Shown here: positions 1-64,000 of the stretch, one piece after another
Numbering within the stretch: the stretch's first letter is position 1
How the letters are laid out: every line of letters begins with the position of its first letter
Program-made: the position numbers and the translations under genes
The notes under the pieces: generated by a model
Told to the model about the DNA's origin: nothing
The model's input: the letters and a program-made list of their open reading frames with translations, nothing else
The model's database searches: none
Assembly (NCBI GenBank): GCA_963725235.1
Contig: CAVRXN010000002.1
Span: 378,902-442,901 of the forward strand
Reading direction: 5' to 3'
Length of the DNA: 64,000 bases
DNA from: an uncultured bacterium
GTDB taxonomy: Bacteria > Patescibacteriota > Minisyncoccia > UBA6257 > 2-01-FULL-56-20

Positions 1-1
1 G

Positions 2-1459
2 GATTATGATGCAAGTACGGCTGTTGGCGCGCCAACGCTTGATGGATATGTCTATAACAACACGGCAGATGCGAGTAGCGATGAATTTTTGTGTAAAGCA
101 AATATAGGTAGCGCAACGGCGGCCGTTAACACATTCCCTAATGGTAAGGTCTATGGCCTAGCGAACGCTACAAATTATAGTGTATCAATAGATTGTCCTT
201 CGGGGTCTAACCCCTCCGGAATTTCTTGTTCAACGACAGAATCTGCAGCAAATGGGGCAGCTGCGACCATCAGTGCAGCAGGAGCGCCACCTGTTGTAAG
301 CAACAGTAGCGTGGCAACAATTAACGTCATATGGGAAAATTCTTTAATTGATAATGATGCATCGGTTTTGGCTCAATCAATCCCAATTGTTCTCGTGGAT
401 GGAACGAGTGTTTGCAATATCGATTTATCCACGCCCAGTTTGGGATCGGAATATGCAGCTCAAGTTGCAAAAGGAAACAATGGATTCTTACAGCAAGTCA
501 TCACACATGAAATGGGCCACTGTATGGGTCTAAGTCATGCATCCACTCCTAATAGTGTTATGTATTATGATGCTTCATCCCAACCTGCTGGGGCTACATT
601 TACATCGGATGATAAAGCTGTTCTGGCAGATCTTCGCTCCAATACAAATATTCCGGTAACGTGCACGAGTGCCAATTTATTGGGATGGAGTTGTGAAAAT
701 CCAACGCAAATATTATTGCAGAGTCCAGGTACGAATGCGTATTCTTGCCAATCATGCCCAGACGGACAACTACCGATTGCAAATGCACAGGGTGCAGTGT
801 CATGCCAGAGTTGTCCTACGGGAAATTTTTATCAAGAAGTCACGACGAATAGTGACGGCAGTCTCTCAATTCGGAATGAATGTAATGATTCCTGTTCGAC
901 GACCGGTCTCTATAATGTCGTTGGGCTCAACTGTGTTTCGTCTTGTGGTATGAATCAAGTTGCAAGTGAGAATGGGTATCAATGCGAATGTGAACCGGGG
1001 ACGACATACGACATGCATTCAGCCAAATGCGTCGAAGGGGGGAGCTTGTCTAGCCCCGGTGGAGATTGCAATTCAGGATTTTTATCGTCGAGCGGGCAAT
1101 GCTATGCAACATCAAACGGAACCTCTACGAGCAATTTATGCTTCGAGTTGAGTGATGGCACGACACAGTGTAGTTGCGCAGATGGGTATGATCAGGAAGG
1201 GAACTCTTGCGTGCCAACCGAATCCTCAACTGAGCCCCCATCCGAAGGAGGCGCCGGCTACACGTGCGCGAGCGACGGATCTTGCATTGCGGTTGAGAAC
1301 GGCGCTACATATCCAGCCGACGATTCGACATGCAGCGATGCATGCGTCGCCGAAGCTTCTTATCCACAGTATTCCTGCGAATCAAGTGTTTGCACCTATA
1401 CAGGCCAAGGACCAAACTATTCAGATCCTTCATGTAACGGCGGCTGCAGCGGGGAATAA
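2..1459 (+). CDS. Secreted zinc metalloprotease (metzincin, matrixin/M10-like motif) with a long Cys-rich EGF-like repeat region; 5' end runs off the window
   Basis: The frame is open from nt 2, upstream of listed ORF 89..1459. HEMGHCMGLSH (HExxHxxGxxH) lies at 506-538, followed by an SVMYY Met-turn. Repeated C-x-x-C and C-x-C-x-x-G modules run from ~660 to the stop. Confidence 0.75.
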   Translation, partial: DYDASTAVGAPTLDGYVYNNTADASSDEFLCKANIGSATAAVNTFPNGKVYGLANATNYSVSIDCPSGSNPSGISCSTTESAANGAAATISAAGAPPVVSNSSVATINVIWENSLIDNDASVLAQSIPIVLVDGTSVCNIDLSTPSLGSEYAAQVAKGNNGFLQQVITHEMGHCMGLSHASTPNSVMYYDASSQPAGATFTSDDKAVLADLRSNTNIPVTCTSANLLGWSCENPTQILLQSPGTNAYSCQSCPDGQLPIANAQGAVSCQSCPTGNFYQEVTTNSDGSLSIRNECNDSCSTTGLYNVVGLNCVSSCGMNQVASENGYQCECEPGTTYDMHSAKCVEGGSLSSPGGDCNSGFLSSSGQCYATSNGTSTSNLCFELSDGTTQCSCADGYDQEGNSCVPTESSTEPPSEGGAGYTCASDGSCIAVENGATYPADDSTCSDACVAEASYPQYSCESSVCTYTGQGPNYSDPSCNGGCSGE

Positions 1460-1480
1460 ATTAAGGACTGAACCAAGGTG

Positions 1481-1553
1481 TGCCCCCACGAGGATTCGAA
1501 CCTCGGACAATCTCCTTAAGAGGGAGCTGCTCTACCAACTGAGCTATAGGGGC
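1481..1553 (-). tRNA. tRNA-Lys (anticodon CTT)
   Basis: Hand-folded 73-nt cloverleaf: acceptor GCCCCTA/TGGGGGC, T-arm CGAGG-TTCGAAT-CCTCG, anticodon loop CTCTTAA. Confidence 0.9.
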
Positions 1554-1686
1554 GTGCTTCGTATGAAGCGGCTATTGATTTCCGCTCCGTTAAAATTTAT
1601 ATCATTTTCGGATTTTTGTAAAATTGCCGAACAAAAAGCTTGCATAAAAATGGGAAATGATGTATGGTTTTCGGCAGGAGATTTAT

Positions 1687-2151
1687 ATGACCTTTTTGGA
1701 ACAGTGGTCAGACGAAGAGATAGAAGAGAAGTTCAACGTATATCATCTCGAGCTGAATGGAGAGGCAGCCATCGTAGAAGCTAAAAGGGTGAAAGTCCCT
1801 TGTGGCTCTTGCTGTGTCTTGCGTGCCGATTTCGGAGCGCCCCACCAAGCCTCCATCGGCTGTAGACTCGTACTCCAAATTGATGGTGACTTGCAAGAAT
1901 TGACCGTCCGCAAAATGCTGGATCTCGTGGTTGACTGGCCATTCCTCTTAGATGGAGTGATTCAACTCAGAAAGCGTTTCGTTGCGCGCATTTTAGAGCG
2001 GCGGGGTAAAATGCTTTACGTTCAGATGGAGAAGCATACGATAAAAACATTTAAGAAGATTATCACGCTTCAATCTTCTGCGTCTGGGGCGGGCGGTTCC
2101 GGAGTGCGAGAAATTGGGCCCAGGCTCGAAGGGCGTGCATCTTTCGTCTAG
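1687..2151 (+). CDS. Hypothetical protein (no recognisable domain)
   Basis: In-frame ATG at 1687 within ORF 1657..2151, with AGGAGA (1676-1681) 5 nt upstream. The gene lies between two minus-strand tRNAs. Confidence 0.35.
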   Translation: MTFLEQWSDEEIEEKFNVYHLELNGEAAIVEAKRVKVPCGSCCVLRADFGAPHQASIGCRLVLQIDGDLQELTVRKMLDLVVDWPFLLDGVIQLRKRFVARILERRGKMLYVQMEKHTIKTFKKIITLQSSASGAGGSGVREIGPRLEGRASFV

Positions 2152-2232
2152 TATCTTTTACTCGGACATGATCGAATCAGGCTGCCTGCGTTGCGGGCGG
2201 CCTATTTTATTTCTGTTGCGGCTTTTCGAATG

Positions 2233-2304
2233 TGCCCTCGGAGGGAATCGAACCCCCACTTACTGCTTCGAAGGCAGTCGTGATATCCATTTCACTACAA
2301 GGGC
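2233..2304 (-). tRNA. tRNA-Arg (anticodon TCG)
   Basis: Hand-folded 72-nt cloverleaf: acceptor GCCCTTG/CGAGGGC, anticodon stem ACTGC/GCAGT, loop CTTCGAA, T-loop TTCGATT. Confidence 0.9.
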
Positions 2305-2330
2305 ATCATGCTCATGTTACAATTATTCCC

Positions 2331-2984
2331 ATGGATATTGCAATCGTTATCTTCGAACTCCTCGTTCTGCTCTTTTCCGCGATCCTCCACGAGATCGCAC
2401 ATGGCTACATGGCCGAGCGACTCGGCGACGACACGGCGCGGCGCGCGGGGCGGCTGACGCTGAACCCGATCGTCCATCTCGACCCGTTCGGCTCGATCCT
2501 GATGCCATTGTTGTTGCTCTGGGCGACCGGCGGTGCATTCTTTTTTGCGGCGGCGAAACCGGTGCCGTACAATCCGCGTAATTTGCAGAATCCGCGCAGC
2601 GGCTCCGCAAAGATCGCGCTCGCCGGACCGGCAACAAACTTCGGCCTGGCGCTTATCTTCGGCATTATCGTCCGGATTTTAACCGTCGTCCCGGCGTTCG
2701 CCGCGAGCTCAACCGTCGCGACGCTCGCTGGCCTCCTCGCCCTCGTCGTCTACATCAACATCATTTTAGGAATTTTTAATCTCGTCCCAATCCCGCCGCT
2801 CGACGGCTCGCGAATACTTTTTGCCGCTTTGCCACAAACGCCGGCAACATTCCGTGCATTCTATTTCCTTGAACGTTTCGGCATCTTTATCGTTTTAATT
2901 TTTGTGTTCTTCGGCTTCCAATTGCTCATTCCTTTGATCCAACTAATTTTCACGCTGTTCACCGGACAATCGTTCGGAATGTAA
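2331..2984 (+). CDS. Site-2 protease family zinc metalloprotease (peptidase M50), polytopic membrane protein
   Basis: HEIAHG (HExxH) sits in the first hydrophobic segment and NLVPIPPLDGS comes later. Listed ORF 2232.. overlaps tRNA-Arg, so I moved the start to ATG 2331 (TACAAT 2318-2323, 7 nt upstream). Confidence 0.8.
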   Translation: MDIAIVIFELLVLLFSAILHEIAHGYMAERLGDDTARRAGRLTLNPIVHLDPFGSILMPLLLLWATGGAFFFAAAKPVPYNPRNLQNPRSGSAKIALAGPATNFGLALIFGIIVRILTVVPAFAASSTVATLAGLLALVVYINIILGIFNLVPIPPLDGSRILFAALPQTPATFRAFYFLERFGIFIVLIFVFFGFQLLIPLIQLIFTLFTGQSFGM

Positions 2985-3052
2985 TCAGCGTGCCGCGCCG
3001 CGGTGCGTCTGCGCCTCGCTATTTCGGCCTATTCGTGCTACATTAAATTTAT

Positions 3053-4372
3053 ATGAATCCTCCTCGTAGCGGCTTTCAAGGACTCGGCATCTCGCCGAGT
3101 GTTTTAACATTACTCGAGAAGCTGGAATTTAAAACACCGACGCCAATCCAGGAGCAATCGATCCCGCAAGCGATCGAAGGCAAGGATGTTATCGGTGTCG
3201 CGCAGACAGGAACCGGAAAAACTTTGGCGTTTGGCATCCCGTTGATCCAGGCATTATTAAAAAATCCTCGCGCCCGCGCTCTCGTTTTGCTGCCGACACG
3301 CGACCTCGCGCTCCAGGTTGAAGAGTCACTCCGAAAAATCGGCACACCGCTCGGGCTAAAATCCGTCATTATCGTTGGTGGTGACTCGATGAACCGGCAA
3401 GTTCGCGAACTCGCTCGTCGCCCACAAATTTTGATCGCAACGCCGGGCCGCATGATCGACCACTTACAACAGAAGACAATCAATTTATCCGATGTTCGCG
3501 TTGTCGTTCTCGATGAAGCCGACCGGATGCTTGATATGGGTTTTGCACCGCAGCTGAAACGGATTTTGCCGCTCCTGCCAACGGAGCGCCAGACAATGTT
3601 GTTTTCGGCGACGATGCCGGAGAGCATCATCGGCATGGCTCGAGCGTATATGAAGTTACCCGTTCGTGTCGAGGTAGCAAGGCCGGGGACTGCGGCGAAA
3701 GATGTTACGCAGGAATTATTTATCGTCGCCCAGCCCGAGAAGCCGCGCTTGCTTGAAAAAGTTTTGCAGGAATATCGCGGATCGGTTTTGGTGTTCGCGC
3801 GGACAAAATTCTCAGCGAAACGGATCGCCGCACATCTCCGTGCGCTCGGTCATCAGTCAGTCGAATTCCATTCCAACCGTTCTTTAAGCCAACGCAAGGA
3901 AGCACTCGACGGTTTCAAAAACGGCCGCTATCGCGTTCTCGTCGCAACCGACATCGCTGCCCGCGGCATCGACGTCAAAAATATCGAACTCGTCATCAAC
4001 TACGATCTGCCAACCGTCGCCGAGGATTACGTCCATCGCATCGGCCGCACCGGCCGTGCCGGTGGTTCTGGCCACGCGATCTCCTTCGCGCGTCCCGATG
4101 AGCGCCGTGACGTCCAGGCAATCGAGCGCCTGATGCGCTCTACATTATCAGTTTCACGTTTGCCGGAATTGCCGCCGATGCGACCGGGTGTCGTCGCGGC
4201 GCCGTTAGATCGACCTGACAGACCGATGCATCGCGGGGGTGGCTCCGGCGGATATCGAGGCGGTTCAGGTGGCGGCTCACGAGGGCCAAGTCGCGGGCCG
4301 GGTGGACCAAGTCGTTTCCAGCGTGGCGGCCCCAGCAGAGGACCGAGGCCAGAACGGAGAGGGAGGTATTAA
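3053..4372 (+). CDS. DEAD-box ATP-dependent RNA helicase with a Gly/Arg-rich (RGG-like) C-terminal tail
   Basis: Motifs AQTGTGKT, DEAD, SAT and HRIGRTGRAG are present. The tail reads GGGSGGYRGGSGGGSRGPSRGPGGPSRFQRGGPSRGPRPERRGRY. Confidence 0.95.
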   Translation: MNPPRSGFQGLGISPSVLTLLEKLEFKTPTPIQEQSIPQAIEGKDVIGVAQTGTGKTLAFGIPLIQALLKNPRARALVLLPTRDLALQVEESLRKIGTPLGLKSVIIVGGDSMNRQVRELARRPQILIATPGRMIDHLQQKTINLSDVRVVVLDEADRMLDMGFAPQLKRILPLLPTERQTMLFSATMPESIIGMARAYMKLPVRVEVARPGTAAKDVTQELFIVAQPEKPRLLEKVLQEYRGSVLVFARTKFSAKRIAAHLRALGHQSVEFHSNRSLSQRKEALDGFKNGRYRVLVATDIAARGIDVKNIELVINYDLPTVAEDYVHRIGRTGRAGGSGHAISFARPDERRDVQAIERLMRSTLSVSRLPELPPMRPGVVAAPLDRPDRPMHRGGGSGGYRGGSGGGSRGPSRGPGGPSRFQRGGPSRGPRPERRGRY

Positions 4373-4390
4373 TTTTTTATAATCTTAAAT

Positions 4391-4413
4391 GGATATCACA
4401 AATTGTGATATCC
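4391..4413. repeat. Perfect palindrome GGATATCACA-aat-TGTGATATCC
   Basis: 10-nt arms with a 3-nt centre, 19 nt after the helicase stop. No T-tract follows. Confidence 0.8.
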
Positions 4414-4427
4414 AAATTGTTACCGAT

Positions 4428-4452
4428 CCAAGGTCACAGAATGTGACCTTGG
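4428..4452. repeat. Perfect palindrome CCAAGGTCACA-gaa-TGTGACCTTGG
   Basis: 11-nt arms with a 3-nt centre and the same TCACA-N3-TGTGA core as 4391-4413. It ends 5 nt before a -35 box. Confidence 0.8.
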
Positions 4453-4457
4453 AAGTC

Positions 4458-4486
4458 TTGACGGAAACGTTTTTTCATATTATATT
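4458..4486 (+). promoter_or_regulatory. Sigma70-type promoter TTGACG-N17-TATATT for the response-regulator gene
   Basis: Hexamers at 4458-4463 and 4481-4486, followed by a ~30-nt leader carrying AAGGAG (4511-4516). Confidence 0.5.
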
Positions 4487-4523
4487 GGCGGCAGTAATCG
4501 AGCACGAGTTAAGGAGATTTATA

Positions 4524-4877
4524 GTGAAGATTTTATTAGTAGACGACGATCCTGACCAGCTACTGCTCGGCGTGATACGACTATCTCGAGATGGTAGATG
4601 GCAAGTCGAAACGGCACGAAATGGAAACGAAGCTCTTTTGAAGATTCAAACATTCGCCCCGGACGTACTCATCACCGATAACGAGATGCCTGTGATGAAT
4701 GGCCCCGAACTCATTCGGTGCGCAAAGGAAATAAATCCGAAGATACTGGCGATACTTCTCAGTGGACTTTCAAGCGTTCACGAGCTCGCGAGTAGTTGTG
4801 GCGCAGATGCGTCATTTCAGAAGCCATTCCGTTGGCATGAAATGCTTTTTCCGCTTCTGGTCAGTTGGGATAAATAA
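4524..4877 (+). CDS. Receiver-only response regulator (CheY-like)
   Basis: VKILLVDDDPD, acceptor Asp in DVLITDNEMP, LLSG and QKPF. The GTG start at 4524 is preceded by AAGGAG. The upstream part of ORF 4389.. covers the palindromes and promoter. Confidence 0.8.
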   Translation: MKILLVDDDPDQLLLGVIRLSRDGRWQVETARNGNEALLKIQTFAPDVLITDNEMPVMNGPELIRCAKEINPKILAILLSGLSSVHELASSCGADASFQKPFRWHEMLFPLLVSWDK

Positions 4878-4888
4878 GCGGCAGTATT

Positions 4889-4926
4889 GTCCGTTCAAGG
4901 ATTAAAACTTTGGACGGACGTTTTTT
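4889..4926 (+). terminator. Rho-independent terminator
   Basis: Stem GTCCGT..ACGGAC followed by GTTTTTT. Confidence 0.6.
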
Positions 4927-4935
4927 ACTGCAAAG

Positions 4936-4963
4936 ATAAAAAGGAGGCGACGAAAGTCGCCTC
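4936..4963 (-). terminator. Rho-independent terminator of the 4992..5339 gene
   Basis: GAGGCGAC-GAAA-GTCGCCTC stem-loop, followed on the minus strand by CTTTTTAT. Confidence 0.7.
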
Positions 4964-4991
4964 ATCTGTTGTTCCGTCCATCAATGCCAAC

Positions 4992-5339
4992 TTAAGCGGT
5001 CACTTTCAGCCGATCCAACCAATTGGCCGCAAATTCTCGCATAGCATCACCTTTCAGCGGTTCGCGCTCTGCGAAGATGATTGCATCATTGTATAGGCAA
5101 AGATGTCCGTATCTCTCGCAAACGCGAGCCATCCTCAGCGCGGAATTATCCGTACTGGAAATGATGGAGCTGTAGTAGACGATTCCAGGTTGTCTTTCCA
5201 TAACATCGCGGGGAAACGCCCATATCCCTGCGATAAGCTCGATACCCTTTTCCGCGGTAAGATCTACGATGGTTGGATACCAAGTAGTAAAGTGCTGCAA
5301 CGTAAAATTCTTAGACGGCAAATATATTGTTAATGTCAC
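4992..5339 (-). CDS. Hypothetical protein
   Basis: 115-aa ORF with a GTG start, directly downstream of the ABC-F gene and with its own terminator. No motif recognised. Confidence 0.5.
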   Translation of the reverse strand: MTLTIYLPSKNFTLQHFTTWYPTIVDLTAEKGIELIAGIWAFPRDVMERQPGIVYYSSIISSTDNSALRMARVCERYGHLCLYNDAIIFAEREPLKGDAMREFAANWLDRLKVTA

Positions 5340-5371
5340 GTGATGACCTCTTCCGGGATTGTAACAAATCT

Positions 5372-6847
5372 CTACAATTTCTCCAAATCCAGCACCTGAT
5401 CGATCTTGATCTGTTTCACGAATTCCGGCACGTGGCTGACGAGCACCATCGCGCCTTCGTAGCGATCGAGCGCTTGGGCGATGATGGGGATGTGGCGGAA
5501 GTTAATGTGGTTGGTAGGCTCGTCGAGGATTAAAAGCCCTGGCCGCTCGAGCACGAGCTTGGCGAATGCGACAAGGCCTTTCTGGCCTTCCGACAAAACG
5601 CCGACGCGAGCTTTTAACATTTCGGCGTTCATCAAAAATCCTGCCGCGGTCGAGCGCAGTTCCTGTTCGGTTAAATTTTTCCCACCGACATCGATCGCAT
5701 CCGCGAGCGTCTTATAAACCGTTTCATCAAAATTTAATGTCGAGAAATCCTGGCGGTAGTAGCCGATCCGGACACCTTTCGCTATATGTTCGCCGGTTGC
5801 GTGACCGCTCGCCAATTTTTCGAGGAGCGTCGTTTTGCCGATACCGTTCGGACCGGACAACAGCAAGCGCTCTTTTTTCTTGAGAATAATGCCGGCGTTT
5901 GGTAATTTTTTTGTAACCGGTTTGTGTGCCTTCATGATCGACACCGAACTCAACTCCAATATCGTCCCGCTAATATCATCCTGCACTGGGATCGCGAACT
6001 GCCGGATCGTTTTATCTTCCTGCCGAACCTCGACGATATCTTCTTCGAGCGAATCGATTTTTTCATTCATCTTCCGCGCGACGTCGCGCATGTGGCCGCC
6101 TTTTTGCGCGAAAAAGTTCGCCTGGTCTTTGCGGTGCTGAATATCTTTCTGCAAGCGGACATTTAACATGCGTTCACGTTCCAACCGCGCGCCGATTTCT
6201 TCGACGACTTTCAAATAGTCACCGGTGTACTGCTCGACTTTGTGCGTGAAGATGTCGAGGTAGAGGACGCCTTGCGTGAATGAGTTTAAAAAGTCGGCGT
6301 CGTGCGAGATGACGATGACGGTTTTCTGATAGTCCTTGAGGAACTGGGTTAGGTGCGCGATGCCCTGCTTGTCGAGATTGTTCGTCGGCTCGTCGAGGAG
6401 AAGAATGTCGGGATCTTGGATGAGTGCCTGCGCGAGAAGGAGGCGCGCCTGCTGGCCGCCGCTGAGCGCAGAAAGTTTTCGATCTTGCGGGACGACGAGA
6501 TGCACGACGTCGAGAATTTTCTCGATGCGCGGTTCGATGTCGTACACTTTCTTGCCCGGGAATGCTTTTTCGAAAAATTCACGGACCGTGAGCGTCAGTT
6601 CGTCGCGGGGGAGCACCTGTCGCGCGATCGCGATCGTCGAGCCCGACGCGATGTTGATCGCGCCTTCCTCCGGCCGCAGTTCACCCGTGATCATCTTGAA
6701 GATCGTGCTCTTGCCTGCACCGTTCTGGCCCATGAGCGTAATCTTCGATCCCTCGCGCACCGAAAAATCCGCCTCGGCGAGAATTGGCTTCTGGCCGAAT
6801 TCGAACGAGGTCTTATTGAAGCGGATGATGACGTTGGTGGATGGCAT
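5372..6847 (-). CDS. ABC-F family ATPase (two ABC cassettes, no TM domain)
   Basis: GQNGAGKST with LSGGQ, and GPNGIGKTT with LSEGQK. ATG 6847 (MPSTNVIIRF) is preferred over the listed 6877 because it gives the normal distance to Walker A. Confidence 0.9.
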   Translation of the reverse strand: MPSTNVIIRFNKTSFEFGQKPILAEADFSVREGSKITLMGQNGAGKSTIFKMITGELRPEEGAINIASGSTIAIARQVLPRDELTLTVREFFEKAFPGKKVYDIEPRIEKILDVVHLVVPQDRKLSALSGGQQARLLLAQALIQDPDILLLDEPTNNLDKQGIAHLTQFLKDYQKTVIVISHDADFLNSFTQGVLYLDIFTHKVEQYTGDYLKVVEEIGARLERERMLNVRLQKDIQHRKDQANFFAQKGGHMRDVARKMNEKIDSLEEDIVEVRQEDKTIRQFAIPVQDDISGTILELSSVSIMKAHKPVTKKLPNAGIILKKKERLLLSGPNGIGKTTLLEKLASGHATGEHIAKGVRIGYYRQDFSTLNFDETVYKTLADAIDVGGKNLTEQELRSTAAGFLMNAEMLKARVGVLSEGQKGLVAFAKLVLERPGLLILDEPTNHINFRHIPIIAQALDRYEGAMVLVSHVPEFVKQIKIDQVLDLEKL

Positions 6848-6981
6848 ATGTGTAGTTGGCCGGCACCGCGCCGGCATTATAAGAAAAAGCCCTTTCCGGG
6901 CGAGTTCAAGGATAGTTTAACAGGTTTTTAAGGATTTGGGTAGGGGAGAACAGGTTTAATAGATAGGTTATAATTAATTCC

Positions 6982-7260
6982 ATGGGGTACGTTACCACGT
7001 CGAATCCAACAATAAACCTTTTAGGCTTCCCAGTAGATCTTGGTAGTTTTCTGATAACCCTCGGCGTACTTATCCTTGTTTTTTTCTTAGTTCGAGAAAT
7101 TCTTTGCTGGTATTGGAAGGTTAATAAAATCGTAGAGCTTTTGGGAGACATCAAAGATAACACCTCGACTTCCAAGGCGCTTCTCCAAAGAATGATCACA
7201 GAACCTCAGGTGCCGGCGAAAACTTCGGAGGCGGCTCCCACTGATCAATCAAAAGTTTAG
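6982..7260 (+). CDS. Small membrane protein, hypothetical
   Basis: One clear hydrophobic helix (FLITLGVLILVFFLV). TATAAT (6969-6974) lies 7 nt upstream of the ATG. Confidence 0.45.
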   Translation: MGYVTTSNPTINLLGFPVDLGSFLITLGVLILVFFLVREILCWYWKVNKIVELLGDIKDNTSTSKALLQRMITEPQVPAKTSEAAPTDQSKV

Positions 7261-7458
7261 ATCAAAGGTTTTATGCCAAAAATTCAATCAAAAAAGATAA
7301 GAGCCGTCTTGCGACAGCTCCCGGTTTTACCCATGCTTTGACACTCAAGGATTTTAGAGCAACCTTTCGGATGGGACAGCTTTTCTGGTCTGTGAAGTCC
7401 CTTTACCTGTTTATTTTTCGTCGGACGCAGCAGGCACCGACTAAGAATCCGTGAAGTA

Positions 7459-7824
7459 CTATTTCTTGGATTCTACGGCTTGTCGAACCGTCTTGGCATC
7501 AAGACCGTACATCACCATGGTGGTTGCGATGAGCAAATGCAATGCATATGCGCCGCAACCATTACATTCGATGTGGCCATCTTGATCTAAGAAGAGAGGA
7601 CGACTGTTTTCCGTGTCACGGGCAACCAACTCATTGGCTACCGCAACAATGTCAGCAATGTTGAGGCCGCCGAAATTATCTTCGACGTAACGGACGCTTT
7701 TTTCAAAGCTCCGCATATCAACACCACAATCGAGACATCCTCCCAACTTCAATTCAGAGCCAAGCGATCGACCAAGGCCGAGTACTACCCAGTCTAAACC
7801 GGGCAAACCCTGTCTCGTCATCAT
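7459..7824 (-). CDS. Hypothetical protein
   Basis: 121-aa ORF in a low-GC stretch. No motif recognised. Confidence 0.45.
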   Translation of the reverse strand: MMTRQGLPGLDWVVLGLGRSLGSELKLGGCLDCGVDMRSFEKSVRYVEDNFGGLNIADIVAVANELVARDTENSRPLFLDQDGHIECNGCGAYALHLLIATTMVMYGLDAKTVRQAVESKK

Positions 7825-7893
7825 GCTGGATACAGGATAGCATGATATGTTTATTTTGTCAATATCAGTTTATGTAGGTTTTATGGGACTTAT

Positions 7894-7934
7894 TTATCCA
7901 CAACCTGTGGATATGTTGATTTTTCTGTGGATAA
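7894..7934. promoter_or_regulatory. Cluster of three DnaA-box-like 9-mers (two perfect TTATCCACA)
   Basis: TTATCCACA at 7894-7902 (+), TGTGGATAT at 7906-7914 (ATATCCACA on the minus strand) and TGTGGATAA at 7926-7934 (perfect on the minus strand). The first two form the palindrome TATCCACA-acc-TGTGGATA. Confidence 0.6.
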
Positions 7935-7943
7935 ATGTAGAAT
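7916..7943 (+). promoter_or_regulatory. Sigma70-type promoter TTGATT-N16-TAGAAT overlapping the third DnaA-like box
   Basis: Hexamers at 7916-7921 and 7938-7943. Confidence 0.4.
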
Positions 7944-7949
7944 ATAAAT

Positions 7950-8002
7950 GTAAGCTTTGGCTTACCCGATTTTGATCAAAACCCGCCTTTCGGCGGGTTT
8001 TT
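7950..8002 (+). ncRNA. Candidate ~50-nt small RNA (promoter to terminator, no ORF)
   Basis: Downstream of the TAGAAT box there is only ATG-TAA. A GTAAGC-tttg-GCTTAC hairpin is followed by the 7978-8002 terminator. Confidence 0.25.
7978..8002 (+). terminator. Rho-independent terminator
   Basis: AAACCCGCC-tttc-GGCGGGTTT followed by TTTTT. No plus-strand CDS lies upstream. Confidence 0.7.
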
Positions 8003-8056
8003 GATTTAGTTAAGTATTTGATTAGCAAGTATGGTTGATTATTGCCAATTTTTTGA

Positions 8057-8071
8057 TAAAATATCTGCATG
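8057..8071 (+). promoter_or_regulatory. -10 box abutting the start codon (TAAAAT-N6-ATG); possible -35 TTGATT at 8035-8040
   Basis: Hexamer at 8057-8062, ATG at 8069. Confidence 0.4.
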
Positions 8072-8686
8072 ACTCACGACGATATAAAATCTTTTCTTGA
8101 AGAATTTAGCCCAAAACGTGATCGAACTATCGTGATTGTTGATTATGGAAATGTGGAAAAATGGAAACATAGTTTGGGATGGCGCGTAGGAATAAAAGAA
8201 TTAGCTGAGCTTGTTAAGAAGTTTTCGATCGGAAAGCAGCCTCTTCGAAGATTTTATTATGGGGCGGATTATGGAAAAGATGAAAAATCTGGGCTACTTA
8301 TTCCATGGTCGAAGGCTATTTTGGAAATGGCAGCAATGAATCGATTTGAAGTTATTAAGAAAAGAGTTAAGTACATCCATAATCCTGACAATACTCAGGG
8401 ATTTGAAAAGAAATGTGACCTTGATGTGGAGATGATAGTAGATTTGATAAGAGAAAGAGATAATTATGACAACATTATCTTATTCTCCGGAGATGGGGAT
8501 TTGATGTGTGGCATAAAATATCTATGTGAGGAATATAAAAAGTCGTGTATGGTATTTGGGGCAAGAAATCATACTGGTCGGGAAATTTTTGATGCGCAGA
8601 CTGCTGGATATGTCGCTAACATTTTTTATGCGGAAGATTTCGAATATCGATTAAGTCGAGATAGGCGGATACTTCCACATCGTTGA
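8069..8686 (+). CDS. NYN-domain (LabA/DUF88-like, PIN-fold) putative ribonuclease
   Basis: IVDYGN near the N-terminus, DLDVEMIVD in the middle and LFSGDGDL later, which matches the acidic-residue pattern of NYN domains. Confidence 0.65.
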   Translation: MTHDDIKSFLEEFSPKRDRTIVIVDYGNVEKWKHSLGWRVGIKELAELVKKFSIGKQPLRRFYYGADYGKDEKSGLLIPWSKAILEMAAMNRFEVIKKRVKYIHNPDNTQGFEKKCDLDVEMIVDLIRERDNYDNIILFSGDGDLMCGIKYLCEEYKKSCMVFGARNHTGREIFDAQTAGYVANIFYAEDFEYRLSRDRRILPHR

Positions 8687-8697
8687 TTGTGAGGAAG

Positions 8698-9669
8698 TTA
8701 TTTTCTAATTGATTTCCCTTTAATCCCATTCAGCACCTTCTGCACTTTCTTGATGCTCTCGTCATCCGCGATCGAAATGGCCATGACTTTTGGGTTTAGT
8801 TTCTTCAAAACAGTCAATCGCTTTTTTAATTCTTTTTCATCTAACAAATCTGCCTTCGACAAAAATAAATACTCAGGTTTCTTCAACAGCATCTTATTAT
8901 ATAAACCGAGCTCGCGGCGGATGGTTGTGTAGTCGGCGGCAGGCGACGCAGATTCGGCTGAAACGAAATGAAACAAAACGCCGGTACGTTCGATGTGCCT
9001 CAAAAACTTTATACCCAAACCGCGGCCGGTAGACGAGCCCTCAATCAGGCCAGGGATATCGGCGAGCACCAACTCATAGTAGACGCCGAGGTTTGGCTCC
9101 AATGTCGTGAAGGGGTAATTGGCGACTTTTGCGCTCGCGCGGGTCAGCGTGTTTAACATGCTCGACTTGCCGGCGTTCGGGAGGCCGACGAAGCCGACGT
9201 CGGCGATGAATTTCAGTTCGAGGCGCAGGTCATAGCTTTCGCCGGGGCGTCCGGCGTCGGACTCGCGCGGCGAGGTGTTGTGTGCGGACTTGAATTGCAG
9301 GTTGCCACGGCCGCCGATGCCGCCCTTCGCGAGCGCGATCTGAACGCCGGCCGCGACGATTTCGCTGTCTTCGCCCGTCGTCAGGTTATGTATGATCGTT
9401 CCGACCGGCAGTTTCAAAACTAAATCGGCACCGACGTGGCCATCGCGGAACTGGTCGCGCCCGTCGCGCCCATTCTCAGCGGCGAACTCTTTTTTGTAGC
9501 GGAATTGTCCCAAAGCAGAAAGATCCGAAACGCCGACAGCGAAAACGCTGCCGCCTTTGCCGCCGCTTCCGCCAGCAGGACCGAGCGACATCATGTTCTT
9601 ATTAAACGCCACCTTGCCAGCACCACCGTGGCCACCGCTGACTTTGATTGAGACCTCGTCGATTAGCAT
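8698..9669 (-). CDS. obg: GTPase Obg/CgtA
   Basis: Gly-rich Obg fold (GGHGGAG, GGSGGKGG, GGIGGRGN) followed by G-domain motifs GLPNAGKS, DIPG and SKAD. Confidence 0.95.
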   Translation of the reverse strand: MLIDEVSIKVSGGHGGAGKVAFNKNMMSLGPAGGSGGKGGSVFAVGVSDLSALGQFRYKKEFAAENGRDGRDQFRDGHVGADLVLKLPVGTIIHNLTTGEDSEIVAAGVQIALAKGGIGGRGNLQFKSAHNTSPRESDAGRPGESYDLRLELKFIADVGFVGLPNAGKSSMLNTLTRASAKVANYPFTTLEPNLGVYYELVLADIPGLIEGSSTGRGLGIKFLRHIERTGVLFHFVSAESASPAADYTTIRRELGLYNKMLLKKPEYLFLSKADLLDEKELKKRLTVLKKLNPKVMAISIADDESIKKVQKVLNGIKGKSIRK

Positions 9670-9681
9670 GAACGTATTATA
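9667..9681 (-). promoter_or_regulatory. -10 box abutting the obg start (TATAAT-N6-ATG)
   Basis: Minus-strand TATAAT at 9681-9676, ATG at 9669. Confidence 0.4.
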
Positions 9682-9743
9682 GCTCTATACTACCTGCATG
9701 GTATACTTATCACAAGGTCGATAGTTAACGAAATTAAAAAATC

Positions 9744-10004
9744 ATGAAACAAATGACGTGCCCAGCGATGGGAGGACCTGCGACGTGTACTGCGACGCTG
9801 AGCGGCAATACGCCGGAAGAGATGGTTGCGGATGGTATGAAGCATATCGAGACGGCTCATTCGGATATGGCAGCGCAAGTAAAAGCGATGTCGAAGGAAG
9901 ATACCGAGAAATGGTTTGCAGAATTCAAGACGAAGTTCGATGCTTTGCCGGAATTGCCGGCGGCACCCGCGACTCCCGCAGCTCCGACGACGCCGACGAT
10001 GTAG
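9744..10004 (+). CDS. DUF1059-family small protein with a Pro/Ala/Thr tail
   Basis: MKQMTCPAMGGPATC...TPEEMVADGMKHIETAHSD resembles the DUF1059 pattern. Confidence 0.6.
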   Translation: MKQMTCPAMGGPATCTATLSGNTPEEMVADGMKHIETAHSDMAAQVKAMSKEDTEKWFAEFKTKFDALPELPAAPATPAAPTTPTM

Positions 10005-10023
10005 GATTTGGTTTCGCTGTCAG

Positions 10024-10049
10024 AAAAATCCGGCTCGCGCCGGATTTTT
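10024..10049. terminator. Bidirectional Rho-independent terminator between convergent genes
   Basis: AAAAATCCGGC-tcgc-GCCGGATTTTT. Confidence 0.75.
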
Positions 10050-10058
10050 AATACAATC

Positions 10059-11360
10059 TTATTGCTGGCTGCTGCCGCAAACCTCGCCGTTCATGAACGC
10101 ACTGCTCGTCGCATAGGGATCGTATGCGGCGACCGGAACGGTGCAGCTCCAGGAAATCTGTGGCGCGATAAGTTTCGTCGCTATGCCGTCGCTGACGGTT
10201 ACGCTGCGGAGTGTGACATTAATCGCCGGATTCGTACCGCTGACGGCGAGGATGCTGACGCCGATCGCGTTGACCGGCAACACTTTTGCCGTGTTGGCGG
10301 GGATGGTGAATAACAAGGGAATGGAAACGCCGGTTGCGGAGCCGTCGGCCGCGGCGGTAGCGAGCGGGTAATCATAGAGCGATGCGCCGCTCACGGGGTC
10401 GGCGAAGCGCAGGACGAGCAGGCCGGTCGAGGTCGCGACGCCGGTATATGAGACGTCGACGGTCAGGCCCGTGATCGTTACAGGTTGGCTGTCCTGGTTG
10501 TCGAACGTGAAGCCGCCGTTGTTCGTGTTGTCTTGGAGCAAGCTGTCGGTTTCGGCCGCGACCGAGGCGACGAGGCGGCCGGGGTCGGTCGTGAAGTTAA
10601 AATCTTGCGAAACCGCGCGCCGGTCTGCGCCGGATTGCGGCGTGAGCGATACGGTGCAGACGTAGGCCGTTCGGACAGCGAAAATCGGATTTTGATTAGG
10701 GTCGGTCGCGAGCGCTGCCGCTGGCGGTGGAGTACACGACGTCGAAACTGCAAACCCGGCGGTTGAAGTAGTCATTAAATTCCAATTAATTTTTCCTGCC
10801 GCGCCCTCGTTTGTAACAAACGTCAGCCGTTCTGTGCTATCGAGCCCCTGCACGAGCGATACCGCCGTTTGGTCGAGGAATGATTGTGCGGTTAGGGGAG
10901 CGGTCGCTGCAGGCGTTGGTGTCGCGGGTGCCGGCACCGTTGCAAGGGATGGTTTTGCCTGGACAGTTTTTGCGACGACCTTCGGCGCTTTTATTGCAAC
11001 CGTAGTTGTCGCGGCCGTCGTCGTCGCGGTTAGTGGGAACGGCGGCAACTTAACCATCGGCAATAGATTCGGGATCACATTTGCAGTTCCGGCCGGCGTC
11101 GGTGTGGTCGAAGTTAAATTTGTCGCGGTCGACGAAGCGACCGTCGACGTCGTAAAAACCGGCAGCGGTATCATCGCGCTCTCAATAATCGCACTCTGCG
11201 CCGAAATCGCGACTGACGAAGTCGCGGCAGCAGCAGGCGTCGAGGTCGACACCTGACATGCTAAACCAGAATAGCCCGCGATCGAAAGCGTCAGCGCAAT
11301 CGCCATTTTTTGGAGAAAACCATGAACGACGTTATCAAGCAGATTGGACATCGCAAGCAT
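10059..11360 (-). CDS. Secreted/cell-surface Ala/Thr-rich protein, hypothetical
   Basis: N-terminal hydrophobic signal-like segment (MAIALTLSIAGYSGLA), then long T/A/S/P low-complexity, then a structured C-terminal half. The start at 11360 is supported by TATAAT-N6-ATG. Confidence 0.6.
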   Translation of the reverse strand: MLAMSNLLDNVVHGFLQKMAIALTLSIAGYSGLACQVSTSTPAAAATSSVAISAQSAIIESAMIPLPVFTTSTVASSTATNLTSTTPTPAGTANVIPNLLPMVKLPPFPLTATTTAATTTVAIKAPKVVAKTVQAKPSLATVPAPATPTPAATAPLTAQSFLDQTAVSLVQGLDSTERLTFVTNEGAAGKINWNLMTTSTAGFAVSTSCTPPPAAALATDPNQNPIFAVRTAYVCTVSLTPQSGADRRAVSQDFNFTTDPGRLVASVAAETDSLLQDNTNNGGFTFDNQDSQPVTITGLTVDVSYTGVATSTGLLVLRFADPVSGASLYDYPLATAAADGSATGVSIPLLFTIPANTAKVLPVNAIGVSILAVSGTNPAINVTLRSVTVSDGIATKLIAPQISWSCTVPVAAYDPYATSSAFMNGEVCGSSQQ

Positions 11361-11372
11361 TGTACTATTATA
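11358..11372 (-). promoter_or_regulatory. -10 box abutting the start codon (TATAAT-N6-ATG)
   Basis: Minus-strand TATAAT at 11372-11367, ATG at 11360. Confidence 0.4.
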
Positions 11373-11374
11373 CC

Positions 11375-11881
11375 TTACCGGATGTCGATAATGCGATATT
11401 CCTGTTCAGTGCCTGTGCCTGCTTTTATTTTCACGACATCGCCTTTCATATGTCCGATAAGCGCCGCGCCGAGCGGGGATTGGTGCGAGATACGTCCGTG
11501 CGTCGGATCCGTTTCGGCCGGACCGACAATTTCATATTTTTTTAATTTTTTGTTCAACTCCAAAACGACCGTCGATCCGAGTTGAATCGTTCCATCCCGG
11601 GCCGGCCCCGATGGAATCGCAACCGCGCGCTTCAGCTGTTGTTCGATTTCAAAAATCCGGCGATGCGCAAACCGCAGTGCACCTTTCGCCTGTTTGTACT
11701 CCGCATTGTCCGACCGATCACCATACGCAGCCGTGCGCGCCGCTTCACCCGCAAGCATCGGCACGCGCAGTTTCAAATTCGCGAGCTCCTTCTCGAGCCG
11801 CGCAATACCTGCTGGTGTCAGATGCACCGGTTCGCCATCCTGCTCACGCGATTCGTCATTTCGAAGCTTGTGGAGTTGCAT
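11375..11881 (-). CDS. GreA/GreB-family transcription elongation factor paralogue
   Basis: Coiled-coil tip reads GDRSDNAEY, and the C-terminal domain has ISHQSPLGAALIGHMKGDVV. It has a ~17-aa N-terminal extension relative to the second copy. Confidence 0.8.
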   Translation of the reverse strand: MQLHKLRNDESREQDGEPVHLTPAGIARLEKELANLKLRVPMLAGEAARTAAYGDRSDNAEYKQAKGALRFAHRRIFEIEQQLKRAVAIPSGPARDGTIQLGSTVVLELNKKLKKYEIVGPAETDPTHGRISHQSPLGAALIGHMKGDVVKIKAGTGTEQEYRIIDIR

Positions 11882-11884
11882 GGG

Positions 11885-12220
11885 TTAATACATCTCGTCC
11901 CTAATCCTCCCCAACTCCTTCACCACCTCCGCATCCGTAATCCGCATAAACCGCGGCCTCGTCACCCCATCCTTCGTCACATCCTCCATGAACATCCCGA
12001 GTGGGCGGAGATCGAACGATTTTCCGGCAATGTAAACGGAAGCAGTGTCGTACAGCGGCCGATAGACAACCATGTTCGCATCTTCTGGACGACAATCATC
12101 TTCCGTATGATGACCGACGCCCATAACTTCGTACGCATAGTTATTGATCGCGCCGTTCGGGTCGTGCTTATAGTGATAGTAAAAACCTTTTTCCGGAACG
12201 CGGTCGGGAATTTTTAACAT
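11885..12220 (-). CDS. DUF1653-domain protein
   Basis: GFYYHYKHD...YEVMGVGHHTED...VVYRPLY...RPLGMFME. ATG 12220 is preferred; the listed TTG 12265 is an alternative. Confidence 0.6.
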   Translation of the reverse strand: MLKIPDRVPEKGFYYHYKHDPNGAINNYAYEVMGVGHHTEDDCRPEDANMVVYRPLYDTASVYIAGKSFDLRPLGMFMEDVTKDGVTRPRFMRITDAEVVKELGRIRDEMY

Positions 12221-12265
12221 GATAAAATTTAATGAAAATTTAATAATCGCAAAGCGAGCAAACAA

Positions 12266-13528
12266 TTACTGATACTGAATATAACTCGGTTGCGGGCTGA
12301 GTTTCAATACCTGCGCCGGCGTCATCAAAGCGCCTAAAGGCCCAGCCGCATCATTCTTGTAGAACAACTTGAACCCCGTAAACTGGACGGGATAGGGGAC
12401 GATAACCTGCTCGTACGTGTTGATCTTTTTCGCCGGGAAGCCGAAGCCGTCCATATCCATGACGATCTGCACCGCCGGCAGCGGTTTAATCTCCGAAGTG
12501 TTCGTCACCATATCATCCGTGAACCGATGCACCACCAAGATTTTCGGCGGCAAATCATTCGCGGCGACGATGCTCGCGAGATAGTTCGCGGCCCAATTGA
12601 TATCCGACGCATCCATCGTTCCGATAACGGTACCCGGCCGTTCGCCGTTGTGCATATCGAATTCCGGATCGAGCGAAAGTTCGACATTCGGCAGCGCTAA
12701 ATATTTCTCTAAAAGCGGCACCTCGGTTTCAACATTACTCAAACCGACCTGAACATCGAGAAAAACAATTCCGTTAACCTGCTGCGCCATCGACAAGATC
12801 TGTTGAACCTGCGAGTCCGGCATTCTCAGTCGATATTTCCCATCCGGGCCCGGCGAGGCCTGTGCGGACACTACTATATAGTCGAGCGCCGGAACGACCG
12901 GCGTCGATGGATCCGCCGCAGCCCACATCGCCGTCGTCGACTCGAGCATCGCCAGAACCTGCGCCGGTGGATACTCGCCCAAAATACCCATCTGGGTCGA
13001 ATACAAATTGCCGTAATACGCGACGATGCGATGCGATGGCAATAACGCACCTTCGTCCGGATACGGCGCATTCTTCACCGGCCAACCGGTCACCGCAGTC
13101 GAGGTTACCATTATATTATGAAAAACAATCGACGATGTGCCGGTCGTCGGGTTGATAAATGTAGATGAAACGCGCAACGTCTTCGTAACGACCGGCAAGT
13201 TCGCGAGTGCGAGCATTTTCGTGTCGTACGCCATTTGCTCGGCGGATGTCAGCGGAATCAATGGCGTTGAAGAAGCGAATAAAGGAACATCCGAGACCTG
13301 CGTTAAAATCGGATCACTATTACCGTCCATACTAGTCGAACCGGTCGTGCTGGTCGCTGACGACGTTGCAGTCGTGGCCGTCGAAGTCGTCGAGCCAGAG
13401 TCCGCACCCGTATGCGAATTTTTAATAACTACAATATTCGAATTATTCATCGCAAAAAAGATAATCGCGACGATCACGACCAAAAAAAGGATGCCGCCGA
13501 CCAACCACCAAGTTCGTGATTGCTTCAT
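12266..13528 (-). CDS. Membrane-anchored extracellular protein of unknown function
   Basis: N-terminal TM helix, a Ser/Thr-rich linker, then a ~300-aa globular domain I could not assign. ATG 13528 has TATAAT 7 nt upstream; GTG 13534 is an alternative start. Confidence 0.6.
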   Translation of the reverse strand: MKQSRTWWLVGGILFLVVIVAIIFFAMNNSNIVVIKNSHTGADSGSTTSTATTATSSATSTTGSTSMDGNSDPILTQVSDVPLFASSTPLIPLTSAEQMAYDTKMLALANLPVVTKTLRVSSTFINPTTGTSSIVFHNIMVTSTAVTGWPVKNAPYPDEGALLPSHRIVAYYGNLYSTQMGILGEYPPAQVLAMLESTTAMWAAADPSTPVVPALDYIVVSAQASPGPDGKYRLRMPDSQVQQILSMAQQVNGIVFLDVQVGLSNVETEVPLLEKYLALPNVELSLDPEFDMHNGERPGTVIGTMDASDINWAANYLASIVAANDLPPKILVVHRFTDDMVTNTSEIKPLPAVQIVMDMDGFGFPAKKINTYEQVIVPYPVQFTGFKLFYKNDAAGPLGALMTPAQVLKLSPQPSYIQYQ

Positions 13529-13553
13529 TACCACAATTATATCAGAAAACTTA

Positions 13554-13580
13554 CAAAAAGAAGCCGCTATGAACGGCTTC
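13554..13580 (-). terminator. Rho-independent terminator
   Basis: GAAGCCG-N7-CGGCTTC, followed on the minus strand by TTTTTGT. Confidence 0.6.
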
Positions 13581-13608
13581 GTATGATATTCGCCGAACCT
13601 CGACGATT

Positions 13609-13794
13609 TTAGCTGCCTTGTGGCGGCGTTCGATCGCTCACCACCACACTGAAACTACCATCCGGCTTTTCCGTCGCTACGACGTTGCAGCCGTGTGCCC
13701 TATGGTACTGAGCTACTAGTGACTCCGCTATGGTTTTTCTGATTTCTGGGTCTTGAGATGCGGTTTTGAAATTGCTAACCAAGACTGTATACAT
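13609..13794 (-). CDS. Small hypothetical protein (61 aa)
   Basis: GAGGAGG lies 6 nt upstream of the ATG and a terminator lies downstream. Confidence 0.5.
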   Translation of the reverse strand: MYTVLVSNFKTASQDPEIRKTIAESLVAQYHRAHGCNVVATEKPDGSFSVVVSDRTPPQGS

Positions 13795-13837
13795 ACATTC
13801 CCTCCTCAGGAATCATAACATGAACTCAGTTATTATG

Positions 13838-15721
13838 TCAACCGTCAGCATCCCCGCCGCCGAACTGCGTTCGATAGAGCGTCGCGTACAAACCGCCGGC
13901 GGCGAGTAATTCCTTATGTCGTCCATGTTCGACGATTCGGCCTTTTTCGAGGACGAGAATTTGCGCAGCGTTTTGGATGGTCGAGAGGCGATGGGCGATG
14001 ACGAGCGACGTGCGGCCGGCGAGCGCATGGGTGAATGCCTGCTGGATGAGGCGTTCGGATTCGGAGTCGAGATGCGCGGTGGCTTCGTCGAGGATGACGA
14101 TCGGCGGAGCTTTTAATAGAACGCGCGCGATCGCGATCCGTTGTTTTTCGCCGCCGGACAAACGATACCCACGCTCGCCAATTACCGTATCGACGCCCTG
14201 CGGCAATGATTCGATCAGCGGCAAAATCTGCGCGTCGCGCAACGCGGCCGTTATCTCGGCATCGGTCGCGCCCGGCCGCGCGTAAACCAAATTCGCACGG
14301 ATCGTGTCGTGGAACATATGCGCCTCCTGCGTAACGACACCGATCATCTCGTGCAGCGAATCCTGTGTCGCCTCCCGAATGTCGACGCCATTAATTTTTA
14401 TCGCGCCCTCCTGAACATCGTACAGTCGTGGCACGAGTTGGGTTATCGTCGTTTTGCCCGCGCCGGATGGTCCGACGAGCGCGGTCAATTCGCCCGGCCG
14501 CGCGATAAAATTAACATCATGCAAAACTTCTTGCTCCGGCGCCGAGCTTAGGACGGCAACCGACTCGAGCGATGCGAGCGAAATTTCACTCGGGCGCGGA
14601 TAACTGAACGAGACATGATCGAATTCGATTTGCGCCGGCCTCTTTGGCAACGCCCTTGCGTCCGGCTTATCCACGACCATTGGCTTCAAGTCCAAAATCT
14701 CAAAAACGCGATCGAAAGAAACAAGTGTCGTCACGATATCGACTTGAACGTTCGATAACGCAGTTAGCGGCCCGTACAAGCGTGCAAGATATGCTGCGAA
14801 TGCGACGACGGTACCGACGTCGAGCAGGCCATGGATCGAGAGCACGCCACCCCAGCCATATGCTACGGCGACGGCGACCGATGCAATGAAGCCGAGACCA
14901 ACAAAAAAGAATCGCGTATAGTTCGCGAGCTTGACGCCGATATCTTTGACACGCGCCGCGCGCGTGCGGAATGCATTTTCCTCATCCGCACTGCGGCCAA
15001 AAATTTTCGCAAGCTGTGCACCCGCAACATTAAACCGCTCGACCATCAGGTCGTTCATCTCCGACGCGAGGTTGTACGATTCGCGCGTGAGCGCCTGGAT
15101 GCGCTTGGCTATGAAGCGGGCTGGGATGAGAAAAATCGGGATTAAAATTAAAGCGATGAGCGTCAGCTTCCATGACAAAATAAACATCGCGATCAAAATT
15201 AATAAGCTCGTTATAAAATTGCTGACGATCGTCGAGAGGATGTCCGTGAATGCGCTTTGTATCCCGCCGACGTCGATGTTCAGGCGCGAGACGAGAGCAC
15301 CGGTGCGCGTCCGGGTAAAGAATGCGAGCGACATTTTCTGGATGTGTGTAAAAACACGCGTACGCATCTCGTAGAGCATTTCTTGGCCGATGCGGACGGC
15401 GATGCCGCGTTCAAGGAACGTGAAGATCCCGTCGGCGAGCGCGATGAGCGCGATCCAGATCGCGACGAAAATGATCAAATGTTCATTATTTTTTAATATT
15501 CCGTTATCTATAATATCGCGATATAACAGCGGATTGATGACGCCGACGACGGCGTCGAGGATGACCCAAACCAAAAACAGGGCAAGCTGCCACTTGTATG
15601 TTTTGCCGAATTCGATTATACGTTTAGTTGTTCCGGGCGGGATAGTCTGCTTTAGGACGTCGCTATCGCGGGTGAGCGAGCGAAAGCCACCACGGCCGCC
15701 GGCGCCTCCAATATTTGCCAT
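13838..15721 (-). CDS. ABC exporter, fused permease/ATPase (MsbA-like type I exporter)
   Basis: Six-helix TM region, then GPSGAGKTT, LSGGEKQR and ILDEATAHLD. Confidence 0.9.
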   Translation of the reverse strand: MANIGGAGGRGGFRSLTRDSDVLKQTIPPGTTKRIIEFGKTYKWQLALFLVWVILDAVVGVINPLLYRDIIDNGILKNNEHLIIFVAIWIALIALADGIFTFLERGIAVRIGQEMLYEMRTRVFTHIQKMSLAFFTRTRTGALVSRLNIDVGGIQSAFTDILSTIVSNFITSLLILIAMFILSWKLTLIALILIPIFLIPARFIAKRIQALTRESYNLASEMNDLMVERFNVAGAQLAKIFGRSADEENAFRTRAARVKDIGVKLANYTRFFFVGLGFIASVAVAVAYGWGGVLSIHGLLDVGTVVAFAAYLARLYGPLTALSNVQVDIVTTLVSFDRVFEILDLKPMVVDKPDARALPKRPAQIEFDHVSFSYPRPSEISLASLESVAVLSSAPEQEVLHDVNFIARPGELTALVGPSGAGKTTITQLVPRLYDVQEGAIKINGVDIREATQDSLHEMIGVVTQEAHMFHDTIRANLVYARPGATDAEITAALRDAQILPLIESLPQGVDTVIGERGYRLSGGEKQRIAIARVLLKAPPIVILDEATAHLDSESERLIQQAFTHALAGRTSLVIAHRLSTIQNAAQILVLEKGRIVEHGRHKELLAAGGLYATLYRTQFGGGDADG

Positions 15722-15765
15722 GAGCGTTAAGAATTACTATTATACTACAGAGTGCTGCAAAAAGA

Positions 15766-15780
15766 TATTAAAAGGATATG
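15766..15780 (+). promoter_or_regulatory. -10 box abutting the start codon (TATTAA-N6-ATG)
   Basis: Hexamer at 15766-15771, ATG at 15778. Confidence 0.4.
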
Positions 15781-16890
15781 AAAAACGATAAGGAATTGAT
15801 CACGGGTTTGGCGGCGCGGGCGGGGATTGCGATCAATGGCGATGAGCCGTGGGATATTAAAGTGCATAACGAGGATTTCTATTCGCGCGTTTTACGGCAG
15901 TTATATTTAGGCCTCGGCGAATCGTACATGGATGGGTGGTGGGATTGCGACCGGTTGGATGAATTTTTTAATAAAACGATCCGCGCCGATCTCGAGGATG
16001 AACTAAAAAATTGGCGGCTGGCCGTACATTTTTTGAAAGCGCAGGTCGTCAATCGCCAGAAACGGTCGCGCTCCGCCGAAGTTGCACACAAGCATTACGA
16101 CATCGGCAACAATTTATACGAACACATGCTTGGCGAGAGCATGGCGTATACCTGCGGCTATTGGAAAGATGCGAAGACGCTCGACGAAGCGCAGAACGCG
16201 AAGTTCGATCTCGTCTGCCGGAAAGTTGGTTTGAAGCCGGGGATGAAAATTATCGATCTCGGCTGCGGCTTTGGCGGTTTTCTGAAATATGCCGCGGAGC
16301 ATTATGGCGTCAGCGGCGTCGGCATGAACCTTTCGAAAGAGCAAATTGCATTCGCGCGCGAAAAAGCAAAAGATTTGCCGCTCGAATTTCGGCTCGCCGA
16401 TTATCGCGACGCCCGCGGAAAATTCGATCGCGTCATTTCGATCGGCATGACCGAACATGTCGGCCATAAAAACTATCGTTCATTCTTGCAACTGGCACAC
16501 GATCTACTCAAGGATGACGGACTATTTTTGCTCCATACGATCGGCAACAATACGTCGGTGACTTCCGTTGATCCGTGGAGCGACAAGTATATTTTCCCGA
16601 ACGGCAATATTCCGTCGATCAAGCAGTTGGGCGGCGCGATGGAAGGATTGTTCGTCATGGAGGACTGGCATAATTTTGGCACGGACTACGATAAAACGTT
16701 GATGGCGTGGCATGAAAATTTTGTTAAAAACTGGGCGCACATTAAAAAAGATTACGATGAGCGATTCTATCGCATGTGGATTTATTATCTCTTGTCCTGC
16801 GCGGGCGCATTCCGCGCGCGAAAAATCCAGCTCTGGCAGGTAGTGTTATCAAAACAAGGCGTTCTCGGCGGCTATCAGACGGTTCGTTAA
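15778..16890 (+). CDS. cfa: Cyclopropane-fatty-acyl-phospholipid synthase family SAM-dependent methyltransferase
   Basis: HYDIGNNLYEHMLGESMAYTCGYW, DLGCGFGG and the C-terminal YYLLSCAGAFRAR are typical of the CFA synthase / mycolic acid methyltransferase family. Confidence 0.9.
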   Translation: MKNDKELITGLAARAGIAINGDEPWDIKVHNEDFYSRVLRQLYLGLGESYMDGWWDCDRLDEFFNKTIRADLEDELKNWRLAVHFLKAQVVNRQKRSRSAEVAHKHYDIGNNLYEHMLGESMAYTCGYWKDAKTLDEAQNAKFDLVCRKVGLKPGMKIIDLGCGFGGFLKYAAEHYGVSGVGMNLSKEQIAFAREKAKDLPLEFRLADYRDARGKFDRVISIGMTEHVGHKNYRSFLQLAHDLLKDDGLFLLHTIGNNTSVTSVDPWSDKYIFPNGNIPSIKQLGGAMEGLFVMEDWHNFGTDYDKTLMAWHENFVKNWAHIKKDYDERFYRMWIYYLLSCAGAFRARKIQLWQVVLSKQGVLGGYQTVR

Positions 16891-16892
16891 CT

Positions 16893-18236
16893 ATGGAAGC
16901 AACATACGAGGCGAGAAAAGCGCGTTTGTCGGAACAAATGCGGCAATCGGGAAACGTACGGCTTGGCAAGCAAACGTCAAATCTGTTTCGTGAGCGCGAT
17001 AAAGGCTCGGAGCAAACTCTGACTGTCCGTGATTTTAATCATGTTTTAACAATTAATATCGAGGAAGGGTGGGCTGAAGTCGAGGGAATGACGACATACG
17101 AAGCGTTTACGGATGAAACATTAAAATATGGTTATATGCCGGCAGTTGTTCCGCAACTGAAAACGATAACCGTCGGCGGTGCCGTTGCCGGCGTCGGCAT
17201 CGAATCGTCATCGTTCCGGTATGGCCTCGTCCACGAAACAATGTTCGAACTCGAAGTGTTACTCGCAAGCGGAGAAACGATCGTTTGCAGTCCGGCGCAG
17301 AACGCGGATCTTTTTTACGGATTCCCCAACTCATATGGAACGTTTGGCTACGCACTTCGGCTGAAAATGAAAATTGTTCCGGTGAAGCCGTTCGTGAAAA
17401 TCGAACACGCGCGCTATCGCAGCACGGAATCGTATTTCCCCGCGCTCGAAAAAACGACGAGCGGCGCGACGGAAAGTTCGGCAGCAAATCAGGCCGATTT
17501 CGTCGATGGCACGATATTCGATCCGGATGAACTGTATATTACGAAGGGGACATTCGTCGACGAAGCGCCGTTCGTCAGCGACTACACCTACATGGATATT
17601 TATTATAAATCGATTCGCGTCCGGCACGAAGACTATCTCTCTGTACGCGATTATATCTGGCGCTGGGACACGGATTGGTTTTGGTGCTCGGCGGCGTTCG
17701 GCGCACAGCATCCGTTGATCCGGTGGTTGCTCGGAAGAAAGCGGCTTAATTCAGCCGTGTACTGGAAGATTAAAAATTTTGCGCAGCGGCATCCGATTCT
17801 TATGAAAACATCCGCCGGTTTTTCGCGCCGCGAATATATTATCCAAGACGTCGACATTCCAATTGCGACCGCGCCGAAGTTTGCCGAATTTTTCTTTGAA
17901 AATATTACCATAGGGCCCATATGGATCTGTCCGTTTCGCGGTTCGCGCGAGGCCGAGAAATTTAATTTATACTCATTCGGCCCGGACAAACTCTATGTCA
18001 ATTTCGGTTTCTGGAATTCCGTTGCAACCAAACAACCGGACGGGTATTACAACCGGATGGTCGAAAAGAAAGTCGAAGAACTCGGCGGTAAAAAAAGCCT
18101 CTATTCAGATTCTTTCTATACACCGGAAGAATTTTGGAATATATTCGATAAGCCGATGTATGATCAGATGAAGCAGAAATATGATCCGCAGGAGAAATTA
18201 AAAAATTTGTATGATAAGGCAGTCCGCCGAAAATAA
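16893..18236 (+). CDS. FAD-binding (PCMH-type) oxidoreductase, DHCR24/DWF1-like
   Basis: ITVGGAVAGVGIESSSFRYGLVHE FAD-binding segment and a YIWRWDTDWFW C-terminal region. ATG 16893 lies 2 nt after the cfa stop; the upstream part of ORF 16776.. overlaps cfa. Confidence 0.8.
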   Translation: MEATYEARKARLSEQMRQSGNVRLGKQTSNLFRERDKGSEQTLTVRDFNHVLTINIEEGWAEVEGMTTYEAFTDETLKYGYMPAVVPQLKTITVGGAVAGVGIESSSFRYGLVHETMFELEVLLASGETIVCSPAQNADLFYGFPNSYGTFGYALRLKMKIVPVKPFVKIEHARYRSTESYFPALEKTTSGATESSAANQADFVDGTIFDPDELYITKGTFVDEAPFVSDYTYMDIYYKSIRVRHEDYLSVRDYIWRWDTDWFWCSAAFGAQHPLIRWLLGRKRLNSAVYWKIKNFAQRHPILMKTSAGFSRREYIIQDVDIPIATAPKFAEFFFENITIGPIWICPFRGSREAEKFNLYSFGPDKLYVNFGFWNSVATKQPDGYYNRMVEKKVEELGGKKSLYSDSFYTPEEFWNIFDKPMYDQMKQKYDPQEKLKNLYDKAVRRK

Positions 18237-18248
18237 AAAGTGCGCACG

Positions 18249-18728
18249 ATGAACAAAGAAAAACTCCATAGATTTTTCGAGGCAGGCGTCATTGTCAAAG
18301 CAATCGATAGCATTATTGAAATAACGCTTGGCATCCTGTTCTTTGTGTTGAGCTCGCAAACCGTCAATCGCGTGATATTTTATATTTTCGGCGATGAACT
18401 GGCCGAACAGCCGCGCGACATGATCTGGAACATCCTCCTGCATAACTTTAACGGATTATCCGCCGGCTCCCAACAATTTTGGGCCATCGTTTTCGTTGCG
18501 CACGGCATCGCGAAAATAATTTTACTCATCGGCCTCGTCAAAAGGAAACTGTGGATATATCTTTTCTCCGCCGTCGCCTTCGGTGCGTTCGTCATCTACC
18601 AGACCTATCATATTATTTTTTATGCGCCATCTATCATCCTCGCGCTGCTTACCGGCATCGATGCCGCCTTTACCGTCCTGATCGTGTTTGAATATCGATA
18701 TCAGCGGGGGAGGGAACTGGTGGGTTAA
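18249..18728 (+). CDS. DUF2127-like membrane protein
   Basis: Four hydrophobic segments with an N-terminus HRFFEAGVIVKAIDSIIEITLG. GTG 18240 is an alternative start. Confidence 0.55.
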   Translation: MNKEKLHRFFEAGVIVKAIDSIIEITLGILFFVLSSQTVNRVIFYIFGDELAEQPRDMIWNILLHNFNGLSAGSQQFWAIVFVAHGIAKIILLIGLVKRKLWIYLFSAVAFGAFVIYQTYHIIFYAPSIILALLTGIDAAFTVLIVFEYRYQRGRELVG

Positions 18729-18742
18729 GTGTTTTAGCTAGG

Positions 18743-18813
18743 CTGCGGGACTAGGATTCGAACCTAGATTGATGGATTCAGAGTCCATATGCCTACCGTT
18801 AGCAGATCCCGCA
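18743..18813 (-). tRNA. tRNA-Gln (anticodon CTG)
   Basis: 71-nt cloverleaf with a U1-A72 pair and G73 discriminator, as in bacterial tRNA-Gln. Acceptor TGCGGGA/TCCCGCA, anticodon loop CTCTGAA, T-arm CTAGG-TTCGAAT-CCTAG. Confidence 0.85.
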
Positions 18814-18862
18814 ATGAATCCGGAAGCATTTTCATTATATTGATTTTCAGGATTTTATCAAC

Positions 18863-18915
18863 AAAAAAAGACCCCATCGCCCGCGAACCGGATTTCGGTT
18901 CGAAGGGATGAGGTC
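18863..18915 (-). terminator. Rho-independent terminator (long compound hairpin)
   Basis: Inner stem CGAACCG/CGGTTCG plus an outer stem, followed on the minus strand by TTTTTTT. Confidence 0.7.
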
Positions 18916-18940
18916 GGAAAACAATAGAGAACGTAAGGAG

Positions 18941-19873
18941 CTAAATCGCACCGCTCGGTACATTCACCCGTTGCTGCTGAACGGGAATGGGCTGGGCCGG
19001 GGATGAAGGAGCGGTAGGAGCTCCCAGAACTCCAGCAGGAGTCGATTGCGAAGGACTATCGGCACCAGCAAGAGGTGCGGGGATGATGTCCGTAAAAAAC
19101 TGCAATTGAGTGAGCGCCGCGACACTCGCCTCATCCGCCCCGCTGATCGCGAAGAGCGGAATTGATGATGGTGTCGAAGGGGCAGGGGTTGCGAGAGCCG
19201 TCGTTACATCAGGCGCTGCCGTTGCTTCAGGCGATGCGGTCGGTGTGTCCACCTGTGCTTCTTCAACGGTTGGCAGGTTTAATACGGCGAAATCGGCATC
19301 TGGATACTTGACCCAGGTTTCTTCCACTGGCGCCGTCGGAAGGAATGCCAGCAAGGGCCGTTGCGATTTTCGGATCGGCGGATGATAGCCGCACTCAGGT
19401 GTTTGCTTCGGGATGAGGAGCACGAACCCTGCTTCCAGTTTTGTGTCCAAAGACATCTGATTCGCAGCTGCTATTGCAAGAGCGGCATGCGAGTTAAAGC
19501 GGTGAAGATCGTGAGCGACGTCAGCGAATGAAAGTTCGTTTTCGCGAACATATCGGCTGAGTTCACAAGCCGATTCGGCTTTGGCTTCCTGGGGTATTGG
19601 CGCAGCTTTGGCCAATTCGATTTCATGCCGGATATCTTCGTTATCCGAATCGAGAGCGGGTTGCGGGGTCGGAGCCGGTGCGGAAGTTTTTATCTCCGCT
19701 GGCGTTGGCGTTGATATACTTTGCGAGTCGGGTATCTGCTGATGATACACCGGTTTTTTCTGTAGCATCGGAGCCACAGCAATCCAAAGCACGAAAAGTG
19801 CCATGGCGCTAATAGCGCCGAGGGCAAAACGGTTTTGGAAGCGCTTCGTTCTTTCGTGTTCACCTACGATCAT
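18941..19873 (-). CDS. Single-pass membrane protein, Pro/Ala/Thr-rich, possible LysM-like segment
   Basis: I set the start at ATG 19873 (GGAAAGGAAA upstream) because the listed 20104 start reads through a 61-nt-period duplication in two different frames. TM helix ALGAISAMALFVLWIAV. Confidence 0.55.
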   Translation of the reverse strand: MIVGEHERTKRFQNRFALGAISAMALFVLWIAVAPMLQKKPVYHQQIPDSQSISTPTPAEIKTSAPAPTPQPALDSDNEDIRHEIELAKAAPIPQEAKAESACELSRYVRENELSFADVAHDLHRFNSHAALAIAAANQMSLDTKLEAGFVLLIPKQTPECGYHPPIRKSQRPLLAFLPTAPVEETWVKYPDADFAVLNLPTVEEAQVDTPTASPEATAAPDVTTALATPAPSTPSSIPLFAISGADEASVAALTQLQFFTDIIPAPLAGADSPSQSTPAGVLGAPTAPSSPAQPIPVQQQRVNVPSGAI

Positions 19874-19922
19874 TATATTTCCTTTCCGAAGGATCTTCGG
19901 CAAAGGGACATTTCGCTCAGTG

Positions 19923-20035
19923 TATTCAGTACGCGTTCTCGCCTCCCAAAGGGATGACAATCCACGATATGAATTTAAACTGTTATTCAGTACGCGTTCT
20001 CGCCTCCCAAAGGGATGACAATCCACGATATGAAT
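19923..20035. repeat. Two perfect 52-bp direct repeats separated by 9 bp
   Basis: tattcagtacgcgttctcgcctcccaaagggatgacaatccacgatatgaat occurs at 19923-19974 and 19984-20035, in the 5' region of the 18941..19873 gene. Confidence 0.9.
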
Positions 20036-20152
20036 ATACTCAGCGATATGACCATCTGCACTTTGCGGAAAGCAGCTTTGCTTGCGCTCGGCTAGCTTCC
20101 GCAAAGTTTTTCTAGATACTTCTTTTGTAAATGAGTTTCGGGTTTGCCGTCG

Positions 20153-20863
20153 CTAAGAAACGACAGCTTGAGATTCAAGATAGCGGGCGTGCAGCTTGCT
20201 TTTGATCACGGTAAACCGTTCACTCCAGCGAACTGTCATATCGAAGCCGATGTACTTCACGAGGGTTGCTTGATCGGCGCCGCGAACTTCGATGACAGCT
20301 TCGTATATTTCGTCGAAGTCCGAATGCTGGAAGCGTGCTCGGACGAAATTTCCGTTACGCTTAGCCGAGTCGCGCACTTTTTCCATGGTCGGGTTGAGCG
20401 GCGGCTCCATCAACACGGTTGATGATTCAAGGGTTTCCAGGATGGTTTTGGTTGTTGCCCCAGCCCCGTTCCTCTTGAGATGGAGGAAGATAGCCCCAAG
20501 GCCTACGAGGATCAAGAGGGCGAAGATGACGATAGAGATTTGAATTCGCGCCATCGATGTCTTCGTCAGGGTGCGGGTCTCATTAGTCGCGTCCACAATC
20601 GCACCTCGTGTTTCTTGCTGGTCGTTCGCTACTGCCCCGAGAGTTTGGCTCTCGTGTTTCGCTGAGCGCTTTTCCGCGTCGGTTTCGACTTCTTTTACGG
20701 CTGTCGTAACAGCCCGCTTCACACCATTTAATTCAGCGTGAAGTGCCTTTCGGCTTATTCCTGTTGCTGGACCTGCATGCTGTTGTGCTGCATCGCCTTG
20801 TTGGGCGACGAGCGGCAACACTGCCATAAAACTCAGAGCGAAAGCAATCGTGATGCGTTGCAT
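20153..20863 (-). CDS. Signal-peptide plus TM protein, hypothetical
   Basis: N-terminal signal (ITIAFALSFMAVLPLVA) and a central TM helix. GGAGAG lies 7 nt upstream of the ATG. Confidence 0.55.
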   Translation of the reverse strand: MQRITIAFALSFMAVLPLVAQQGDAAQQHAGPATGISRKALHAELNGVKRAVTTAVKEVETDAEKRSAKHESQTLGAVANDQQETRGAIVDATNETRTLTKTSMARIQISIVIFALLILVGLGAIFLHLKRNGAGATTKTILETLESSTVLMEPPLNPTMEKVRDSAKRNGNFVRARFQHSDFDEIYEAVIEVRGADQATLVKYIGFDMTVRWSERFTVIKSKLHARYLESQAVVS

Positions 20864-20975
20864 TGTTGAACTCTCCGTGTATTAATATTAAATTGTGTAA
20901 GGGCTGCTCGGGTGCCGTTTTCAAATGCACCTCGAGATATATACTATATACCACAGTTCCATGCGCAAGTCAATG

Positions 20976-21005
20976 AAAAACGCCCCGGGCAAGGAGCGTT
21001 TTTTT
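20976..21005 (-). terminator. Terminator-like hairpin after the 22266-21043 operon
   Basis: AAAAACGC-N12-GCGTTTTT with flanking T/A runs. Confidence 0.45.
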
Positions 21006-21042
21006 GTGAAGCTATTTTGCGAGGCAATACGGATTTTTAACT

Positions 21043-21924
21043 CTACAATGTCGATGTTACCGAACCCGATGTCGTGCCACTTGCCGCCGCCGAAACCTTC
21101 AGCTGGAACAACGCCTTCACGATCGTCCCTGCATCGGCGCGAGCCGCGGTCAGGTCGGCCTGGGCTGCCTGGATTTTCGTTCGTGCGTCCTTCAGTGCCG
21201 CAGTGTTCGAAGCCATGATCGTCGTATTGCCGTTGTCCGGCTGGAGCGATGCGGTTTCGCTAACTGCTGCGTTCACCTGTGTCTGCGCATCGGCAACTTT
21301 CGCGTTCATGTCGGCGAGCGCCGAAACCGACGTCGTCATATTCGCACCGGCATTTTGTGCCGCCGTGATCCGCGTTTGCAAATCGCCCGAGAGCGTCGTA
21401 AACATTCCGGCGATGTCGAGCACGCGGTCAGCCGCGGCTTCGATTGCGCCCTGCGGAATGATGAGTGCGAAGATGCGGTAGGATTTCGTGATCGACTGAA
21501 TGTCCGCCTTCAGCGACGTCGTCGAATTCGCCGCCGCATCGGCCGCGATCTGCGCCTGCAAATTCGTCATCGCCGTCACCTGCGCTGCGATCGTCGATGA
21601 GAGCGTCGCCTTATCGCTCGCCGAAATTTTCACCATCGCGTTGATGCGCGTACTGAGTGCATTCAGCGCATTCACGCGGCGCGTGATTTCGGCGTCGGCG
21701 CGGGTCTGGGCGGTCGTGACGAGTTTTGCGAGAGCGGTTGCCTTCAGGTTCGCGTTTGCGGCAGCATTCGCCCCGGCTCCGACACCCGTTCCGCCGACCG
21801 TCGCACTCGTCGAGGCGTTGACCCCGAGGCCAACGGCTGCGGCCGGCATTGACAGTGCGACTCCCGAAACGAGAAGCGCTACTCCCGCTCCTGCGGAAAT
21901 TAATTTAGTCAAATTTATTTTCAT
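21043..21924 (-). CDS. Secreted Ala-rich alpha-helical protein, hypothetical
   Basis: Signal peptide (LISAGAGVALLVSGVALSMPAAA), then heptad-like A/T/Q/N-rich sequence. Confidence 0.6.
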   Translation of the reverse strand: MKINLTKLISAGAGVALLVSGVALSMPAAAVGLGVNASTSATVGGTGVGAGANAAANANLKATALAKLVTTAQTRADAEITRRVNALNALSTRINAMVKISASDKATLSSTIAAQVTAMTNLQAQIAADAAANSTTSLKADIQSITKSYRIFALIIPQGAIEAAADRVLDIAGMFTTLSGDLQTRITAAQNAGANMTTSVSALADMNAKVADAQTQVNAAVSETASLQPDNGNTTIMASNTAALKDARTKIQAAQADLTAARADAGTIVKALFQLKVSAAASGTTSGSVTSTL

Positions 21925-21936
21925 GATTTTTTAATA
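21922..21936 (-). promoter_or_regulatory. -10 box abutting the start codon (TATTAA-N6-ATG; ATTAAAAAATCATG)
   Basis: Minus-strand TATTAA at 21936-21931, ATG at 21924. Confidence 0.4.
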
Positions 21937-21957
21937 TGAACCGTTAGATAGAAAACC

Positions 21958-22266
21958 TTAGAATTGCGACTGCTGGACTTCTTGGTCGTTCGACCCCTGA
22001 GTGATGCTCGCGTTATCCGATGAGAAACCATTCATCTGCCCATCGATATTCGAGAGGTCGGTTTGGAGCGCCGCGTTCGAACTGTCCGTTGCGGAAACTC
22101 CGGATCCGGAAACTCCGTTCGAGAGAGTCGACGTGGAAGTTGGCTGGTTCGCCTGGCCGGTCGTCGGCGCTGTCGCCGTCTGGCCCATGCTCCACCACCA
22201 CCAAACAGCGCCGATGACGACAATCGCAATGATTATCCACAGTATCGTTTTCGCTTTAGTAGTCAT
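21958..22266 (-). CDS. Small N-terminally anchored membrane protein, hypothetical
   Basis: TM helix ILWIIIAIVVIGAVWWWW followed by an S/T/N/Q-rich tail. Confidence 0.55.
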   Translation of the reverse strand: MTTKAKTILWIIIAIVVIGAVWWWWSMGQTATAPTTGQANQPTSTSTLSNGVSGSGVSATDSSNAALQTDLSNIDGQMNGFSSDNASITQGSNDQEVQQSQF

Positions 22267-22346
22267 TATATTAGTTGGAAAAGCTAGATTCGACCTTTTC
22301 GTTTATATATACAAATTGTAGCAAAAAATATTAAAAATGTGTTAAA

Positions 22347-23405
22347 ATGCGATTTGGTATGAAAAGGCGACTTTTAAATCGTAATGAAGTGGTCCAAGGC
22401 CCATCGCCCGCGGCCATACAAGCTATCCGGAAATTCAATCCAGGGAAAGCATCACTCTATTTTGATGGTTACTATGGATCATCGCTCGTCCCCGAACTGG
22501 CCCGGCGATTTAAAGTAGCGCCGGCGCAAGTTTCGGTCGGCTACGGTATAGAATTTTTTCTCCGCGCGATTTTCGATTCGCTCGTACCGCAACGCGACAT
22601 TATTTTAACCAACGTACCACACTACGGTTTTTACTCGGCGTACGCGAGCGCTAAAAGCGTGCGTATAGTGACATTTCAGATTCTCGACCGCAGCGGCCAT
22701 TTCGAATTTGACATCAATGACTGTTTGCAGAAAATAAAGAAATTTCATACGAAGGTCATTTTAATAACATCGCCGAATAATCCGACCGGAAATTCCATGG
22801 GCGCGGGGGATGTTGAGAAAATTTTAAAGTTAACCAAGTCGGCAAAATCAAAATCGTTGGTAGTCCTCGATGAAGCATATTGGGGTTTCGATCCAAAGTA
22901 TGATGAAGCGACGACCATGCGATTATTAAAAAAGTATGAAAATCTGGTCGTGTTACGCAGCTTTTCGAAACGATATGCCCTTGCCGGCCTTCGGATTGGA
23001 TTCGCGCTGTGGGGGAAAGCGGCAAAAAAGCTCATTCGCTACGACGACCTTTATCTCGGCGGTAGCCGGTTACTTGAAGAAGTCGCCGTAGCGGCACTGC
23101 GGTCGGAAAATTATTATAAAAAACTTTCTACGGATATGATTGCTGAGCGCAAGCAATTTATTGCTCGCGTCGACTGTTTACAAAATTTTATTCCTTATGA
23201 ATCGAATGCAAACTTTGTTATGGTCAAAATCGCGGAACAGGCGATAGCGGAGTTTAAAAAGCACGAAGCCAAGCTGTCTGTTACGATTTCGAAATTCACG
23301 ACCCGACAGTTCATCCGAGTTTCGCTTAGTTCGCGAAAAGACAATGAAAAATTCATTAAACTTCTCGAATCGATTGATGAAAAGCTTATTAAAAAATATG
23401 CCTGA
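22347..23405 (+). CDS. PLP-dependent class I/II aminotransferase (histidinol-phosphate aminotransferase-like)
   Basis: ITSPNNPTGN, LDEAY and SFSKRYALAGLRIG (the PLP lysine). Confidence 0.8.
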   Translation: MRFGMKRRLLNRNEVVQGPSPAAIQAIRKFNPGKASLYFDGYYGSSLVPELARRFKVAPAQVSVGYGIEFFLRAIFDSLVPQRDIILTNVPHYGFYSAYASAKSVRIVTFQILDRSGHFEFDINDCLQKIKKFHTKVILITSPNNPTGNSMGAGDVEKILKLTKSAKSKSLVVLDEAYWGFDPKYDEATTMRLLKKYENLVVLRSFSKRYALAGLRIGFALWGKAAKKLIRYDDLYLGGSRLLEEVAVAALRSENYYKKLSTDMIAERKQFIARVDCLQNFIPYESNANFVMVKIAEQAIAEFKKHEAKLSVTISKFTTRQFIRVSLSSRKDNEKFIKLLESIDEKLIKKYA

Positions 23406-24597
23406 TCCATGCCTCGACTGCGGCGAATATCCAGTCAATCATCCGAGTGAATGGTTTTCGGCGTTGTTCGAGTCGGCGATGGCGCCGGTTTCGACGGGCG
23501 TCGAATATATGATTCGCGGGGTGAAGCCATCGATTTTACGACGCGCACCCGACAGCGCGGCACTGCCATTTCTCCGCATACTGGCCGCGCTCCGGCTCGG
23601 TACGATAAAAACTGATGTCGATGAGTATGACTCCGGGCGAAATCGGTGGCTGTGGGATGCGGCGAACCGACGCGGTGTCGAGATGTATCAATTCCGATTG
23701 CTCGGCAAGCCGGATGGTACGGATTTTTTTGTTGCGCGGCTCAATGGGAAGACGGTTGCGTTCGAAGGATTGCCGCGGCCGGATCGCGGCGTTTCAAAAT
23801 CACTCGACTGGATGGATAACAAAGCAATCCTTAAAAAAAGATTAACTGCGGCAGGAATTCCGATGGCGCGCGGGCGCGCGTGCAGGACATATGACCAAGC
23901 GCTCGCGACGATGCGCGAGGTTGGCCGTGCGGAAGACGGCGCTGGGGGCACAACGATAATTCCCGTAATAACAAAACCGCACATCGGTTCCCGCAGCCGC
24001 CACTCGACGATCGGCATCCGAACGCCCGAAGAATTGTGCGTCGGATTCGACAAGGCGAAGCGATTATCGCCCTGGGTAATAGTAGAGCAAGAGCTCCAGG
24101 GATATTTATTCCGCATCCTGCTCGTTCGCGGCGAAGTCGCTGGCATCATCCGTCGTGAGCAGGCGCATGTCGTAGGCGATGGCGAGGCGACGGTCCGCGA
24201 ACTGATCGAACGGGAAAATAAAAATCCTCGACGCGGCGGGCCGACATTCCATCAGCTGCCGACCGATCGAGGGTCGGACCAAATTCCTGCCCGCGGCGAA
24301 ACAGTTATCTTGAACGAACATATCTCGCGTTACTACGGCGGCTCGACCAGCGACTTTACTAACCGCGTCCATCCCGACAACGCCGAACTGTTCCGGCATC
24401 TCGCCGACGTCCTTGGTGACTCACTCGTCGGCGTCGACTTCATCATTGGCAACATGGAGAAATCGTGGCGCGAGCAAAAACTCTGTGGCGTTATCGAATG
24501 CAACAGTTTGCCAAACATCGATCTGCATCACGACGTATTATATGGCGAGAGCCGCGACATCGGCGGCCTATTACTCGACATCGCATTTGAAAAATGA
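23398..24597 (+). CDS. Stand-alone ATP-grasp enzyme resembling the N-terminal ATP-grasp module of cyanophycin synthetase
   Basis: ITKPHIGSRSRH, VIVEQELQGYLFRILLVRGEVAGIIRREQAHVVGDGEATVRELIERENKNPRRG, and VGVDFI...GVIECNSLPNIDLHH. ATG 23398 overlaps the upstream stop (ATGCCTGA). Confidence 0.7.
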   Translation: MPDPCLDCGEYPVNHPSEWFSALFESAMAPVSTGVEYMIRGVKPSILRRAPDSAALPFLRILAALRLGTIKTDVDEYDSGRNRWLWDAANRRGVEMYQFRLLGKPDGTDFFVARLNGKTVAFEGLPRPDRGVSKSLDWMDNKAILKKRLTAAGIPMARGRACRTYDQALATMREVGRAEDGAGGTTIIPVITKPHIGSRSRHSTIGIRTPEELCVGFDKAKRLSPWVIVEQELQGYLFRILLVRGEVAGIIRREQAHVVGDGEATVRELIERENKNPRRGGPTFHQLPTDRGSDQIPARGETVILNEHISRYYGGSTSDFTNRVHPDNAELFRHLADVLGDSLVGVDFIIGNMEKSWREQKLCGVIECNSLPNIDLHHDVLYGESRDIGGLLLDIAFEK

Positions 24598-24611
24598 TAA
24601 ACTAACCATCA

Positions 24612-25709
24612 ATGGTTCCCACTCTCATCGCTGTCTTCGGCGTTTTTCAATTGATTTTGTTTTTAATGCATGCGGACATTTACCAAACGCTTGGCGCGGC
24701 GTTCGGTTGGCATTTCTCATGGCTCGAATGGCTTTTTGTATTTCTGTCGATAACATTCGTCAGCTCGTCGGTGCTCGCGTTCCGCTTTTGTAACCCATTA
24801 ACCAAATGGTATTACCGTTTTTCGATGTACTGGTTTGGCCTGACGCAATTTCTCTTCGCCGCTTCGCTCGCATATTTTATCGTCGAGTACATCGCCATTG
24901 CAGCCGGTAACTATCTTTCTCCGGTGCTCGTTGGCGGCACCTTTTTCATAATCGCAATTTTGGTCCATACGTACGCATCGTGGCAAACCGTTCATCCGCG
25001 AGTCACCCGCATATCGGTTGATTTGCCAAATCTGCCGGCAACATGGCGCGGCAAAAAAATAGTATTTGTAAGCGACGTACATCTTGGCGCCATTCTCAGT
25101 GTCGGTTTTGCACAAAAAGTTGTTTCATTCATTAAAAAAGAACATCCCGAAGCAGTTCTTATCGGTGGCGACATTTTCGACGGCGTAAAATGCCATTCCC
25201 AATCGCTCATCCAACCATTCGCGGAGTTGCGACCACCGCACGGCGTCTATTTCATAAGCGGTAACCATGAATATATAGAGGATACAGTGGAAGTGTTAAA
25301 GGAAATCCCGAATGTCGGCATTCGGGTTGTACGGAATGAAGTTATCGATATGGCCGGCATCCAGCTCGCTGGCGTTGATTGGAAAGATGCGTATAGCAAG
25401 GACCAATTTGAAAAAATAATGAGTGACATCACAATCAATCATTCGAAACCGAGCATTTTAATGCGGCATGAGCCAAATCACCTCGAGATTGCGGAAAATG
25501 CCGGCATCTCGCTTACGCTTTCCGGCCACACGCATCAGGGGCAGATCTGGCCGCTGAAATATATAACCCGTCGCGTATTCAAAGGTTTTGATTACGGACT
25601 CAAACAGCACGGCGCTATGTCGGTCTATACCTCAAGCGGCGTCGGCACATGGGGTCCGCCGCTGCGATTCGGTACAAAAGCTGAAATCGTGGCGATTACA
25701 TTGCATTGA
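24612..25709 (+). CDS. Membrane-anchored metallophosphoesterase (calcineurin-like)
   Basis: N-terminal TM helices, then VSDVHLG, GGDIFDG, GNHEY and SGHTHQGQ. Confidence 0.85.
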   Translation: MVPTLIAVFGVFQLILFLMHADIYQTLGAAFGWHFSWLEWLFVFLSITFVSSSVLAFRFCNPLTKWYYRFSMYWFGLTQFLFAASLAYFIVEYIAIAAGNYLSPVLVGGTFFIIAILVHTYASWQTVHPRVTRISVDLPNLPATWRGKKIVFVSDVHLGAILSVGFAQKVVSFIKKEHPEAVLIGGDIFDGVKCHSQSLIQPFAELRPPHGVYFISGNHEYIEDTVEVLKEIPNVGIRVVRNEVIDMAGIQLAGVDWKDAYSKDQFEKIMSDITINHSKPSILMRHEPNHLEIAENAGISLTLSGHTHQGQIWPLKYITRRVFKGFDYGLKQHGAMSVYTSSGVGTWGPPLRFGTKAEIVAITLH

Positions 25710-25737
25710 TCAAAATTAAAAAATCATTAAACAGACG

Positions 25738-26088
25738 ATGACCATCGACGAATTTAAAAACTGCGACCTGCGCGTCGGAAAAGTGATAACCGCCGAGCGC
25801 GTCGAAGGATCGGAGAAGTTGCTACGTTTGCAAATCGATCTTGGCGAAATAAATGGCTCCGGCGAAACCAGCGAACCGAAGTTGCGCCAAGTCCTTTCCG
25901 GAATCGGCAAAGTATATACGCCCGAAGAGATGGTCAACAAACAAGTCGTCATTATCGCCAACCTCGATCCGCGCATGATGATGGGATTCGAAAGCCAGGG
26001 TATGTTACTTGCGGCGAGTGGTGCCGATGGAAGACCCGTGATTTTAACGCCCGTGAGCGAAGTTGCACCCGGAACAAAAATCACATAG
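25738..26088 (+). CDS. tRNA-binding domain protein (CsaA / MetRS C-terminal-like)
   Basis: FKNCDLRVGKVITAERVEGSEKLLRLQIDLG ... ANLDPRMMMGFESQGMLLAA. Confidence 0.85.
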   Translation: MTIDEFKNCDLRVGKVITAERVEGSEKLLRLQIDLGEINGSGETSEPKLRQVLSGIGKVYTPEEMVNKQVVIIANLDPRMMMGFESQGMLLAASGADGRPVILTPVSEVAPGTKIT

Positions 26089-26096
26089 AATAAAAT

Positions 26097-26111
26097 TATT
26101 AAAAAATCATG
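26097..26111 (+). promoter_or_regulatory. -10 box abutting the start codon (TATTAA-N6-ATG)
   Basis: Hexamer at 26097-26102, ATG at 26109. Confidence 0.4.
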
Positions 26112-26600
26112 AAAAGAACTGTTTCGTTTATCTTATTCGCGATTATCGCAGTTGCACTCATTTGGTTCGGGGCATGGTATGATAATCAATCGACGGCATC
26201 GTCGAACCAACAGGAACTCGCGGCAGGTCAGGCAGCACAGCAAGTGCAAAATAATCTCATGGCAGAACTTACAATAAAAGATGATGTGGTTGGAACCGGA
26301 ACGGTCGCGCAGGCGGGCGACACGATTTCCGTTCTCTATACCGGTACGCTCGACAACGGAACAGTTTTTGATGCATCGTCGCTCCACGGCAACCAGCCAT
26401 TTTCGTTTACGCTCGGCGCCGGCCAAGTTATTCAGGGTTGGGATCTCGGCGTCGTTGGCATGAAAGTTGGCGGTACGCGCGAACTTATCATCCCTGCGAA
26501 TCTCGCCTACGGTAGCAGTTCGCCGTCTTCGGCGATCCCACCCGGTTCGACTTTACACTTCAAAATTCAGTTTCTTTCAGTTAGCTCGACCCCGCAGTAA
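26109..26600 (+). CDS. FKBP-type peptidyl-prolyl cis-trans isomerase with N-terminal membrane anchor
   Basis: VLYTGTLDNGTVFDAS ... FTLGAGQVIQGWDLGVVGMKVGGTRELIIP. Confidence 0.9.
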   Translation: MKRTVSFILFAIIAVALIWFGAWYDNQSTASSNQQELAAGQAAQQVQNNLMAELTIKDDVVGTGTVAQAGDTISVLYTGTLDNGTVFDASSLHGNQPFSFTLGAGQVIQGWDLGVVGMKVGGTRELIIPANLAYGSSSPSSAIPPGSTLHFKIQFLSVSSTPQ

Positions 26601-26616
26601 ACGCCGCGACGCCGAG

Positions 26617-26644
26617 TTGACAAGGTTTCTCAGTTTGCTACAAT
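26617..26644 (+). promoter_or_regulatory. rRNA promoter TTGACA-N16-TACAAT
   Basis: Consensus -35 at 26617-26622 and -10 at 26639-26644, ~170 nt upstream of the 16S 5' end. Confidence 0.65.
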
Positions 26645-26686
26645 AGACCCCGTGCCTGTAGCGACTGGAAGCCGCGATTTTTTTTC

Positions 26687-26704
26687 GAGAACTTTGATAA
26701 CAAT
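26687..26704 (+). promoter_or_regulatory. boxA-like antitermination element in the rRNA leader
   Basis: GAGAACTTTGATAACAAT resembles Gram-positive boxA (core CTTTGAAAAC). Confidence 0.35.
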
Positions 26705-26723
26705 AAATGAATTAAATTAGTAG

Positions 26724-26745
26724 AGAGTTTTTTAGTTGTCCCAAA
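26724..26745 (+). other. 5' strand of the 16S leader-trailer processing helix
   Basis: AGAGTTTTTTAGTTGTCCCAAA is complementary to 29285-29306, giving 22 bp with one G-U pair. Confidence 0.7.
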
Positions 26746-27844
26746 ATGTTTCTTTAGTTTGTTAGTGTTAGTCATTCGAACCCCTCGATCGAGGGTTTGA
26801 ATGCAAATTCAAATTCTTTTCAGAGGATTTGATCCTGGTCCAGGATGAACGCTGGCGGTGTGGATAAGGCATGCAAGTCGAGCGCCCCGCAAGGGGAGCG
26901 GCGAACGAGTTAGTAACACCCTGGTACGTACCTCGAAGTCGGGCATAGCTCGCCGAAAGGCGGGGTAATTCCCGATAGTCCCGCAAGGGTAAAGGTCGCA
27001 AGCCGCTTTGAGATCGGCCTAGGTCCGATCAGCTAGTTGGTAAGGTAACGGCTTACCAAGGCTATGACCGGTAGGGGAGGTGAGAGCCTGACCCCCACCG
27101 ACGAGACTGAGACACGGCTCGTACTCCTACGGGTGGCAGCAGTCGAGAATATTCGACAATGGGCGAAAGCCTGATCGAGCGACACCGCGTGCAGGATGAA
27201 GGCCTTCGGGTCGTAAACTGCGGTAGTATGAGTAACAATGCAAATGACGTGCCATATGGAAAGAGGTGGGTAACTACGTGCCAGCACCAGCGGTAATACG
27301 TAGACCTCAAGCGTTATCCGGATTTATTGGGCGTAAAGAGCATGTAGGAGGTTTTGCGCGTCTTTTGTTAAAGCCCACGGCCTAACCGTGGAACTGCAAG
27401 AGAAACGGCAGAACTAGAGGGGGTTAGAGGTGCATGGAACTCACGGTGTAGGGGTGAAATCCGTTGATATCGTGGGGAACACCAAAGGCGAAGGCAGTGC
27501 ACTGGGACCTTCCTGACTCTGAGATGCGAAAGCGTGGGGAGCAAAAAGGATTAGATACCCTTGTAGTCCACGCCCTAAACGATGTCTGTTTGCTGTTTCG
27601 AGTATCGACCCTCGGAGTGGCGTAGCTAACGCGTTAAACAGACCGCCTGGGAAGTACGGTCGCAAGGTTAAAACTCAAAGGAATAGACGGGGACTCGCAC
27701 AAGCGGTGGAACATGTGGTTTAATTCGATAGTAAGCGAGGAACCTTACCAGGGCTTGAAATGTACGTTGACGGGTCGATGGAAACGTTGCCCTTCTCACA
27801 AGGACAGTGTACGCAGGTGCTGCATGGTTGTCGTCAGCTCGTGC

Positions 27845-28739
27845 TTTGAACAACTTCGGAGCCTTCAGGAGTAATCTTGAAGTAAAATCTGGCTCATAAC
27901 GGGGGAACCGAGATATAATAAGTATTATGATTGGCAATCCCGTGGGAAGTTTGGAAGTTCCAACAATGCTTCGTGCAAGGAAAAACTTGAAGCTCGCGAT
28001 CAGCGAGCGGCAAAGGAATATTTTGATTGGTTGTGTATTGGGAGATGCATATATTTCTCCGAAAGGAAAAATCCGCATCGAACAATCTACAAAGCAATCT
28101 AAATATCTTTGGTGGAAATACGAAGAATTACATTCTTTAGCATATCCATCATTGCCGAGAGAAATTAAACACATTCACAAACCTACAGATCGAATTTATT
28201 CGTCGGAATTTTTTGATTTACGACAATATTTTCGACCATGGCGATCAATATTTTATCAAGGGAAAAAGATTTTTCCTGAAATGTTATTGATTGATTCGCT
28301 TTCATTAGCGGTATGGTATATGGATGATGGTTGCTGGACCGGTAAAAAATCGGTTATAGCAATAGAAGGATTTGATGATGAAAGCATCGAGAGAATCCAA
28401 CAAATGTTTCTAAATCATCTTGAAATAGAGACAATCGTTGGAAAGAATCGAAAACTTATCATCAGAAAAACCTCCCATGAATTATTTTATGGATTAATTT
28501 CTCCTTACATTATTCCTAGCATGCAGTATAAACTTCCAAACCCCGTAACGACTTATCCGAAAGGATGGAATGAGATTTTTGAATCTCATTAAAACGCCAG
28601 CTCCAGTGTAATGAAAATTACAGCTGGATGAAGGTATAGTCTGTGTTCTGTGAAACTTCGTTTCACGGATTGGTTCGCTCATCGAAAATGAAAATAAATT
28701 TTCATTTTCGCTTCGCTGCCAATCCTAAGAAATTTAGAA
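27845..28739 (+). mobile_element. Intervening sequence (intron-like) in 16S near E. coli position ~1075, encoding a homing endonuclease
   Basis: 16S collinearity breaks after CAGCTCGTGC and resumes at GGAAGTGTTCCCTTAAGTGGGGTAACGAGCGCAACCC. The insert is AT-rich. Boundaries are approximate (plus or minus 5 nt). Confidence 0.8.
27927..28592 (+). CDS. LAGLIDADG homing endonuclease (two-motif, monomeric type)
   Basis: ILIGCVLGDAYI and LAVWYMDDGCW motifs, located inside the 16S insertion. Confidence 0.85.
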   Translation: MIGNPVGSLEVPTMLRARKNLKLAISERQRNILIGCVLGDAYISPKGKIRIEQSTKQSKYLWWKYEELHSLAYPSLPREIKHIHKPTDRIYSSEFFDLRQYFRPWRSIFYQGKKIFPEMLLIDSLSLAVWYMDDGCWTGKKSVIAIEGFDDESIERIQQMFLNHLEIETIVGKNRKLIIRKTSHELFYGLISPYIIPSMQYKLPNPVTTYPKGWNEIFESH

Positions 28740-29284
28740 CGGAAGTGTTCCCTTAAGTGGGGTAACGAGCGCAACCCCTATTACGCGTTACAAGTGTCGC
28801 GTGAAACTGCCCCCGCTTTTGTCCGAGAGTGAATTCGACGATTGAATTCATAAACTCGCGGCCAGAAGCGGGGGAGGAAGGAGGGGATGACGTCAAATCA
28901 GCATGGCCCTTTGATGCCCTGGGCTACACACGTGTTACAATGGCGGTGACAATGGGTTGCCAACCCGCAAGGGGGAGCTAATCCCATCAAACATCGCCCC
29001 AGTTCGGATTGGGGGCTGCAACCTGCCCCCATGAAGCCGGAATCGCTAGTAATCGCAGATCAGCCACGCTGCGGTGAATACGTTCTCGAGTCCTGTACTC
29101 ACTGCCCGTCAACTCAAGGGAGCCGGTAATGGGCAAAATCTCTTTTCGGGATTAGTTCAAGATCGGTGACATGGAGTAAGTCGTAACAAGGCACCGGTAG
29201 CGGAAGCTGTCGCGTGGATCAATTAAACTACTACATCTAAGCAATGTAGTGGTGTCGCCAGCCAGACCAGTAGGGTCCGCTGAG

Positions 29285-29306
29285 TTTGGGGCAACTAAAA
29301 AACTCT
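29285..29306 (+). other. 3' strand of the 16S leader-trailer processing helix
   Basis: TTTGGGGCAACTAAAAAACTCT pairs with 26724-26745. Confidence 0.7.
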
Positions 29307-29324
29307 TTAGGTTTAGTGTGGGTA

Positions 29325-29342
29325 TGGTATAATGAAAACATG
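29325..29342 (+). promoter_or_regulatory. Extended -10 box abutting the start codon (TGgTATAAT-N6-ATG)
   Basis: TG at 29325-29326, TATAAT at 29328-29333, ATG at 29340. Confidence 0.5.
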
Positions 29343-29717
29343 CCTGACGGAATGAAAACTATTATGATCATAGAGGATGACCGGTTTTTATCATCGCTTA
29401 TGAAAGCACGCTTCGAAAAAGATGGATTTTCCATAATCCAGGCATTCGATGGCGAAGAAGCAATCCAGGTTTTTAAACAGCAAACGCCAAGTCTGATCAT
29501 TCTCGACCTCATCATGCCGAAAGTGACCGGCTTCGAGGTTTTGCAAACGATCTCGATCACGCCGCAATTGGAAAAAGTGCCGGTCGTCATTTTGTCGAAC
29601 CTCGCGCAGGATTCGGATATCGAAAAAGCGCGAGAGCTCGGTGCGAAGGAATATTTTGTAAAAGTTAAGGTTTCAATCGACGACCTCGTTGGCCGCGTCA
29701 AAACCCTGGTCGCGTAG
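29340..29717 (+). CDS. Receiver-only response regulator (CheY-like)
   Basis: IMIIEDD, acceptor Asp in LIILDLIMP, ILSN and a conserved Lys (FVKVK). The upstream part of ORF 29286.. covers the promoter. Confidence 0.85.
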   Translation: MPDGMKTIMIIEDDRFLSSLMKARFEKDGFSIIQAFDGEEAIQVFKQQTPSLIILDLIMPKVTGFEVLQTISITPQLEKVPVVILSNLAQDSDIEKARELGAKEYFVKVKVSIDDLVGRVKTLVA

Positions 29718-29779
29718 AAAAAGCTGGGCTGTCGAAGGCAGTTGCTTTTCTATGCCAAATCTGTTATTCTAACCCAATC

Positions 29780-30082
29780 ATGATTCCTGCAGATATAATG
29801 CAAAAAATAAAGCCGGGTGCGAAAGTGCGCGTCTTTGAAGGAAAAACCCCGTTCGAGGGGCTCGTTATCGCGCGTAAGCACGGTTCGGAAGCCGGTGCGA
29901 GCTTTACGGTCCGCTCGATCGTCGCTGGCGTCGGCGTCGAAAAAGTGTATCCGATCCACTCGCCGGCTATCGTAAAGCTCGAGGTTGTTTCCGCCCCGAA
30001 GAAAGTCGGCCGCTCGAAGCTCTATTTTGTCCGTACGATGTCGGGATCGCGCATTCGGCAGAAGCTTGACGTTTCGCTGTAA
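29780..30082 (+). CDS. rplS: 50S ribosomal protein L19
   Basis: FEGLVIARKHGSEAGASFTVRSIVAGVGVEKVYPIHSP ... RSKLYFVR. Confidence 0.9.
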   Translation: MIPADIMQKIKPGAKVRVFEGKTPFEGLVIARKHGSEAGASFTVRSIVAGVGVEKVYPIHSPAIVKLEVVSAPKKVGRSKLYFVRTMSGSRIRQKLDVSL

Positions 30083-30100
30083 TTATTAAAATAATATTAA

Positions 30101-30136
30101 AAACAAACCCCTTCCCACCGCGAAGGGGTTTGTTTT
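30101..30136 (+). terminator. Rho-independent terminator
   Basis: AAACAAACCCCTT-N9-AAGGGGTTTGTTT followed by T-rich sequence. Confidence 0.75.
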
Positions 30137-30166
30137 ATATCGTGAATCGTGTAAAATAGAACCACT

Positions 30167-31174
30167 ATGTTTGGCAAAAAAATCGGCATCGACTTGGGAA
30201 CGGCGAACACCGTTGTTTTTGTACCCGGCCGCGGATTTATCATCAATGAACCGACGATCGTCGCGCTGACACGTCCGGACAATGTCGTTCTCGCCGTCGG
30301 CCTCGAGGCAAAAGAAATGATCGGTCGGACGCCGGATGAAATCGTCGCATATCGGCCGTTGAAAGATGGCGTCATCGCCGACTACTATATTACGAAGGCG
30401 ATGCTGACGTACTTCATCTCGAAGGCGATCGGTTGGTTTAACATGATGAAACCCGATGTCGTCATCTCGGTTCCGGCGGGCATAACACAGACCGAGCGCC
30501 GCGCAGTCATGAACGCCGCGCGCGAAGCAGGCGCCGGCCAGGCATTCATTGTCCGCGAGCCGATCCTCGCCGCGCTCGGCGCCGGCATCCCGATCAACGC
30601 GCGCTCGGGCAACATGATCGTGAACATCGGCGGTGGCACATCCGAGCAAGCGGTCATCGCGCTCGGCAATATCGTTTCATGGAACTCGTTGCGAATCGCC
30701 GGCAACAAGTTCGACCACGCGATTATGGATTACGTTAAAAAGAAATACGCACTCGCGATCGGCGAGCAGACGGCGGAGACGGTCAAGATCGCGATCGGTT
30801 CTGCGCTGCCGACGAAGGAGAAAATGGAATATCAAATTCGTGGGCGTGACCTTGTAACCGGCCTCCCAAAGGATATTACGATAACATCAAACGAGATTGC
30901 CGAAGCACTTAATCCGCTTTTAATAGAAATCGCGCACTCGATCCAAAACGTTTTTAACGTCACCCCACCCGAACTCGTCGCCGATATTATGGAAAAGGGC
31001 ATCATCCTGTCCGGCGGCAGCGTCCAGCTGCATCATTTGCCAGAATTCCTCGAACGCTTTTTAGGCGTCCAGGCCTACGTCGCCGAGGATCCGTTATTCT
31101 GCGTTGCAAAGGGGACTGGTTTGATTCTGAATCATTTGGATACATATAAGAGGACGTTGCTGAATAAGAGGTAA
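30167..31174 (+). CDS. mreB: Rod shape-determining protein MreB (copy 1)
   Basis: IGIDLGTANTVVF, NEPTIVAL, actin-fold phosphate and adenosine motifs, 335 aa. Confidence 0.9.
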   Translation: MFGKKIGIDLGTANTVVFVPGRGFIINEPTIVALTRPDNVVLAVGLEAKEMIGRTPDEIVAYRPLKDGVIADYYITKAMLTYFISKAIGWFNMMKPDVVISVPAGITQTERRAVMNAAREAGAGQAFIVREPILAALGAGIPINARSGNMIVNIGGGTSEQAVIALGNIVSWNSLRIAGNKFDHAIMDYVKKKYALAIGEQTAETVKIAIGSALPTKEKMEYQIRGRDLVTGLPKDITITSNEIAEALNPLLIEIAHSIQNVFNVTPPELVADIMEKGIILSGGSVQLHHLPEFLERFLGVQAYVAEDPLFCVAKGTGLILNHLDTYKRTLLNKR

Positions 31175-31177
31175 AGT

Positions 31178-32011
31178 ATGATCGGCCATCAGAAAATCTT
31201 TGATGATCTGCAAAGCCTTAATGACCGGGGCTCACTCGGCCACGGTTATATTTTCCACGGGCCATCGATGGTGGGTAAAAAGCTCGCGGCGATCGAGTTT
31301 GCCAACTATCTAGAAAATGGAGTATTCGAGTCGGATAGTGGCCGCATCCTCTCCGACATGATGCTCGTCGAACCAGTCGGCAATGGTTCGATCGGAATCG
31401 ATGCGGTTCGCGAGATTAGGAATTTCCTCTGGCAAAAACCGAACGCAAGCTCGAGGCGAACCTTGATTATTGACGACGCGGAACTCGCAACAACCGAGGC
31501 GCAGAATGCGTTATTAAAAATTACCGAAGAACCACCGGTCTCGTCGCTGTTAATTTTAATAACATCCGACATAGAAAGTATTTTGCCGACGATTGCCTCG
31601 CGCTTGCCAAAAATATATTTTGGGACAGTGCCCGAAAAGGAAATTGCGACATGGCTAAAAGATCCGAAAACAGCAAAAAAAGCGGCAGGGAAACCGGGGC
31701 TCGCATGGCGATTGCTCCACGACGAAGATTTTCAAGAGCAGCTCACCCTGGCCGAAAAAGTCCTAAAATCACCCGCACCAACGCGCCGAGATCTTATTAA
31801 AAAAATATTAGAACCGGAAGATTTCAATTTCAGAAAGTTTTTGGATGCGATCATTTTGCAGCTGGCATGGCGCGAACAAACCAGGGCAGTGGCAGCGACC
31901 CAACAAGCAGCCGCACCGCTCTGGCATAAGGCGCTCGCGCTCTACGACCGCGAAACAAATTTTTCGTTAAACCCGCGGCTGCAACTTGAGGCGTTATTGG
32001 CGGGTGTTTAA
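31178..32011 (+). CDS. holB: DNA polymerase III delta-prime subunit
   Basis: GHGYIFHGPSMVGKK (P-loop-like), IIDDAE and TEAQNALLKITEEPP. Confidence 0.8.
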   Translation: MIGHQKIFDDLQSLNDRGSLGHGYIFHGPSMVGKKLAAIEFANYLENGVFESDSGRILSDMMLVEPVGNGSIGIDAVREIRNFLWQKPNASSRRTLIIDDAELATTEAQNALLKITEEPPVSSLLILITSDIESILPTIASRLPKIYFGTVPEKEIATWLKDPKTAKKAAGKPGLAWRLLHDEDFQEQLTLAEKVLKSPAPTRRDLIKKILEPEDFNFRKFLDAIILQLAWREQTRAVAATQQAAAPLWHKALALYDRETNFSLNPRLQLEALLAGV

Positions 32012-32059
32012 GCTCGTACCGGAACAAGTGTATAATAGAGTGAAAGAGTTAACGAAGGA

Positions 32060-32833
32060 ATGTCCCAACCCTATCTTTCCATTATCGTTCCCGCCTACAA
32101 CGAGGCGGAGCGGATTCCGAAGTCGCTGCTTGATATGGATAAGCGGCTTGAGCATGCGTCATATTCTTATGAAATTGTCGTCGTAAACGATGGTTCAACG
32201 GATAATACGGCGGCGATCGTTCGCAATCTAACAAAAGCGATAAAAAACCTGAAGCTGATCGACCTGACCGAAAATAGCGGCAAAGGTGGAACGGTCAGGC
32301 AGGGCATGTTGCTATCGGCCGGCAAGATCCGAATTTTTACCGACGCCGACAACTCGACATCAATCGACCAGTTCGAAAAAATGATGCCGTTCTTTAAAGA
32401 AGGCTACGATGTCGTCATCGGTTCGCGAGCCGTCAAAGGCGCTGAGCTCGATCCACCGGAATCATGGTACCGGCAGATTGCCGGCAAAATATTAAATCTT
32501 TTGGTGCAAGCATTGTTGCTGCCCGGGATCTGGGATACGCAGTGCGGTTTTAAGGCATTCACGCAGGAATCAGCGGAGAAGATATTTAAAATCTCAAGCA
32601 TATCCGGCTGGGGTTTTGACTTTGAAATTTTATCAATCGCAAGGAAGATGGGATATCGAATAAAAGAAGTTCCCGTACATTGGGTTGACGCTGCGGGTTC
32701 ACACATGACCTTGTCGGGCGGTTTGCAATTCCTCCGGGATATCGCTATAATTCGCTGGAGGTTGTGGCGGGGTGACTATGCTGCCGCGACCGATAAAGCC
32801 GCAAACGATGCGGCTCAAAATAAACTACCATGA
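32060..32833 (+). CDS. Family 2 glycosyltransferase (polyprenyl-phosphate sugar transferase-like)
   Basis: LSIIVPAYNE, VVNDGSTDNT and TDADNS. Confidence 0.85.
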   Translation: MSQPYLSIIVPAYNEAERIPKSLLDMDKRLEHASYSYEIVVVNDGSTDNTAAIVRNLTKAIKNLKLIDLTENSGKGGTVRQGMLLSAGKIRIFTDADNSTSIDQFEKMMPFFKEGYDVVIGSRAVKGAELDPPESWYRQIAGKILNLLVQALLLPGIWDTQCGFKAFTQESAEKIFKISSISGWGFDFEILSIARKMGYRIKEVPVHWVDAAGSHMTLSGGLQFLRDIAIIRWRLWRGDYAAATDKAANDAAQNKLP

Positions 32834-33288
32834 GCAAACAATACCTGACCCAAGAGCGCTTGGATGAGCTGAAAGTGGAATTGGATGAGTTGAAAAATAA
32901 AAAGCGGCAGGAGGTTGCGTTGCGCTTAAAAACCGCGAAAGAGTACGGCGATCTTTCGGAAAATTCGGAATACGTCGAAGCGCGCGAAGAGCAGGCGAAC
33001 GTTGAAGCGCGCATTTTCGAACTTGAAGAGTTGATGAAAGAAGTCGTCACGATAAAAACCGGCGAAGGCGGCGATATCGTCAGTGTCGGTTCCGTCGTTA
33101 CCGTAAAAAAAGGCGACAAGACCGTGACGTACACAATCGTCGGTTCATACGAAGCGAAGCCGGAAGAAGGGCGCATCTCGGATGAGTCACCGCTCGGCAA
33201 AGCGTTTCTCGGCAAGAAAGTCGGCGACATGGTTTCAGTCACGACACCCGGCGGTGCGATGAAGTACGAAGTATTAAAAATTGGTTAA
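32830..33288 (+). CDS. greA: Transcription elongation factor GreA (canonical copy)
   Basis: YGDLSENSEYVEAREEQ coiled-coil tip and ISDESPLGKAFLGKKVGD. Its ATG overlaps the upstream stop (ATGA). Confidence 0.9.
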   Translation: MSKQYLTQERLDELKVELDELKNKKRQEVALRLKTAKEYGDLSENSEYVEAREEQANVEARIFELEELMKEVVTIKTGEGGDIVSVGSVVTVKKGDKTVTYTIVGSYEAKPEEGRISDESPLGKAFLGKKVGDMVSVTTPGGAMKYEVLKIG

Positions 33289-33302
33289 ATGTTACCCGCG
33301 CA

Positions 33303-34526
33303 ATGCGTCAGTCGCAACTTTTCACAAAAACCGAACGAACTGCTCCGAAAGATGAGGTGGCGCTCAATGCGCAGCTTCTGACGCGGGGCGGTTTTATTTA
33401 TAAGAACTCGACAGGCGTGTACTCGTTTTTGCCGCTCGGCCTCCGCGTTTTGCGGAAAATTTCGGATATCGTACGCGAGGAGATGAATAATATTGGCGGC
33501 CAGGAAATAGCAATGCCGCTTTTGAACGATAAGCACTATTTAAAAGCGACGGGACGCTGGGATATTGATGTCGTCTATAAAGCAATAACCGGCGAGGAAA
33601 AAGATCCTTCGTTTAGTATTAGTTGGACCGGGGAAGAGATTATGAGTGAGATTGCAACACGCTACGTCGGTTCCTATAAAGATTTGCCGTTTGCCACATA
33701 TCAAATCCAGACGAAATTCCGACATGAACCACGAGCAAAATCAGGATTGCTTCGAGGTAGGGAATTTTTAATGAAAGATTTATACAGTTTCCACACGGAT
33801 GAAGCTGACCTTAAAAAATATTACGACCATGCCCGCGACGCATACTTTAAGGTATTTGAACGTTGTGGATTAAAAGCGATTTATACACTTGCTGCTGGCG
33901 GGGATTTTACCAGCAATCTCACTCATGAATTTCAAGTGGTTTCGTCGGTTGGCGAAGATACAATTTATGTTTGCGAAAAGTGCGGTTACGCTGAGAACGA
34001 CGAAATCTCGAAATTAAAAGAAGGGGAGGCATGTCCGAAATGCGGCGAAAAGATTCTTAAGGAAAAGGCGATTGAGGTCGGCAACATCTTTCCGCTGGGA
34101 ACAAAATTTTCAGAAGCGTTCAATCTGAAATTTAAAGACGAAAGCGGCGAATCGAAACTGGTCGTTATGGGTTCATACGGCATCGGCATCAGCCGCCTCA
34201 TCGGCGTCATTGTCGAAAAATTTAACGATGAAAAAGGTATTATTTGGCCCGAATCGGTTGCACCGTTCCGCGTACATTTGCTGGCGCTCAACGGCGCCGA
34301 TGGCAGCGCGGTTTACGAAGATTTACAGCACGCGGGAATCGAAGTATTATATGACGACCGGGACATGTCGGCGGGTGAAAAATTTGCCGAAGCAGATCTC
34401 CTCGGCATCCCGTGGCGCGCCGTCGTCAGTCCGAAAGTCGGCGAAGGAAAAATCGAGTTAAAAAGACGCAGCGAAAAAGAATCGCGCATTATGGACATCG
34501 CGGAAATTAAAACATTATTAAAATAA
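33303..34526 (+). CDS. proS: Prolyl-tRNA synthetase, bacterial-type but lacking the INS editing domain
   Basis: MRQSQLFTKT...LPLGLRVLRKI, YQIQTKFRHEPRAKSGLLRGREFLMKD (motif 2), GSYGIGISR (motif 3). It is only 407 aa, with CEKCG...CPKCG where INS normally sits. Confidence 0.9.
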   Translation: MRQSQLFTKTERTAPKDEVALNAQLLTRGGFIYKNSTGVYSFLPLGLRVLRKISDIVREEMNNIGGQEIAMPLLNDKHYLKATGRWDIDVVYKAITGEEKDPSFSISWTGEEIMSEIATRYVGSYKDLPFATYQIQTKFRHEPRAKSGLLRGREFLMKDLYSFHTDEADLKKYYDHARDAYFKVFERCGLKAIYTLAAGGDFTSNLTHEFQVVSSVGEDTIYVCEKCGYAENDEISKLKEGEACPKCGEKILKEKAIEVGNIFPLGTKFSEAFNLKFKDESGESKLVVMGSYGIGISRLIGVIVEKFNDEKGIIWPESVAPFRVHLLALNGADGSAVYEDLQHAGIEVLYDDRDMSAGEKFAEADLLGIPWRAVVSPKVGEGKIELKRRSEKESRIMDIAEIKTLLK

Positions 34527-34544
34527 ATTTGACATCAGAACCGT

Positions 34545-35588
34545 ATGGCACTCTTCGATAATATTTTTAAAGACATCGGCATCGACCTCGGCACGGCGAA
34601 TTCGCTTATTTACCTGAAACATAAAGGCGTCGTCGTGAATGAGCCGTCGGTTGCGGCGATGAACGCAAAAACGAACGCGATTTTGGCCGTCGGCGATGAA
34701 GCAAAAAAAATGCTCGGTCGCGTGCCACCGCATATTACGGTCGTCAGGCCGCTCGTCAACGGCGTGATTTCCGACTTCGAAATGACTGAGGAGATGCTCA
34801 GGCATTTGCTGAGCCGTCCGAAAGCGAACGGCATGACGTCGTATCGACGCGCGCTGCTCGCGATCCCGAATAATTTGACCGAAGTCGAGCGAAAATCGGT
34901 AGAAGATGCCGCGCTGAACGCTGGATGCGCGAAAGTATATCTCGTCGAGTCGCCGACAGCGGCCGCACTCGGCGCCGGTTTGCCAATAACACTCCCGGCA
35001 GCCAGCTTGATCGTCGACATCGGTGGCGGAACGACCGACATCGCAGTCATTTCGATGGGCGGCACCGTCGTTTCGCGGACGCTGAAAACCGCTGGCGATA
35101 AATTTAATGAAGATATAATAAGATTTGCACACGACGAATTCCATCTCGCGATCGGCGAGCCGTCAGCCGAATACGCGAAAATCGCGGTCGGTTCAGCGAT
35201 CCCACTCGACGAGCGATTGGAAATTGCTATCCGCGGGCGCGACATGACAACCGGCTTACCCCGCGAAGTTATGATGAAAAATAATCACGTGCGTATGGCC
35301 ATCGCGAAATCGCTGCGGACGATCGTCGACGCAGTGCGCGAAGTGATTGAGGAAACGCCGCCGGAGCTCGCGGGCGACGTCTTGCATCAAGGGATAACGC
35401 TGTGCGGCGGCGGTGCGTTGTTGCGCGGACTCGACGAGCTGCTCGAAAAAGAAACCGGCGTCGCGGTGCACATCGCCGACGATCCGCTGACCTGCGTCGT
35501 CCGCGGCCTCGGCCAGATGGTCGACGACTTCGACGCACATCGCGAACTGCTCGACAATCCGCTGAAACCGATCGCGATCAGTTTGTAG
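34545..35588 (+). CDS. mreB: Rod shape-determining protein MreB (copy 2)
   Basis: IGIDLGTANSLIY, NEPSVAAM, 347 aa. It heads the mreC/mreD-like/PBP2 cluster. Confidence 0.9.
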   Translation: MALFDNIFKDIGIDLGTANSLIYLKHKGVVVNEPSVAAMNAKTNAILAVGDEAKKMLGRVPPHITVVRPLVNGVISDFEMTEEMLRHLLSRPKANGMTSYRRALLAIPNNLTEVERKSVEDAALNAGCAKVYLVESPTAAALGAGLPITLPAASLIVDIGGGTTDIAVISMGGTVVSRTLKTAGDKFNEDIIRFAHDEFHLAIGEPSAEYAKIAVGSAIPLDERLEIAIRGRDMTTGLPREVMMKNNHVRMAIAKSLRTIVDAVREVIEETPPELAGDVLHQGITLCGGGALLRGLDELLEKETGVAVHIADDPLTCVVRGLGQMVDDFDAHRELLDNPLKPIAISL

Positions 35589-35589
35589 T

Positions 35590-36267
35590 ATGCTTAATCG
35601 GAAGCGACATGTATGGATTTTAATATTGTGCGTTCTCGCGCTCGCAATTTTAATATTCTTTGAACCAAGCTACGGCTGGCGACTCCGTGCCGCATTAACG
35701 CAGCACGACATTATCTCCGCCGATGATCCGACCTTGCCGGCGCAAAATCAAGCCCTGCAGGCGCAAATCGCGCAACTGCAAACGATAGCTGCCGAGGCGC
35801 CGCAGGCGACAACGGCAAACACGATTACCGCGATGGTGTATTCGCAATATCCATTCGGTTTCAAAAATGAATTATTGATTAACGCCGGCACGAATGAAGG
35901 AGTCGCGACCGGAAGTGCGGTAATGTATCAAGGCGTTTTTGTCGGTACCGTCACGCAGGTCTTCACCAACTCAGCGGCCGTCCAAACCGTTTTCGATCCA
36001 AACTTCAAGATGGCGGTCCGCGTCGGCAACGGTGGCATCGACGCATTGTTACAAGGCGGTGCCTATCCGAGCGCCGGCTCGATCGCCAAGGGTTCAGCCA
36101 TCGCCGCCGCCGACATCGTCTACACCGCCGCACCCGGCATCCCATACGGCCTCCCGGTCGCCGTCATCGCCGCAACGAGCACCTCCGCCGACAATCTCTT
36201 CGAAAACGCTTCATTAAATTTTGCCTACAACATCAACAACATTCAGGCCGTCGTGATACAAAAATAA
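35590..36267 (+). CDS. mreC: Rod shape-determining protein MreC
   Basis: N-terminal TM helix, a coiled-coil (QNQALQAQIAQLQ), then a beta-rich domain (GVFVGTVTQVF...). It sits directly after mreB. Confidence 0.7.
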   Translation: MLNRKRHVWILILCVLALAILIFFEPSYGWRLRAALTQHDIISADDPTLPAQNQALQAQIAQLQTIAAEAPQATTANTITAMVYSQYPFGFKNELLINAGTNEGVATGSAVMYQGVFVGTVTQVFTNSAAVQTVFDPNFKMAVRVGNGGIDALLQGGAYPSAGSIAKGSAIAAADIVYTAAPGIPYGLPVAVIAATSTSADNLFENASLNFAYNINNIQAVVIQK

Positions 36268-36276
36268 TGCGCTGCG

Positions 36277-36696
36277 ATGATTAAATTTTTCTCTGCCCTC
36301 GCCATCTTACTCCTCGCGCTCTTTGCTGAAATCGTTCTCGCCTCCGTCGGTTGGCATTTTACGCTCGCCCTCGCCGTCTTGATCGCCTTTGCCTTCGTCC
36401 TCGATTTTTGGGAATTGCTCATCCTCGACCTCGTCGCCGTGTTCATTCTCAACTGGCAGCCGGCGGCGAGTGCCGCGTTGATCGCGTTCGCCCTCGTACC
36501 GCTTCTGGCGTTCGCGTTTTATAAATTGACGCATTGGCATGGGTGGACCGGCGTTCTTGTTGCCATCATCATCGGATATTTGATTTTTTATATTGCTGCC
36601 GCGCCAGAGCAATTCGCCGGGAATTTGTTATCGTTCACACTAGATTTAATTGTCGGATTGTTAGCAGGGGAAGCAGTGCTGGCGGGGGTGGGATGA
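36277..36696 (+). CDS. MreD-like polytopic membrane protein (assigned by position)
   Basis: Four or five hydrophobic helices, located between mreC and PBP2. No diagnostic motif. Confidence 0.45.
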   Translation: MIKFFSALAILLLALFAEIVLASVGWHFTLALAVLIAFAFVLDFWELLILDLVAVFILNWQPAASAALIAFALVPLLAFAFYKLTHWHGWTGVLVAIIIGYLIFYIAAAPEQFAGNLLSFTLDLIVGLLAGEAVLAGVG

Positions 36697-36715
36697 AAAG
36701 ATTATCATATACCCC

Positions 36716-38685
36716 ATGGCAACGCATCGCAGCGGGAAAGGCGGCAAAAAAGATAACGACCTCGCATTCGAAGACGCATTGAGCGACGACTGGAACCGTG
36801 ATATCAAAGTCGCGGAGGTGCCAGTCGGCAACCGGCCATTGCTCGCGCTCGGCATCGGCGTCTTGGCAATCGCGCTCGCGATCGCCGGGCAGATTGTTAT
36901 TCTAAACATGACGAAAGGTTCATACTACGAAGCGCGCGCGGCGGACAACGTCGCGGATGAAAATGCGACGCCGGCACCGCGCGGAGAAATTTTAGACAAA
37001 GAAGGCACGGTGCTTGCCGACAGCCAAGCGGCATTCGCCGCGCTCCTGAATGCGACCGCATATATCGATGGCGATTCGATTTTACAATCGTCGACGGTCA
37101 GCGCCGCGCAATCGATTCTCGGCATCTCGACAACAACCTTCGGCGGTATTCTCGCGCAAGCGAACGCATCCAACTTTGCCGCACCGATCGTCTTGCAGGA
37201 AAATTTAACACAAACCGAACTCGTCAATTTGCAGGCGCTCAACTTGCCGACGATTATCATCCAAAATGATTTCGAGCGCTCATACCCGAACGGCCCGATC
37301 TTTTCATCCGTCGTCGGCTACGTCGGCCGCCCAACCGCAGCCGATCTCCAATCCGATTCGACACTAACAAGCGCCGGCTTCGTCGGCAAAGCTGGCATAG
37401 AAGAATACTACGACAACGAATTGCAGGGGACGCCGGGCGTTGATGTCCAGTATAAGAATGCGCAAGGGCAAGTGCTCGGCACGGGAACACAATCGCAGCC
37501 GAAGATCGGGCAAACGATAAAGCTGACAATCGATGGCGGGTTGCAAACGGAATTATATAACGCGCTGTCGAACGGCCTCAACTCGCTCGACCGCAGCGTC
37601 GGCCTCGGTCTCGCCATCGATCCGCAAAATGGCCAAATGCTCGCGCTCGTCAATTTGCCCGGCTACGACAATAATGTCTTCTCGCAATCGAATTCTAGTA
37701 CAGCAGCAATTATTAAAAATTTATTAACTTCGCCCGATGAACCATTGTTCAACCGGACCGTCAGCGGTTATTACAATCCCGGCTCGACGATCAAGCCACT
37801 CGATGCGGTCGCCGGACTAAAAGATGACATCATCGACCCGACGCAGGAAATCAATTCACCCGGCTACTTGATGGTTCCCGATCCGTATAACTCGTCGACG
37901 CCGACAAAGTATCTCGACTGGGAATCGCACGGCAACATCGACCTCGCCAATGCACTCGCACAATCATCAGACGTCTATTTCTATCTCGTCGGTGGGGGTT
38001 CGCCGCAATCGACGCCGATGCTCAACAGTCCGCTCGATTACGGTATCAGCGGCCTCGGCATCACGAAGCTCTATCAATGGTGGCAAACATTCGGCCTCGG
38101 CAAACCGACCGGCATCGACATGCCCGGATGAATCGTCCGGATTTTTGCCAACGCCAGCGTGGAAGCAATCAAAGATGGGCACGCCATGGCTGCTCGGCGA
38201 TACCTATAACGTCTCGATCGGCCAGGGCGATTTACTGCTCGGGCCGCTCCAATTGCTAAGCTATATCGACGCGATCGCGAATGGCGGAACGATTTGGCAG
38301 CCGTATCTGAACGCCAGTTCGACGCCAACAGTTAATGAAGATTTAACATCTTTATATCCGCAAATTCAGGACGTGCAGTTCGGCATGCAGGCCGGCGTCG
38401 AGTCGCCGCGCGGAACGTCGTATACGTTAAACGATTTGCCATTCGCGATTTGCGCGAAAACCGGTTCGGCACAGGTGCACGACAACTCGCAGGAAAACGC
38501 ACTGTTCGTCGGCTATGCGCCCTGTAACCCGGCGCTGTCGAACGACGACATGCCGCAGATCGCACTGCTTGATTCTGATCGAAAACTCGAAGCAAGGGAG
38601 TTTGAACGCCGTTCCGATAGCGAAGCAAGTATTAAATTGGTATTATGAGAATAGGATGACTAACACAAGTACAACATCGTCATGA
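36716..38685 (+). pseudogene. mrdA: Penicillin-binding protein 2 (elongasome transpeptidase) interrupted by two +1 frameshifts
   Basis: Frame A (36716-38131) carries STIK and SSD. Frame B (from 38130) continues ESSGFLPTPAWK...SIGQGDLL...KTGSAQ. Frame C (from 38572) gives ILIENSKQGSLNAVPIAKQVLNWYY and ends in an ATGA overlap with the next gene. The extra nucleotides are at ~38129 and ~38571. Confidence 0.8.
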
Positions 38686-39659
38686 GCGAGCTACGCCAAG
38701 ATCCTATTTCCGGCGATTGGGTCATCATCGCACCGGGCCGCAACGCCCGGCCCCATTATTTAGATAAAAAGAAAGCGAAACGCAAGCCGACGCCGAAATC
38801 GGCATGCCCATTCGAAGACCTCGCGGCTTCTCATAACGACCCGCTCGCGTTATATCCGAATGATAAAAAATGGCAGATCGCCGTAATTCCGAATAAATAT
38901 CCGGCGTTCGCGCATGAAAACGAATGCGCCGTGCCGATAGCCGAAGGCATTTACGAAAAAATGGAAGGTGTCGGCGAACATGTTCTAATCATCACGCGCA
39001 ACCACAACAAACATCTTGCCGAACTCAATCTCGACGAAGCAACAGATGTCTTTAAAGTTTTCCAGGATCGCTATCGTATCGCCGCGCAAGATCCGTGCGT
39101 TCGCTATGCAACCGCATTCTATAATTTCGGTCCCGGCGCCGGCGCCTCAGTCTGGCATCCGCACTATCAATTTATGGCTATGCCCGCGATTCCGTCGCAT
39201 AGCGTTCATTCGCTCGCCAACGCCGAAAAATATTATAAACAACACCGCCGCTGCCTGCGCTGCGATGTCATCGCGTTCGAGCGGCGAAAAAAAGTGCGTG
39301 TGTTCGCGGAAAATAAACATGCCATCGCAATCGCGCCCTATGCGTCGAAGCTCCCATTCGAACTCGGCATTATGCCCAAACAACATTTCGAATCATTCGC
39401 GACGACACCCGAGCCGATCCTGCGTGCGACCGCCGAGCTGACACAGCTCGTGATGCGTCAGCTAAAAAAGAACGTCAATGACCCCGATTTAAATTTTTTC
39501 ATCCATAGCACCTCGATCGACGGTAAACCCTACCCGCACCATCATTGGCATATCGAAATTTTCCCGCGCATCTCGACGCCCGCCGGCTTCGAGTTCTCGA
39601 CCGGCATGTATATCAACACGGTCGCGCCGGAAGATGCCGTGAAGATTCTTAAAAAATGA
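38682..39659 (+). CDS. galT: Galactose-1-phosphate uridylyltransferase family (HIT superfamily) protein
   Basis: RQDPISGDWVIIAPGRNARP, CPFE, IPNKYPAF and VWHPHYQFMAMP (HxHxQ). Confidence 0.8.
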   Translation: MSELRQDPISGDWVIIAPGRNARPHYLDKKKAKRKPTPKSACPFEDLAASHNDPLALYPNDKKWQIAVIPNKYPAFAHENECAVPIAEGIYEKMEGVGEHVLIITRNHNKHLAELNLDEATDVFKVFQDRYRIAAQDPCVRYATAFYNFGPGAGASVWHPHYQFMAMPAIPSHSVHSLANAEKYYKQHRRCLRCDVIAFERRKKVRVFAENKHAIAIAPYASKLPFELGIMPKQHFESFATTPEPILRATAELTQLVMRQLKKNVNDPDLNFFIHSTSIDGKPYPHHHWHIEIFPRISTPAGFEFSTGMYINTVAPEDAVKILKK

Positions 39660-40033
39660 TTAAAAAAATCGCCGCTCATCGGTTAATAACCGCACTCAGC
39701 GCTATAGCCATCGCATTCGTCATCGGCGGCTGCCTCTGGGCCTGCGCCGAACTCGGCGGTATCACAGGCAACCCGCTCATCCTCCACTTCAACGACTTCA
39801 ACGGCATCACGCAGGTCGGGGGACTGGCAACCCTCGCATTCATGGGCGTCTTCGGCACACTCGTCGTCCTGATGAACACCGCGATCGCACTCGAGTTCGC
39901 CGACCGCCCCGGTGCGTCCGCCCACGGCTCAGTCAATGGCCGGTTTTTCGGCAAATTCCTCGTCGCCATGACCCTCGCCTTCGCCGTCTTGCTTTTTATC
40001 GCGTTCGCGGCTATAATAAACGTCAACGTTTAG
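39656..40033 (+). CDS. Membrane protein, hypothetical
   Basis: Four hydrophobic segments. Its ATG overlaps the galT stop (ATGA). Confidence 0.5.
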   Translation: MIKKIAAHRLITALSAIAIAFVIGGCLWACAELGGITGNPLILHFNDFNGITQVGGLATLAFMGVFGTLVVLMNTAIALEFADRPGASAHGSVNGRFFGKFLVAMTLAFAVLLFIAFAAIINVNV

Positions 40034-40051
40034 TAAAACCAGCGCAAAAAT

Positions 40052-40381
40052 ATGGCAACCAAGGACTTCGCAATTATCGCAACAGGCGGCAAACAATATC
40101 GCGTTTCGGCGGGTGAAAAACTCATCGTCGAAAAACTCGACGCCTCCATAGATGCCGACGCCGGCAAGCCCATCGTCTTCGACGCCGTCTTGCTGCGCTC
40201 AATTGGCAACCAGGTGACCATCGGTGCGCCGCATATCGCCGGCGCGAAAGTCGAAGCCAAGCTCATCGGTAACTTCAAGGACCGCACCAAGATCGTTTTC
40301 AAATACCACGCTAAAGCCCGCTACAAAAAGAAAAAGGGCCACCGCCAGCCGCATACGGAGGTGGAGATTGTGAAGATCTAA
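40052..40381 (+). CDS. rplU: 50S ribosomal protein L21
   Basis: FAIIATGGKQYRVSAGEKLIVEKL ... KKKKGHRQPHTEVEI. Confidence 0.9.
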   Translation: MATKDFAIIATGGKQYRVSAGEKLIVEKLDASIDADAGKPIVFDAVLLRSIGNQVTIGAPHIAGAKVEAKLIGNFKDRTKIVFKYHAKARYKKKKGHRQPHTEVEIVKI

Positions 40382-41940
40382 TCTACATAGAAAATCGTCC
40401 CACTCGGCGTCCCAGCCGGAATCGCGCCGATCTCATCGGGCAATAAGTAGTGAATGTTATTGACATCCTTCTGCGCCACCGCATCCGGAACGAATGAGTT
40501 CGTAATATACATAACGGTTGTTGCGGGAACGGGGATGCCGTAATCGACGACACCGCCGGCTTCTACGACGACATATTTTTGCGTCGATGGCGGCAACGCG
40601 TTGATCTGTTCGCCTATCGCGACATAGTTCGCGCTGAACGCACCAGGGACGTTCGGGTTCTGTGCCCAGACGACGAAGTAATCATAGTAGCCATAGATGG
40701 TAACTGCGACGAGGAAGATGACGGCGATGGTATTCGCGATTGCTTTACCCCAATTTTTCCAGACGAAATAATGTGTTAAAAAAATATAAAGCCAAATGCC
40801 TGCGATCGCGGCGAAGACCATCGTCGGGACGACGGCGAGCAGTGAGCGGAGTGCGTGCGGGATGCCTTCGTCGGACAAAATTTCGGGCAACAGACCGAGG
40901 ATAAACCACGAACCAAGTAAACAAAGGCCGAATTCTGATTCCGAGCCGACGGCCCCGCCGACCCCAGATTTATTCTCCTTCGCACGAATCTGCATGCCGC
41001 GGAAAATCCAAACGATCGCGAGCACGATACCGAGCAGGAACAAGATGCCGACCGGCCACCAGAGTTCCGGCGCACCGGCAACGTTCTGCCGCCAGTTGCC
41101 ATCGCCGCGGAAGTTGAACATCAGTGCGGTCTTGCCGACATTAATTAAAAAATCATGAACGGGGCTCGCTGCGCTCGTTACGGAAATTTCCGAAGTACGG
41201 CCGAAGAACGCCGATGGGTTTTGGACAAAGAACAAGCCGATCGGCAACGCGACAATAAAGGTTGTTAATAAAAACATAATCGCACGTTGCCAGAAGCGCC
41301 AATTTTTTTTGAAGAACGGGAGAAAAACGAGCAGCAAAAGCGGAGCGATGCGAAAGGCGATGTACGTATAGAAACCGGCGCCGAAAATAATACCGGCGGC
41401 GATGGCGTACCAGAAGGCGGCGGGGCTGTGGTTTTTACCTTCGCGCGGTTTGGCCCGCAACGATTTGATTAAAAACCATAACGACCATGTTAAGCACAGC
41501 GGCGCGAGAATCGCACGGAAACCGATCCTAGAAAAATTAATGTGCCAAAACGATGTCGCCAACAAAAACGCAGCGAGTAGCGCGATCGCGTAACCCTCGT
41601 CACGCTCGCGGAACAGTTCAGCGACGAGTAAGTAAACGCCGAGGATAGTCAAGACACCCGCGACTGCGGCGGGGAAGCGAACGGACCACGGTGCGGTTTC
41701 AGGAAGCAAATGGAACTTGAACGCGATGGCCAAAATATTTACATATAACCCTTCGCGGCCGTTATCTTCTGGATAGAAGACCTTGAACTGGCCGGTTGCA
41801 GCAACATTCTGCGCATTCACGCCATCCATCGCTTCGTCAGGATACAAACCGGGCGGTGTGCTCGTCAGTTGATAGAAACGGAAGAAAGTTGCCAGTGCCA
41901 GGATTCCGACGAGCAGCCAGATGCGCGTTCGTTTAGACAT
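40378..41940 (-). CDS. Family 39 glycosyltransferase (ArnT/PMT-like polytopic membrane enzyme)
   Basis: FRFYQLTSTPPGLYPDEAMDGVNA in the first loop and more than 10 TM helices. ATG 41940 (MSKRTRIW) is preferred over the listed 41997. Confidence 0.8.
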   Translation of the reverse strand: MSKRTRIWLLVGILALATFFRFYQLTSTPPGLYPDEAMDGVNAQNVAATGQFKVFYPEDNGREGLYVNILAIAFKFHLLPETAPWSVRFPAAVAGVLTILGVYLLVAELFRERDEGYAIALLAAFLLATSFWHINFSRIGFRAILAPLCLTWSLWFLIKSLRAKPREGKNHSPAAFWYAIAAGIIFGAGFYTYIAFRIAPLLLLVFLPFFKKNWRFWQRAIMFLLTTFIVALPIGLFFVQNPSAFFGRTSEISVTSAASPVHDFLINVGKTALMFNFRGDGNWRQNVAGAPELWWPVGILFLLGIVLAIVWIFRGMQIRAKENKSGVGGAVGSESEFGLCLLGSWFILGLLPEILSDEGIPHALRSLLAVVPTMVFAAIAGIWLYIFLTHYFVWKNWGKAIANTIAVIFLVAVTIYGYYDYFVVWAQNPNVPGAFSANYVAIGEQINALPPSTQKYVVVEAGGVVDYGIPVPATTVMYITNSFVPDAVAQKDVNNIHYLLPDEIGAIPAGTPSGTIFYVD

Positions 41941-41942
41941 GC

Positions 41943-41952
41943 TATAATTGTA
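41943..41952. promoter_or_regulatory. Overlapping divergent -10 boxes in a 16-nt intergenic spacer
   Basis: Plus-strand TATAAT at 41943-41948 (8 nt before ATG 41957). Minus-strand TACAAT at 41952-41947 (6 nt before ATG 41940). Confidence 0.5.
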
Positions 41953-41956
41953 GCAA

Positions 41957-42388
41957 ATGGATACCCCCTCATTCGAACAATCGCTCGAAACCGACATCCA
42001 GCGCCTTGCAACGGAGATTAAGACACAGCAGGAGCGGCCGGAGATGAAGAATGCCGCCGAACAGGAATTAATTAAAGAAGCAATTCGGGCGTTTCCGGAA
42101 ATGAAAAATCAAAACGAGCAGCCGCAGGCGGCCGGGTCGACAATGACTACGACGGCAAGAGATCAATTAACCGGCAACCCATCCAGCCCACTCCCTGTTT
42201 ACGCACAAAATGCGCCAGCGGAAATAAAACTCGAAATCGAATATTTACTCGATATCGCTTTCAAGAAAGGTATTGGCACGGCTCTTACCGAATCCCAGAA
42301 ATCACCGGCATTTGTACAGGATGCATTTCATGATGCTTTGGCCGGACGATTGTATCCTGAATTGCAAAAACGTGGAATTGTGAAATAA
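41957..42388 (+). CDS. Hypothetical protein
   Basis: 143-aa ORF that looks helical and charged. No motif recognised. Confidence 0.55.
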   Translation: MDTPSFEQSLETDIQRLATEIKTQQERPEMKNAAEQELIKEAIRAFPEMKNQNEQPQAAGSTMTTTARDQLTGNPSSPLPVYAQNAPAEIKLEIEYLLDIAFKKGIGTALTESQKSPAFVQDAFHDALAGRLYPELQKRGIVK

Positions 42389-42407
42389 TTAAAGAAAAAT
42401 TAAAACT

Positions 42408-43490
42408 ATGGCAAAGGCACGTGTAGCAATTAACGGTTTTGGGCGGATTGGTCGGTTGTTTTTCCGGCAGGCATTTGAGGCGAGCGACCTCGAGATCATC
42501 GCGATCAACGATTTGGGCGATGTCGAAAATTTGGCGTACCTTTTGAAATATGACAGCGTCTATGGCCGGTATGGAAAAGAAATCACGACGGTTGCCGCGA
42601 CGGCGGGAGAAAATGGCGCACCGGGAGCGCCGGGCAAGTTAATCGTCGACGGCAAAGAAATAAATTTCATCCAGGTCAAAGATCCGGCGCTGTTGCCGTG
42701 GAAGGATATGCAGATCGACATCGTCGTCGAGTCGACGGGATTGTTCGATGCGTACGACAAATCGAAGATTCATCTGACAGCCGGCGCGAAACGCGTCGTC
42801 ATAACGGCGCCCGCGCGCGACGAGGATGGTGAAGCGGGACAGACCGTGTTGAACGGCGTGAATGAAGACAACATGAAGCTCGCGTCGATAACGTCGAACG
42901 GTTCATGCACAACGAACTCAGCCTCGCCGGTTATCCAGGTTTTAGAAGAGGCGCTCGGTATTCAGAAAGCGATGCTTTCAACGGTTCATGCGTACACCTC
43001 GACGCAGTCGCTGATCGACAGTCCGATTCGACCGGGCAGCAAGGATTTCCGCAAAGGCCGCGCGGCGGCGCACAACACGGTGCCCGAAACGACCGGTGCG
43101 GCAATTTCCGTCGCCCGCGCGATTCCGTCGCTCCGCGGAAAGTTCGATGGCGTCTCATTCCGCATCCCGAACATCACCGGTTCGATTTCGAGCTTGGCGA
43201 TTTTGACGAAACGCCCGACAACGGTGGATGAGATTAAAAAAATGTTAACTGATGCAGCGGCAAGCCCCCGCTGGCAGGGGATTTTGAAAGTGACGAACGA
43301 CCAGCTCGTTTCATCCGACATCGTCGGCGAGCCGTATGGCGCGATTGTTCCACTCGATCTAATTAAAGTTGTCGACGGCGATTTGATCAATGTTTTGTCG
43401 TGGTACGACAATGAGGCAGGGTACGTGTCGACACTGATCAAGCACGTCGAGAAAGTATCCGCACTAACAGCGATACCAACACCGGCATAA
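42408..43490 (+). CDS. gap: Glyceraldehyde-3-phosphate dehydrogenase
   Basis: INGFGRIGR, SNGSCTTNS (catalytic Cys) and WYDNEAGY. Confidence 0.95.
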   Translation: MAKARVAINGFGRIGRLFFRQAFEASDLEIIAINDLGDVENLAYLLKYDSVYGRYGKEITTVAATAGENGAPGAPGKLIVDGKEINFIQVKDPALLPWKDMQIDIVVESTGLFDAYDKSKIHLTAGAKRVVITAPARDEDGEAGQTVLNGVNEDNMKLASITSNGSCTTNSASPVIQVLEEALGIQKAMLSTVHAYTSTQSLIDSPIRPGSKDFRKGRAAAHNTVPETTGAAISVARAIPSLRGKFDGVSFRIPNITGSISSLAILTKRPTTVDEIKKMLTDAAASPRWQGILKVTNDQLVSSDIVGEPYGAIVPLDLIKVVDGDLINVLSWYDNEAGYVSTLIKHVEKVSALTAIPTPA

Positions 43491-43495
43491 GGACT

Positions 43496-43948
43496 ATGAC
43501 TATCTATCTCGGCGCCGACCATCGCGGATTCGCACTTAAGGAAAAGATTAAAGCTTTATTAACCGGAGACGCATATGACGTTGTTGATCTTGGCGCAGCT
43601 ACACTTAATCCAAGCGATGACTATCCGGATTACGGGAAAGCGGTTGCCGAAGCTGTCGGAAAAAATCTGGGATTAAACGAAGATAACGACGGCGACCGCG
43701 GCGTTATTATCTGCGGATCAGGCATCGGCATCGATATTGCAGCGAATAAATTTCCAGGCATCCGCTCGGCGCTCGCATCCGTTCCTGACCAAATATACGC
43801 CGCGCGACATGACGATAATGTAAATATTCTCGCGCTTGCCGCAGATTTTACGGATGAGGAAACGGCGATAAAACTTGTTAAAACATTCCTTTCGACGCCG
43901 TTCGCGAAAGAAGAGCGATACCGACGACGGATCGGTAAAATGATATAA
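43496..43948 (+). CDS. rpiB: Ribose-5-phosphate isomerase B
   Basis: IYLGADHRGF and ICGSGIGIDIAANKFPGIRSA. Confidence 0.9.
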   Translation: MTIYLGADHRGFALKEKIKALLTGDAYDVVDLGAATLNPSDDYPDYGKAVAEAVGKNLGLNEDNDGDRGVIICGSGIGIDIAANKFPGIRSALASVPDQIYAARHDDNVNILALAADFTDEETAIKLVKTFLSTPFAKEERYRRRIGKMI

Positions 43949-43955
43949 TACAATC

Positions 43956-44342
43956 ATGGCGCTTATACTACTGGTCGATGATGAAGAAGAATTTTTGGAA
44001 ATCGCGTCACTGAAATTAAAAGGCAAAGGCTTTGAAACCATGACGACAACCGATGGGCGTATAGCCCTCGCGAAAGCCGAAGAGCTCCAGCCGGCGCTTG
44101 TATTAAGCGATATTTTCATGGTTCCCGGACCGAGCGGCTGGGAACTCGCGCTTGAACTCCATCGTAATCCAAAAACACGCGCGATCAAGCTCGCTTTTTT
44201 CACCAGCTTGCGCAACCCATGGGCGGAGATCCCAGTTGAAGCGCGGGATAAAGTCGCCGCTGAGCTTGGGCATCCGGTTTTTTTAAGCAAAGTTGATGAC
44301 GTGGAAAGATTGGGGGAGAGGGTGGGTAGCTTGCTGAATTAA
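43956..44342 (+). CDS. Receiver-only response regulator
   Basis: ILLVDDEEE, acceptor Asp in LVLSDIFMVP, FFTS and LSKV. Confidence 0.8.
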   Translation: MALILLVDDEEEFLEIASLKLKGKGFETMTTTDGRIALAKAEELQPALVLSDIFMVPGPSGWELALELHRNPKTRAIKLAFFTSLRNPWAEIPVEARDKVAAELGHPVFLSKVDDVERLGERVGSLLN

Positions 44343-44343
44343 T

Positions 44344-45393
44344 ATGGACGATATCGCCCACCTGACTGAATTTGATAACCATGAGTTGGTCTCACTTATG
44401 GTTGATGAAATAACTGGCCTTTACGGATTTATCGCTATACACAATATCAATCTTGGTCCGGCTGTCGGAGGAACACGTTACTGGAACTATTCGAGCGAAC
44501 ATGAGGCATTGAAAGACGTTCTTCGATTATCCCGGGCTATGACTTATAAATGCGCGCTTGCGGGAGTTCCATATGGTGGTGGGAAGGCAGTCATCATCGG
44601 CAATCAAAAAACGGTAAAAGATGACAAATTTTTAAAAGCATACGGCGGGAAAATTAATTTATTAAGAGGAGGATTTTTTACCGGTGAAGATGTTGGCATC
44701 AATCAAACTGATGTTGATAAAATAGCAAATTACTCTCCGTATATTATCGGCCATAAACGTCTAGCGGGTGATCCAAGCCCATGGGCAGCGCTTGGCGTAT
44801 TCAACGCACTTCTCGCATCGGTAAAAGAAGTTTTTGGCAGCAACGATCTTCGAAATCGAACTATTGCAATCAAGGGACTGGGCAAAGTTGGTTTTCATTT
44901 GGCGCAGCTCATTGCGGAACAGGGAGGGGTAATTACTGCGGCAGATATTAACCCAGAAGCTGCACGGGCAGCCGCCAAAAAAATAAAGGGTCTTAAAATT
45001 GTCGATCCAAAAGAAATCTATCGACAAAAAGTGGATGTGTATAGTCCTAATGCTCTGGGTGCTGAAATAAGCGAACATACGATGAATGGCCTACGGTGCC
45101 ATATTATTTGTGGTGGCGCGAACAATCAGTTGCAATCGGATGCTTACGGTGGCGTATTGCAACGCCTCGGAATTCTTTATATCCCAGATTATATCGCCAA
45201 CGCTGGTGGACTTATTAATGTTATTGATGAATTGGACAAAAAGGGATATTCGAAAGAACGTGTAAAGCGAAAGGTGCTGGAAATACGGAAAACGGTAAGC
45301 AGGATCATAGAGTTGTCAAAAGAAAAGAAAAAACCAACCAACCAAATTGCTGACGAATTGGGGCGTCAAATATTCCATGCAACAAAAGGATAA
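44344..45393 (+). CDS. Glu/Leu/Phe/Val dehydrogenase family enzyme (leucine dehydrogenase-like)
   Basis: GPAVGGTRYW, YGGGKAVI (catalytic Lys) and the Rossmann motif GLGKVG. Confidence 0.9.
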   Translation: MDDIAHLTEFDNHELVSLMVDEITGLYGFIAIHNINLGPAVGGTRYWNYSSEHEALKDVLRLSRAMTYKCALAGVPYGGGKAVIIGNQKTVKDDKFLKAYGGKINLLRGGFFTGEDVGINQTDVDKIANYSPYIIGHKRLAGDPSPWAALGVFNALLASVKEVFGSNDLRNRTIAIKGLGKVGFHLAQLIAEQGGVITAADINPEAARAAAKKIKGLKIVDPKEIYRQKVDVYSPNALGAEISEHTMNGLRCHIICGGANNQLQSDAYGGVLQRLGILYIPDYIANAGGLINVIDELDKKGYSKERVKRKVLEIRKTVSRIIELSKEKKKPTNQIADELGRQIFHATKG

Positions 45394-46840
45394 AAGCTTA
45401 ACCTGGGAGAAAGAACGTAAACGAAATGCGCTCGAGCTATTTCATAAAGCAGCGCACGAAGTTCCGGCGTATAAAGATTTCTTGAGAAAGAATAAAATTA
45501 ATCCGACAAAGATCAAGACCTTTGCCGATTTCCAATTCGTACCTCCAGTTAATAAGAAAAATTATTTGCGACAATATCCGCCCGACAAATTGGTTTGGGG
45601 AGGCAAGCTCAGCAATGCAACTGTCTGGACGTCCACTTCAGGTTCTACCGGAGAACCATTTTATTTCCCGCGGACAGAGATGCTGGACAAACAATATTCT
45701 GTTTTAGCAGAAACATTCTTAAATGACAGTTCGTATGGCATCGAAAAGCCAACGCTCGTCATCGTCGGATTTGGTATGGGTGTCTGGATTGGCGGCATCT
45801 TAACTTATAAAGCATTCGAGATTGCAAGCCAGCGGGTAAAACAAGTTGTGTCTATCATAACGCCGGGAATCAATAAAGGTGAAATTTTTCATGCGCTGAA
45901 ATCACTTTCGCCGCGATTTGGTCAAACGATACTGATCGGCTATCCGCCATTTATTAAAGATGTCCTTGAGGAAGCACCTGTGCAGGGGATTGATCTTAAA
46001 AAACTTCATATCCGTCTCTTGTTTGCAGCAGAAGCATTTACCGAATCCTTTCGCGATTACCTAGCAAAGCAAGTAGGTATAAAAAACGTATATCGCGACA
46101 CGCTGAATATTTATGGTACCGCTGACATTGGTGCAATGGCATCCGAAACGCCAACAAGCATTCTTTTGCGCCGGCTTGCATTAAAGAATAACCATCTATT
46201 TGAAACACTCTTCACTAAAATAACCAAAACTCCGACGGTCGCACAATATAATCCGACGTTTATAACATTCGAGGCTCCTGAAGGTGAAATCCTATTGACC
46301 GGGAACAATACGCTACCGTTGATTCGCTATGCCGTCGGAGATCATGGTGGTATCTTTTCGATGGATGAGATGCGGGAAAAGCTCACCCAACATGAGATGG
46401 ATTTTGCAGCTGTAGCGCGACGCGTGCATGCGCCAATTAATGAAATGCCGTTCGTGTATGTCTATGAGCGCAGCGACTTCTCAGTCAAATTGTATGGTGC
46501 AATTATTTACCCTGAACACATCCGCGAAGCCCTTGCTCATCCAGCCCTGCAAACCTTCGTTACCGGTAAATTCACCATGATGACAAAATTTAATAAAAAG
46601 GAAGATGAATATTTGGAGATTGCCATAGAAATGAAACGCGGGAAGAAAGTATCAAAGTCCTTCACGCAAAAGATACAGCATCATATCGTTGAATCACTAT
46701 TAAAACGGAACGCCGAATATCGCAATAATTACCATTCCATGCCGCATAAAGTAACTCCCACCATCGTTTTGTGGAACTATGAAGATCCGCTTTATTTCCG
46801 CCCCGGCATAAAACAAAAATGGGTATTGAAGCCAATTTGA
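45377..46840 (+). CDS. Adenylate-forming ligase, phenylacetate-CoA ligase / F390 synthetase (PaaK/CapK)-like
   Basis: TSTSGSTGEPFYFP (AMP-binding P-loop-like motif) and an N-terminal AYKDFL...F..VP..K..Y pattern. ATG 45377 overlaps the upstream gene by 17 nt. Confidence 0.7.
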   Translation: MQQKDKSLTWEKERKRNALELFHKAAHEVPAYKDFLRKNKINPTKIKTFADFQFVPPVNKKNYLRQYPPDKLVWGGKLSNATVWTSTSGSTGEPFYFPRTEMLDKQYSVLAETFLNDSSYGIEKPTLVIVGFGMGVWIGGILTYKAFEIASQRVKQVVSIITPGINKGEIFHALKSLSPRFGQTILIGYPPFIKDVLEEAPVQGIDLKKLHIRLLFAAEAFTESFRDYLAKQVGIKNVYRDTLNIYGTADIGAMASETPTSILLRRLALKNNHLFETLFTKITKTPTVAQYNPTFITFEAPEGEILLTGNNTLPLIRYAVGDHGGIFSMDEMREKLTQHEMDFAAVARRVHAPINEMPFVYVYERSDFSVKLYGAIIYPEHIREALAHPALQTFVTGKFTMMTKFNKKEDEYLEIAIEMKRGKKVSKSFTQKIQHHIVESLLKRNAEYRNNYHSMPHKVTPTIVLWNYEDPLYFRPGIKQKWVLKPI

Positions 46841-46855
46841 TATAATAAGAAGATG
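46841..46855 (+). promoter_or_regulatory. -10 box abutting the start codon (TATAAT-N6-ATG)
   Basis: Hexamer at 46841-46846, directly after the upstream TGA. ATG at 46853. Confidence 0.4.
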
Positions 46856-48040
46856 GATGGAATACTTGAAGAAAAATTAACTACCACGCACGGAAGCTCG
46901 CAACCTGAATTGTTTGACCTTGCCCAGGAAAAAGATATAAATCACCTGAGCCAGCTATTCGAGGCGCACGTTATCCAGAATGTTGCCGACGATTATGAGG
47001 AACAGATACGCGAATTGTTTGCCATTAATAATCCATCGCTCGTCTACACACCCGCGTTCAAAGAGCAAACAGAAGCTCATCTTGCCGATCTAAAGAGAGA
47101 AAAACCATTGTGGCAACAAGGCCGCTGGGTTTTTTATCCATGGCTTTCGACGATTGTGCATATTCTTACCGACGAGGACTTCCAAAAGGTCCGTACGGCG
47201 CGAAATAAAAATCTTATTAATGCAGACGAGCAAGAAAAATTTTATAATGCAGTTATTGGTATCGGCGGTCTGAGCGTCGGCAATAATGTGGTTCTTGCAA
47301 TTGTCCAACAGGGAGGGGGGGAACATTTTCGGATCGCAGACTTCGATCAATTGGCGCTGACGAACATAAACCGTATCCGCGCCGGAGTTCAAAATCTTGG
47401 CCTGCTAAAAACTGAGATGACCGCACGGCAAATTTATGAATTGAACCCGTATGCAGAAGTGGAGATTTTTTCAGACGGCCTTATGAAAGAAAATCTGGAA
47501 AAGTTTTTCGCCGGGCCGCCAAAGCTGGATGTTGTCATTGACGAACTCGACAGCTTGGGCGTAAAACTTCTTATCCGTGAACAGGCCAAAAAATATGGCG
47601 TACCTTTGGTAATGGCTGCAGATAACGGGGACAACGCAGTTGTTGATGTTGAACGATATGATAAAGATCCCAATCTGCCGTTCTTTCAAGGCAGACTTGG
47701 AAATGTTACGTACGAGGAATTGACTTCACTCGATAAATTCGGGATCGGCAAAACTATTACGAAACATATCGGGCCTGAAAACATTACATCCCGAATGCAA
47801 CAATCTCTACTTGAAATGGGCAAAACCATTGTCTCGTGGCCTCAGCTTGGAGGTGCGGCATGGTTGAATGGAGCCGCAGTCGCTTATTGTGTCAGAAAGA
47901 TTGTGAATGGTGAACCTGTAGAATCGAACCGAGCCCTGATATCGCTCGACGAAAAACTTATTCCCGAATACAACTCTCCGGCTGCGGTGAAAGAGCGGGC
48001 CGATGTCGCGGATGCGTTCAGGAAAATGTTTGGGTTGTAA
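46853..48040 (+). CDS. E1-like (ThiF/MoeB/HesA family) adenylyltransferase with a ~130-aa N-terminal extension
   Basis: VIGIGGLSVGNNV (GxGxxG), ADFDQLALTNINRIRAG (NxNR arginine finger region) and VIDELDS...K. Confidence 0.7.
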   Translation: MDGILEEKLTTTHGSSQPELFDLAQEKDINHLSQLFEAHVIQNVADDYEEQIRELFAINNPSLVYTPAFKEQTEAHLADLKREKPLWQQGRWVFYPWLSTIVHILTDEDFQKVRTARNKNLINADEQEKFYNAVIGIGGLSVGNNVVLAIVQQGGGEHFRIADFDQLALTNINRIRAGVQNLGLLKTEMTARQIYELNPYAEVEIFSDGLMKENLEKFFAGPPKLDVVIDELDSLGVKLLIREQAKKYGVPLVMAADNGDNAVVDVERYDKDPNLPFFQGRLGNVTYEELTSLDKFGIGKTITKHIGPENITSRMQQSLLEMGKTIVSWPQLGGAAWLNGAAVAYCVRKIVNGEPVESNRALISLDEKLIPEYNSPAAVKERADVADAFRKMFGL

Positions 48041-48054
48041 GATTGAGGCCGTTT

Positions 48055-48651
48055 TTATTGTTTCCTTGCGATGATATGAAAGATATGTATGTGTAGCGGT
48101 TTTAAAGAAAGGGTTGTGTAATCATTTTTTTCTTGCTCAAACAGTTCAATGATTTCCATATCTGATAGCAATGCTTCTACCTCTGTCTTTTTTTGAAAAA
48201 TGATACTTCGCGACGGAGTATTCCTTTCGTCACGCTCTCCAAAAAGTTGACCTACAAAAATACCATCTTTTACGAGTGATTGTTTTATTTTTGCAAATAT
48301 AGAGTCAAAATTTTTTTTGGAAGAAAAAGGTAATGCATATTGGGCATTCACAATATCATATCGATCCTCAGGAAATTCGAAATCTTCGAAAGACGAAATA
48401 ATATAAGAGAAACGATCAGTTCGTAGTTCCAATGCTATTTCTTTGGCGACAGGCTCTTTATCGACTGCCGTGACATGGCGAAATCCTTCTTCCAATAGAT
48501 ATTTGGTATCATTCAGTGCGCTTGCACCAAGATCGAGCGCCTCATCTTGTCGAAGAACATAAGCCAGAGCTTTCACTAAAAGCTCCCGAGGTGCTTGTCC
48601 TTTTGTCTTTTTAAAATATTCTTGCCAAGAATTATCAAAGCTTTTTTTCAT
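48055..48651 (-). CDS. Class I methyltransferase-like protein (TehB-like fold, degenerate SAM motif I)
   Basis: ALDLGASALNDTKYLLEEGFRHVTAVD occupies the place of DLGCGxGxN...V.AVD. DIVNAQYALPF and LVKDGIFV are also present. Confidence 0.55.
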   Translation of the reverse strand: MKKSFDNSWQEYFKKTKGQAPRELLVKALAYVLRQDEALDLGASALNDTKYLLEEGFRHVTAVDKEPVAKEIALELRTDRFSYIISSFEDFEFPEDRYDIVNAQYALPFSSKKNFDSIFAKIKQSLVKDGIFVGQLFGERDERNTPSRSIIFQKKTEVEALLSDMEIIELFEQEKNDYTTLSLKPLHIHIFHIIARKQ

Positions 48652-48739
48652 GCGTAAACTAATTTTATATTAATTTTAATTTTCTTATAACATAAACGAG
48701 TAAGGGACTCTCCTTGCGGTTAGTCCCTTGGTCGTTGAA

Positions 48740-49216
48740 TCATGCGAAAGCAGGATTCATGAATTCTGTGCAATGCGTTATCTTGCCGCAAGCGCAGCAG
48801 CAGGTAACGTTCTCTTCGAGTCGCATCAGGTCGTGCCGTAGGTTTTTCCCGAATGTCGCCTCGAGTCGTCTTAACGCATAGTTGGCGTAGACCCGCTTCG
48901 CTTCCTGGGAATTTGCAAGATCCGCCGGATCGTGATCGACGAATCGTCCTGCGAATTCTTCACAAAATTCACGATAGAACTGCGTATTCAATACAAAGCT
49001 ATGCCAGATGCGATCCACTGATTGAAGCATTTGGATCGGTTGTGTTGCTTCCGGGACGAGCGAAAACCATTGCAGAAACGCATCCAAAAGTTCCTTGGCG
49101 CGCTTCTTTGATTTTACGTCGCATTCACGCATGGCGGTTTCGAGGATGGGAGAATAATCTCGTGCCCTCTTCATCTTCCGATACAATCGATAGGTTCTTT
49201 TGTCAAGATCCGTCAT
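48740..49216 (-). CDS. Hypothetical protein (resembles glycine-rich-domain / COG4278-type proteins)
   Basis: VDRIWHSFVLNTQFYREFCEEFAGRFVDHDP and a C-terminal CCCACG...C cluster. AGGAGG lies 8 nt upstream of the ATG. Confidence 0.5.
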   Translation of the reverse strand: MTDLDKRTYRLYRKMKRARDYSPILETAMRECDVKSKKRAKELLDAFLQWFSLVPEATQPIQMLQSVDRIWHSFVLNTQFYREFCEEFAGRFVDHDPADLANSQEAKRVYANYALRRLEATFGKNLRHDLMRLEENVTCCCACGKITHCTEFMNPAFA

Positions 49217-49289
49217 CTAGACACCCTCCTGAGGTGCTTTCGTTAGTATGGCATATATAAAATAGACGTCAAATCTTTATAAAATCTGC

Positions 49290-49304
49290 TATACTGAAAA
49301 CATG
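49290..49304 (+). promoter_or_regulatory. -10 box abutting the start codon (TATACT-N6-ATG)
   Basis: Hexamer at 49290-49295, ATG at 49302. Confidence 0.4.
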
Positions 49305-50336
49305 AACCCAAATTATCGCGCCTGGGATGTTCCCTTTGATGCTTTTCCTCTCGGGGAAACTGAAATGGATAAGTTAAAATTTTTACTCCGTTTTGCTATA
49401 CTGGCACCTTCTGGACATAATACGCAACCTTGGAATTTTTCGATCACTAGAAATGAGATTTCACTTTTAGTGAATCGTGAACGCTCGCTTGAAGGAAGTG
49501 ATCCGCATAGACGTCAACTTTTGATTGCTTTCGGATGCATGATCGAAAATTTATTTATTTCTGCAAATCATTACGGCTACGAAGCTAATATTAACTATTT
49601 TCCCAATTCGCAAAATCATGATCTGATTGCCAAGATTTCTATTGTTGAGAGCAGTGGAAATCATAAAAACAATAACAATGATTTATTTTTTGCAATTTCT
49701 GCGCGCCATACGAATCGGGGAAAATATCTCGACCGATCACTGCCGGAGAATTTTCTTCAACGCATCGAGCGATACGAAGAAAAAGATTTAAAAATTTCTA
49801 TCGTCACAGATAATGCTCAAAAACATATCATCGCTGACATCATCAATGAGGCGCAGATCGAAACTATGGATAGTTCAGAATTCCGCGAAGAACTCTCGCA
49901 GTATATTAAATCTAGTTTTACTCGGGAAACTACTGGCATGCCTGGTTTTGTATTAGAGATTCCTGCGCCAATATCTCTTTTTGCTTCTCGCTTAATAAAA
50001 AAGATAAATCTTTCTCGGAAGAGCCGAAAGAAAGATGATGCCTTACTTAAACAATATACCCCGGCCGCTTTCATAATTATTAGTTCGCGAGATAATGACC
50101 GAGGAAGTTGGCTTGCGGCTGGAAGATTATTCGAGAAATTATGGCTCACTGCTACGGCTGAAGGGTTAAATTGCTCACCGATGGCCGCAGCAATACAATC
50201 CCCAATATATAATAAGAGGCTTCGGGAATCTCTCGGTATCGATTTCGAGCCCCAGGTTTTTTTTCGCATCGGTTATGGGCGGAGACAGTTTCACCATAGC
50301 CCTCGATTTTCCGTGGAAGAACTTTTAAAAAAATAG
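49302..50336 (+). CDS. Acg-family (tandem nitroreductase-fold) putative FMN-binding oxidoreductase
   Basis: LRFAILAPSGHNTQPWNF, ISARHTNRG and ~340 aa in two nitroreductase-like halves. Confidence 0.7.
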   Translation: MNPNYRAWDVPFDAFPLGETEMDKLKFLLRFAILAPSGHNTQPWNFSITRNEISLLVNRERSLEGSDPHRRQLLIAFGCMIENLFISANHYGYEANINYFPNSQNHDLIAKISIVESSGNHKNNNNDLFFAISARHTNRGKYLDRSLPENFLQRIERYEEKDLKISIVTDNAQKHIIADIINEAQIETMDSSEFREELSQYIKSSFTRETTGMPGFVLEIPAPISLFASRLIKKINLSRKSRKKDDALLKQYTPAAFIIISSRDNDRGSWLAAGRLFEKLWLTATAEGLNCSPMAAAIQSPIYNKRLRESLGIDFEPQVFFRIGYGRRQFHHSPRFSVEELLKK

Positions 50337-52019
50337 ATGTCTACCATCACCAACATCGATCTCTTCGCTGTAGGTATCGTAGCGGCCGCAAGTTTAATTT
50401 TAGGCATCGCGGTTTTCATTAGTAATCGAAAAAGTGTAACTAGCACACTCTTTTTATTTTTTGTACTAATGAGTGTTGCTTGGAGTATCGTTAATTATCT
50501 TAGCTACCAAACTAACGATCTCGATTTCAAGTTATGGACAATTCGACTTGTATTATTCTTTGCGGCATTTTTTGTCCTTTCGTTCTTCATGCTTATGAAA
50601 ACATTTCCTGAGGAAAAAATGGATATGTCATGGAGTGCAAGATGGATTTTATTAGGGATAACCTCTGCCGTCGCGTTTTTCAGCCTTTCTCCATACGTCT
50701 TCCCAGACGTCATTCTAAGCCCAACTAGTCAGATAGCTCAGCCAGTGCCAGCATTTGGCATAGGAATATTTGGAATATTTGTAGTCTCGCTGATTATTGC
50801 TGGTATCGTGTCTCTAGTTAAAAAAATGAGAAGTGCTGAAACTCATCTAGCAAAAGTGCAGTTCGGCTATCTTTTGATTGGAGTGACGATAATGTTTGCG
50901 TTAATCATAGTTTTCAATTTTCTTTTTCCGGTCATTCTGCAGGATTCAAGATTTGTACCACTCGCTCCCATTTTCATTTTTATATTCATCGCATGTACCG
51001 CCTACGCCATTTTTAAGCATCACCTTTTAAACGTAAAGGTTATCACGACGGAGATTTTGGCCTTTTTGCTTACGGTGGCAACTTTTTCAGAAATAATATT
51101 TTCACAAACTTTGGTTGAAGTTTTATTTAGGGTTGGCGAATTCATCTTGGTCCTAATTTTCAGCCTACTCCTCATTAAAAGCGTATTAAAAGAGGTGGAG
51201 CAGCGTGAAGAGCTCGAACGCCTCAACAAACAAATCAATGAACAGAACGCCAAACTCGAAGATCTCTCGCACTTTAAGTCAGAGCTGCTCTCGCTTGCGT
51301 CACATCAGATAAAATCACCACTCGCGGCGATCAAGGGTTTTGCATCGCTGATCGGCGAAGGTTCGTATGGCGAGGTTGGCGCGCCCGTTAAAGAAGCGAT
51401 CGGTAAAATTCAAAAATCGGCGGATGGCCTGATCGGCCTCATCAACACGCTCCTCGACGTCCGCAAAGTCGAGGAGGGCAAGATGGAATACAAGTTCGAG
51501 CGGACGGACTTGAACGCGATGGTCGCCGGCTTTATGGATTTACTCAAACCGCTCGCGGATCAGAAGAAGCTCGAATTTACATTCGTCTCGCCGCGCGACA
51601 CCGATGGCAAACCGAAGCCAGTCTGGGTGAACGCCGATCCGGAGAAGTTAAAGCAGGTCGTCCAAAATCTTACGGATAACGCGATCAAATACACACCGAG
51701 TGGATTTGTTAAAGTTACATTAAAAGAAGGGCCGCCAGTTCCGGGCGCAGCAAACGCCGATGCAAATACAGCCGGCGCAATCGGCACCGCCACCGTCTCC
51801 GTCAACGACTCAGGCCTCGGCGTCGCCGCCGACCTGATCCCGCATCTCTTCGAGGAGTTCGTCCGCGATGAGCGCGTCAAAAAAGAAATCCGCGGCACCG
51901 GCCTCGGATTGTATATCGCGCGGAAGATCGCCGAAGCGCACGGCGGCAAAATCTGGGCCGAGTCACCCGGCGAAGGCAAGGGAAGCACGTTTAGCGTCAG
52001 CGTGCCGGAAATTAAATAA
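50337..52019 (+). CDS. Sensor histidine kinase with a multi-pass membrane N-terminal sensor region
   Basis: About 8 TM helices, a coiled coil, the H-box LASHQIKSPLAAI, the N-box NLTDNAIKYTP, and GTGLGLYIARKIAEAHGG. The ATG follows the upstream TAG with no gap. Confidence 0.9.
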   Translation: MSTITNIDLFAVGIVAAASLILGIAVFISNRKSVTSTLFLFFVLMSVAWSIVNYLSYQTNDLDFKLWTIRLVLFFAAFFVLSFFMLMKTFPEEKMDMSWSARWILLGITSAVAFFSLSPYVFPDVILSPTSQIAQPVPAFGIGIFGIFVVSLIIAGIVSLVKKMRSAETHLAKVQFGYLLIGVTIMFALIIVFNFLFPVILQDSRFVPLAPIFIFIFIACTAYAIFKHHLLNVKVITTEILAFLLTVATFSEIIFSQTLVEVLFRVGEFILVLIFSLLLIKSVLKEVEQREELERLNKQINEQNAKLEDLSHFKSELLSLASHQIKSPLAAIKGFASLIGEGSYGEVGAPVKEAIGKIQKSADGLIGLINTLLDVRKVEEGKMEYKFERTDLNAMVAGFMDLLKPLADQKKLEFTFVSPRDTDGKPKPVWVNADPEKLKQVVQNLTDNAIKYTPSGFVKVTLKEGPPVPGAANADANTAGAIGTATVSVNDSGLGVAADLIPHLFEEFVRDERVKKEIRGTGLGLYIARKIAEAHGGKIWAESPGEGKGSTFSVSVPEIK

Positions 52020-52042
52020 TTGCTACTCTATTCCGCCTATGG

Positions 52043-52057
52043 TAAAATAGTTCCATG
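52043..52057 (+). promoter_or_regulatory. -10 box abutting the start codon (TAAAAT-N6-ATG)
   Basis: Hexamer at 52043-52048, ATG at 52055. Confidence 0.4.
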
Positions 52058-52261
52058 GCGAAAAATTGGGTCACCGTTTGCCTCGGTTTTTGGCTGATTA
52101 TCTCGCCATGGATTCTCGGCTTTGCCGAAATCTCGGTCGCGAAGTGGAGCAATGTGCTGATCGGGCTCATGCTGATCATAATAAGCGTATGGGGAATTTC
52201 TGGAAGCACTGCCGTGGATACGGAAAAAGGTCGGGGAGAGCAATCGAAGATTAAAAAATAA
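52055..52261 (+). CDS. SPW-repeat small membrane protein
   Basis: NWVTVCLGFWLIISPWILGF carries the signature SPW. Confidence 0.6.
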   Translation: MAKNWVTVCLGFWLIISPWILGFAEISVAKWSNVLIGLMLIIISVWGISGSTAVDTEKGRGEQSKIKK

Positions 52262-52273
52262 TTAAATTAATAT

Positions 52274-52522
52274 ATGCATAAAGTTATCATTTATACCACC
52301 CCATCCTGCGTTTATTGCAAGATGACAAAAGATTTTTTTGCGAAAAATAATGTCCAGTATGAAGAGAAAAATGTAGCCACCGACATGCAGGCTCGCGAGG
52401 ACATGCTCGAAAAGTCCCAGCAGCTTGGCGTTCCGGTCATCGAAGTCGACGACACGATCATTATCGGTTTCGATAAAAAGAACTTGGAAACGGCGCTCGG
52501 ATTAGGCGCAGCGGCGAAATAG
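52274..52522 (+). CDS. Glutaredoxin-like protein
   Basis: VIIYTTPSCVYCK (CxxC), GVPVIEV and 82 aa. Confidence 0.9.
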   Translation: MHKVIIYTTPSCVYCKMTKDFFAKNNVQYEEKNVATDMQAREDMLEKSQQLGVPVIEVDDTIIIGFDKKNLETALGLGAAAK

Positions 52523-52561
52523 ATTGATGTGTGCGGCAATTTCATATAATTTTAACGAGCT

Positions 52562-53506
52562 ATGTACGACCTCATTATCATCGGCGGCGGACCCGGCGGC
52601 GTTGCTGCCGGTGTTTACGCTGCCCGGAAAAAGATTAAAACATTATTAATAACCGACACCTTCGGCGGCCAATCTTTGGTTTCGAACGATATCCAAAACT
52701 GGATCGGCACGAAATCGATTTCTGGTTTTGATCTTGGGAAATCGCTCGAGGAACATTTGCGCGCGCAAGAAGGAATCGAGATCGTTGATGGTGAACTCGT
52801 AGTAAGCATTTCAAAAAAAGATAACGCTGGCGCGGCGAGCAGTTTCACCATAACAACCAACGGCGGAAAAACATTTGATACAAAATATATTCTTTTAACG
52901 TCCGGTTCACGCCGGAAGCGGCTTGGCGTACCCGGTGAAGACCAGTTCGACGGCAAAGGCGTCGTGTTTTGCACGACCTGCGATGCGCCTTTGTTCGGCG
53001 GCAAAACCGTTGTCGTTGTCGGTGGTGGAAACTCGGCGCTCGAGGGCATCCTCGACCTGATCCCGTACGCAACGAAAATCTATTTAATGGTTCGCTCCGA
53101 GGTTTTGCGCGGCGATCCGACAACGCAGGAAAAAATAAAATCGCATCCGCAAGTCGAAATTTTATGGAACAGCGCGATCGAAGAGATAAAAGGGGATAAG
53201 CTCGTAACGGGAATCCGTTATAAAGATTCGAAAGCGAACGGCGGCGCAGGCGAGTCAAAAGATCTCCCACTCGACGGCGTCTTCGTCGAAATCGGCCTCA
53301 TCCCAAACTCCGATTTCGTCAAAGATCTCGTGAAGCTCGACGATTATGGTCATATCGCTGTCGACCATAAAACCCAAGCAACCTCGCAACCCGGCATCTG
53401 GGCCGCCGGCGACGTAAGCGATGTTTTATATGACCAGAACAATATTTCGGTCGGCGACTCGATCAAAGCCGTGCTCAATATCTATGATCAGTTGAAAAAG
53501 ACCTGA
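52562..53506 (+). CDS. trxB: Thioredoxin-disulfide reductase
   Basis: IIIGGGPGG, redox-active CTTCDA, VVGGGNSALE and GIWAAGD. Confidence 0.9.
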   Translation: MYDLIIIGGGPGGVAAGVYAARKKIKTLLITDTFGGQSLVSNDIQNWIGTKSISGFDLGKSLEEHLRAQEGIEIVDGELVVSISKKDNAGAASSFTITTNGGKTFDTKYILLTSGSRRKRLGVPGEDQFDGKGVVFCTTCDAPLFGGKTVVVVGGGNSALEGILDLIPYATKIYLMVRSEVLRGDPTTQEKIKSHPQVEILWNSAIEEIKGDKLVTGIRYKDSKANGGAGESKDLPLDGVFVEIGLIPNSDFVKDLVKLDDYGHIAVDHKTQATSQPGIWAAGDVSDVLYDQNNISVGDSIKAVLNIYDQLKKT

Positions 53507-53634
53507 AATCGCCGACAAATTTTACATTTTTGCCCATTTTTTGCCCAAAGATTAAAAAAATATTAAATGATTTTTGACGTTAGTTCTTGATGTGTTTACA
53601 CTAAAAGAAAAGTCGTAAAAAGTTATAAATAATA

Positions 53635-53649
53635 TATAATAAGAATATG
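53635..53649 (+). promoter_or_regulatory. -10 box abutting the start codon (TATAAT-N6-ATG)
   Basis: Hexamer at 53635-53640, ATG at 53647. Confidence 0.4.
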
Positions 53650-54015
53650 GAAAACCAAGGTGTAACACTCGAAAAATTGGGCGAGGGAATCGAAAAACTA
53701 AATAAACGGTTTGATAAGGTTGATAAACGTTTTGACAGTATGGAAAACAACGTTAATAAGCGATTTGATAAATTAACCACAGCTTTTGGGTCGCTGGAAG
53801 TCGATATGATTGATGTAAAAACAGATCTTGCGGGGATGGATAAGAAATATGATGGTGCATTTGAGAAGCTCGATAAATTCCTTGGACGGCTGACAGATCA
53901 GGAATCCGAGTCAACGCTCCTGAAAAATGAGCAGAGCGTCATAAAAACAGCCCTAAATCATAAGCTTGGCTTGAATATCGACTCTCCAGAATTCCGTTGG
54001 GGTGCGAAAGATTAA
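53647..54015 (+). CDS. Coiled-coil protein with KRFDK repeats, hypothetical
   Basis: LNKRFDKVDKRFDSMENNVNKRFDKL. Lies in a low-GC stretch. Confidence 0.5.
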   Translation: MENQGVTLEKLGEGIEKLNKRFDKVDKRFDSMENNVNKRFDKLTTAFGSLEVDMIDVKTDLAGMDKKYDGAFEKLDKFLGRLTDQESESTLLKNEQSVIKTALNHKLGLNIDSPEFRWGAKD

Positions 54016-54149
54016 AAAATCATTAAAAAGTTTTTGGCAGATGGTAATCGACCTCTCTATGCTGAATAGAAAGGTCGATTTCGCGTCCTACTCTGCGAAA
54101 ATTGCGGCAAATACATCAAACGTATAACTTTATTTCGCCACGATGGATA

Positions 54150-54188
54150 TAAAAAGAACCGGGGCGATGCGATATGCGTCGCGCCCGG
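54150..54188 (-). terminator. Rho-independent terminator
   Basis: CCGGGCGCGA..TCGCCCCGG stem with one bulge, followed on the minus strand by TTCTTTTTAT. Confidence 0.6.
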
Positions 54189-54198
54189 CTTGTTTCTC

Positions 54199-54477
54199 TT
54201 ACGAAGCACCAAGAGTGCCCAATTGAACTTGTAGTGCCTTAATAGTTTCTCTAACAATCTTTACTGCCTCACGAGTACAGGTCAATCCAGGCTTCAGCTC
54301 CTCTAGCTCCTCTAAAACGGCGACCCGCTCTTCTTCTGGGATTACCATTTCTCGCAAAAGATAACAGCATGCGTGGATCTCTCCGGTTGCACAACCAACG
54401 GCGTAATCCGTGAGATAATCTCGACCGCAGACTTTTCGCAAACAATCTAGCGCGGCTCGATATGGTACTGAGGGCAT
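54199..54477 (-). CDS. Small Cys-rich hypothetical protein (92 aa)
   Basis: GGAGG lies 8 nt upstream of the ATG and a terminator lies downstream. Seven Cys. Confidence 0.5.
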   Translation of the reverse strand: MPSVPYRAALDCLRKVCGRDYLTDYAVGCATGEIHACCYLLREMVIPEEERVAVLEELEELKPGLTCTREAVKIVRETIKALQVQLGTLGAS

Positions 54478-54528
54478 TTGGAATACCTCCGCTTAATAAT
54501 TTGCATCAAGAATTTTCATTTGTCAATA

Positions 54529-54556
54529 TTGACTCGAAAACTATTTCGGTTACAAT
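54529..54556 (+). promoter_or_regulatory. groESL promoter TTGACT-N16-TACAAT
   Basis: Hexamers at 54529-54534 and 54551-54556. Confidence 0.65.
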
Positions 54557-54561
54557 TCTCA

Positions 54562-54588
54562 TTGGCACTCCGCGGTCGTGAGTGCCAA
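54562..54588 (+). promoter_or_regulatory. CIRCE operator (HrcA binding site)
   Basis: TTGGCACTC-N9-GAGTGCCAA compared with the consensus TTAGCACTC-N9-GAGTGCTAA, 5 nt after the -10 box. Confidence 0.85.
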
Positions 54589-54634
54589 ATTGCCGGCAAC
54601 GGCAGTTTTAATAAAAATTAAATCAATAAAATAA

Positions 54635-54925
54635 ATGGCATTTAAACCATTATCGAATCATGTGTTCATCGAAGCGCTCGAGGAAGAAAAAACAACGAAG
54701 AGCGGCATTGTTTTGCCAGATAGCGCCGAAAGGAAGAAGCCGATAAAAGGAAAAGTGCTCGCGGTCGGCCCGGGCAAGATACAAGAAAATGGGACAGTCA
54801 GACCGATGGCGGTGAAAATCGGCGACCAGGTGCTTTTTAAAAAATATGGTCCGGATGAAATTGAGATCGACGGGAAGAAATATTTGGTTGGCGACGAAGA
54901 CGACATTTTGGCAATTATTTCATAA
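54635..54925 (+). CDS. groES: Co-chaperonin GroES
   Basis: KPLSNHVFIE...TKSGIVLPDSA...GKVLAVGPG, 96 aa. Confidence 0.95.
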   Translation: MAFKPLSNHVFIEALEEEKTTKSGIVLPDSAERKKPIKGKVLAVGPGKIQENGTVRPMAVKIGDQVLFKKYGPDEIEIDGKKYLVGDEDDILAIIS

Positions 54926-54955
54926 TTTTTTAATCAAGCGTAACAAACCACCACT

Positions 54956-56596
54956 ATGGCAAAACAGATTAAATTCAACGAAGACGCACGCTCGGCGATC
55001 AAGCGCGGCATCGATAAACTGGCTCAGGCGGTCATCATGACGCTCGGACCGCGCGGCCGGGCGGTTGTCATCGAAAAGGGCTATGGCGCGCCTCAGGTGA
55101 CGTTTGACGGGGTTACGGTCGCGAAGGAGATCGAATTCGAGGACAAATGGGAGAATGTCGGCGCGGAATTCATCAAACAGGCAGCCGACAAGACGAACGA
55201 CGTCGCGGGCGACGGCACGACGACAGCAACGGTTTTGGCGCACGCGATGATCGACGAGGGCGAAAAAGTGATCCGAGAAAAAGGTTTTAACGTCATCCAA
55301 CTCGCGGAGGAATTGAAAAAAGCGGGCGCGTCGGTTGTTAAAGCGCTCGAAGCCCAGCGTGAGGTCATTAACGACAATCGCAAAATAAAAGAAGTTGCAA
55401 CGTTGTCGGCAAAGGATGAAGAGATCGGCGCGCTAATCGCAACGGTCATGGAAAAAATTGGCAAGGAAGGCGTCGTAACCGTCGAGGACTCGAACACGAT
55501 CGGCAACTCATTCGAAGTCGTCGAAGGCATGCAGTTCGACCGCGGCTACACGTCACAATATATGGTGACGAACCAAGACCGGATGGAAGCCGTGCTCGAA
55601 GATCCGTATATCCTCGTAACCGACAAAAAGATCTCGTCAATCCAGGACATTTTGCAATTGTTGGAAAAGATCGTTGCAAGCGGTAAAAAAGAATTGTTGA
55701 TCGTTGCCGAGGAAGTTGAAGGGGAAGCGTTAACGACGTTGGTGTTAAATAAACTGCGCGGCGTGTTCAACGTCCTTGCGGTCAAAGCGCCGGGCTTCGG
55801 CGATCGCCGGAAAGAAATGTTGCAGGACATCGCAATCGTTACGGGTGGAACCTTTATTACCGAAGAGCTCGGCAAAAAACTTGAGACCGCAGAAATCGAA
55901 GATCTCGGCCGCGCACATCGTGTTGTTTCGAACAAAGATACGACAACGATCGTCGGAGGTAAGGGTGAGAAAAAAGACATCGATGCACGCATTGCCGCGA
56001 TCAAGGCGCAGATAAAGAAAACGGAATCCGATTTCGACAAAGAGAAATTACAGGAGCGCTTGGGCAAACTTTCCGGTGGCGTCGCTGTCATTAAAGTGGG
56101 CGCCCCGACCGAGTCGGCGCAGAAGGAATTGAAACAGCGCGTCGAAGACGCGGTTGCCGCAACCCGCGCCGCGATGGAAGAAGGTATCGTCCCGGGCGGC
56201 GGCATCGCGTTGTTTAACGTCATCATGGATCCCGCGATCAAGCTCGATCCTGCCATCGTCCGCATTCTTGGCCGCGCTTTGCAGGCACCGATCCGCGCGA
56301 TCGTCGAGAATAGCGGTGAGTCACCGGATCGCGTCGTTGCCGAGCTCCAGACGCGTAAGAACACGCCGTGGATCGGCTTCAACGCCGTCACGAACAAGAT
56401 GGCCGACCTCAAAGAAGCCGGCATCATCGACCCGTTGAAGGTTACGAAGATGGCGTTTACGAATGCTTTATCCGTCGCGGCCAACTACTTAACAATCGGC
56501 GCGGCGATAACGAATGTTCCGGAAAAGAAAACCGCCTCGGGTGGAGGCGGAATGGGGGGCGGCATGCCGGGCATGATGGGAGGGGAGGATTATTAA
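54956..56596 (+). CDS. groEL: Chaperonin GroEL
   Basis: AKQIKFNEDAR, DGTTTATVLA and a C-terminal GGM-type tail (GGGGMGGGMPGMMGG). Confidence 0.98.
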   Translation: MAKQIKFNEDARSAIKRGIDKLAQAVIMTLGPRGRAVVIEKGYGAPQVTFDGVTVAKEIEFEDKWENVGAEFIKQAADKTNDVAGDGTTTATVLAHAMIDEGEKVIREKGFNVIQLAEELKKAGASVVKALEAQREVINDNRKIKEVATLSAKDEEIGALIATVMEKIGKEGVVTVEDSNTIGNSFEVVEGMQFDRGYTSQYMVTNQDRMEAVLEDPYILVTDKKISSIQDILQLLEKIVASGKKELLIVAEEVEGEALTTLVLNKLRGVFNVLAVKAPGFGDRRKEMLQDIAIVTGGTFITEELGKKLETAEIEDLGRAHRVVSNKDTTTIVGGKGEKKDIDARIAAIKAQIKKTESDFDKEKLQERLGKLSGGVAVIKVGAPTESAQKELKQRVEDAVAATRAAMEEGIVPGGGIALFNVIMDPAIKLDPAIVRILGRALQAPIRAIVENSGESPDRVVAELQTRKNTPWIGFNAVTNKMADLKEAGIIDPLKVTKMAFTNALSVAANYLTIGAAITNVPEKKTASGGGGMGGGMPGMMGGEDY

Positions 56597-57847
56597 CTAC
56601 TCATACCTCAGCGCCTCTATCGGACTTTTCCGCGCCGCCTGTCGCGCAGGATAAATCCCGAACACAATACCGGTAACCGAAGAAACAAGCACGGCAATAA
56701 TGACCGCGGACAACGGGAATTCGAACGCCCACGCGGCGACGGCGAAAATCTTCGCGACTAAGAGATAAGTGAGCGCAACAAAGAACGCACCGATCGCGAT
56801 ACCGATGATGCCGCCGATGAACGTCAGCGCGACGGATTCGACAAGAAATTGTTGGAGGATATCGTTATCGGTGGCGCCGACAGCTTTGCGCAAACCGATT
56901 TCACGCGTGCGCTCGATGACTGAGACAAGCATGATGTTCATGATGCCAATGCCGCCGACGACCAACGAAATCGACGCGATGGCCGCGAGGAAGATCGTCA
57001 AAACAGAAGTTATATTGCCGAGGAGCGAAAGGATGTCGGCTTCGGTTTCGATCGTGAAATCATATTGGTTCGGGTCGGTGATGCCATGGTCTTGAGCGAG
57101 GACGGACGTTATACGATCCTGTACGAAGGTGATATCGTAGCTCGGATTTGCCTGTACTTCCATCATCTGAAAATATGTAATGCCAAGCATCTGGCTTTGC
57201 GCAACCGTTATCGGAATGAGCGCGAGGTCATCCTCATTCACGCCGCCAGGCCCGGTTCCTTTCGGTTCGAGGACGCCGACGACGCGAAAGTCGACGTTCG
57301 CCAACCGGATCGTTTGGCCGACCGGATCGCTATTGGCGCCGAACAGTGTTGTCGCCAAATCGGAGCCGATGACTACAACGTGATTCAAGGAATCGACGTC
57401 GTTCTGCGTAAACGGATAACCCTGTGTCACGCCAAAGTTTTGAACCGGGAAAATGTTCGCGGTCGCGCCTTCGTAGGTGACGATCAAACTGTTGTCGCCA
57501 TAGATGGCGTTGCCCTGGCCGCGCACGATCGGAACGACAGCGCTGACGGACGGTTCGCGGGCGAGCGCATCGGCGTCCTGCTGGTTGAGCGTCGTGATGA
57601 CAATGCCTTGCGCCGAAGCCGGCGATGAGAATTTTCCATTCGTCGTTCCGCCCGGAATGATGAAAATAAGGTTCGAGCCGACGCCTTCGACTTGATTCAA
57701 AATATATTGTTGTGCCGACGCACCGATGGACATCAAAATGATGACCGACGAGATGCCGATCACGATGCCGAGCATGGTTAACAAAGAACGCGTTTTGCCG
57801 TGCTTGAGCGTCGCTCGTGAAGATTTAATTAAATCGTTGAATCGCAT
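56597..57847 (-). CDS. MacB-type (FtsX family) ABC transporter permease
   Basis: N-terminal TM helix (SLLTMLGIVIGISSVI), a large extracytoplasmic domain, and a C-terminal 3-TM FtsX bundle with REIGLRKAVGA. Confidence 0.9.
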   Translation of the reverse strand: MRFNDLIKSSRATLKHGKTRSLLTMLGIVIGISSVIILMSIGASAQQYILNQVEGVGSNLIFIIPGGTTNGKFSSPASAQGIVITTLNQQDADALAREPSVSAVVPIVRGQGNAIYGDNSLIVTYEGATANIFPVQNFGVTQGYPFTQNDVDSLNHVVVIGSDLATTLFGANSDPVGQTIRLANVDFRVVGVLEPKGTGPGGVNEDDLALIPITVAQSQMLGITYFQMMEVQANPSYDITFVQDRITSVLAQDHGITDPNQYDFTIETEADILSLLGNITSVLTIFLAAIASISLVVGGIGIMNIMLVSVIERTREIGLRKAVGATDNDILQQFLVESVALTFIGGIIGIAIGAFFVALTYLLVAKIFAVAAWAFEFPLSAVIIAVLVSSVTGIVFGIYPARQAARKSPIEALRYE

Positions 57848-57863
57848 CGTGATCGTTTAATAA

Positions 57864-58574
57864 TTATTTAATAAACTCATCCGTAGAATGACGGGGGTTC
57901 GCGACTGGCCGGTCACTTTCAATCAACCCGTCGCGCAACGTAAGAATGCGGTCCGCAAACTCGGCGGTGTTGGTTTCGTGGGTAACGAGGATAATCGTGT
58001 GGCCGTGATGATTCAGGCCATCGAGGATCGCCATAACCTGCGCGCCGGATTTAGAATCGAGATTGCCGGTCGGTTCATCCGCGAAAATGATGTTCGGCTT
58101 GTTAACGAGCGCACGCGCGATCGCAATACGCTGCTTCTGGCCACCGGATAACTTCGCCGTCTCGACGTATAATTTTTCCGAGAGGCCGACCGAAGCGACG
58201 GAGTCTTCGATAAGTTTTTTTCGCGCCGCCGGTTCGACATCGGAGTAAATCAGGGGAATCTCGACATTCTCGTAAACTGTTAAACGGGATAGTAAATTGA
58301 ATGATTGGAATACGAATCCCATCTCTTTATTGCGGACATGGGCGAGCTCAACGTCAGACATCTGGTCGATGCCTTTGCCGTTAAATTTATAGGTGCCACC
58401 GGTCGGCCGGTCGAGAAAGCTTAAAATCTGCAACAAGGTCGATTTTCCAGAACCCGAAGGGCCAATAATCGAAACGAAATCGCCTTTGTTGATTGTGAAA
58501 GAGACGCCGCGGAGCGCGGACGTTACTTCGCCTTCTTCGTCGTAATCTTTTTTAAGTCCTTTAAGTTCAAGCAT
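57864..58574 (-). CDS. ABC transporter ATP-binding protein (MacB/LolD-type)
   Basis: GPSGSGKST, LSGGQKQR and IFADEPTGNLD. Confidence 0.9.
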   Translation of the reverse strand: MLELKGLKKDYDEEGEVTSALRGVSFTINKGDFVSIIGPSGSGKSTLLQILSFLDRPTGGTYKFNGKGIDQMSDVELAHVRNKEMGFVFQSFNLLSRLTVYENVEIPLIYSDVEPAARKKLIEDSVASVGLSEKLYVETAKLSGGQKQRIAIARALVNKPNIIFADEPTGNLDSKSGAQVMAILDGLNHHGHTIILVTHETNTAEFADRILTLRDGLIESDRPVANPRHSTDEFIK

Positions 58575-58592
58575 GGAGACATTCCGGGGCAG

Positions 58593-60152
58593 CTATTGCG
58601 CTTTTAATCCGATGTTAATAACTTGTTCACCGGCGGTAACTCCGGAAGTAATCTCCGCATTGCCATTATTATCCTGGATGCCAAGCGTGACCGGAATCTG
58701 CGTTTCGGCGCCATTCTGCAATACGGCGACGAACGTTCCGCTCGCGTTCTGGATAATCGCGTACTGCGGCAAAATCAAGGCGTTCTGGTCGGTTTGCGTA
58801 TCGATCGTAAGGTTCGCCGTTAATCCACTTTTAATATTCGCGGCACTCGCTGCGGTCGAAGTCGGCGTATCCATCGAAACCTTAATTAAATAATCAACGA
58901 CGCCACCGATGTCCGTCTGTGCGGGATCAATATAAAATACTTTCCCGCTAAAGGTCTGGCCGGGAAACGCGTCGTACGCTATCGAAACCGGATTGCCGAT
59001 TGCAACCTTGCCGATATCGGTTTCCGGAACATCCGCATCGACTTCCAAATTATTGCTCGAGATAACCGATGTCATCGTTTGCCCGGCGACCGCGATCTCG
59101 CCAACTTTTGCATTCTGGACCGTCACGACGCCCGCGATGGGGGAGACGAGTGCGGCCTGATTTATCTCAACCTGGATTTGCTGGGCGCTCGCCTGCGCCT
59201 GCGCGACAGCCGCTTGCTGGGCCGCAATATCCTGCGACGTCGAACCAGCGAGCGTAACATTTAACGATGCCTGCGCCTGCGCGATCGCCGCCTGATCCGA
59301 GGCGATAGCTTGTTGCGCGCCACTGACGGAACCAGCCGAATCCTCGACTTCGCCAATCGCCGTCGAAATATCATTCTTATACGTAGCCGCAGTCGCCGCC
59401 GGCAAACTGATCGCATCATTCGTCGCCACCGAATCCGTTTCGAGTAACGTTTCAATAACCGTCAGATGGTTGGTCGCGTCGATTAATGACTGCGCAAGCG
59501 ACGATGTCGAAATATTCGGAGTAAAATTCATAATCTCGGCTTGCCATGCGTTCAATTCACCACTCGCGCTCACCCGTTCGAACTCCGCATTGTTCAAGAC
59601 CTGCGAATCACTGACCGAGAACGTGAGCTGCGGATTGCTGGACTCCGGATTGGCATAAAAAGCTGAGAGTTGGTTGCGGACGGCATCATTGGCTTTTGCG
59701 AGTGCCGCCGTCACCGTATCTTCAACGCTGCCATATTCGTTAGCCAGCGATTGCTGTGCCGAAGCCAGCGCCGTTTGCGAAACCTGGATATTTTGCGGCG
59801 TCGGCCCCGCTTGCAAACCTTCGAGCTTCGCCTGTTCCGCTTGGACATTAGCCTGCGCCTGCGCGAGCTGGGCATGCAAGCTGCTCGTGTCGAGGACGGC
59901 TAAGGTATCGCCGGGCGCAACCGTATCGCCCGCGTTTCTATAGACCGCAGCAATCGTGCCGCCGCTCTGGAACGCGAGATCCAAACTGTTGACCGGCGTC
60001 GTATTGCCCGTGACATCGACGGTTTCGGTAATCGATCCTTGGGTCACGGTAACAAACTGATACTGGCTGCCACGATTCTTGGCGGCGGAAAAAATAATGA
60101 TGCCGACGACAGCCACGATACAGACAAGAACGATAATTGTTTTGCGTTTCAT
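58593..60152 (-). CDS. Membrane-fusion (HlyD/MacA/YknX-type) periplasmic adaptor with a very long coiled-coil hairpin
   Basis: N-terminal anchor, a lipoyl-like GDTVAPGDTLAVLD, ~250 aa of A/Q-rich coiled coil, then beta-barrel and MP domains. Confidence 0.8.
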   Translation of the reverse strand: MKRKTIIVLVCIVAVVGIIIFSAAKNRGSQYQFVTVTQGSITETVDVTGNTTPVNSLDLAFQSGGTIAAVYRNAGDTVAPGDTLAVLDTSSLHAQLAQAQANVQAEQAKLEGLQAGPTPQNIQVSQTALASAQQSLANEYGSVEDTVTAALAKANDAVRNQLSAFYANPESSNPQLTFSVSDSQVLNNAEFERVSASGELNAWQAEIMNFTPNISTSSLAQSLIDATNHLTVIETLLETDSVATNDAISLPAATAATYKNDISTAIGEVEDSAGSVSGAQQAIASDQAAIAQAQASLNVTLAGSTSQDIAAQQAAVAQAQASAQQIQVEINQAALVSPIAGVVTVQNAKVGEIAVAGQTMTSVISSNNLEVDADVPETDIGKVAIGNPVSIAYDAFPGQTFSGKVFYIDPAQTDIGGVVDYLIKVSMDTPTSTAASAANIKSGLTANLTIDTQTDQNALILPQYAIIQNASGTFVAVLQNGAETQIPVTLGIQDNNGNAEITSGVTAGEQVINIGLKAQ

Positions 60153-60199
60153 TGTATTATTCAGTATAGCACGGATATCTGCTATCCACAGGCAACACG

Positions 60200-60227
60200 T
60201 TGACAGCAGATGGTTAACTGATAGAAT
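60200..60227 (+). promoter_or_regulatory. Promoter TTGACA-N16-TAGAAT for the ABC-2 operon
   Basis: Hexamers at 60200-60205 and 60222-60227. Confidence 0.6.
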
Positions 60228-60250
60228 AGTTAAGTAACTTAATAATTATT

Positions 60251-61057
60251 ATGGAAAACATCATAGAAGTCAAACAGTTGGTCAAGAAGTTCGGAGATTT
60301 CACGGCGGTCGACGATATCTCGTTTTCGGTTAAACCGGGCGAGATTTTCGCGTTTCTCGGGCCAAACGGCGCCGGGAAATCGACGACCATCAAGATGCTG
60401 ACGACGCTGTTGCATCCGACGACCGGTTCGATCGTCCTGAATGGTGCGAATGTCGTCGAAAATCCCGAAGAGGTCCGGCGCTCGTTTGGTATCGTGTTCC
60501 AGGATCCGAGCTTGGACGACGAACTGACCGCAAAAGAAAATATGGAGTTCCACGGAGTGTTATACAATGTCCCGGCAAAACTTCGTCACGAACGCGTCGA
60601 GCAGCTGATGAAATTTGTCGAACTCTGGGATCGGCGCGATAGTTTGGTGAAAGAATTTTCCGGCGGCATGAAACGGCGGCTCGAGATCGCGCGCGGCCTA
60701 TTGCATCATCCGAAAGTAATTTTCCTCGACGAGCCAACACTCGGCCTCGATCCGCAGACACGCAACCATATGTGGAGCTATTTGCAGGAATTAAATAAAA
60801 ACGAAGGCGTCACGGTCTTCTTTACGACGCATTATATGGAAGAAGCCGCACGCATCGCCCAGCGGATCGCAATCATCGACCATGGCAAGATTATCGCTTC
60901 AGGCACGGCGCAGGAATTAATGGCAAAAACCGGCAAGTCGTCGCTCGAAGATGCGTTCCTCGAATTGACGGGGAGTGAGATTCGGGATGAAGATGCGAGC
61001 TCGGCGGACCACATGCGCCAGGCGGGTAAAATGTTCCGTGGAACTGGTCGCCGCTAG
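60251..61057 (+). CDS. ABC-2-type transporter ATP-binding protein (DrrA-like)
   Basis: GPNGAGKST, FSGGMKRR and IFLDEPTLGLD. Confidence 0.9.
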   Translation: MENIIEVKQLVKKFGDFTAVDDISFSVKPGEIFAFLGPNGAGKSTTIKMLTTLLHPTTGSIVLNGANVVENPEEVRRSFGIVFQDPSLDDELTAKENMEFHGVLYNVPAKLRHERVEQLMKFVELWDRRDSLVKEFSGGMKRRLEIARGLLHHPKVIFLDEPTLGLDPQTRNHMWSYLQELNKNEGVTVFFTTHYMEEAARIAQRIAIIDHGKIIASGTAQELMAKTGKSSLEDAFLELTGSEIRDEDASSADHMRQAGKMFRGTGRR

Positions 61058-61069
61058 CGCAAAAATATT

Positions 61070-61084
61070 TATTAAAAAATCATG
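61070..61084 (+). promoter_or_regulatory. -10-like box abutting the start codon (TATTAA-N6-ATG)
   Basis: Hexamer at 61070-61075, ATG at 61082. It could equally be an internal operon junction. Confidence 0.3.
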
Positions 61085-61828
61085 AAAACCATCTACATAA
61101 TGTGGCTCCGCGAATTGAAGCGATACATCCGCTCGAAATCACGAATCCTTGGCTCGCTTGGCCAACCGCTCTTATTCCTGCTCGCACTCGGCTACGGACT
61201 CGGCTCGGTCTTCGCGGCAGCAGGGCAGGGGAATTATTTTAAATTTCTCGCGCCGGGCATTATCGGCATGAGCATTATTTTCACCGCAATCTTCTCCGGC
61301 ATCCAATTGATTTGGGATCGCCAATTCGGCTTCTTGAAAGAAACGCTCGTCGCGCCTGTCAATCGATTCAACATCATGCTCGGCCGGACGCTCGGTGGCG
61401 CAACCGTCGCAACCATCCAGGGCATCGTCGTTTTTCTTCTCGCCGTCATCTTCGGCTTCCGCCCCGATAACTGGGCGCTTCTCCCCGTCGCCATAGTCTT
61501 CATGCTCCTCGTCGCCCTGCTTTTCACCGCGCTCGGCACCGGCATCGCATCGCTCCTGGACGACATGCAGGGCTTCCAGCTAATCATGAACTTCCTCGTC
61601 ATGCCGCTATTTTTCCTTTCCGGCGCACTCTTCCCATTGACCGGCCTGCCCGCTATCCTTTCCGACCTGACAGTCATCGATCCGCTCTCGTACGGCATCG
61701 ACTCATTCCGCGCCCTGCTCGTTAACAGCACCCACTTCGGCCTCGTAACCGACACCAGCGTCCTCGTCATCGTTACGCTCGTCTTCCTCGGCATCGGAAC
61801 GTATTTGTTCTCGAAGATTGAGGTGTAA
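61082..61828 (+). CDS. ABC-2-type transporter permease
   Basis: Six TM helices with an N-terminal WLRELKRYIRSKSRILG, typical of ABC-2 permeases. Confidence 0.9.
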   Translation: MKTIYIMWLRELKRYIRSKSRILGSLGQPLLFLLALGYGLGSVFAAAGQGNYFKFLAPGIIGMSIIFTAIFSGIQLIWDRQFGFLKETLVAPVNRFNIMLGRTLGGATVATIQGIVVFLLAVIFGFRPDNWALLPVAIVFMLLVALLFTALGTGIASLLDDMQGFQLIMNFLVMPLFFLSGALFPLTGLPAILSDLTVIDPLSYGIDSFRALLVNSTHFGLVTDTSVLVIVTLVFLGIGTYLFSKIEV

Positions 61829-61837
61829 GTTTGTTGC

Positions 61838-61872
61838 AAAAAAAGGACGATAACGCTTACGCGCAATCGTCC
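61838..61872 (-). terminator. Rho-independent terminator
   Basis: GGACGAT-N14-ATCGTCC, followed on the minus strand by TTTTTTT. Confidence 0.6.
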
Positions 61873-61888
61873 AATGGTTTCCGTTGCA

Positions 61889-62275
61889 TTACGGGATCAT
61901 GTACATGCCAAGAATATTGGCCCCAATAGCAAAGACAATGCAAGGATAAGCAAAAATCTTGTGGAACTTCTCAGACCGAGTTCCGGAAAAACGAAATTTG
62001 ATCAGGGAAAGCGTAATCGCAAAACCCGGCGCGAAAAAATACAGATGGGCTTTGACGATCGGTGTATTTCTGTCGAGAGAAGGAAGAAAAGCGATGGACA
62101 CGAGGACAGCTATAACGACCGCAACCGTCACGTTGAACAGCCCAATCTTTCCGTTGACAAGTACCCGGTGAAGATCGACGGCTGGCATATGGCGGCCGCG
62201 GTTAAGCTTCGTCCAAATCCCGGTCGTTGCGATACAAACGACTAGAAACAATGACCAAACGGTCGCAACATTCAT
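61889..62275 (-). CDS. Membrane protein, hypothetical
   Basis: Four hydrophobic helices. ATG 62275 is preferred over the listed 62368, which would overlap the divergent promoter. Confidence 0.5.
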   Translation of the reverse strand: MNVATVWSLFLVVCIATTGIWTKLNRGRHMPAVDLHRVLVNGKIGLFNVTVAVVIAVLVSIAFLPSLDRNTPIVKAHLYFFAPGFAITLSLIKFRFSGTRSEKFHKIFAYPCIVFAIGANILGMYMIP

Positions 62276-62350
62276 GAAACACCTGAAAAAAACTATCATA
62301 CCGCTCCTTTCCGCGACTAATATCGCATTTGAGCTAATGGAAATATAGCA

Positions 62351-62365
62351 TATAATTACATCATG
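62351..62365 (+). promoter_or_regulatory. -10 box abutting the start codon (TATAAT-N6-ATG)
   Basis: Hexamer at 62351-62356, ATG at 62363. Confidence 0.4.
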
Positions 62366-63058
62366 CAAAAGCTCTCCCGTTCCAAGCTCGAGTTATTTAC
62401 CGAGTGCCAACGCTGTTTTTGGCTGGATGTAAAAATGGGCGTCAAGCGGCCGCCGGGGTTTCCGTTCACGATCAACAACGCGATCGACTTCCTGCTCAAG
62501 GCCGAGTTTGATGCCCATCGCGAAAAGGGGACAAAGCATGCCGTCATGGAAAAGAATAAGATCGACGCGATTCCGTTCGCGCACGAAAACTTAAACAAGT
62601 GGCGGCATAATTTTACCGGCATCCAGTTCGAACATAAGCCGACAGATTTCCTCGTCTATGGCGCCGTTGACGATCTTTGGATCAACCCTGATGGCGAACT
62701 GATGGTCGTCGATTATAAAGCGACGGGCGCGAAACAGCATCAGATTTACGATTCGTACGGCCGGCAGATGGAAATTTATCAATGGCTCCTGCGCCAAAAC
62801 GGTTTCGAAGTCTCGCGAACCGGCTACTTCGTTTTCGCGCAGGTGAATAAAGGCGAGGGATTTGGCAATGGAACTGCAGCGCTTGCATTCGATCTCTACG
62901 TCGAGCCATACACCGCCGCGGACGATGGCGGCGAATCGTGGATCGACCATGCTCTGATGAACGCCAAAAAAACATACGATAAAACCACCGCCCCCGAAGC
63001 AACGCCAACCTGCGATTACTGCAATTATCGCGACGCGGCGGCGAAGGCGACTGGGTAA
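62363..63058 (+). CDS. PD-(D/E)XK nuclease superfamily protein (Cas4/RecB-like, four-Cys cluster)
   Basis: ECQRCFW near the N-terminus, GAVDDLW, MVVDYKATG (D/ExK) and a C-terminal CDYCNY. Confidence 0.7.
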   Translation: MQKLSRSKLELFTECQRCFWLDVKMGVKRPPGFPFTINNAIDFLLKAEFDAHREKGTKHAVMEKNKIDAIPFAHENLNKWRHNFTGIQFEHKPTDFLVYGAVDDLWINPDGELMVVDYKATGAKQHQIYDSYGRQMEIYQWLLRQNGFEVSRTGYFVFAQVNKGEGFGNGTAALAFDLYVEPYTAADDGGESWIDHALMNAKKTYDKTTAPEATPTCDYCNYRDAAAKATG

Positions 63059-63071
63059 CAAGATCTTAACA

Positions 63072-63419
63072 ATGCCATTCATTCAAAAAACTAAACCGTT
63101 TAGTTGGACTGCGCACGCGAAGGCGAAAATGCAGTTTTATAAATTGTCGCCATCACGCGTGCGGCATGTCCTCCATACGCCAAAGCGTATCGAGGAAGGT
63201 GTCGCGCCAAAAACGGTTGCGGCCATGCAACCCGGCTCAATCAAAAAAGTCGGGCAAAAAGAAATATGGTCGCAGGAAATCTGGGTGATGTTTCAGGATT
63301 CGCCACGTGAGCGGAAAATAATCAGCGCCTGGCGCTATCCGGGAGTAACAAAACCACGCGATGTGATGGTTCGAAAACTGGTCATGCAAGAATTAAAGGA
63401 ATATCGTGGTACTAAATAA
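63072..63419 (+). CDS. Hypothetical protein (DUF4258-like N-terminus)
   Basis: TAHAKAKMQFYKLSPSRVRHVL resembles the DUF4258 pattern. This is a weak call. Confidence 0.45.
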   Translation: MPFIQKTKPFSWTAHAKAKMQFYKLSPSRVRHVLHTPKRIEEGVAPKTVAAMQPGSIKKVGQKEIWSQEIWVMFQDSPRERKIISAWRYPGVTKPRDVMVRKLVMQELKEYRGTK

Positions 63420-63423
63420 CGTC

Positions 63424-63873
63424 ATGCTTATTACCAGCCCATCATTCGAAAACGACGGCACAATCCCGAAAAAGTTCACGTGCGAAGCAGGGAACATCAA
63501 TCCCGAATTGCAGATCCAGAACGTCCCGCCGGGTGCCAAAAGTTTGGCGCTTATTATGCACGACCCCGATGCACCACGCGATGGGGGATTTACGCACTGG
63601 GTTGTGTGGAATATTGACCCTGCAACGCCGTTTATAAAAGAAGAAAGCATTCCGGCCGGCGCGACCGAAGGAACGAACGGCGCGGGAAAAATTGGCTACA
63701 TGGGTCCATGCCCGCCGCCCGGCCATGGCGTCCACCATTACCAGTTCCGGCTCTATGCACTCGATAGCCTGCTCGACCTGCTATCGACAACGCCCGTGGT
63801 GGCTCTGGAAGCCGAAATTGAGAAGCACTTGCTAGAAACCGCAGAATTGGTAGGATTATACAGTAGGGAATAG
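63424..63873 (+). CDS. YbhB/YbcL family Raf-kinase-inhibitor-like (PEBP) protein
   Basis: LALIMHDPDAP, GGFTHWVVWNI and GYMGPCPPPGHGVHHYQFRLYALD. Confidence 0.9.
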   Translation: MLITSPSFENDGTIPKKFTCEAGNINPELQIQNVPPGAKSLALIMHDPDAPRDGGFTHWVVWNIDPATPFIKEESIPAGATEGTNGAGKIGYMGPCPPPGHGVHHYQFRLYALDSLLDLLSTTPVVALEAEIEKHLLETAELVGLYSRE

Positions 63874-63888
63874 TTAACTAACTAAACC

Positions 63889-64000
63889 ATGGAATTAACA
63901 AGCTTAACCGACGCACAATTAGTAATAGAATCGCTGGCCGGCACGCAGGAATCGTTTGCGGAGTTGGTGACCCGGCATTTAAGCGGCGTGTACAATTTTT
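63889..64000 (+). CDS. ECF-type RNA polymerase sigma factor, N-terminal fragment (runs off the window)
   Basis: LTDAQLVIESLAGTQESFAELVTRHLSGVYNF matches the start of sigma-70 region 2. Confidence 0.6.
   Translation, partial: MELTSLTDAQLVIESLAGTQESFAELVTRHLSGVYNF

Follow-up and report, generated by a model that had tools for sequence, protein, structure and literature searches.

The question raised by this locus is what three DnaA-box-like sites, lying within 41 bp of a non-coding, AT-rich gap of the window (the whole 64-kb stretch of DNA that was analysed), are doing around a promoter that leads into a terminator. The original prediction offered a DnaA-controlled small RNA, a replication origin, a site of DnaA titration or reactivation, and an unrelated regulator that binds palindromes. 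The elements on which it was built were all found in place: two sites match the box at 9/9 and one at 8/9 positions, the third site falls in the spacer of a TTGATT-N16-TAGAAT promoter (7916-7943), and this promoter, which leads into no ORF, is followed by an ATG-TAA, a small hairpin and a strong terminator. The features of the region are as follows, with the positions of the boxes also given relative to the predicted transcription start.

6951..8712: strain-variable island of 1.76 kb, in which the NYN gene, the small RNA gene and the cluster of boxes lie together with small orphan ORFs
7459-7824, minus strand: orphan gene of 121 aa, on the left side of the gap (the NYN gene is on the right)
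7834..7862, minus strand: divergent promoter of the 121-aa gene, TTGACA, 17-nt spacer, TATCCT
7894..7902, plus strand: DnaA-box-like site 1, TTATCCACA, 9/9, at -56 to -48
7906..7914, minus strand: DnaA-box-like site 2, ATATCCACA, 8/9, at -44 to -36; the plus strand reads TGTGGATAT
7916..7943, plus strand: sigma-70-type promoter of the small RNA, TTGATT (7916-7921), 16-nt spacer, TAGAAT (7938-7943)
7926..7934, minus strand: DnaA-box-like site 3, TTATCCACA, 9/9, at -24 to -16; the plus strand reads TGTGGATAA
7950..8008, plus strand: small RNA gene, about 54-58 nt, covariance model score 77.9 bits (E = 3e-13)
7950-7965, plus strand: hairpin of 6 bp at the 5′ terminus of the small RNA, GTAAGC-TTTG-GCTTAC
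7966-7973, plus strand: conserved linker between the two hairpins of the small RNA, CCGAUUUU
7974-8004, plus strand: 3′ hairpin of the small RNA, which is its terminator, GAUCAAAA-CCCGCC-UUUC-GGCGGG-UUUUUGAU
8035..8062, plus strand: separate promoter of the NYN gene, TTGATT, 16-nt spacer, TAAAAT, ending 6 nt 5′ of the ATG
8069..8686, plus strand: gene of a predicted RNase of the NYN (LabA/DUF88-like) type, Pfam NYN, E = 1.4e-11

Sites 1 and 2 form an inverted pair separated by 3 bp, site 2 is 1 nt away from the -35 hexamer, and site 3 lies between the -35 and -10 hexamers. Site 1 is also about 32 nt upstream of the -35 hexamer of the divergent promoter of the 121-aa gene. A homologue search with this gene returned only the gene itself, and Pfam, NCBIfam and PADLOC gave no match. 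The neighbours of the box cluster are this orphan gene and the NYN gene, together with the genes for Obg and an ABC-F protein.

The window contains 20 boxes at ≤1 mismatch, compared to 10.4 ± 3.3 in shuffled sequences, and the three remaining perfect boxes (at 1360, 22233 and 26859) are inside coding or rRNA sequence. By arithmetic from the shuffle counts, the chance of three sites in 41 bp is roughly 1e-3 to 1e-4 per whole window. A chance origin of the cluster is unlikely, chiefly because the motif recurs at the orthologous promoter of other lineages, as described below.

The start (G7950) and end of the small RNA were inferred from the promoter and the terminator. A 57-nt RNA was calculated to fold with -23.9 kcal/mol (z = -5.0), and none of 200 shuffled sequences was as stable. 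Its linker is single-stranded and 8-9 nt long (CCNAUUUU), and the terminator core (7978-8001) consists of 10 pairs followed by TTTTTGATTT. Two kinds of open reading frame were considered and rejected: the start-stop mini-ORF ATG-TAA (7948-7953), which overlaps the start of the small RNA, is present in only some homologues and so is not conserved, and the ORFs at 7847-7975 and 7894-8070 do not extend beyond the intergenic unit and do not fit the arrangement of the other loci.

It was found that, among the Patescibacteria (CPR), all 28 genome loci that could be tested have one copy of this RNA directly 3′ of the NYN gene, with covariance model E-values of 1.6e-14 to 3.9e-07, and that 56 metagenome loci have the convergent arrangement of the RNA and NYN genes as well. 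Among the loci with the RNA are L023 and L026, from MAGs that are labelled as Saccharibacteria. Each locus has a single RNA unit, not a repeat array, and about 11 loci carry the RNA without an NYN gene within the DNA examined; therefore, the RNA is a unit of its own. In all aligned homologues, the -10 hexamer ends 6-7 nt ahead of the 5′ G of GTAAG. Compensatory changes were identified in 13 of the 15 base pairs, the observed values being reached by 0 of 500 shuffles, and the share of paired cells was 97.9% in the RNA alignment relative to 33-64% in slid controls. An unfitted MAFFT alignment gave compensatory changes in 9 of the 15 pairs. The ratio of G-U to A-C combinations was 95 to 5 (29 to 5 in the unfitted alignment), an excess that indicates selection acting on the promoter-bearing strand. 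The features of an independent gene are present, namely its own promoter at a fixed distance, a G+C-rich hairpin followed by a U-run, and covariation. On this comparative evidence, the unit 7916-8008 is very probably the gene of a CPR-conserved small RNA of about 55 nt.

A comparison of the small RNA with Rfam 15 gave no match at the gathering threshold; the matches at relaxed thresholds (rnk leader, STnc370 and others, at most 31 bits) were rejected, as they involve the terminator alone. The RNA pattern had no match in viral contigs, and the complement of the linker and seed was not enriched in the window, with 19 matches compared to 13.5 expected. No description of a CPR small RNA, an NYN-linked RNA or a DnaA-regulated sRNA was found in the searched literature.

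The NYN protein has 205 aa and is 60-74% identical across CPR lineages. Residues D25, N28, D117, D119, D142 and D144 do not vary among 31 sequences, and the RNase is apparently catalytically intact. A search of PDB sequences with the NYN protein gave a weak match to the uncharacterised structure 2qip and nothing else. Because its promoter ends 6 nt from the ATG, the NYN mRNA would be leaderless or nearly so. In almost all lineages, the RNA gene is convergent with the NYN gene and a bidirectional terminator is common to both; in the lineage of the window, the NYN gene is inverted, so that the RNA gene is upstream of it and in tandem. Neither the link to NYN nor the conservation across the CPR had been part of the original prediction.

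The promoters of the small RNA genes were compared for the presence of the box. A box at ≤1 mismatch was found between -100 and -1 in 36 of 78 non-redundant promoters, in 25 of which it is perfect. Counted as sites, 26 perfect boxes were observed in these 78 promoters over the same interval, compared to 0.23 expected (Poisson 5e-44), a comparison in which the promoters are under 80% identical, yet not phylogenetically independent. The distribution has two modes: in 32 of 80 promoters, a box at ≤1 mismatch is present between -62 and -35, and the remainder are background-like, the lineages without a box having no excess of sites at 2 mismatches, that is, no degenerate boxes. The commonest form in other lineages is TGTGGATAA located 1-9 nt upstream of the -35 hexamer (loci L016, L020, L028, L029, L036, L046 and others), and forward-oriented boxes are found at -50 to -61. 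The boxes of other lineages are single, without an inverted partner, 27 being oriented one way and 12 the other, and a spacer box was found elsewhere only in L061 (at -29). The closest relative, L032 (NYN 91% identical), has all three sites in place with 1-2 mismatches each relative to the consensus (site 1 is TTATCCAtA and site 3 is TGTGGATgA); these boxes are partly degenerate, and box 1 is without C8 of the CACA core. The box is absent from the small RNA promoter in 55-60% of lineages, and control through the box is therefore not essential to the RNA.

The motif is also present at other promoters. It precedes the -35 hexamer of a gene for a UvrD-like helicase and, in 3 out of the 3 loci that could be tested, that of lexA, and it marks further promoters, namely those of the DUF3800-V RNA and of some NYN genes. 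Being a single, asymmetric 9-mer that occurs in either orientation, the motif cannot be classed as a palindromic operator. A dimeric regulator bound at such an operator was accordingly rejected, since the inverted repeat formed by sites 1 and 2 is not conserved at orthologous sites. The suggestion that the sites belong to the same palindrome-binding regulator as two palindromes elsewhere in the window (4391-4413 and 4428-4452) is disfavoured for this reason and also because the half-sites of these palindromes, GGATATCACA and CCAAGGTCACA, have CACA alone in common with the box.

Which protein would bind the motif? The 9-mer is identical to the universal DnaA box, and its flanks (cTGTGGATAAc) equal those of boxes that are bound by DnaA in E. 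coli ChIP experiments. In the Saccharibacterium locus L023, three boxes are present in the rpmH-dnaA spacer, and the DnaA protein encoded there retains the equivalents of R399, P423, D433, H434, T435 and H439, which we take to be the residues that contact bases in the 1J1V structure. The three sites of the window are most likely DnaA binding sites that gate the small RNA promoter, and their position within this promoter suggests that the small RNA may be tied to replication status. We assign a probability of about 0.6 to the reading in which DnaA gates this promoter and the promoter serves a conserved CPR small RNA acting as partner of the NYN RNase. The part of the original prediction that concerned a small RNA was strengthened, the RNA being conserved and structured, with its own promoter and a recurrent box, and DnaA control is the part that is predicted from sequence.

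It is unlikely that the small RNA is real and the 9-mer is bound by another CPR factor, such as a replication- or damage-response regulator, the identity to the DnaA box being a coincidence. The motif is found at only a few promoters (small RNA, lexA, UvrD-like, DUF3800-V and some NYN), a set that any dedicated factor could own, and the sites are mostly single, whereas binding of E. coli DnaA in vivo favours direct double boxes spaced 2-3 bp apart; the pair in the window is inverted. However, all nine positions equal the DnaA consensus in 25 independent promoters, within the limit on phylogenetic independence given above, and the flanks also match. Furthermore, the motif is invariant although other operators vary (that of lexA being TTTCGGT repeats or a CCCGACC palindrome), copies of it are grouped in the rpmH-dnaA spacer of L023, where DnaA keeps its base-reading residues, and a lone asymmetric site in either orientation suits a monomeric reader such as domain IV of DnaA.

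The DnaA reading is also consistent with the organisation of well-studied promoters. DnaA-regulated promoters in E. coli and B. subtilis include those of dnaA, nrdAB, mioC, polA, uvrB/DARS1 and rne, and of sda and ywlC. As in the CPR, these promoters have TTATCCACA boxes at or beside the -35 hexamer or inside the promoter, with the flanks described above. The E. coli regulon includes repair and RNA-metabolism genes, for example uvrB, polA and rne, and the mixture of replication, repair and RNA-metabolism genes under DnaA in the two species is comparable to the CPR set. The differences from E. coli are that DnaA would here act on a gene for a small RNA, that the sites are mostly single, with an inverted pair in the window, and that the CPR boxes are known from sequence alone.

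A mechanism can be proposed in which transcription would start at G7950 from the sigma-70-type promoter. Site 2, which abuts the -35 hexamer, is in the position that is conserved elsewhere, with the inverted site 1 being 3 bp further upstream, and a protein bound at the spacer box (site 3) should block RNA polymerase. The match to the -35 consensus was 5.2 in promoters with a box compared to 5.5 in those without, and the match to the -10 consensus was 4.9 compared to 4.6. An activator-dependent promoter was therefore rejected, the box-bearing promoters being as near to consensus as the box-less ones. Given these near-consensus promoters and the perfect spacer box of the window, we infer that DnaA would be mainly a repressor or modulator, in which case the output of RNA would follow the availability of DnaA and thus replication status. 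Distances between the box and the -35 hexamer cover 1 to 9 nt without a break, and the box is found in either orientation, which would be unusual for an activator that works from one face of the helix; the sign of the regulation proposed here is tentative for this reason. The RNA would then work with or on the NYN RNase as a cofactor, decoy or antisense partner. More speculatively, the conserved AUUUUGAUC in the RNA is similar to the universal 5′ end of 16S rRNA, AGAGUUUGAUC (GGAUUUGAUCC at 26827-26837 in the window), and the RNA might stand in for, or compete with, a pre-rRNA that is a substrate of NYN.

There are partial precedents for a small RNA under such control. CcnA of Caulobacter crescentus is a cell-cycle-regulated non-coding RNA encoded at the origin (PMC8959179). 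It resembles the RNA described here in being a small non-coding RNA wired to replication or the cell cycle through a site for a master regulator in its promoter, and it is presumably activated by CtrA and pairs with the 5′ UTRs of ctrA and gcrA (PMC8959179). In contrast, the RNA of the window has no recognisable origin beside it, has boxes of the DnaA type and is paired with an RNase gene, and the two RNAs are unrelated in sequence and structure. The DUF3800-V RNA (RF02964) is another short, structured RNA of Patescibacteria that differs from this RNA in sequence and structure; its copy in L020 (8077-8172) has TGTGGATAA directly upstream of the -35 hexamer.

The association with a nuclease gene brings another group of systems to mind. 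In the SOS-controlled type I pairs tisB/istR-1 and symE/symR and in the type III system ToxIN, a small RNA is encoded next to, or on the strand opposite to, the gene of a protein that is harmful or cleaves nucleic acids. The likeness consists of a small RNA by a nuclease gene and promoter control linked to damage. The differences are the absence here of a repeat array and of a small membrane toxin, the NYN protein being a conserved enzyme of 205 aa, and the RNA overlaps the NYN mRNA only in the terminator common to both, an overlap that is lost in the window. A type III or type I toxin-antitoxin locus in the strict sense was rejected, since there is no RNA repeat array, no small hydrophobic toxin and, in the window, no antisense overlap.

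In a looser form, the NYN and RNA genes could make up a mobile module akin to a toxin-antitoxin or defence system, in which the RNase would be the toxin and the RNA its antidote. Such a role is a proposal about function and does not conflict with control by DnaA: the boxes would make synthesis of the antidote depend on the state of replication or on damage, in the way that SOS control works in E. coli type I systems, and the motif is one that the locus has in common with lexA. Two loci with closely related neighbouring genes, L131 and L132, encode Obg proteins 95-96% identical and ABC-F proteins 91-94% identical in amino acid sequence to those of the window, but their DNA aligns only up to position 6950 and from 8713 onward, and neither an NYN gene nor the small RNA is present within 13 kb. 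The absence of the 1.76-kb island from such close relatives is in keeping with a mobile module. In addition, the GC content of the NYN gene (0.37) is 0.13 below that of the window (0.50), there is a weak match of NYN to the PADLOC NYN model, the loci that have the RNA without NYN adjoin restriction-modification, AbiEii-like and RhuM-like genes (as read from translations), and the tandem order of promoter, RNA, terminator and nuclease gene in the window resembles type III loci such as ToxIN. However, the 60-74% identity of NYN extends across phylum-level CPR lineages, there are no near-identical pairs between distant taxa, and the GC content of NYN tracks that of the host. Because of this conservation and host-tracking GC, the NYN gene looks old, vertically kept and strongly constrained. 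There is also one copy per locus with a single RNA unit, and the protein is an enzyme of the size given above and not a small membrane peptide. We therefore consider a mobile module of this kind improbable.

A replication origin, or a cluster of the datA, DARS or DnaA-box-cluster type in which the overlap with a promoter is incidental, is much less probable. The three boxes in 41 bp of an AT-rich gap, two of them inverted, are in keeping with such a site, and datA, DARS1/2 and the DnaA-box clusters of B. subtilis are likewise clusters of boxes away from the origin. However, datA and DARS are defined functionally and act on DnaA through titration and nucleotide exchange, whereas the boxes here are placed around promoter hexamers, and the orthologous promoters of other lineages have one box or none. 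There was nothing in support of titration or reactivation through the extra boxes of this lineage. As the original prediction had noted, dnaA is absent from the 64-kb window, as confirmed by tblastn with B. subtilis DnaA (a query that agrees with PDB 8btg over residues 351-445), and no dnaA was present among the ORFs scanned around the box cluster. GC skew in 2-kb and 1-kb bins, the latter noisy, had no sign change at 7.9 kb; the cumulative skew of the window was flat over 1-8 kb, which leaves room for an origin further left, and mostly upward after. The only dnaA found among the genome loci with the same query was that of L023, where the classical rpmH-dnaA-dnaN origin region sits elsewhere, about 7 kb from the NYN/RNA locus. 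Taken together, the absence of dnaA, the absence of a skew switch in the window and the absence of the segment from L131 and L132, which would be unexpected of an origin, indicate that the cluster is not oriC.

It is scarcely credible that there is no functional RNA and that the element is only a bidirectional NYN terminator with fortuitous promoter-like sequence: although the 3′ hairpin is common with the NYN terminator in the convergent layout and terminator stems covary anyway, the 5′ hairpin and linker equal the terminator in conservation, this hairpin covaries, the -35 and -10 hexamers are at a fixed distance in all lineages, the asymmetry between G-U and A-C marks the promoter-bearing strand, and the sequence of the unit is kept where NYN is non-convergent (the window and L032) or absent.

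The preferred reading, a DnaA-gated promoter of a small RNA that partners NYN, can be extended to a model in which the RNA of about 55 nt and the near-invariant NYN RNase form a superphylum-wide pair, either a ribonucleoprotein or a regulatory one, the DnaA boxes shared with lexA and the UvrD-like helicase gene would wire its expression to replication status, and DnaA would be the master transcription factor of a regulon for replication stress, with cleavage of RNA as part of the output. We put this extended model forward tentatively and hold it doubtful as a whole.

The CPR account for much of bacterial diversity and have tiny genomes with few recognisable regulators, and their RNA regulation is almost unexplored. 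The small RNA family described here, which is absent from Rfam 15, was not found in the searched literature and is conserved across phylum-level CPR lineages, among them the cultivable Saccharibacteria, would be in a fixed partnership with a very strongly conserved NYN RNase. A candidate DnaA regulon of the CPR, consisting of the small RNA, lexA, the gene for a UvrD-like helicase and the dnaA region, is legible from sequence alone, and the simple architecture of the promoters is open to testing. If DnaA control is true, replication initiation would be linked to RNA metabolism in organisms without most of the classical stress regulators, and the function of the NYN protein would become approachable by experiment.

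The original prediction for this segment had described three boxes of the DnaA type, a promoter with the third box in its spacer and, 3' of the promoter, an ATG-TAA, a hairpin and a terminator, all of which were found. The window comes from a bacterium of the CPR/Patescibacteria type: it encodes GreA and Obg, and the closest homologues of the local proteins are all in Patescibacteria MAGs. The box/RNA unit occupies a 244-bp gap between an orphan gene and a gene for a NYN/LabA-like predicted RNase (NYN):

7459-7824, minus strand: orphan gene of 121 aa, no homologue found
7894-7902: box 1 (9/9)
7906-7914: box 2 (TGTGGATAT, 8/9)
7926-7934: box 3 (9/9), in the promoter spacer
7916-7943: promoter (TTGATT, 16-nt spacer, TAGAAT)
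7950-7965: hairpin
7978-8001: terminator
8069-8686, plus strand: NYN/LabA-like gene
26822-29227: 16S rRNA gene, 2406 bp compared to a 1478-position model, best match an archaeal SSU model

The 16S rRNA gene contains an insert of about 930 nt with an ORF (27927-28592) for a LAGLIDADG_2 homing endonuclease (E = 1.3e-21); such an enzyme is commonly encoded in the rRNA introns of CPR bacteria. A separate promoter (8035-8071; TTGATT, 16-nt spacer, TAAAAT) serves the NYN gene and ends 6 nt 5' of the ATG, and so the NYN mRNA is probably leaderless or nearly leaderless. A similar layout was seen at the divergent orphan gene, with TATCCT 9 nt 5' of its ATG.

Compared to shuffled sequences, the putative transcript has a much more stable fold (z = -5.0). 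Between CPR lineages the NYN protein has 60-74% identity, and scanning a single genome from each species yielded 29 NYN loci. When the boxes in these loci were listed, TTATCCACA recurred about 720 nt downstream of where NYN starts, and these sites were found to belong to an RNA unit of the window type on the strand opposite to NYN. The unit begins with the box and, a few nt further on, a TTGACA-like -35 and a -10 separated by about 17 nt; 6-7 nt later come GTAAGC-loop-GCTTAC, CC-N-ATTTTGATC-R-AAA, CCGCC-loop-GGCGG and TTTTTGATTT. A covariance model trained on 23 copies placed exactly one copy immediately 3' of NYN in all 28 testable loci, and also detected one in the window (7950-8008, 77.9 bits).

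A pattern scan of metagenome contigs, on transcribed sequence only, gave 95 matching stretches, and 80 listed loci were analysed. In 56 of the 80, NYN was convergent and its stop codon fell at the RNA 3' end; 9 were too short to test, about 11 had the RNA without NYN in the locus DNA, and 2 matches, inside ORFs, were rejected as chance. By reading of translations, the non-NYN neighbours downstream of the RNA (loci L038, L043/L055, L065, L088 and L092) resemble an AbiEii-type nucleotidyltransferase, a RhuM/DinD-like protein, a DNA methyltransferase with a MutH/Sau3AI-like endonuclease, and a type I R-M HsdM. The presence of such defence-like genes where NYN is not adjacent suggests that mobile or defence genes insert preferentially on the 3' side of the RNA. 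No Rfam 15 family matched the RNA and no description was found in the literature searched; as far as these sources show, the family and its linkage to NYN are undescribed.

The predicted pairing is supported by covariation. In an unfitted alignment, compensatory changes occurred at 9 of 15 predicted pairs, one of which joins the R 3' of GAUC to the Y in the U-run, as A-U (10), G-C (9) or G-U (4). Among 86 copies, in an alignment that is model-fitted and whose metagenome members were chosen by a pattern fixing part of helix 1, pairing was found in 97.9% of cells, with double changes at 13 of 15 pairs; 0 of 500 shuffles reached the observed values, and slid controls paired in 33-64% of cells. 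G-U pairs outnumbered A-C pairs 95 to 5 (29 to 5 in the unfitted alignment). Because G-U is valid only on the promoter-bearing strand, this excess supports that strand, and the comparison is independent of the fitting and selection caveats. The -10 hexamer always ends 6-7 nt 5' of the G in GTAAG in the homologues compared, which makes G7950 the probable start and predicts an RNA length of about 54-58 nt. The ATG-TAA is not conserved among the homologues. The invariant AUUUUGAUC (7966-7981) resembles the universal 16S 5' end (GGAUUUGAUCC at 26827-26837); the shared stretch is only a 7-mer, and the likeness may be due to chance.

The conservation of the boxes held in part. Among 78 non-redundant promoters (<80% identical over -80 to -1), a box with at most one mismatch was present within 100 nt upstream in 36, 25 of them with a perfect box, and more than half of the lineages have none. 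Perfect boxes numbered 26, compared to 0.23 expected from the rest of the same loci (Poisson 5e-44). Box starts cluster at -45 to -56, immediately upstream of the -35, with 27 reading TGTGGATAA towards the promoter and 12 reading TTATCCACA. The mismatch distribution is bimodal (32 of 80 with at most one mismatch, the remainder indistinguishable from shuffles), and therefore the box is a discrete feature, present or absent. Promoters with and without it match the -35 and -10 consensus equally.

In the window, box 2, 1 nt from the -35, holds the commonest position across lineages, box 1 is its inverted partner 3 bp upstream, and box 3 has a similar counterpart only in locus L061. The closest relative (L032, NYN 91% identical) retains all three sites (TTATCCAtA, TGTGGgTAc and TGTGGATgA), which by manual count diverge less than the spacer around them. 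The tandem layout is common to these two only and is explained by inversion of NYN relative to the usual convergent layout. The window as a whole has 20 boxes with at most one mismatch, compared to 10.4 expected, and its remaining perfect boxes all lie within coding or rRNA sequence. A one-mismatch box in NYN (TTTTCCACA, minus strand, 8152-8160) was rejected as a binding site; it recurs at +83 from the NYN start in four loci (L010, L015, L018 and L031) and is a coding by-product, since it encodes the conserved N-V-E-K-W motif.

From the sequence comparisons, we infer that DnaA binds the 9-mer. The motif is the universal DnaA consensus, and its flanks equal those of boxes bound in E. coli ChIP. 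The rpmH-dnaA spacer of a Saccharibacteria MAG (L023), beside dnaN, contains three boxes, and the DnaA of this locus keeps the residues that contact bases in E. coli domain IV (structure 1J1V). This locus has the classical dnaN-dnaA-rpmH arrangement (384-3500; spacer boxes TTTTCCACA, TTATGCACA and TGTGGATAA), at a distance of about 7 kb from NYN and the small RNA; of the 29 genome loci, no other has dnaA within 10 kb of NYN. The motif was also found directly upstream of the -35 of lexA in 3 of 3 testable loci (L065, L111 and L113) and of a UvrD-like helicase gene in L020. This set of promoters resembles the DnaA regulon of E. coli, which is compact and comprises genes for replication, repair and RNA metabolism.

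Several side observations concern further promoters. The lexA sites (L065, about 4140-4204; L111, about 290-360; L113, 2226-2350) each carry a perfect TTATCCACA/TGTGGATAA. Lineage-specific repeats in or near the lexA spacer (TTTCGGT direct repeats in L111 and L113, CCCGACC-ATTT-GGTCGGG in L065) look like candidate LexA operators, with the 9-mer as the invariant element, and in L113 the small RNA and lexA promoters have a common box-plus-repeat block of about 35 nt. A second non-coding RNA gene with the motif is the DUF3800-V RNA of L020 (RF02964, 70 bits; 8077-8172, minus strand), with TGTGGATAA at 8210-8218, immediately 5' of the -35. The promoter of NYN has a box of its own (TTATCCACA or TTATGCACA) in a few lineages (L007, at 587; L012 and L021, at -74 relative to the NYN start), where the box precedes the -35 by 8-9 nt.

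That a factor other than DnaA binds the 9-mer is unlikely, although E. coli prefers direct double boxes whereas the CPR sites are mostly single, and the unphased box-to--35 spacing and the many lineages without a box likewise count against DnaA. A palindrome-binding regulator, as originally considered, is not supported, because the sites in other lineages are single and asymmetric and occur in both orientations, which argues against a palindrome-binding dimer. Nor are the two perfect palindromes directly 3' of the DEAD-box helicase stop codon (4372) kin to the boxes, as their half-sites are unlike the DnaA box. These palindromes (GGATATCACA-AAT-TGTGATATCC at 4391-4413, CCAAGGTCACA-GAA-TGTGACCTTGG at 4428-4452) lie within the first 21 codons of an ORF called as a response regulator, in which the receiver domain does not begin until residue 48. 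The palindromes may form RNA hairpins or terminators, and the start of the ORF may be miscalled. The evidence, a conserved RNA gene with a recurrent promoter box, favours a putative DnaA-controlled small RNA.

In two relatives with shared flanks (L131 and L132; Obg 95-96% and ABC-F 91-94% identical), unrelated DNA replaces 6951-8712, and neither NYN nor the small RNA was found within 13 kb. Therefore, the orphan genes, boxes, RNA and NYN form a strain-variable island. The ABC-F-to-Obg segment is a replacement hotspot (6964-8655 in L131, 6964-8612 in L132), filled in these relatives with unrelated small ORFs. The GC content of NYN is 0.37, compared to 0.50 for the window, and is below that of its flanks in every lineage, most strongly in the window. 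That NYN and the RNA form a mobile toxin-antitoxin-like module is doubtful; this proposal is about function and is compatible with control by DnaA. An origin at this site is very improbable, as is a role in DnaA titration or reactivation: the 64-kb window has no dnaA, as originally noted, and no GC-skew sign change at 7.9 kb, and the segment is missing from two relatives. That the element is a terminator only is hardly credible given the conserved 5' hairpin and promoter.

We propose that a strong constitutive-type promoter would make a short RNA with a protective 5' hairpin, an exposed linker of 8-9 nt and a long terminator hairpin. DnaA on the -35-proximal site would modulate initiation; in the window lineage, flanking and spacer sites would add to this, and the spacer site should repress. 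The RNA output may thus track the level or nucleotide state of DnaA. Within the window, sequences complementary to the linker show no enrichment. NYN has invariant acidic catalytic residues (D25, N28, D117, D119, D142 and D144), and the conserved partnership of the RNA and NYN points to an RNA that would act with or on the NYN RNase, possibly as a cofactor, substrate mimic, antisense partner or antidote.

Follow-up and report, generated by a model that had tools for sequence, protein, structure and literature searches.

In Parcubacteria without an anti-Shine-Dalgarno (anti-SD) sequence, the hexamer TAnnnT located 6–7 nt before an ATG is likely to be the −10 element of a promoter that lies at the start codon and yields leaderless mRNAs. 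The mRNAs of about one fifth of the genes very probably begin at the start codon itself. This layout appears in roughly 20% of genes and about one third of likely transcription-unit starts, both in the genome studied and in related Parcubacteria, where the share is based on crude longest-ORF gene calls. The DNA comes from an ultra-small bacterium of the Parcubacteria (Candidate Phyla Radiation, CPR), and its genome was covered by one window of 64 kb (64,000 nucleotides). The genome is tiny and has a GC content of about 50%.

Distribution of −10-Like Hexamers before Start Codons

The initial annotation had listed 14 genes with a −10-like hexamer 6 nt before the ATG, three more with a 7-nt spacer, and four copies of the string ATTAAAAAATCATG; every one of them was located where it had been placed. 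We counted the annotated hexamer set (TAAAAT, TATAAT, TATTAA, TACAAT and TATACT) upstream of 72 gene starts, 4 of which had been set to the ATG chosen in that annotation. At offset −12 the set was present at 15 of the 72 starts (Poisson, P ~5 × 10−15), whereas the remaining offsets between −50 and −6 had 0.74 on average and never more than 2. Among 348 in-frame internal ATGs none was preceded by the set, and among 2095 other ATGs four were. With mechanical longest-ORF starts, matches of at least 5/6 to TATAAT numbered 9 at −12 and about 1.3 elsewhere.

A count that needs no gene calls gave the same picture: an ATG follows 13 of the 46 TATAAT copies in the window at a distance of 6–8 nt, compared with an expectation of about 2. 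Spacings of 6, 7 and 8 nt occurred 7, 3 and 3 times, respectively, over a background of about 0.7 each, and no spacing peak was present for control triplets after the 46 copies. The longer pattern TGnTAnnnT-6-ATG was found 9 times in the window vs. 2.0 expected. No such peak existed for TTG, CTG or ATC, and GTG had a marginal excess in the relatives only (23 vs. 15.3, P = 0.04). Pfam domains beginning at residues 3–10 anchor the start codons.

The boxes with a 6-nt spacer are as follows.

8054..8071, + strand: TGaTAAAAT-6-ATG 8069, NYN-domain gene 8069-8686 (Pfam NYN); −35-like TTGATT at 8035-8040, 16-nt spacer
9667..9681, − strand: TATAAT (9681-9676)-6-ATG 9669, obg 8698-9669
11358..11372, − strand: TATAAT (11372-11367)-6-ATG 11360, ORF 10059-11360, start uncertain
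29325..29342, + strand: TGgTATAAT-6-ATG 29340, response regulator 29340-29717, directly after 16S rRNA
41938..41955, − strand: TGcTACAAT-6-ATG 41940, PMT_2 glycosyltransferase 40378-41940
43941..43958, + strand: TGaTATAAT-6-ATG 43956, receiver-domain gene 43956-44342, Pfam receiver domain from residue 4
46838..46855, + strand: TGaTATAAT-6-ATG 46853, ThiF-family gene; the TG is part of the upstream gene's TGA stop codon
49287..49304, + strand: TGcTATACT-6-ATG 49302, nitroreductase-family gene 49302-50336
52040..52057, + strand: TGgTAAAAT-6-ATG 52055, 68-aa SPW-domain gene
53635..53649, + strand: TATAAT-6-ATG 53647, 122-aa gene
62351..62365, + strand: TATAAT-6-ATG 62363, PD-(D/E)XK nuclease gene 62363-63058

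For the start at 11360, N-terminal homology support was not found, and Prodigal split this ORF on a Logan contig, calling the start differently. The site at 43941-43949 (ATG 43956) was absent from the initial list.

The boxes with longer spacers are as follows.

2315..2333, + strand: TGtTACAAT-7-ATG 2331, M50 peptidase
6969..6984, + strand: TATAAT-7-ATG 6982, 92-aa gene
13526..13544, − strand: TGaTATAAT-7-ATG 13528, 420-aa gene 12266-13528; terminator-like hairpin just upstream at 13580-13560
41940..41959, + strand: TGcTATAAT-8-ATG 41957, gene 41957-42388
7822..7862, − strand: TTGACA-17-TGcTATCCT-9-ATG 7824, full canonical promoter

TGn-extended boxes at 8–10 nt, which the initial list had missed, precede the ATGs at 3053, 7824, 29780, 41957 and 60152.

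The pattern could be caused by chance, if AT-rich intergenic DNA were combined with a choice of ATGs that happened to fit. The regions upstream of genes are AT-rich (36% GC vs. 50%), the annotated hexamer set is loose, and several annotated starts differ from the longest-ORF start. However, the peak is restricted to offset −12 amid equally AT-rich flanks, remains with longest-ORF starts and in the gene-call-free spacing test, and recurs in independent genomes and at orthologous starts. These controls refute such an artefact, whose probability is negligible. The pattern is genuine and greatly exceeds what chance would give.

Conservation in Related Parcubacteria

We searched for the same spacing in 80 Parcubacteria loci containing Obg and found a TATAAT-to-ATG peak with 64 copies at 6 nt and 48 at 7 nt over a background of about 17. 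Among 74 contigs with an anti-SD-less 16S rRNA gene there were 14 copies at 6 nt and 25 at 7 nt (background about 5.5), and TGnTAnnnT-6-ATG occurred 95 times in the relatives vs. 34.7 (P = 3 × 10−17). In 78 unselected Obg upstream regions from different species, information peaked at A−11 (63%), T−7 (53%), T−12 (47%) and T/G at −15/−14. The middle positions of these boxes allow G or C, as in TAGGAT and TAGCAT.

The initial annotation had named obg as a follower of the rule, and this was borne out: besides the TATAAT before ATG 9669, TAnnnT at 6–7 nt is kept in 32 of 79 Obg orthologues. Of 22 response-regulator orthologues, 18 keep it, nearly all with TGn, and the box of the M50 peptidase gene is kept in 2 of 2. 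Across dozens of species, T−12, A−11 and T−7 thus persist upstream of orthologous starts amid otherwise diverging sequence. The suggestion of a genome-wide initiation mode is supported in that the layout is a habit of the lineage, recurring in relatives, and not a local oddity; it belongs to roughly 20% of genes, not all.

Loss of the Anti-Shine-Dalgarno Sequence

The window contains one 16S rRNA gene.

26817..29230, + strand: 16S rRNA gene with an insertion of ~800 nt; 3' end at 29217-29230 = GGATCAATTAAACT

This 16S rRNA terminates in GGAUCAAUUAAACU, and the CCUCC anti-SD is absent; AUUAAACU stands in place of the usual tail CCUCCUUA. Because the tail has no anti-SD, SD pairing is not possible. 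Loss of the anti-SD has been published for a Parcubacteria subgroup (Tsurumaki et al. 2022, RNA 28:1041, PMC9297842).

SD motifs had been described as missing from most first-in-operon genes, and our counts agree: SD 4-mers were not enriched in the windows from −18 to −4 (6 of 72 starts vs. 6–7 in controls and 4.9 ± 2.2 at random). SD 5-mers occurred at 5 starts in the window vs. 1.6 ± 1.2 at random. GGAGG-like motifs stand before a few ORFs (13794, 49216, 54477) despite the loss of the anti-SD, which counts against our explanation. In the relatives, SD motifs were present at 10.6% of starts vs. 6.8% in the control window, with crude longest-ORF gene calls.

The replacement tail is as long as the canonical one and is shared by at least 35 16S genes of metagenomic relatives, with variants that include AAUUCCAA and AAUUAAUU. 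It might be suggested that the hexamer re-invents SD pairing with this new 3' tail (5'-AAUUAAACU-3'). The retention and canonical length of the tail would fit, as would the SD-like spacing and the fact that TATAAT is one mismatch from the complement of AUUAAA. However, the complements TTTAAT, GTTTAA, TTAATT and TTTAA had no fixed-distance enrichment before ATG in the window, the 80 Obg loci or the 74 anti-SD-less 16S contigs. Boxes of relatives such as TAGGAT, TACACT and TAGCAT cannot pair with the tail, and the upstream TG signature would be left unexplained. We consider such pairing highly improbable.

Promoter Features of the Hexamer

The dinucleotide TG at −3/−2 of the hexamer accompanied 10 of 27 start-proximal copies in the window (37%) and 25 of 358 others (7%, P = 3 × 10−5); the relatives had 27% vs. 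7% (P = 3 × 10−9). At neighbouring offsets TG was not enriched. A −35-like TTG was weakly enriched (17% vs. 9.5%), and this weak −35 signal counts against our explanation. A tRNA gene carries the same promoter grammar (TTGATA-16-TATAAT).

About half of the annotated sites lie in short same-strand gaps of 12–35 nt. This too counts against our explanation: such a promoter would overlap the preceding gene with its upstream part, and transcripts reading through the box must also exist. The opposite-strand boxes of the genes at 41940 and 41957 overlap, and their start codons are 16 nt apart, so that room for leaders is absent.

Another explanation is that the AU-rich hexamer is a non-SD ribosome-binding or translation-enhancer element of leadered mRNAs transcribed from further upstream, resembling the fixed-distance AT-rich motif of Bacteroidetes-type 'group B' genomes. 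With neither an anti-SD nor an SD signal, another start signal is needed; the sequence around the starts is rich in A and poor in G, has little structure and prefers A at −3; and a 6-nt spacing is also normal for ribosome-binding sites. TAnnnT at 6–7 nt also precedes 5 of 39 operon-internal genes, 3 of these 5 with TGn. However, the box is present at 10 of 33 likely transcription-unit starts, and the hexamer is 2–3 times commoner there than at internal genes. It obeys sigma70 rules, with T−12, A−11 and T−7 fixed and the middle free, including G/C, in relatives. We know of no ribosome contact that would explain a TG exactly one base upstream. The hexamer is tied to ATG, as leaderless initiation predicts, and the divergent pair has no space for upstream promoters plus leaders. 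A ribosome element is thus unlikely, and the evidence supports a hexamer that behaves as a promoter element. The TGn, the ATG-specific spacing of 6–7 nt, the conservation, the 16S tail without an anti-SD and the lack of SD enrichment all favour the initial proposal of a sigma70-type −10 box that would place the transcription start on the A of the AUG. This reading stood up to each of the sequence-based tests applied.

Proposed Initiation Mode

We propose that TAnnnT at −12..−7 or −13..−8 serves as the −10 element in sigma70-type promoters of the housekeeping class. Most of these are of the extended form TGnTAnnnT, for which a −35 element would be largely or wholly dispensable. As the usual distance from the final base of a −10 box to the point where RNA polymerase starts is 7–8 nt, the A of the ATG should be the first base transcribed. 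From this promoter geometry we infer the transcription start site; the translation mechanism is likewise a deduction, in which the ribosome would have to initiate on a 5'-terminal AUG. Boxes at 8–10 nt would place the start 1–3 nt upstream of the ATG, and the promoter at 7822..7862 would give a leader of ~2–3 nt.

The layout is limited to about 20% of genes, and for the others a different SD-independent route must exist. This remainder consists of closely spaced genes within operons, together with a few leadered genes, and has A-rich, G-poor and weakly structured start regions, some carrying ATTAAAAAATCATG. SD-independent initiation or re-initiation is presumed for them.

Comparison with Known Systems

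The leaderless layout is well known in other bacteria; what is new is the Parcubacteria lineage and the complete absence of SD pairing. The initial annotation knew of no characterisation in such an organism, and among the papers we searched none was found that describes a start-codon promoter or leaderless layout in Parcubacteria.

Many archaea transcribe most operons without leaders, and mammalian mitochondria combine a small-subunit rRNA lacking the anti-SD with leaderless mRNAs. However, in archaea about 26 nt separate the TATA box from the start, and mitochondria obtain their mRNAs by processing polycistronic transcripts. The transcription machinery differs from the present case, and the likeness is one of analogy, not homology.

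The GeneMarkS-2 'group C' comprises Actinobacteria (Mycobacterium tuberculosis), Deinococcus-Thermus and some Mycoplasma (PMC6028130, PMC3160421, PMC4007540, PMC4633059), with 25–50% of transcripts predicted to be leaderless (PMC6028130). Here about one third of likely transcription-unit starts fit. Common to both are a TANNNT Pribnow box that precedes the start codon of first-in-operon genes by 6–8 nt, a start codon at the mRNA 5' end (predicted here), and the lack of SD at those genes. However, group C organisms keep the anti-SD, and SD at leadered or internal genes, whereas neither signal is found here. The extended −10 TGn is prominent here, unlike in group C, and code-11 group C genomes are almost all of high GC content, in contrast to this tiny genome of about 50% GC. 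Their transcription starts were mapped experimentally, whereas ours are predicted from sequence.

The anti-SD-less Parcubacteria subgroup belongs to the same lineage and has lost the same CCUCCU at the 16S 3' end (PMC9297842). The 16S insertions and reduced ribosome typical of CPR bacteria are a further likeness. That report holds that SD helices probably do not form and does not state the initiation route; the word 'leaderless' is absent from its text (PMC9297842). The promoter-at-start-codon layout is an addition to it.

Group B genomes share the disuse of SD and the A-rich, G-poor start regions with A favoured at −3. Bacteroidetes retain a sequestered anti-SD, and their promoters have a different −7 motif. 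The group B motif precedes both first and internal operon genes and therefore cannot be a promoter (PMC6028130). In contrast, the motif here has the sigma70 −10 and TGn grammar and lies mainly at transcription-unit starts.

TATTAA Sites and a Repeated A-Rich String

Four of the 14 annotated sites carry TATTAA (15766 cfa, 21936, 26097 and 61070), which has no T at −7 and hence falls outside TAnnnT.

26097..26111, + strand: TATTAA site, TATTAAAAAATCATG, containing the exact repeat ATTAAAAAATCATG
21936-21922, − strand, and 61070-61084, + strand: TATTAA sites with the exact repeat ATTAAAAAATCATG
15766-15771: TATTAA site of cfa, A-rich, without ATTAAAAAATCATG
9733-9746, + strand: exact copy of ATTAAAAAATCATG, cited initially for the string only
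41144-41157, + strand: exact copy of ATTAAAAAATCATG, away from any gene start

The excess of TATTAA at −12 is due to the repeated 14-mer, and TATTAA-6-ATG was not enriched in the relatives. The string ATTAAAAAATCATG is species-specific, A-rich and separate from the −10 boxes, and the TATTAA sites are probably an SD-independent start context. The naming of cfa as a follower of the −10 rule is not borne out, its TATTAA hexamer not being a credible −10 box. Besides the repeat, the gene at 9744 has a TGgTATACT box of its own, located 36 nt upstream of the ATG, and therefore probably a leader of ~30 nt.

Position of −10-Like Hexamers Relative to Start Codons

Every hexamer, start codon and longer string of the initial annotation, which had proposed that a −10 box lies exactly 6 nt before the ATG of 14 or more genes, was recovered in the window. 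With its hexamer set, a box occurred at −12 before 15 of 72 gene starts, compared with a mean of 0.74 (maximum 2) at the other offsets from −50 to −6 (Poisson, P ~5 × 10−15); four of the 72 starts were set to the ATG chosen in that annotation. When starts were assigned mechanically from the longest ORF, the −12 peak persisted (9 versus ~1.3). The initial annotation had also named internal ATGs as a control, and the same hexamers preceded none of 348 internal in-frame ATGs and 4 of the 2095 remaining ATGs.

A further test was free of gene calls. The window holds 46 copies of TATAAT, and ATG follows after exactly 6, 7 and 8 nt in 7, 3 and 3 of them, against a background of ~0.7 per spacing; control triplets gave no peak in this spacing test. 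We found that the general form TAnnnT stood 6–7 nt before 15/72 starts versus 4/348 internal in-frame ATGs. Likely transcription-unit starts had it two to three times as often (10 of 33) as genes inside operons (5 of 39); in three of these five, a TG extension is present and the box resembles an internal promoter. Among 1201 crude gene starts in 80 Parcubacteria loci around Obg orthologues (the relatives), the frequency was 16.9%, versus 5.2% in a control window. That the pattern arose by chance or by selective picking is excluded by the mechanical starts, the internal ATGs and the gene-call-free test, together with its recurrence in independent genomes.

One more 6-nt site, TGaTATAAT before ATG 43956, had not been listed previously, and further boxes lie 8–10 nt before the ATGs at 3053, 7824, 29780, 41957 and 60152. 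The layout covers ~20% of genes and about one in three likely transcription-unit starts.

Promoter Signature of the Hexamer

The dinucleotide TG stood exactly at −3/−2 of the hexamer in 10/27 (37%) of the hexamers 6–7 nt before an ATG, compared with 25/358 (7%) of the other TAnnnT copies in the window (P = 3 × 10−5). The corresponding values in the 80 related loci were 27% and 7% (P = 3 × 10−9). Offsets next to the TG position showed no enrichment, and a −35-like TTG at 16–18 nt was weakly enriched. The complete arrangement TGnTAnnnT-6-ATG was found 9 times in the window versus 2.0 expected, and 95 times versus 34.7 in the relatives (P = 3 × 10−17). No peak was seen with TTG, CTG or ATC in place of ATG after TGnTAnnnT; GTG gave no peak in the window and a marginal excess in the relatives (23 versus 15.3, P = 0.04). 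A tRNA gene promoter in the window has the same grammar (TTGATA-16-TATAAT), and one protein-coding gene is preceded by a full promoter:

TTGACA-17-TGcTATCCT, ending 9 nt before ATG 7824

The bases A−11, T−7, T−12 and TG are base-specific contacts of sigma70 regions 2 and 3. Judged by this signature, the hexamer is a predicted promoter −10 element and not a ribosome site, and its register would place +1 on the A of the ATG. Bacteroidetes-like AT-rich ribosome sites could account for the A-rich, weakly structured start regions in general, but they fail to explain the TGn signature, the A−11/T−7 profile and the bias towards transcription-unit starts. A general A-richness is present at all starts, but it is separate from the TAnnnT box. 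Leaderless transcription is the best-supported interpretation of the canonical boxes, such as those of obg (9669) and the response regulator (29340), and on sequence grounds we consider it highly probable.

At 46838–46846, the TG of an extended −10 (TGaTATAAT) is taken from the TGA stop codon of the preceding gene (45347–46840), which illustrates the dense packing of promoters into the gaps between genes.

Conservation of the Box and Anchoring of Start Codons

We examined 78 distinct, unselected Obg upstream regions. The most informative positions were A−11 (63%), T−7 (53%), T−12 (47%) and T/G at −15/−14. The central bases of the hexamer vary freely, and G or C is frequent among them (TAGGAT, TAGCAT, TACAAT). 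For the response-regulator gene downstream of the 16S rRNA gene, 18 of 22 orthologues from related contigs have retained TAnnnT at 6–7 nt, nearly all with TGn, although the surrounding sequence has diverged.

The start codons have independent anchors: Pfam domains begin at residues 3–10 in Obg, the M50 peptidase, the SPW protein and the two receiver proteins, and the alignments of 79 of the 80 Obg relatives reach back to residue 1. Two Obg orthologues have a GTG start.

The divergent genes 41940 (minus strand) and 41957 (plus strand) have start codons only 16 nt apart (window 41938–41959), so there is no room for leaders. Both −10 boxes, each with TGn, overlap on opposite strands within these 16 nt and form the near-palindrome GCTATAATTGTAGC.

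Host Affiliation and the 16S rRNA 3′ End

The window has a GC content of ~50%, three tRNA genes and genes for bacterial proteins including Obg, cyclopropane-fatty-acid synthase, GreA, two MreB paralogues, PBP2, GAPDH, GroES/EL, ribosomal protein L19 and a DEAD-box helicase. In a search of 185,579 species genomes, the closest Obg relatives were all Parcubacteria, Paceibacterota or Patescibacteria MAGs (≤75% identity), which places the host, by protein sequence, among the Candidate Phyla Radiation (CPR) bacteria of the Parcubacteria group. An archaeal origin, prompted by the first Rfam match, was ruled out: the bacterial SSU model fits, and Obg, GreA, MreB and PBP2 are bacterial. The 16S gene is interrupted:

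26817–29230, 16S rRNA gene, with an insertion of ~800 nt encoding a LAGLIDADG_2 homing endonuclease (ORF 27927–28592)

No 23S gene follows the 16S gene; the response-regulator gene begins 110 nt past its end, and this synteny was seen again in many related metagenome contigs.

Bacterial 16S rRNA usually ends in ...GGATCACCTCCTTA. Here the 3′ end reads ...GTGGATCAATTAAACT, with GGATCAATTAAACT at 29217–29230, and lacks the CCTCCT motif. A metagenome scan yielded ~80 related 16S 3′ ends without CCUCC; a first pattern for the h45 geometry gave 0 matches, and a looser second one worked, with the eukaryotic 18S genes among its matches set aside. At least 35 of these ends share GGATCAATTAAAC(T), and divergence begins immediately beyond it. 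The tail is thus a genuine piece of the mature rRNA, with the canonical length. The replacement tail AAUUAAAC(U), shared by no fewer than 35 related 16S genes, has 8 nt like the canonical CCUCCUUA. Other sub-clades carry the tails AAUUCCAA, AAUUAAUU or AAUUAUUU. Loss of the anti-Shine–Dalgarno (anti-SD) sequence has been reported for a Parcubacteria subgroup, with the route of initiation not addressed (Tsurumaki et al. 2022, PMC9297842). Parcubacteria affiliation and a 16S 3′ end without CCTCCT, two marks of this subgroup, are both present in our genome. A third, the overlap of anti-SD loss with loss of ribosomal protein uL1, concerns the rplA region, which lies outside the window.

The initial annotation had noted that most first-in-operon genes lack an SD sequence, and our counts agree. 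SD 4-mers were present at 6 of 72 starts; control windows had 6–7, and the random value is 4.9 ± 2.2. Over positions −13 to −1 of these starts, G is underrepresented and A overrepresented. In the relatives, SD-like motifs occurred at 10.6% of the 1201 crude gene starts versus 6.8% in a control window. This ribosome cannot use SD pairing. It might be supposed that the hexamer is a re-invented SD that pairs with the new tail. However, no motif complementary to the replacement tail was found before start codons, none of the data sets had the true tail complements enriched at a fixed distance from ATG, and the G/C-containing boxes of the relatives could not pair with the tail. This explanation is rejected.

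Per-locus fractions of SD-like and leaderless-like starts were uncorrelated across the relatives (Spearman's correlation, 0.07), which are all SD-poor, so a trade-off would not be visible in these data. No 16S gene was found by BLAST in the 80 Obg loci, and the SD and leaderless figures for these relatives are therefore not matched to individual 16S tails.

Despite the 16S without anti-SD, a strong GGAGG(G) lies at SD distance before a few ORFs: 13609–13841 (minus), 49216 (minus), 54477 (minus) and 4389 (plus). Relic sequences, imported genes or chance may account for them. The unannotated 61-aa ORF 13794–13609 lies behind a near-consensus TTGACA-18-TATGAT and ahead of a terminator-like hairpin (13580–13560).

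An A-Rich Repeat at Gene Starts

The 14 sites listed as −10 boxes did not all hold: the four TATTAA hexamers (15766, 21936, 26097, 61070) lack T at −7. TATTAA was rejected as a −10 box for this reason, and also because TATTAA-6-ATG is not enriched in the relatives and the string precedes ATG 9744, which has its own extended −10. Three of the four hexamers lie in the repeated 14-mer ATTAAAAAATCATG, which has 5 exact copies and 13 with at most 2 mismatches, versus 1.5 expected. The exact copies are as follows, and 8 more have 1–2 mismatches:

9733
21935, minus strand
26098
41144
61071

The longer string that had been described as common to four gene starts does precede 9744, 21924, 26109 and 61082, followed each time by AAA. 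Some near-copies end in ATT: one, at 25715, is in the intergenic gap before gene 25738, and two others, at 52250 and 54011, span the stop codons of genes that end at 52261 and 54015. The repeat was not seen in the relatives and is genome-specific, and no complementarity to 16S was found.

A TGgTATACT box ends 36 nt before ATG 9744, so this mRNA probably has a leader of ~30 nt. We read the ATTAAAAAATCATG string as an A-rich start context with a putative role in leadered or coupled genes. The gene cfa, whose hexamer is TATTAA (15766) and which had been cited as a core gene following the rule, is therefore a poor example of it. Many genes are spaced by −4 to +20 nt, and these would have to use another SD-independent route, for which re-initiation is one candidate.

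Comparison with Known Systems and a Model of Initiation

In bacteria, leaderless transcription is signalled by a Pribnow box 6–8 nt before the start, as described for Actinobacteria, Deinococcus-Thermus and some Mycoplasma (group C of the GeneMarkS-2 genome classes, PMC6028130; PMC3160421, PMC4007540). [quoted passage not shown] However, the remaining genes of group C genomes use SD-type ribosome binding sites, whereas here the other genes lack SD and the rRNA lacks anti-SD. Group B, with Bacteroidetes-type non-SD sites, has the same AT-rich motif at first and internal genes, within leadered mRNAs; in contrast, the present box is biased to transcription-unit starts and carries TGn.

Among the papers searched, none combined "leaderless" with "Parcubacteria", outside the GeneMarkS-2 genome lists, in which some CPR genome may earlier have been classed as group C; two combined it with "Patescibacteria", both in passing. 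The initial view that the layout is uncharacterised for this lineage thus agrees with our search, although the architecture itself is known elsewhere. The gene organisation is thus of a known kind in a new lineage, and the case is more interesting because the ribosome of the clade has lost anti-SD altogether.

We lean towards a model in which anti-SD-less Parcubacteria gave up SD/anti-SD pairing completely and initiate by two SD-independent routes. The 16S tail has been replaced by the conserved 8-nt AUUAAACU. About a third of transcription units would produce leaderless mRNAs from extended −10 promoters abutting the AUG, and all other genes would rely on A-rich unstructured start contexts or on re-initiation. 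If true, the arrangement would parallel that of mitochondria in a free-living bacterium, and would settle what the 2022 report on anti-SD loss left unanswered. Promoters placed directly on start codons would give the anti-SD-less subgroup a concrete and testable initiation mode, add a deep-branching lineage to the debate on ancestral leaderless initiation, and offer promoter and start-codon rules for future CPR genetic tools. Parcubacteria, whose ribosomes are reduced, rank with the most abundant of the uncultured bacteria.

Gene-Start Annotation

Two gene calls on a Logan contig (ERR11523662, identical to window 4389–17681) differ from the starts used here. The start of the 9744 gene is called at 9768, and Prodigal splits ORF 10059–11360 into a shorter gene and an opposite-strand ORF. 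For the start at 11360, the box reported initially was found, but the start itself has no homology support. SD-trained start models probably mis-annotate such genomes, which would affect thousands of CPR genomes in which SD-based models will misplace starts.

Other Features of the Window

The PBP2-like gene at 36716–38648 consists of two overlapping ORFs (36716–38131 and 37950–38648), whose junction interrupts the transpeptidase domain; a frameshift, a pseudogene or an assembly error could each explain the split. GC content falls to 0.43–0.46 over 44000–54000, and the ORFs 48055–48651, 48740–49216 and 49302–50336 have atypical codon usage. This region may be an acquired island. Start-proximal −10 boxes are present even here, before the ATGs at 46853, 49302, 52055 and 53647.

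Follow-up and report, generated by a model that had tools for sequence, protein, structure and literature searches.

The window (the whole 64-kb stretch of DNA analysed here) holds one 16S rRNA gene, three tRNA genes and no 23S rRNA gene, as found with the Rfam SSU models. The 16S gene is of the Parcubacteria type and was matched over its full length (model positions 1-1478, 871 bits), with the archaeal model winning the clan competition. It follows a promoter with 11 of 12 consensus matches and an extended -10 element. Its leader and trailer are predicted to pair in a processing helix of 23 bp (ΔG of -34.1 kcal/mol, compared to -6.5 ± 2.5 for 500 shuffles, the best of which reached -16.1). 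A previous reading of this DNA, made from its letters only (hereafter, the sequence-only reading), had described a leader-trailer helix enclosing the 16S end, and its coordinates proved right to within 1 nt. The features of the locus are as follows.

26617-26644 (+), rRNA promoter, read from the sequence: TTGACA (26617-26622), 16-nt spacer, TGn-TACAAT (26639-26644)
26723-26745 (+), 5' leader strand of the pre-16S processing helix, in duplex with 29284-29306
26822-29230 (+), 16S rRNA gene of Parcubacteria type, with an insertion; 3' limit placed from conservation
27851-28741 (+), 16S insertion of about 0.9 kb with a LAGLIDADG homing-endonuclease ORF (27927-28592), delimited by the exons that abut in locus L005
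29194-29221 (+), helix 45 with its GGAA tetraloop, then the conserved GGAUCA (29216-29221), from the RF00177 alignment and 13 relatives
29222-29230 (+), replacement 3' tail AUUAAACUA, in place of CCUCCUUUC and without the anti-Shine-Dalgarno (anti-SD) core, from the RF00177 alignment and relatives
29228-29252 (+), trailer hairpin with arms CUACUACAU and AUGUAGUGG and loop CUAAGCA (ΔG -8.9)
29253-29259 (+), (R)GUCG(A/C) box, conserved, 3' of the tail and shared with CCUCC-keeping relatives
29284-29306 (+), 3' trailer strand of the processing helix, in duplex with 26723-26745
29328-29342 (+), TATAAT (29328-29333), 6 nt and the ATG (29340) of a response-regulator gene (PF00072), an example of the leaderless type

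The motif GGGRCAACUAAAAA in the trailer strand of the processing helix recurs in five related loci (L019, L126, L137, L156 and L224). A helix of RNase III type at the 16S gene fits a 2025 survey, in which RNase III, RNase J and PNPase are the ribonucleases kept by the Candidate Phyla Radiation (CPR). The response-regulator gene begins 110 nt beyond the 16S tail, with neither a 23S gene nor spacer tRNAs between them. Likewise, 23S adjoined 16S in none of 12 related loci (L005, L027, L110, L127, L139, L148, L156, L161, L165, L178, L181 and L189), and the rRNA genes of the window's clade seem as a rule to be unlinked.

The insertion lies near E. coli position ~1070, and its ORF is a LAGLIDADG_2 protein (PF03161, E = 1.3e-21). 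It matched neither the group I nor the group II intron model of Rfam. The nearest relative, L005, is without it, and the exons there abut. 16S insertions of this kind are typical of the CPR. A second recurrent insertion site lies directly 5' of the conserved CGCCCGTCA at the entry to helix 44, where L026, L097, L028, L017 and L046 carry a further insertion and the window's 16S has none. The 16S gene of L165 holds a bona fide group I intron.

To align the 3' end, the last 700 bases of the 16S gene were searched again under permissive filters. Positions 1066-1533 of RF00177 aligned to 28700-29229 (321.5 bits, E = 1.9e-100), with helix 44, helix 45, the GGAA tetraloop and GGAUCA all paired normally. 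The sequence runs ...GGTAGCGGAAGCTGTCGCGTGGATCA up to 29221 and continues with ATTAAACTACTACAT at 29222-29236. Bacteria normally have CCUCCUUU after GGAUCA. In the window, the alignment instead sets AUUAAACU opposite the consensus CCUCCUUu with high posterior probability, and the tail of about 13 nt after GGAUCA, AUUAAACUACUAC, contains neither CCUCC nor a close variant of it. Between 26501 and 29700 the only CCTCC is at 28471, within the insertion ORF, and there is none in 28472-29700. A CCUCC further downstream, or past an intervening sequence, was also considered and is ruled out, as none occurs beyond the tail, either inside the processing helix or as far as the next gene. The sequence-only reading had held that helix 45 with its GGAA tetraloop and the GGAUCA after it are intact up to 29221, that the tail beyond them is without CCUCC, and that no anti-SD follows before the next gene. 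The covariance-model alignment agrees on the first two points, and the absence of CCTCC from 29101-29700 bears out the third. Thus, it is confirmed that this 16S is without the CCUCC core of the anti-SD, and at the coordinates first proposed.

The 3' strand of helix 45 has an extra C near 29214 (GUCGcGUGG), which is absent from 13 of 13 aligned relatives; it may be a true bulge or an error in base calling. Past the tail, a (R)GUCG(A/C) box stands 10-60 nt beyond GGAUCA in nearly all trailers of Parcubacteria type (loci L121-L240) and may be a 3'-processing signal. The hairpin between tail and box is optional and of unrelated sequence from one relative to another. About 28 of 38 distinct relative trailers have a hairpin at this site, and a few have none.

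We compared 16S tails among relatives in two scans. The first, with one genome per species, took 16S ends in which GGATCA is followed by a base other than C (GGATCAD). About two thirds of its matches were eukaryotic 18S/ITS contaminants (GGATCATT...), and it gives no usable frequency estimate. These included 76 of loci L001-L120, which are 18S/ITS1 fragments with TTTCCGTAGGTGAACCTGCGGAA as helix 45 and then GGATCATT, in assemblies labelled Streptomyces, Vibrio, Collinsella and others, and represent contamination in public genomes. About 40 matches were from Patescibacteria, namely MAGs labelled Paceibacterota, Staskawicz-, Nealson-, Lipton- and Saccharibacteria, and Minisyncoccus archaeiphilus. 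The last of these is cultivated, and its 16S (L042) has the tail GGAUCAUUUAUUU.

The second scan covered metagenome contigs. It was anchored on the 5' strand of helix 45 of Parcubacteria type, left the tail unconstrained and gave at least 120 loci. Among the 120 matches listed, a CCTCC tail (CCTCCTTT) occurred in 9, CCTCTTTT in two, TCTCC in one and CTTCC in one. All remaining tails of the matches listed were A/U-rich: ATTAAACT(A/T/C) in ~31, TTTTTTTAA in ~31, ATTCCAAxT in ~11, and smaller families. The window's tail, AUUAAACUA, was found in at least 41 loci, some of them in complete or near-complete genomes. Anti-SD loss is therefore typical of the window's lineage. A comparison with the 16S genes of close relatives had been proposed as a check, and it placed AUUAAACUA after GGAUCA in ~40 independent genome and metagenome contigs. 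The argument that this end is not an assembly truncation, made at first from the enclosing processing helix, is strengthened by these contigs, and the shared tail together with the conserved trailer elements argues against an assembly artefact of any kind.

The nearest relative (L005, an 829-kb MAG chromosome) has 93.7% 16S identity to the window over conserved columns, and a genome labelled Ca. Liptonbacteria, in the Parcubacteria group, has ~88%. In a rough neighbour-joining (NJ) tree of 36 near-complete 16S genes, built without support values, the window's 16S was nested within contigs labelled Patescibacteria or Paceibacterota, a position that, with the ~88% identity and the CPR-style 16S insertion, points to membership of the Parcubacteria. 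Lineages with CCUCC were basal, and those with UCUCC (L158 and L046) adjoined the clade of UCUAAAGAU, UUCUUAAAG and the AUUAAACUA group. The variant anti-SD GGAUCAUCUCCUUUCU, with U for the first C, was seen in eight loci (L012, L046, L074, L091, L094, L100, L103 and L158), which are several Patescibacteria (Azambacteria, Gracilibacteria, Parcubacteria) and a few other MAGs. In the tree these lineages lie between those with CCUCC and those without an anti-SD. The order of branching suggests an apparent stepwise decay, from CCUCC to UCUCC to AUUAA. The new tail is itself invariant or nearly so across its clade, and is kept at 82.8% 16S identity to the window (L027), while the sequence directly 3' of it varies freely among relatives. 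From this pattern, purifying selection appears to act on the replacement tail.

Do the genes of such genomes use SD motifs? Genes were called naively, as non-overlapping ORFs of at least 100 codons from the first ATG, with all ATG triplets as background and 50 kb of E. coli, run through the identical script, as the control. An SD-like 4-mer at -20 to -4 was found in 8% of window genes, compared to 10% for the background and 55% for E. coli. The mean best ΔG to the canonical anti-SD at -22 to -1 was -2.95 kcal/mol for the window and -6.25 kcal/mol for E. coli. A positional hybridisation profile showed no energy trough upstream of window starts, where binding was in fact weakest. The proposal that initiation here relies mainly on something other than SD/anti-SD pairing is thus upheld, with SD-like 4-mers at background and no energy dip.

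The same 4-mers occurred in 11-13% of 647 genes from anti-SD-less relatives, and in 22% of genes from CCUCC-bearing Parcubacteria. This last sample is small (n = 45 genes), and hints that SDs may have been little used even before the anti-SD disappeared. A small excess of SD-like sites persists in the anti-SD-less lineages. An SD-like 5-mer at a spacing of 4-10 was found before 6.8-8.1% of their genes, compared to ~3.4% at control spacings, and the excess was significant (p = 0.007 and 1e-5). The window has two good SDs, AGGAGGG before 48740-49216 (-) and GGAGG before 54199-54477 (-), both 7-8 nt 5' of the ATG. Such sites may be fossils, recent acquisitions or the result of a purine preference.

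Start regions in the window are marked by a different signal. TANNNT occurred 4-11 nt 5' of the ATG in 39% of window genes, compared to 11% for the background and 14% for E. coli. By count, 22 of 55 window genes had a -10 hexamer at this distance, and the commonest spacing was 6 nt. In the 647 pooled genes of anti-SD-less relatives the spacing peaked at 6-7 nt, and in the AUUAAA clade the counts were 34 at 6 nt and 20 at 7 nt, compared to ~5 elsewhere. This is the geometry expected if transcription begins at the A of the ATG, and a -10 box that abuts the ATG implies mRNAs that are probably leaderless. The leaderless-type promoters that the sequence-only reading had reported are therefore present in good number, with start sites that we infer from sequence. 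A further 16 of the 55 genes overlap, or lie within 25 nt of, the co-oriented gene 5' of them, as translational coupling would allow. The other 17 are neither leaderless-like nor closely spaced, and most of them have A-rich, G-poor upstream regions.

Among start contexts, UUAAAAAAUC-AUG is recurrent. The 13-mer TTAAAAAATCATG is present in five exact copies and in nine with at most one mismatch, where 0.31 would be expected in the window, and is almost absent from related loci. Four exact copies are at the starts of real ORFs that open with ATG AAA. This 13-mer may represent an A-rich start context peculiar to the genome, or else a leaderless promoter of TATTAA type. Its positions are as follows.

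9734, 21934 (-), 26099, 41145 and 61072, exact copies of TTAAAAAATCATG
15496 (-), 25716, 54012 and 54933 (-), copies of TTAAAAAATCATG with one mismatch

We consider it highly probable that the window carries a genuine, functional Parcubacteria 16S gene whose anti-SD core has been replaced, and that initiation is SD-free by three routes. The core would have given way, clade-wide, to a conserved A/U-rich tail (GGAUCA-AUUAAACUA), and the ribosomes of this organism would be unable to form an SD helix. About 40% of the genes would be on leaderless mRNAs, transcribed from or beside the A of the AUG, with a 5'-terminal AUG bound in the 70S manner. About 30%, where genes overlap or are tightly spaced, would depend on coupling or re-initiation. 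The remaining genes would begin in start regions that are A-rich, G-poor and unstructured. The anti-SD itself may have been lost through relaxed constraint, since SD use seems low in CCUCC-keeping relatives and Era, the protein that reads GAUCACCUCC, has according to a review been lost from most CPR. Simple loss does not explain the conservation of AUUAAACUA, and the residual excess of SD-like sites, including the two SDs of the window, is not accounted for by SD-free initiation.

What, then, is the tail conserved for? Nine nucleotides kept over ~17% 16S divergence are presumably selected for something, and AUUAAACUA might have been re-targeted as an anti-SD, to bind a new, complementary motif (UAGUUUAAU-like) that precedes start codons in the mRNAs. 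We regard this as very improbable. The real tail gave no hybridisation dip at -20 to -5 when set against 54 window starts. In 251 genes of the AUUAAA clade, tail-complementary 5-mers stood at 0.25 for -25 to -1 and 0.22 for -60 to -36, and 6-mers at 0.076 and 0.048, respectively. Sense k-mers rose more than the tail-complementary ones, which indicates an effect of composition, and the 5-mers that were enriched de novo were A-rich or SD-like rather than tail-complementary. Furthermore, an all-A/U duplex would be very weak, and Amin et al. 2018 (PMC6107228) found a pair of variant anti-SD and variant SD in no organism. The tail could alternatively be conserved to pair with the 5' leader in the pre-rRNA, as an element of processing or assembly and not a feature of the mature ribosome. 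A cofold of leader and trailer does pair GGAUCAAUUAAA with leader bases, and GGGUUUGAR recurs ~20 nt 5' of the 16S start in the window, L127, L129, L214 and L230. However, the GGGUUUGA site already lies within a strong local hairpin, and a tail's own leader gave no better mean energy than the leaders of other tail types (-4.19 compared to -4.14 kcal/mol, Wilcoxon p = 0.71, 34 loci), and we think this explanation improbable. Covariation of such a pairing across tail families is likewise unsupported, as own and foreign leaders give equal energy.

It is also conceivable that the 16S end is an artefact of assembly or annotation, or that this is a degenerate extra rrs whose canonical copy, with a GGAUCACCUCCUUA end, lies elsewhere. 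The view of the genome is limited to 64 kb, and the one-base bulge in helix 45, absent in relatives, could be a sequencing error. No exact protein match to the response regulator, bL19 or MreB is on record in other assemblies. Against this, the AUUAAACUA tail is found in ~40 independent contigs, some of them complete or near-complete genomes; a near-consensus promoter precedes the gene, a 23-bp helix encloses it and the covariance model matches it over its full length; and the genes around it are without SDs, as expected where no ribosome has an anti-SD. An artefact or a second, canonical copy is thus highly unlikely. Finally, in addition to having replaced the anti-SD, the tail might have taken on a new function in the mature 30S subunit rather than being a decayed remnant. 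We put this forward tentatively, as a possible but doubtful extension of the preferred reading. It is suggested by AUUAAACUA having been held over ~17% 16S divergence while the adjoining 3' sequence varies. The tail could be a sequence-specific site for docking or maturation in ribosomes that have neither an SD helix nor Era, and versions of it (U7A2-5, AUUCCAAUU) would then have arisen separately in other Parcubacteria clades. If this were true, the 16S 3' end of the clade would have been re-purposed, and the clade, which includes Minisyncoccus archaeiphilus, would be a natural case of bacterial translation wholly independent of SD pairing.

The core fact, anti-SD loss in Parcubacteria, is already published. 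Tsurumaki, Saito, Tomita & Kanai (2022, RNA 28:1041; PMC9297842) detected CCTCCT in only 48% of Parcubacteria, found that the lineages without the motif overlap the group without uL1, and held that SD helices are probably not formed there. Those organisms belong to the same superphylum-level group as the window's, and share with it the lack of CCTCCT at the 16S 3' end and 16S insertions of CPR type. bL19 and bL21 are encoded in the window, and the rplK-rplA region lies outside the 64 kb. Their account gives absence of the motif only, with no replacement tail, GUCGA box, UCUCC intermediates or leaderless signature. We found no description of promoters abutting the ATG in Patescibacteria, Parcubacteria or the CPR in the literature searched, coverage of which was incomplete. 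The conserved replacement tail, the stepwise decay via UCUCC and the leaderless promoter signature seem to be undescribed in that literature, and the GUCGA box, the coupling signature and the small residual SD-like excess may be new, if modest.

By its tail without CCUCC and its ORFs without SD enrichment, the window's 16S belongs to the anti-SD-less class of Lim et al. 2012 and Amin et al. 2018. The latter (PMC6107228) list 128 organisms without CCUCCU, including Flavobacteriia, Mycoplasma and Carsonella, which are also without SD motifs and have no compensating pair of variants. The cases of Lim et al. and Amin et al. are some Flavobacteriia (Chryseobacterium, Elizabethkingia, Riemerella and Blattabacterium), Mycoplasma and Ca. 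Carsonella. Like the window, they keep helix 45 and have a normal tail length, with no anti-SD, no SD enrichment and no new pair. In contrast to the window, they are of other phyla and have another tail sequence, while the loss seen here marks a very large environmental clade with a strong signature of -10 boxes next to the ATG. The leaderless-rich Actinobacteria and Deinococcus-Thermus (Zheng et al. 2011, PMC3160421) resemble the window in having a -10 box at a fixed short distance. Their use of SDs, as in SD-sparing Bacteroidota, is weak or absent. However, Actinobacteria, Deinococcus-Thermus and Bacteroidota all keep the canonical CCUCC in 16S, and the window does not. Initiation of the Bacteroidota type, in which the anti-SD is present and sequestered, therefore does not apply, as the window has not retained CCUCC. 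A last parallel is organellar.

Mammalian mitochondrial 12S rRNA keeps helix 45, and mitochondrial mRNAs are largely leaderless. This rRNA is also without an anti-SD (PMC10582724). In contrast to the window, mitochondria are organelles with dedicated factors and have no evolutionary continuity with it, and the window has sigma-70-like promoters and many operon-internal genes. As the core fact is published, the added value of the present locus is anatomical detail rather than a new phenomenon.

Anti-SD loss is rare in bacteria, and here it marks a huge and mostly uncultured radiation. Gene finders and start-codon callers that use a model of the ribosome binding site will misplace starts in such genomes, and the 16S 3' ends may be mistaken for truncated ones. 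The locus is a clean case of rRNA and mRNA co-variation, in which an absent anti-SD goes together with absent SDs, promoters that run up to the ATG and tightly coupled genes, and the conserved replacement tail hints at a candidate function.

The window also encodes a rod-shape set of two MreB paralogues, MreC and PBP2 (30167-31174, 34545-35588, 35590-36267 and 36716-38648), presumably in an ultra-small CPR cell. The PBP2-type transpeptidase is in two ORFs in different frames, 36716-38131 and 37950-38648 (+), which overlap by ~180 nt; a frameshift, a sequencing error or decay to a pseudogene could account for the split. Genes for bL19, GreA, a class II aminoacyl-tRNA synthetase and the delta' subunit of DNA polymerase III lie within the same co-directional cluster as the rod-shape genes.
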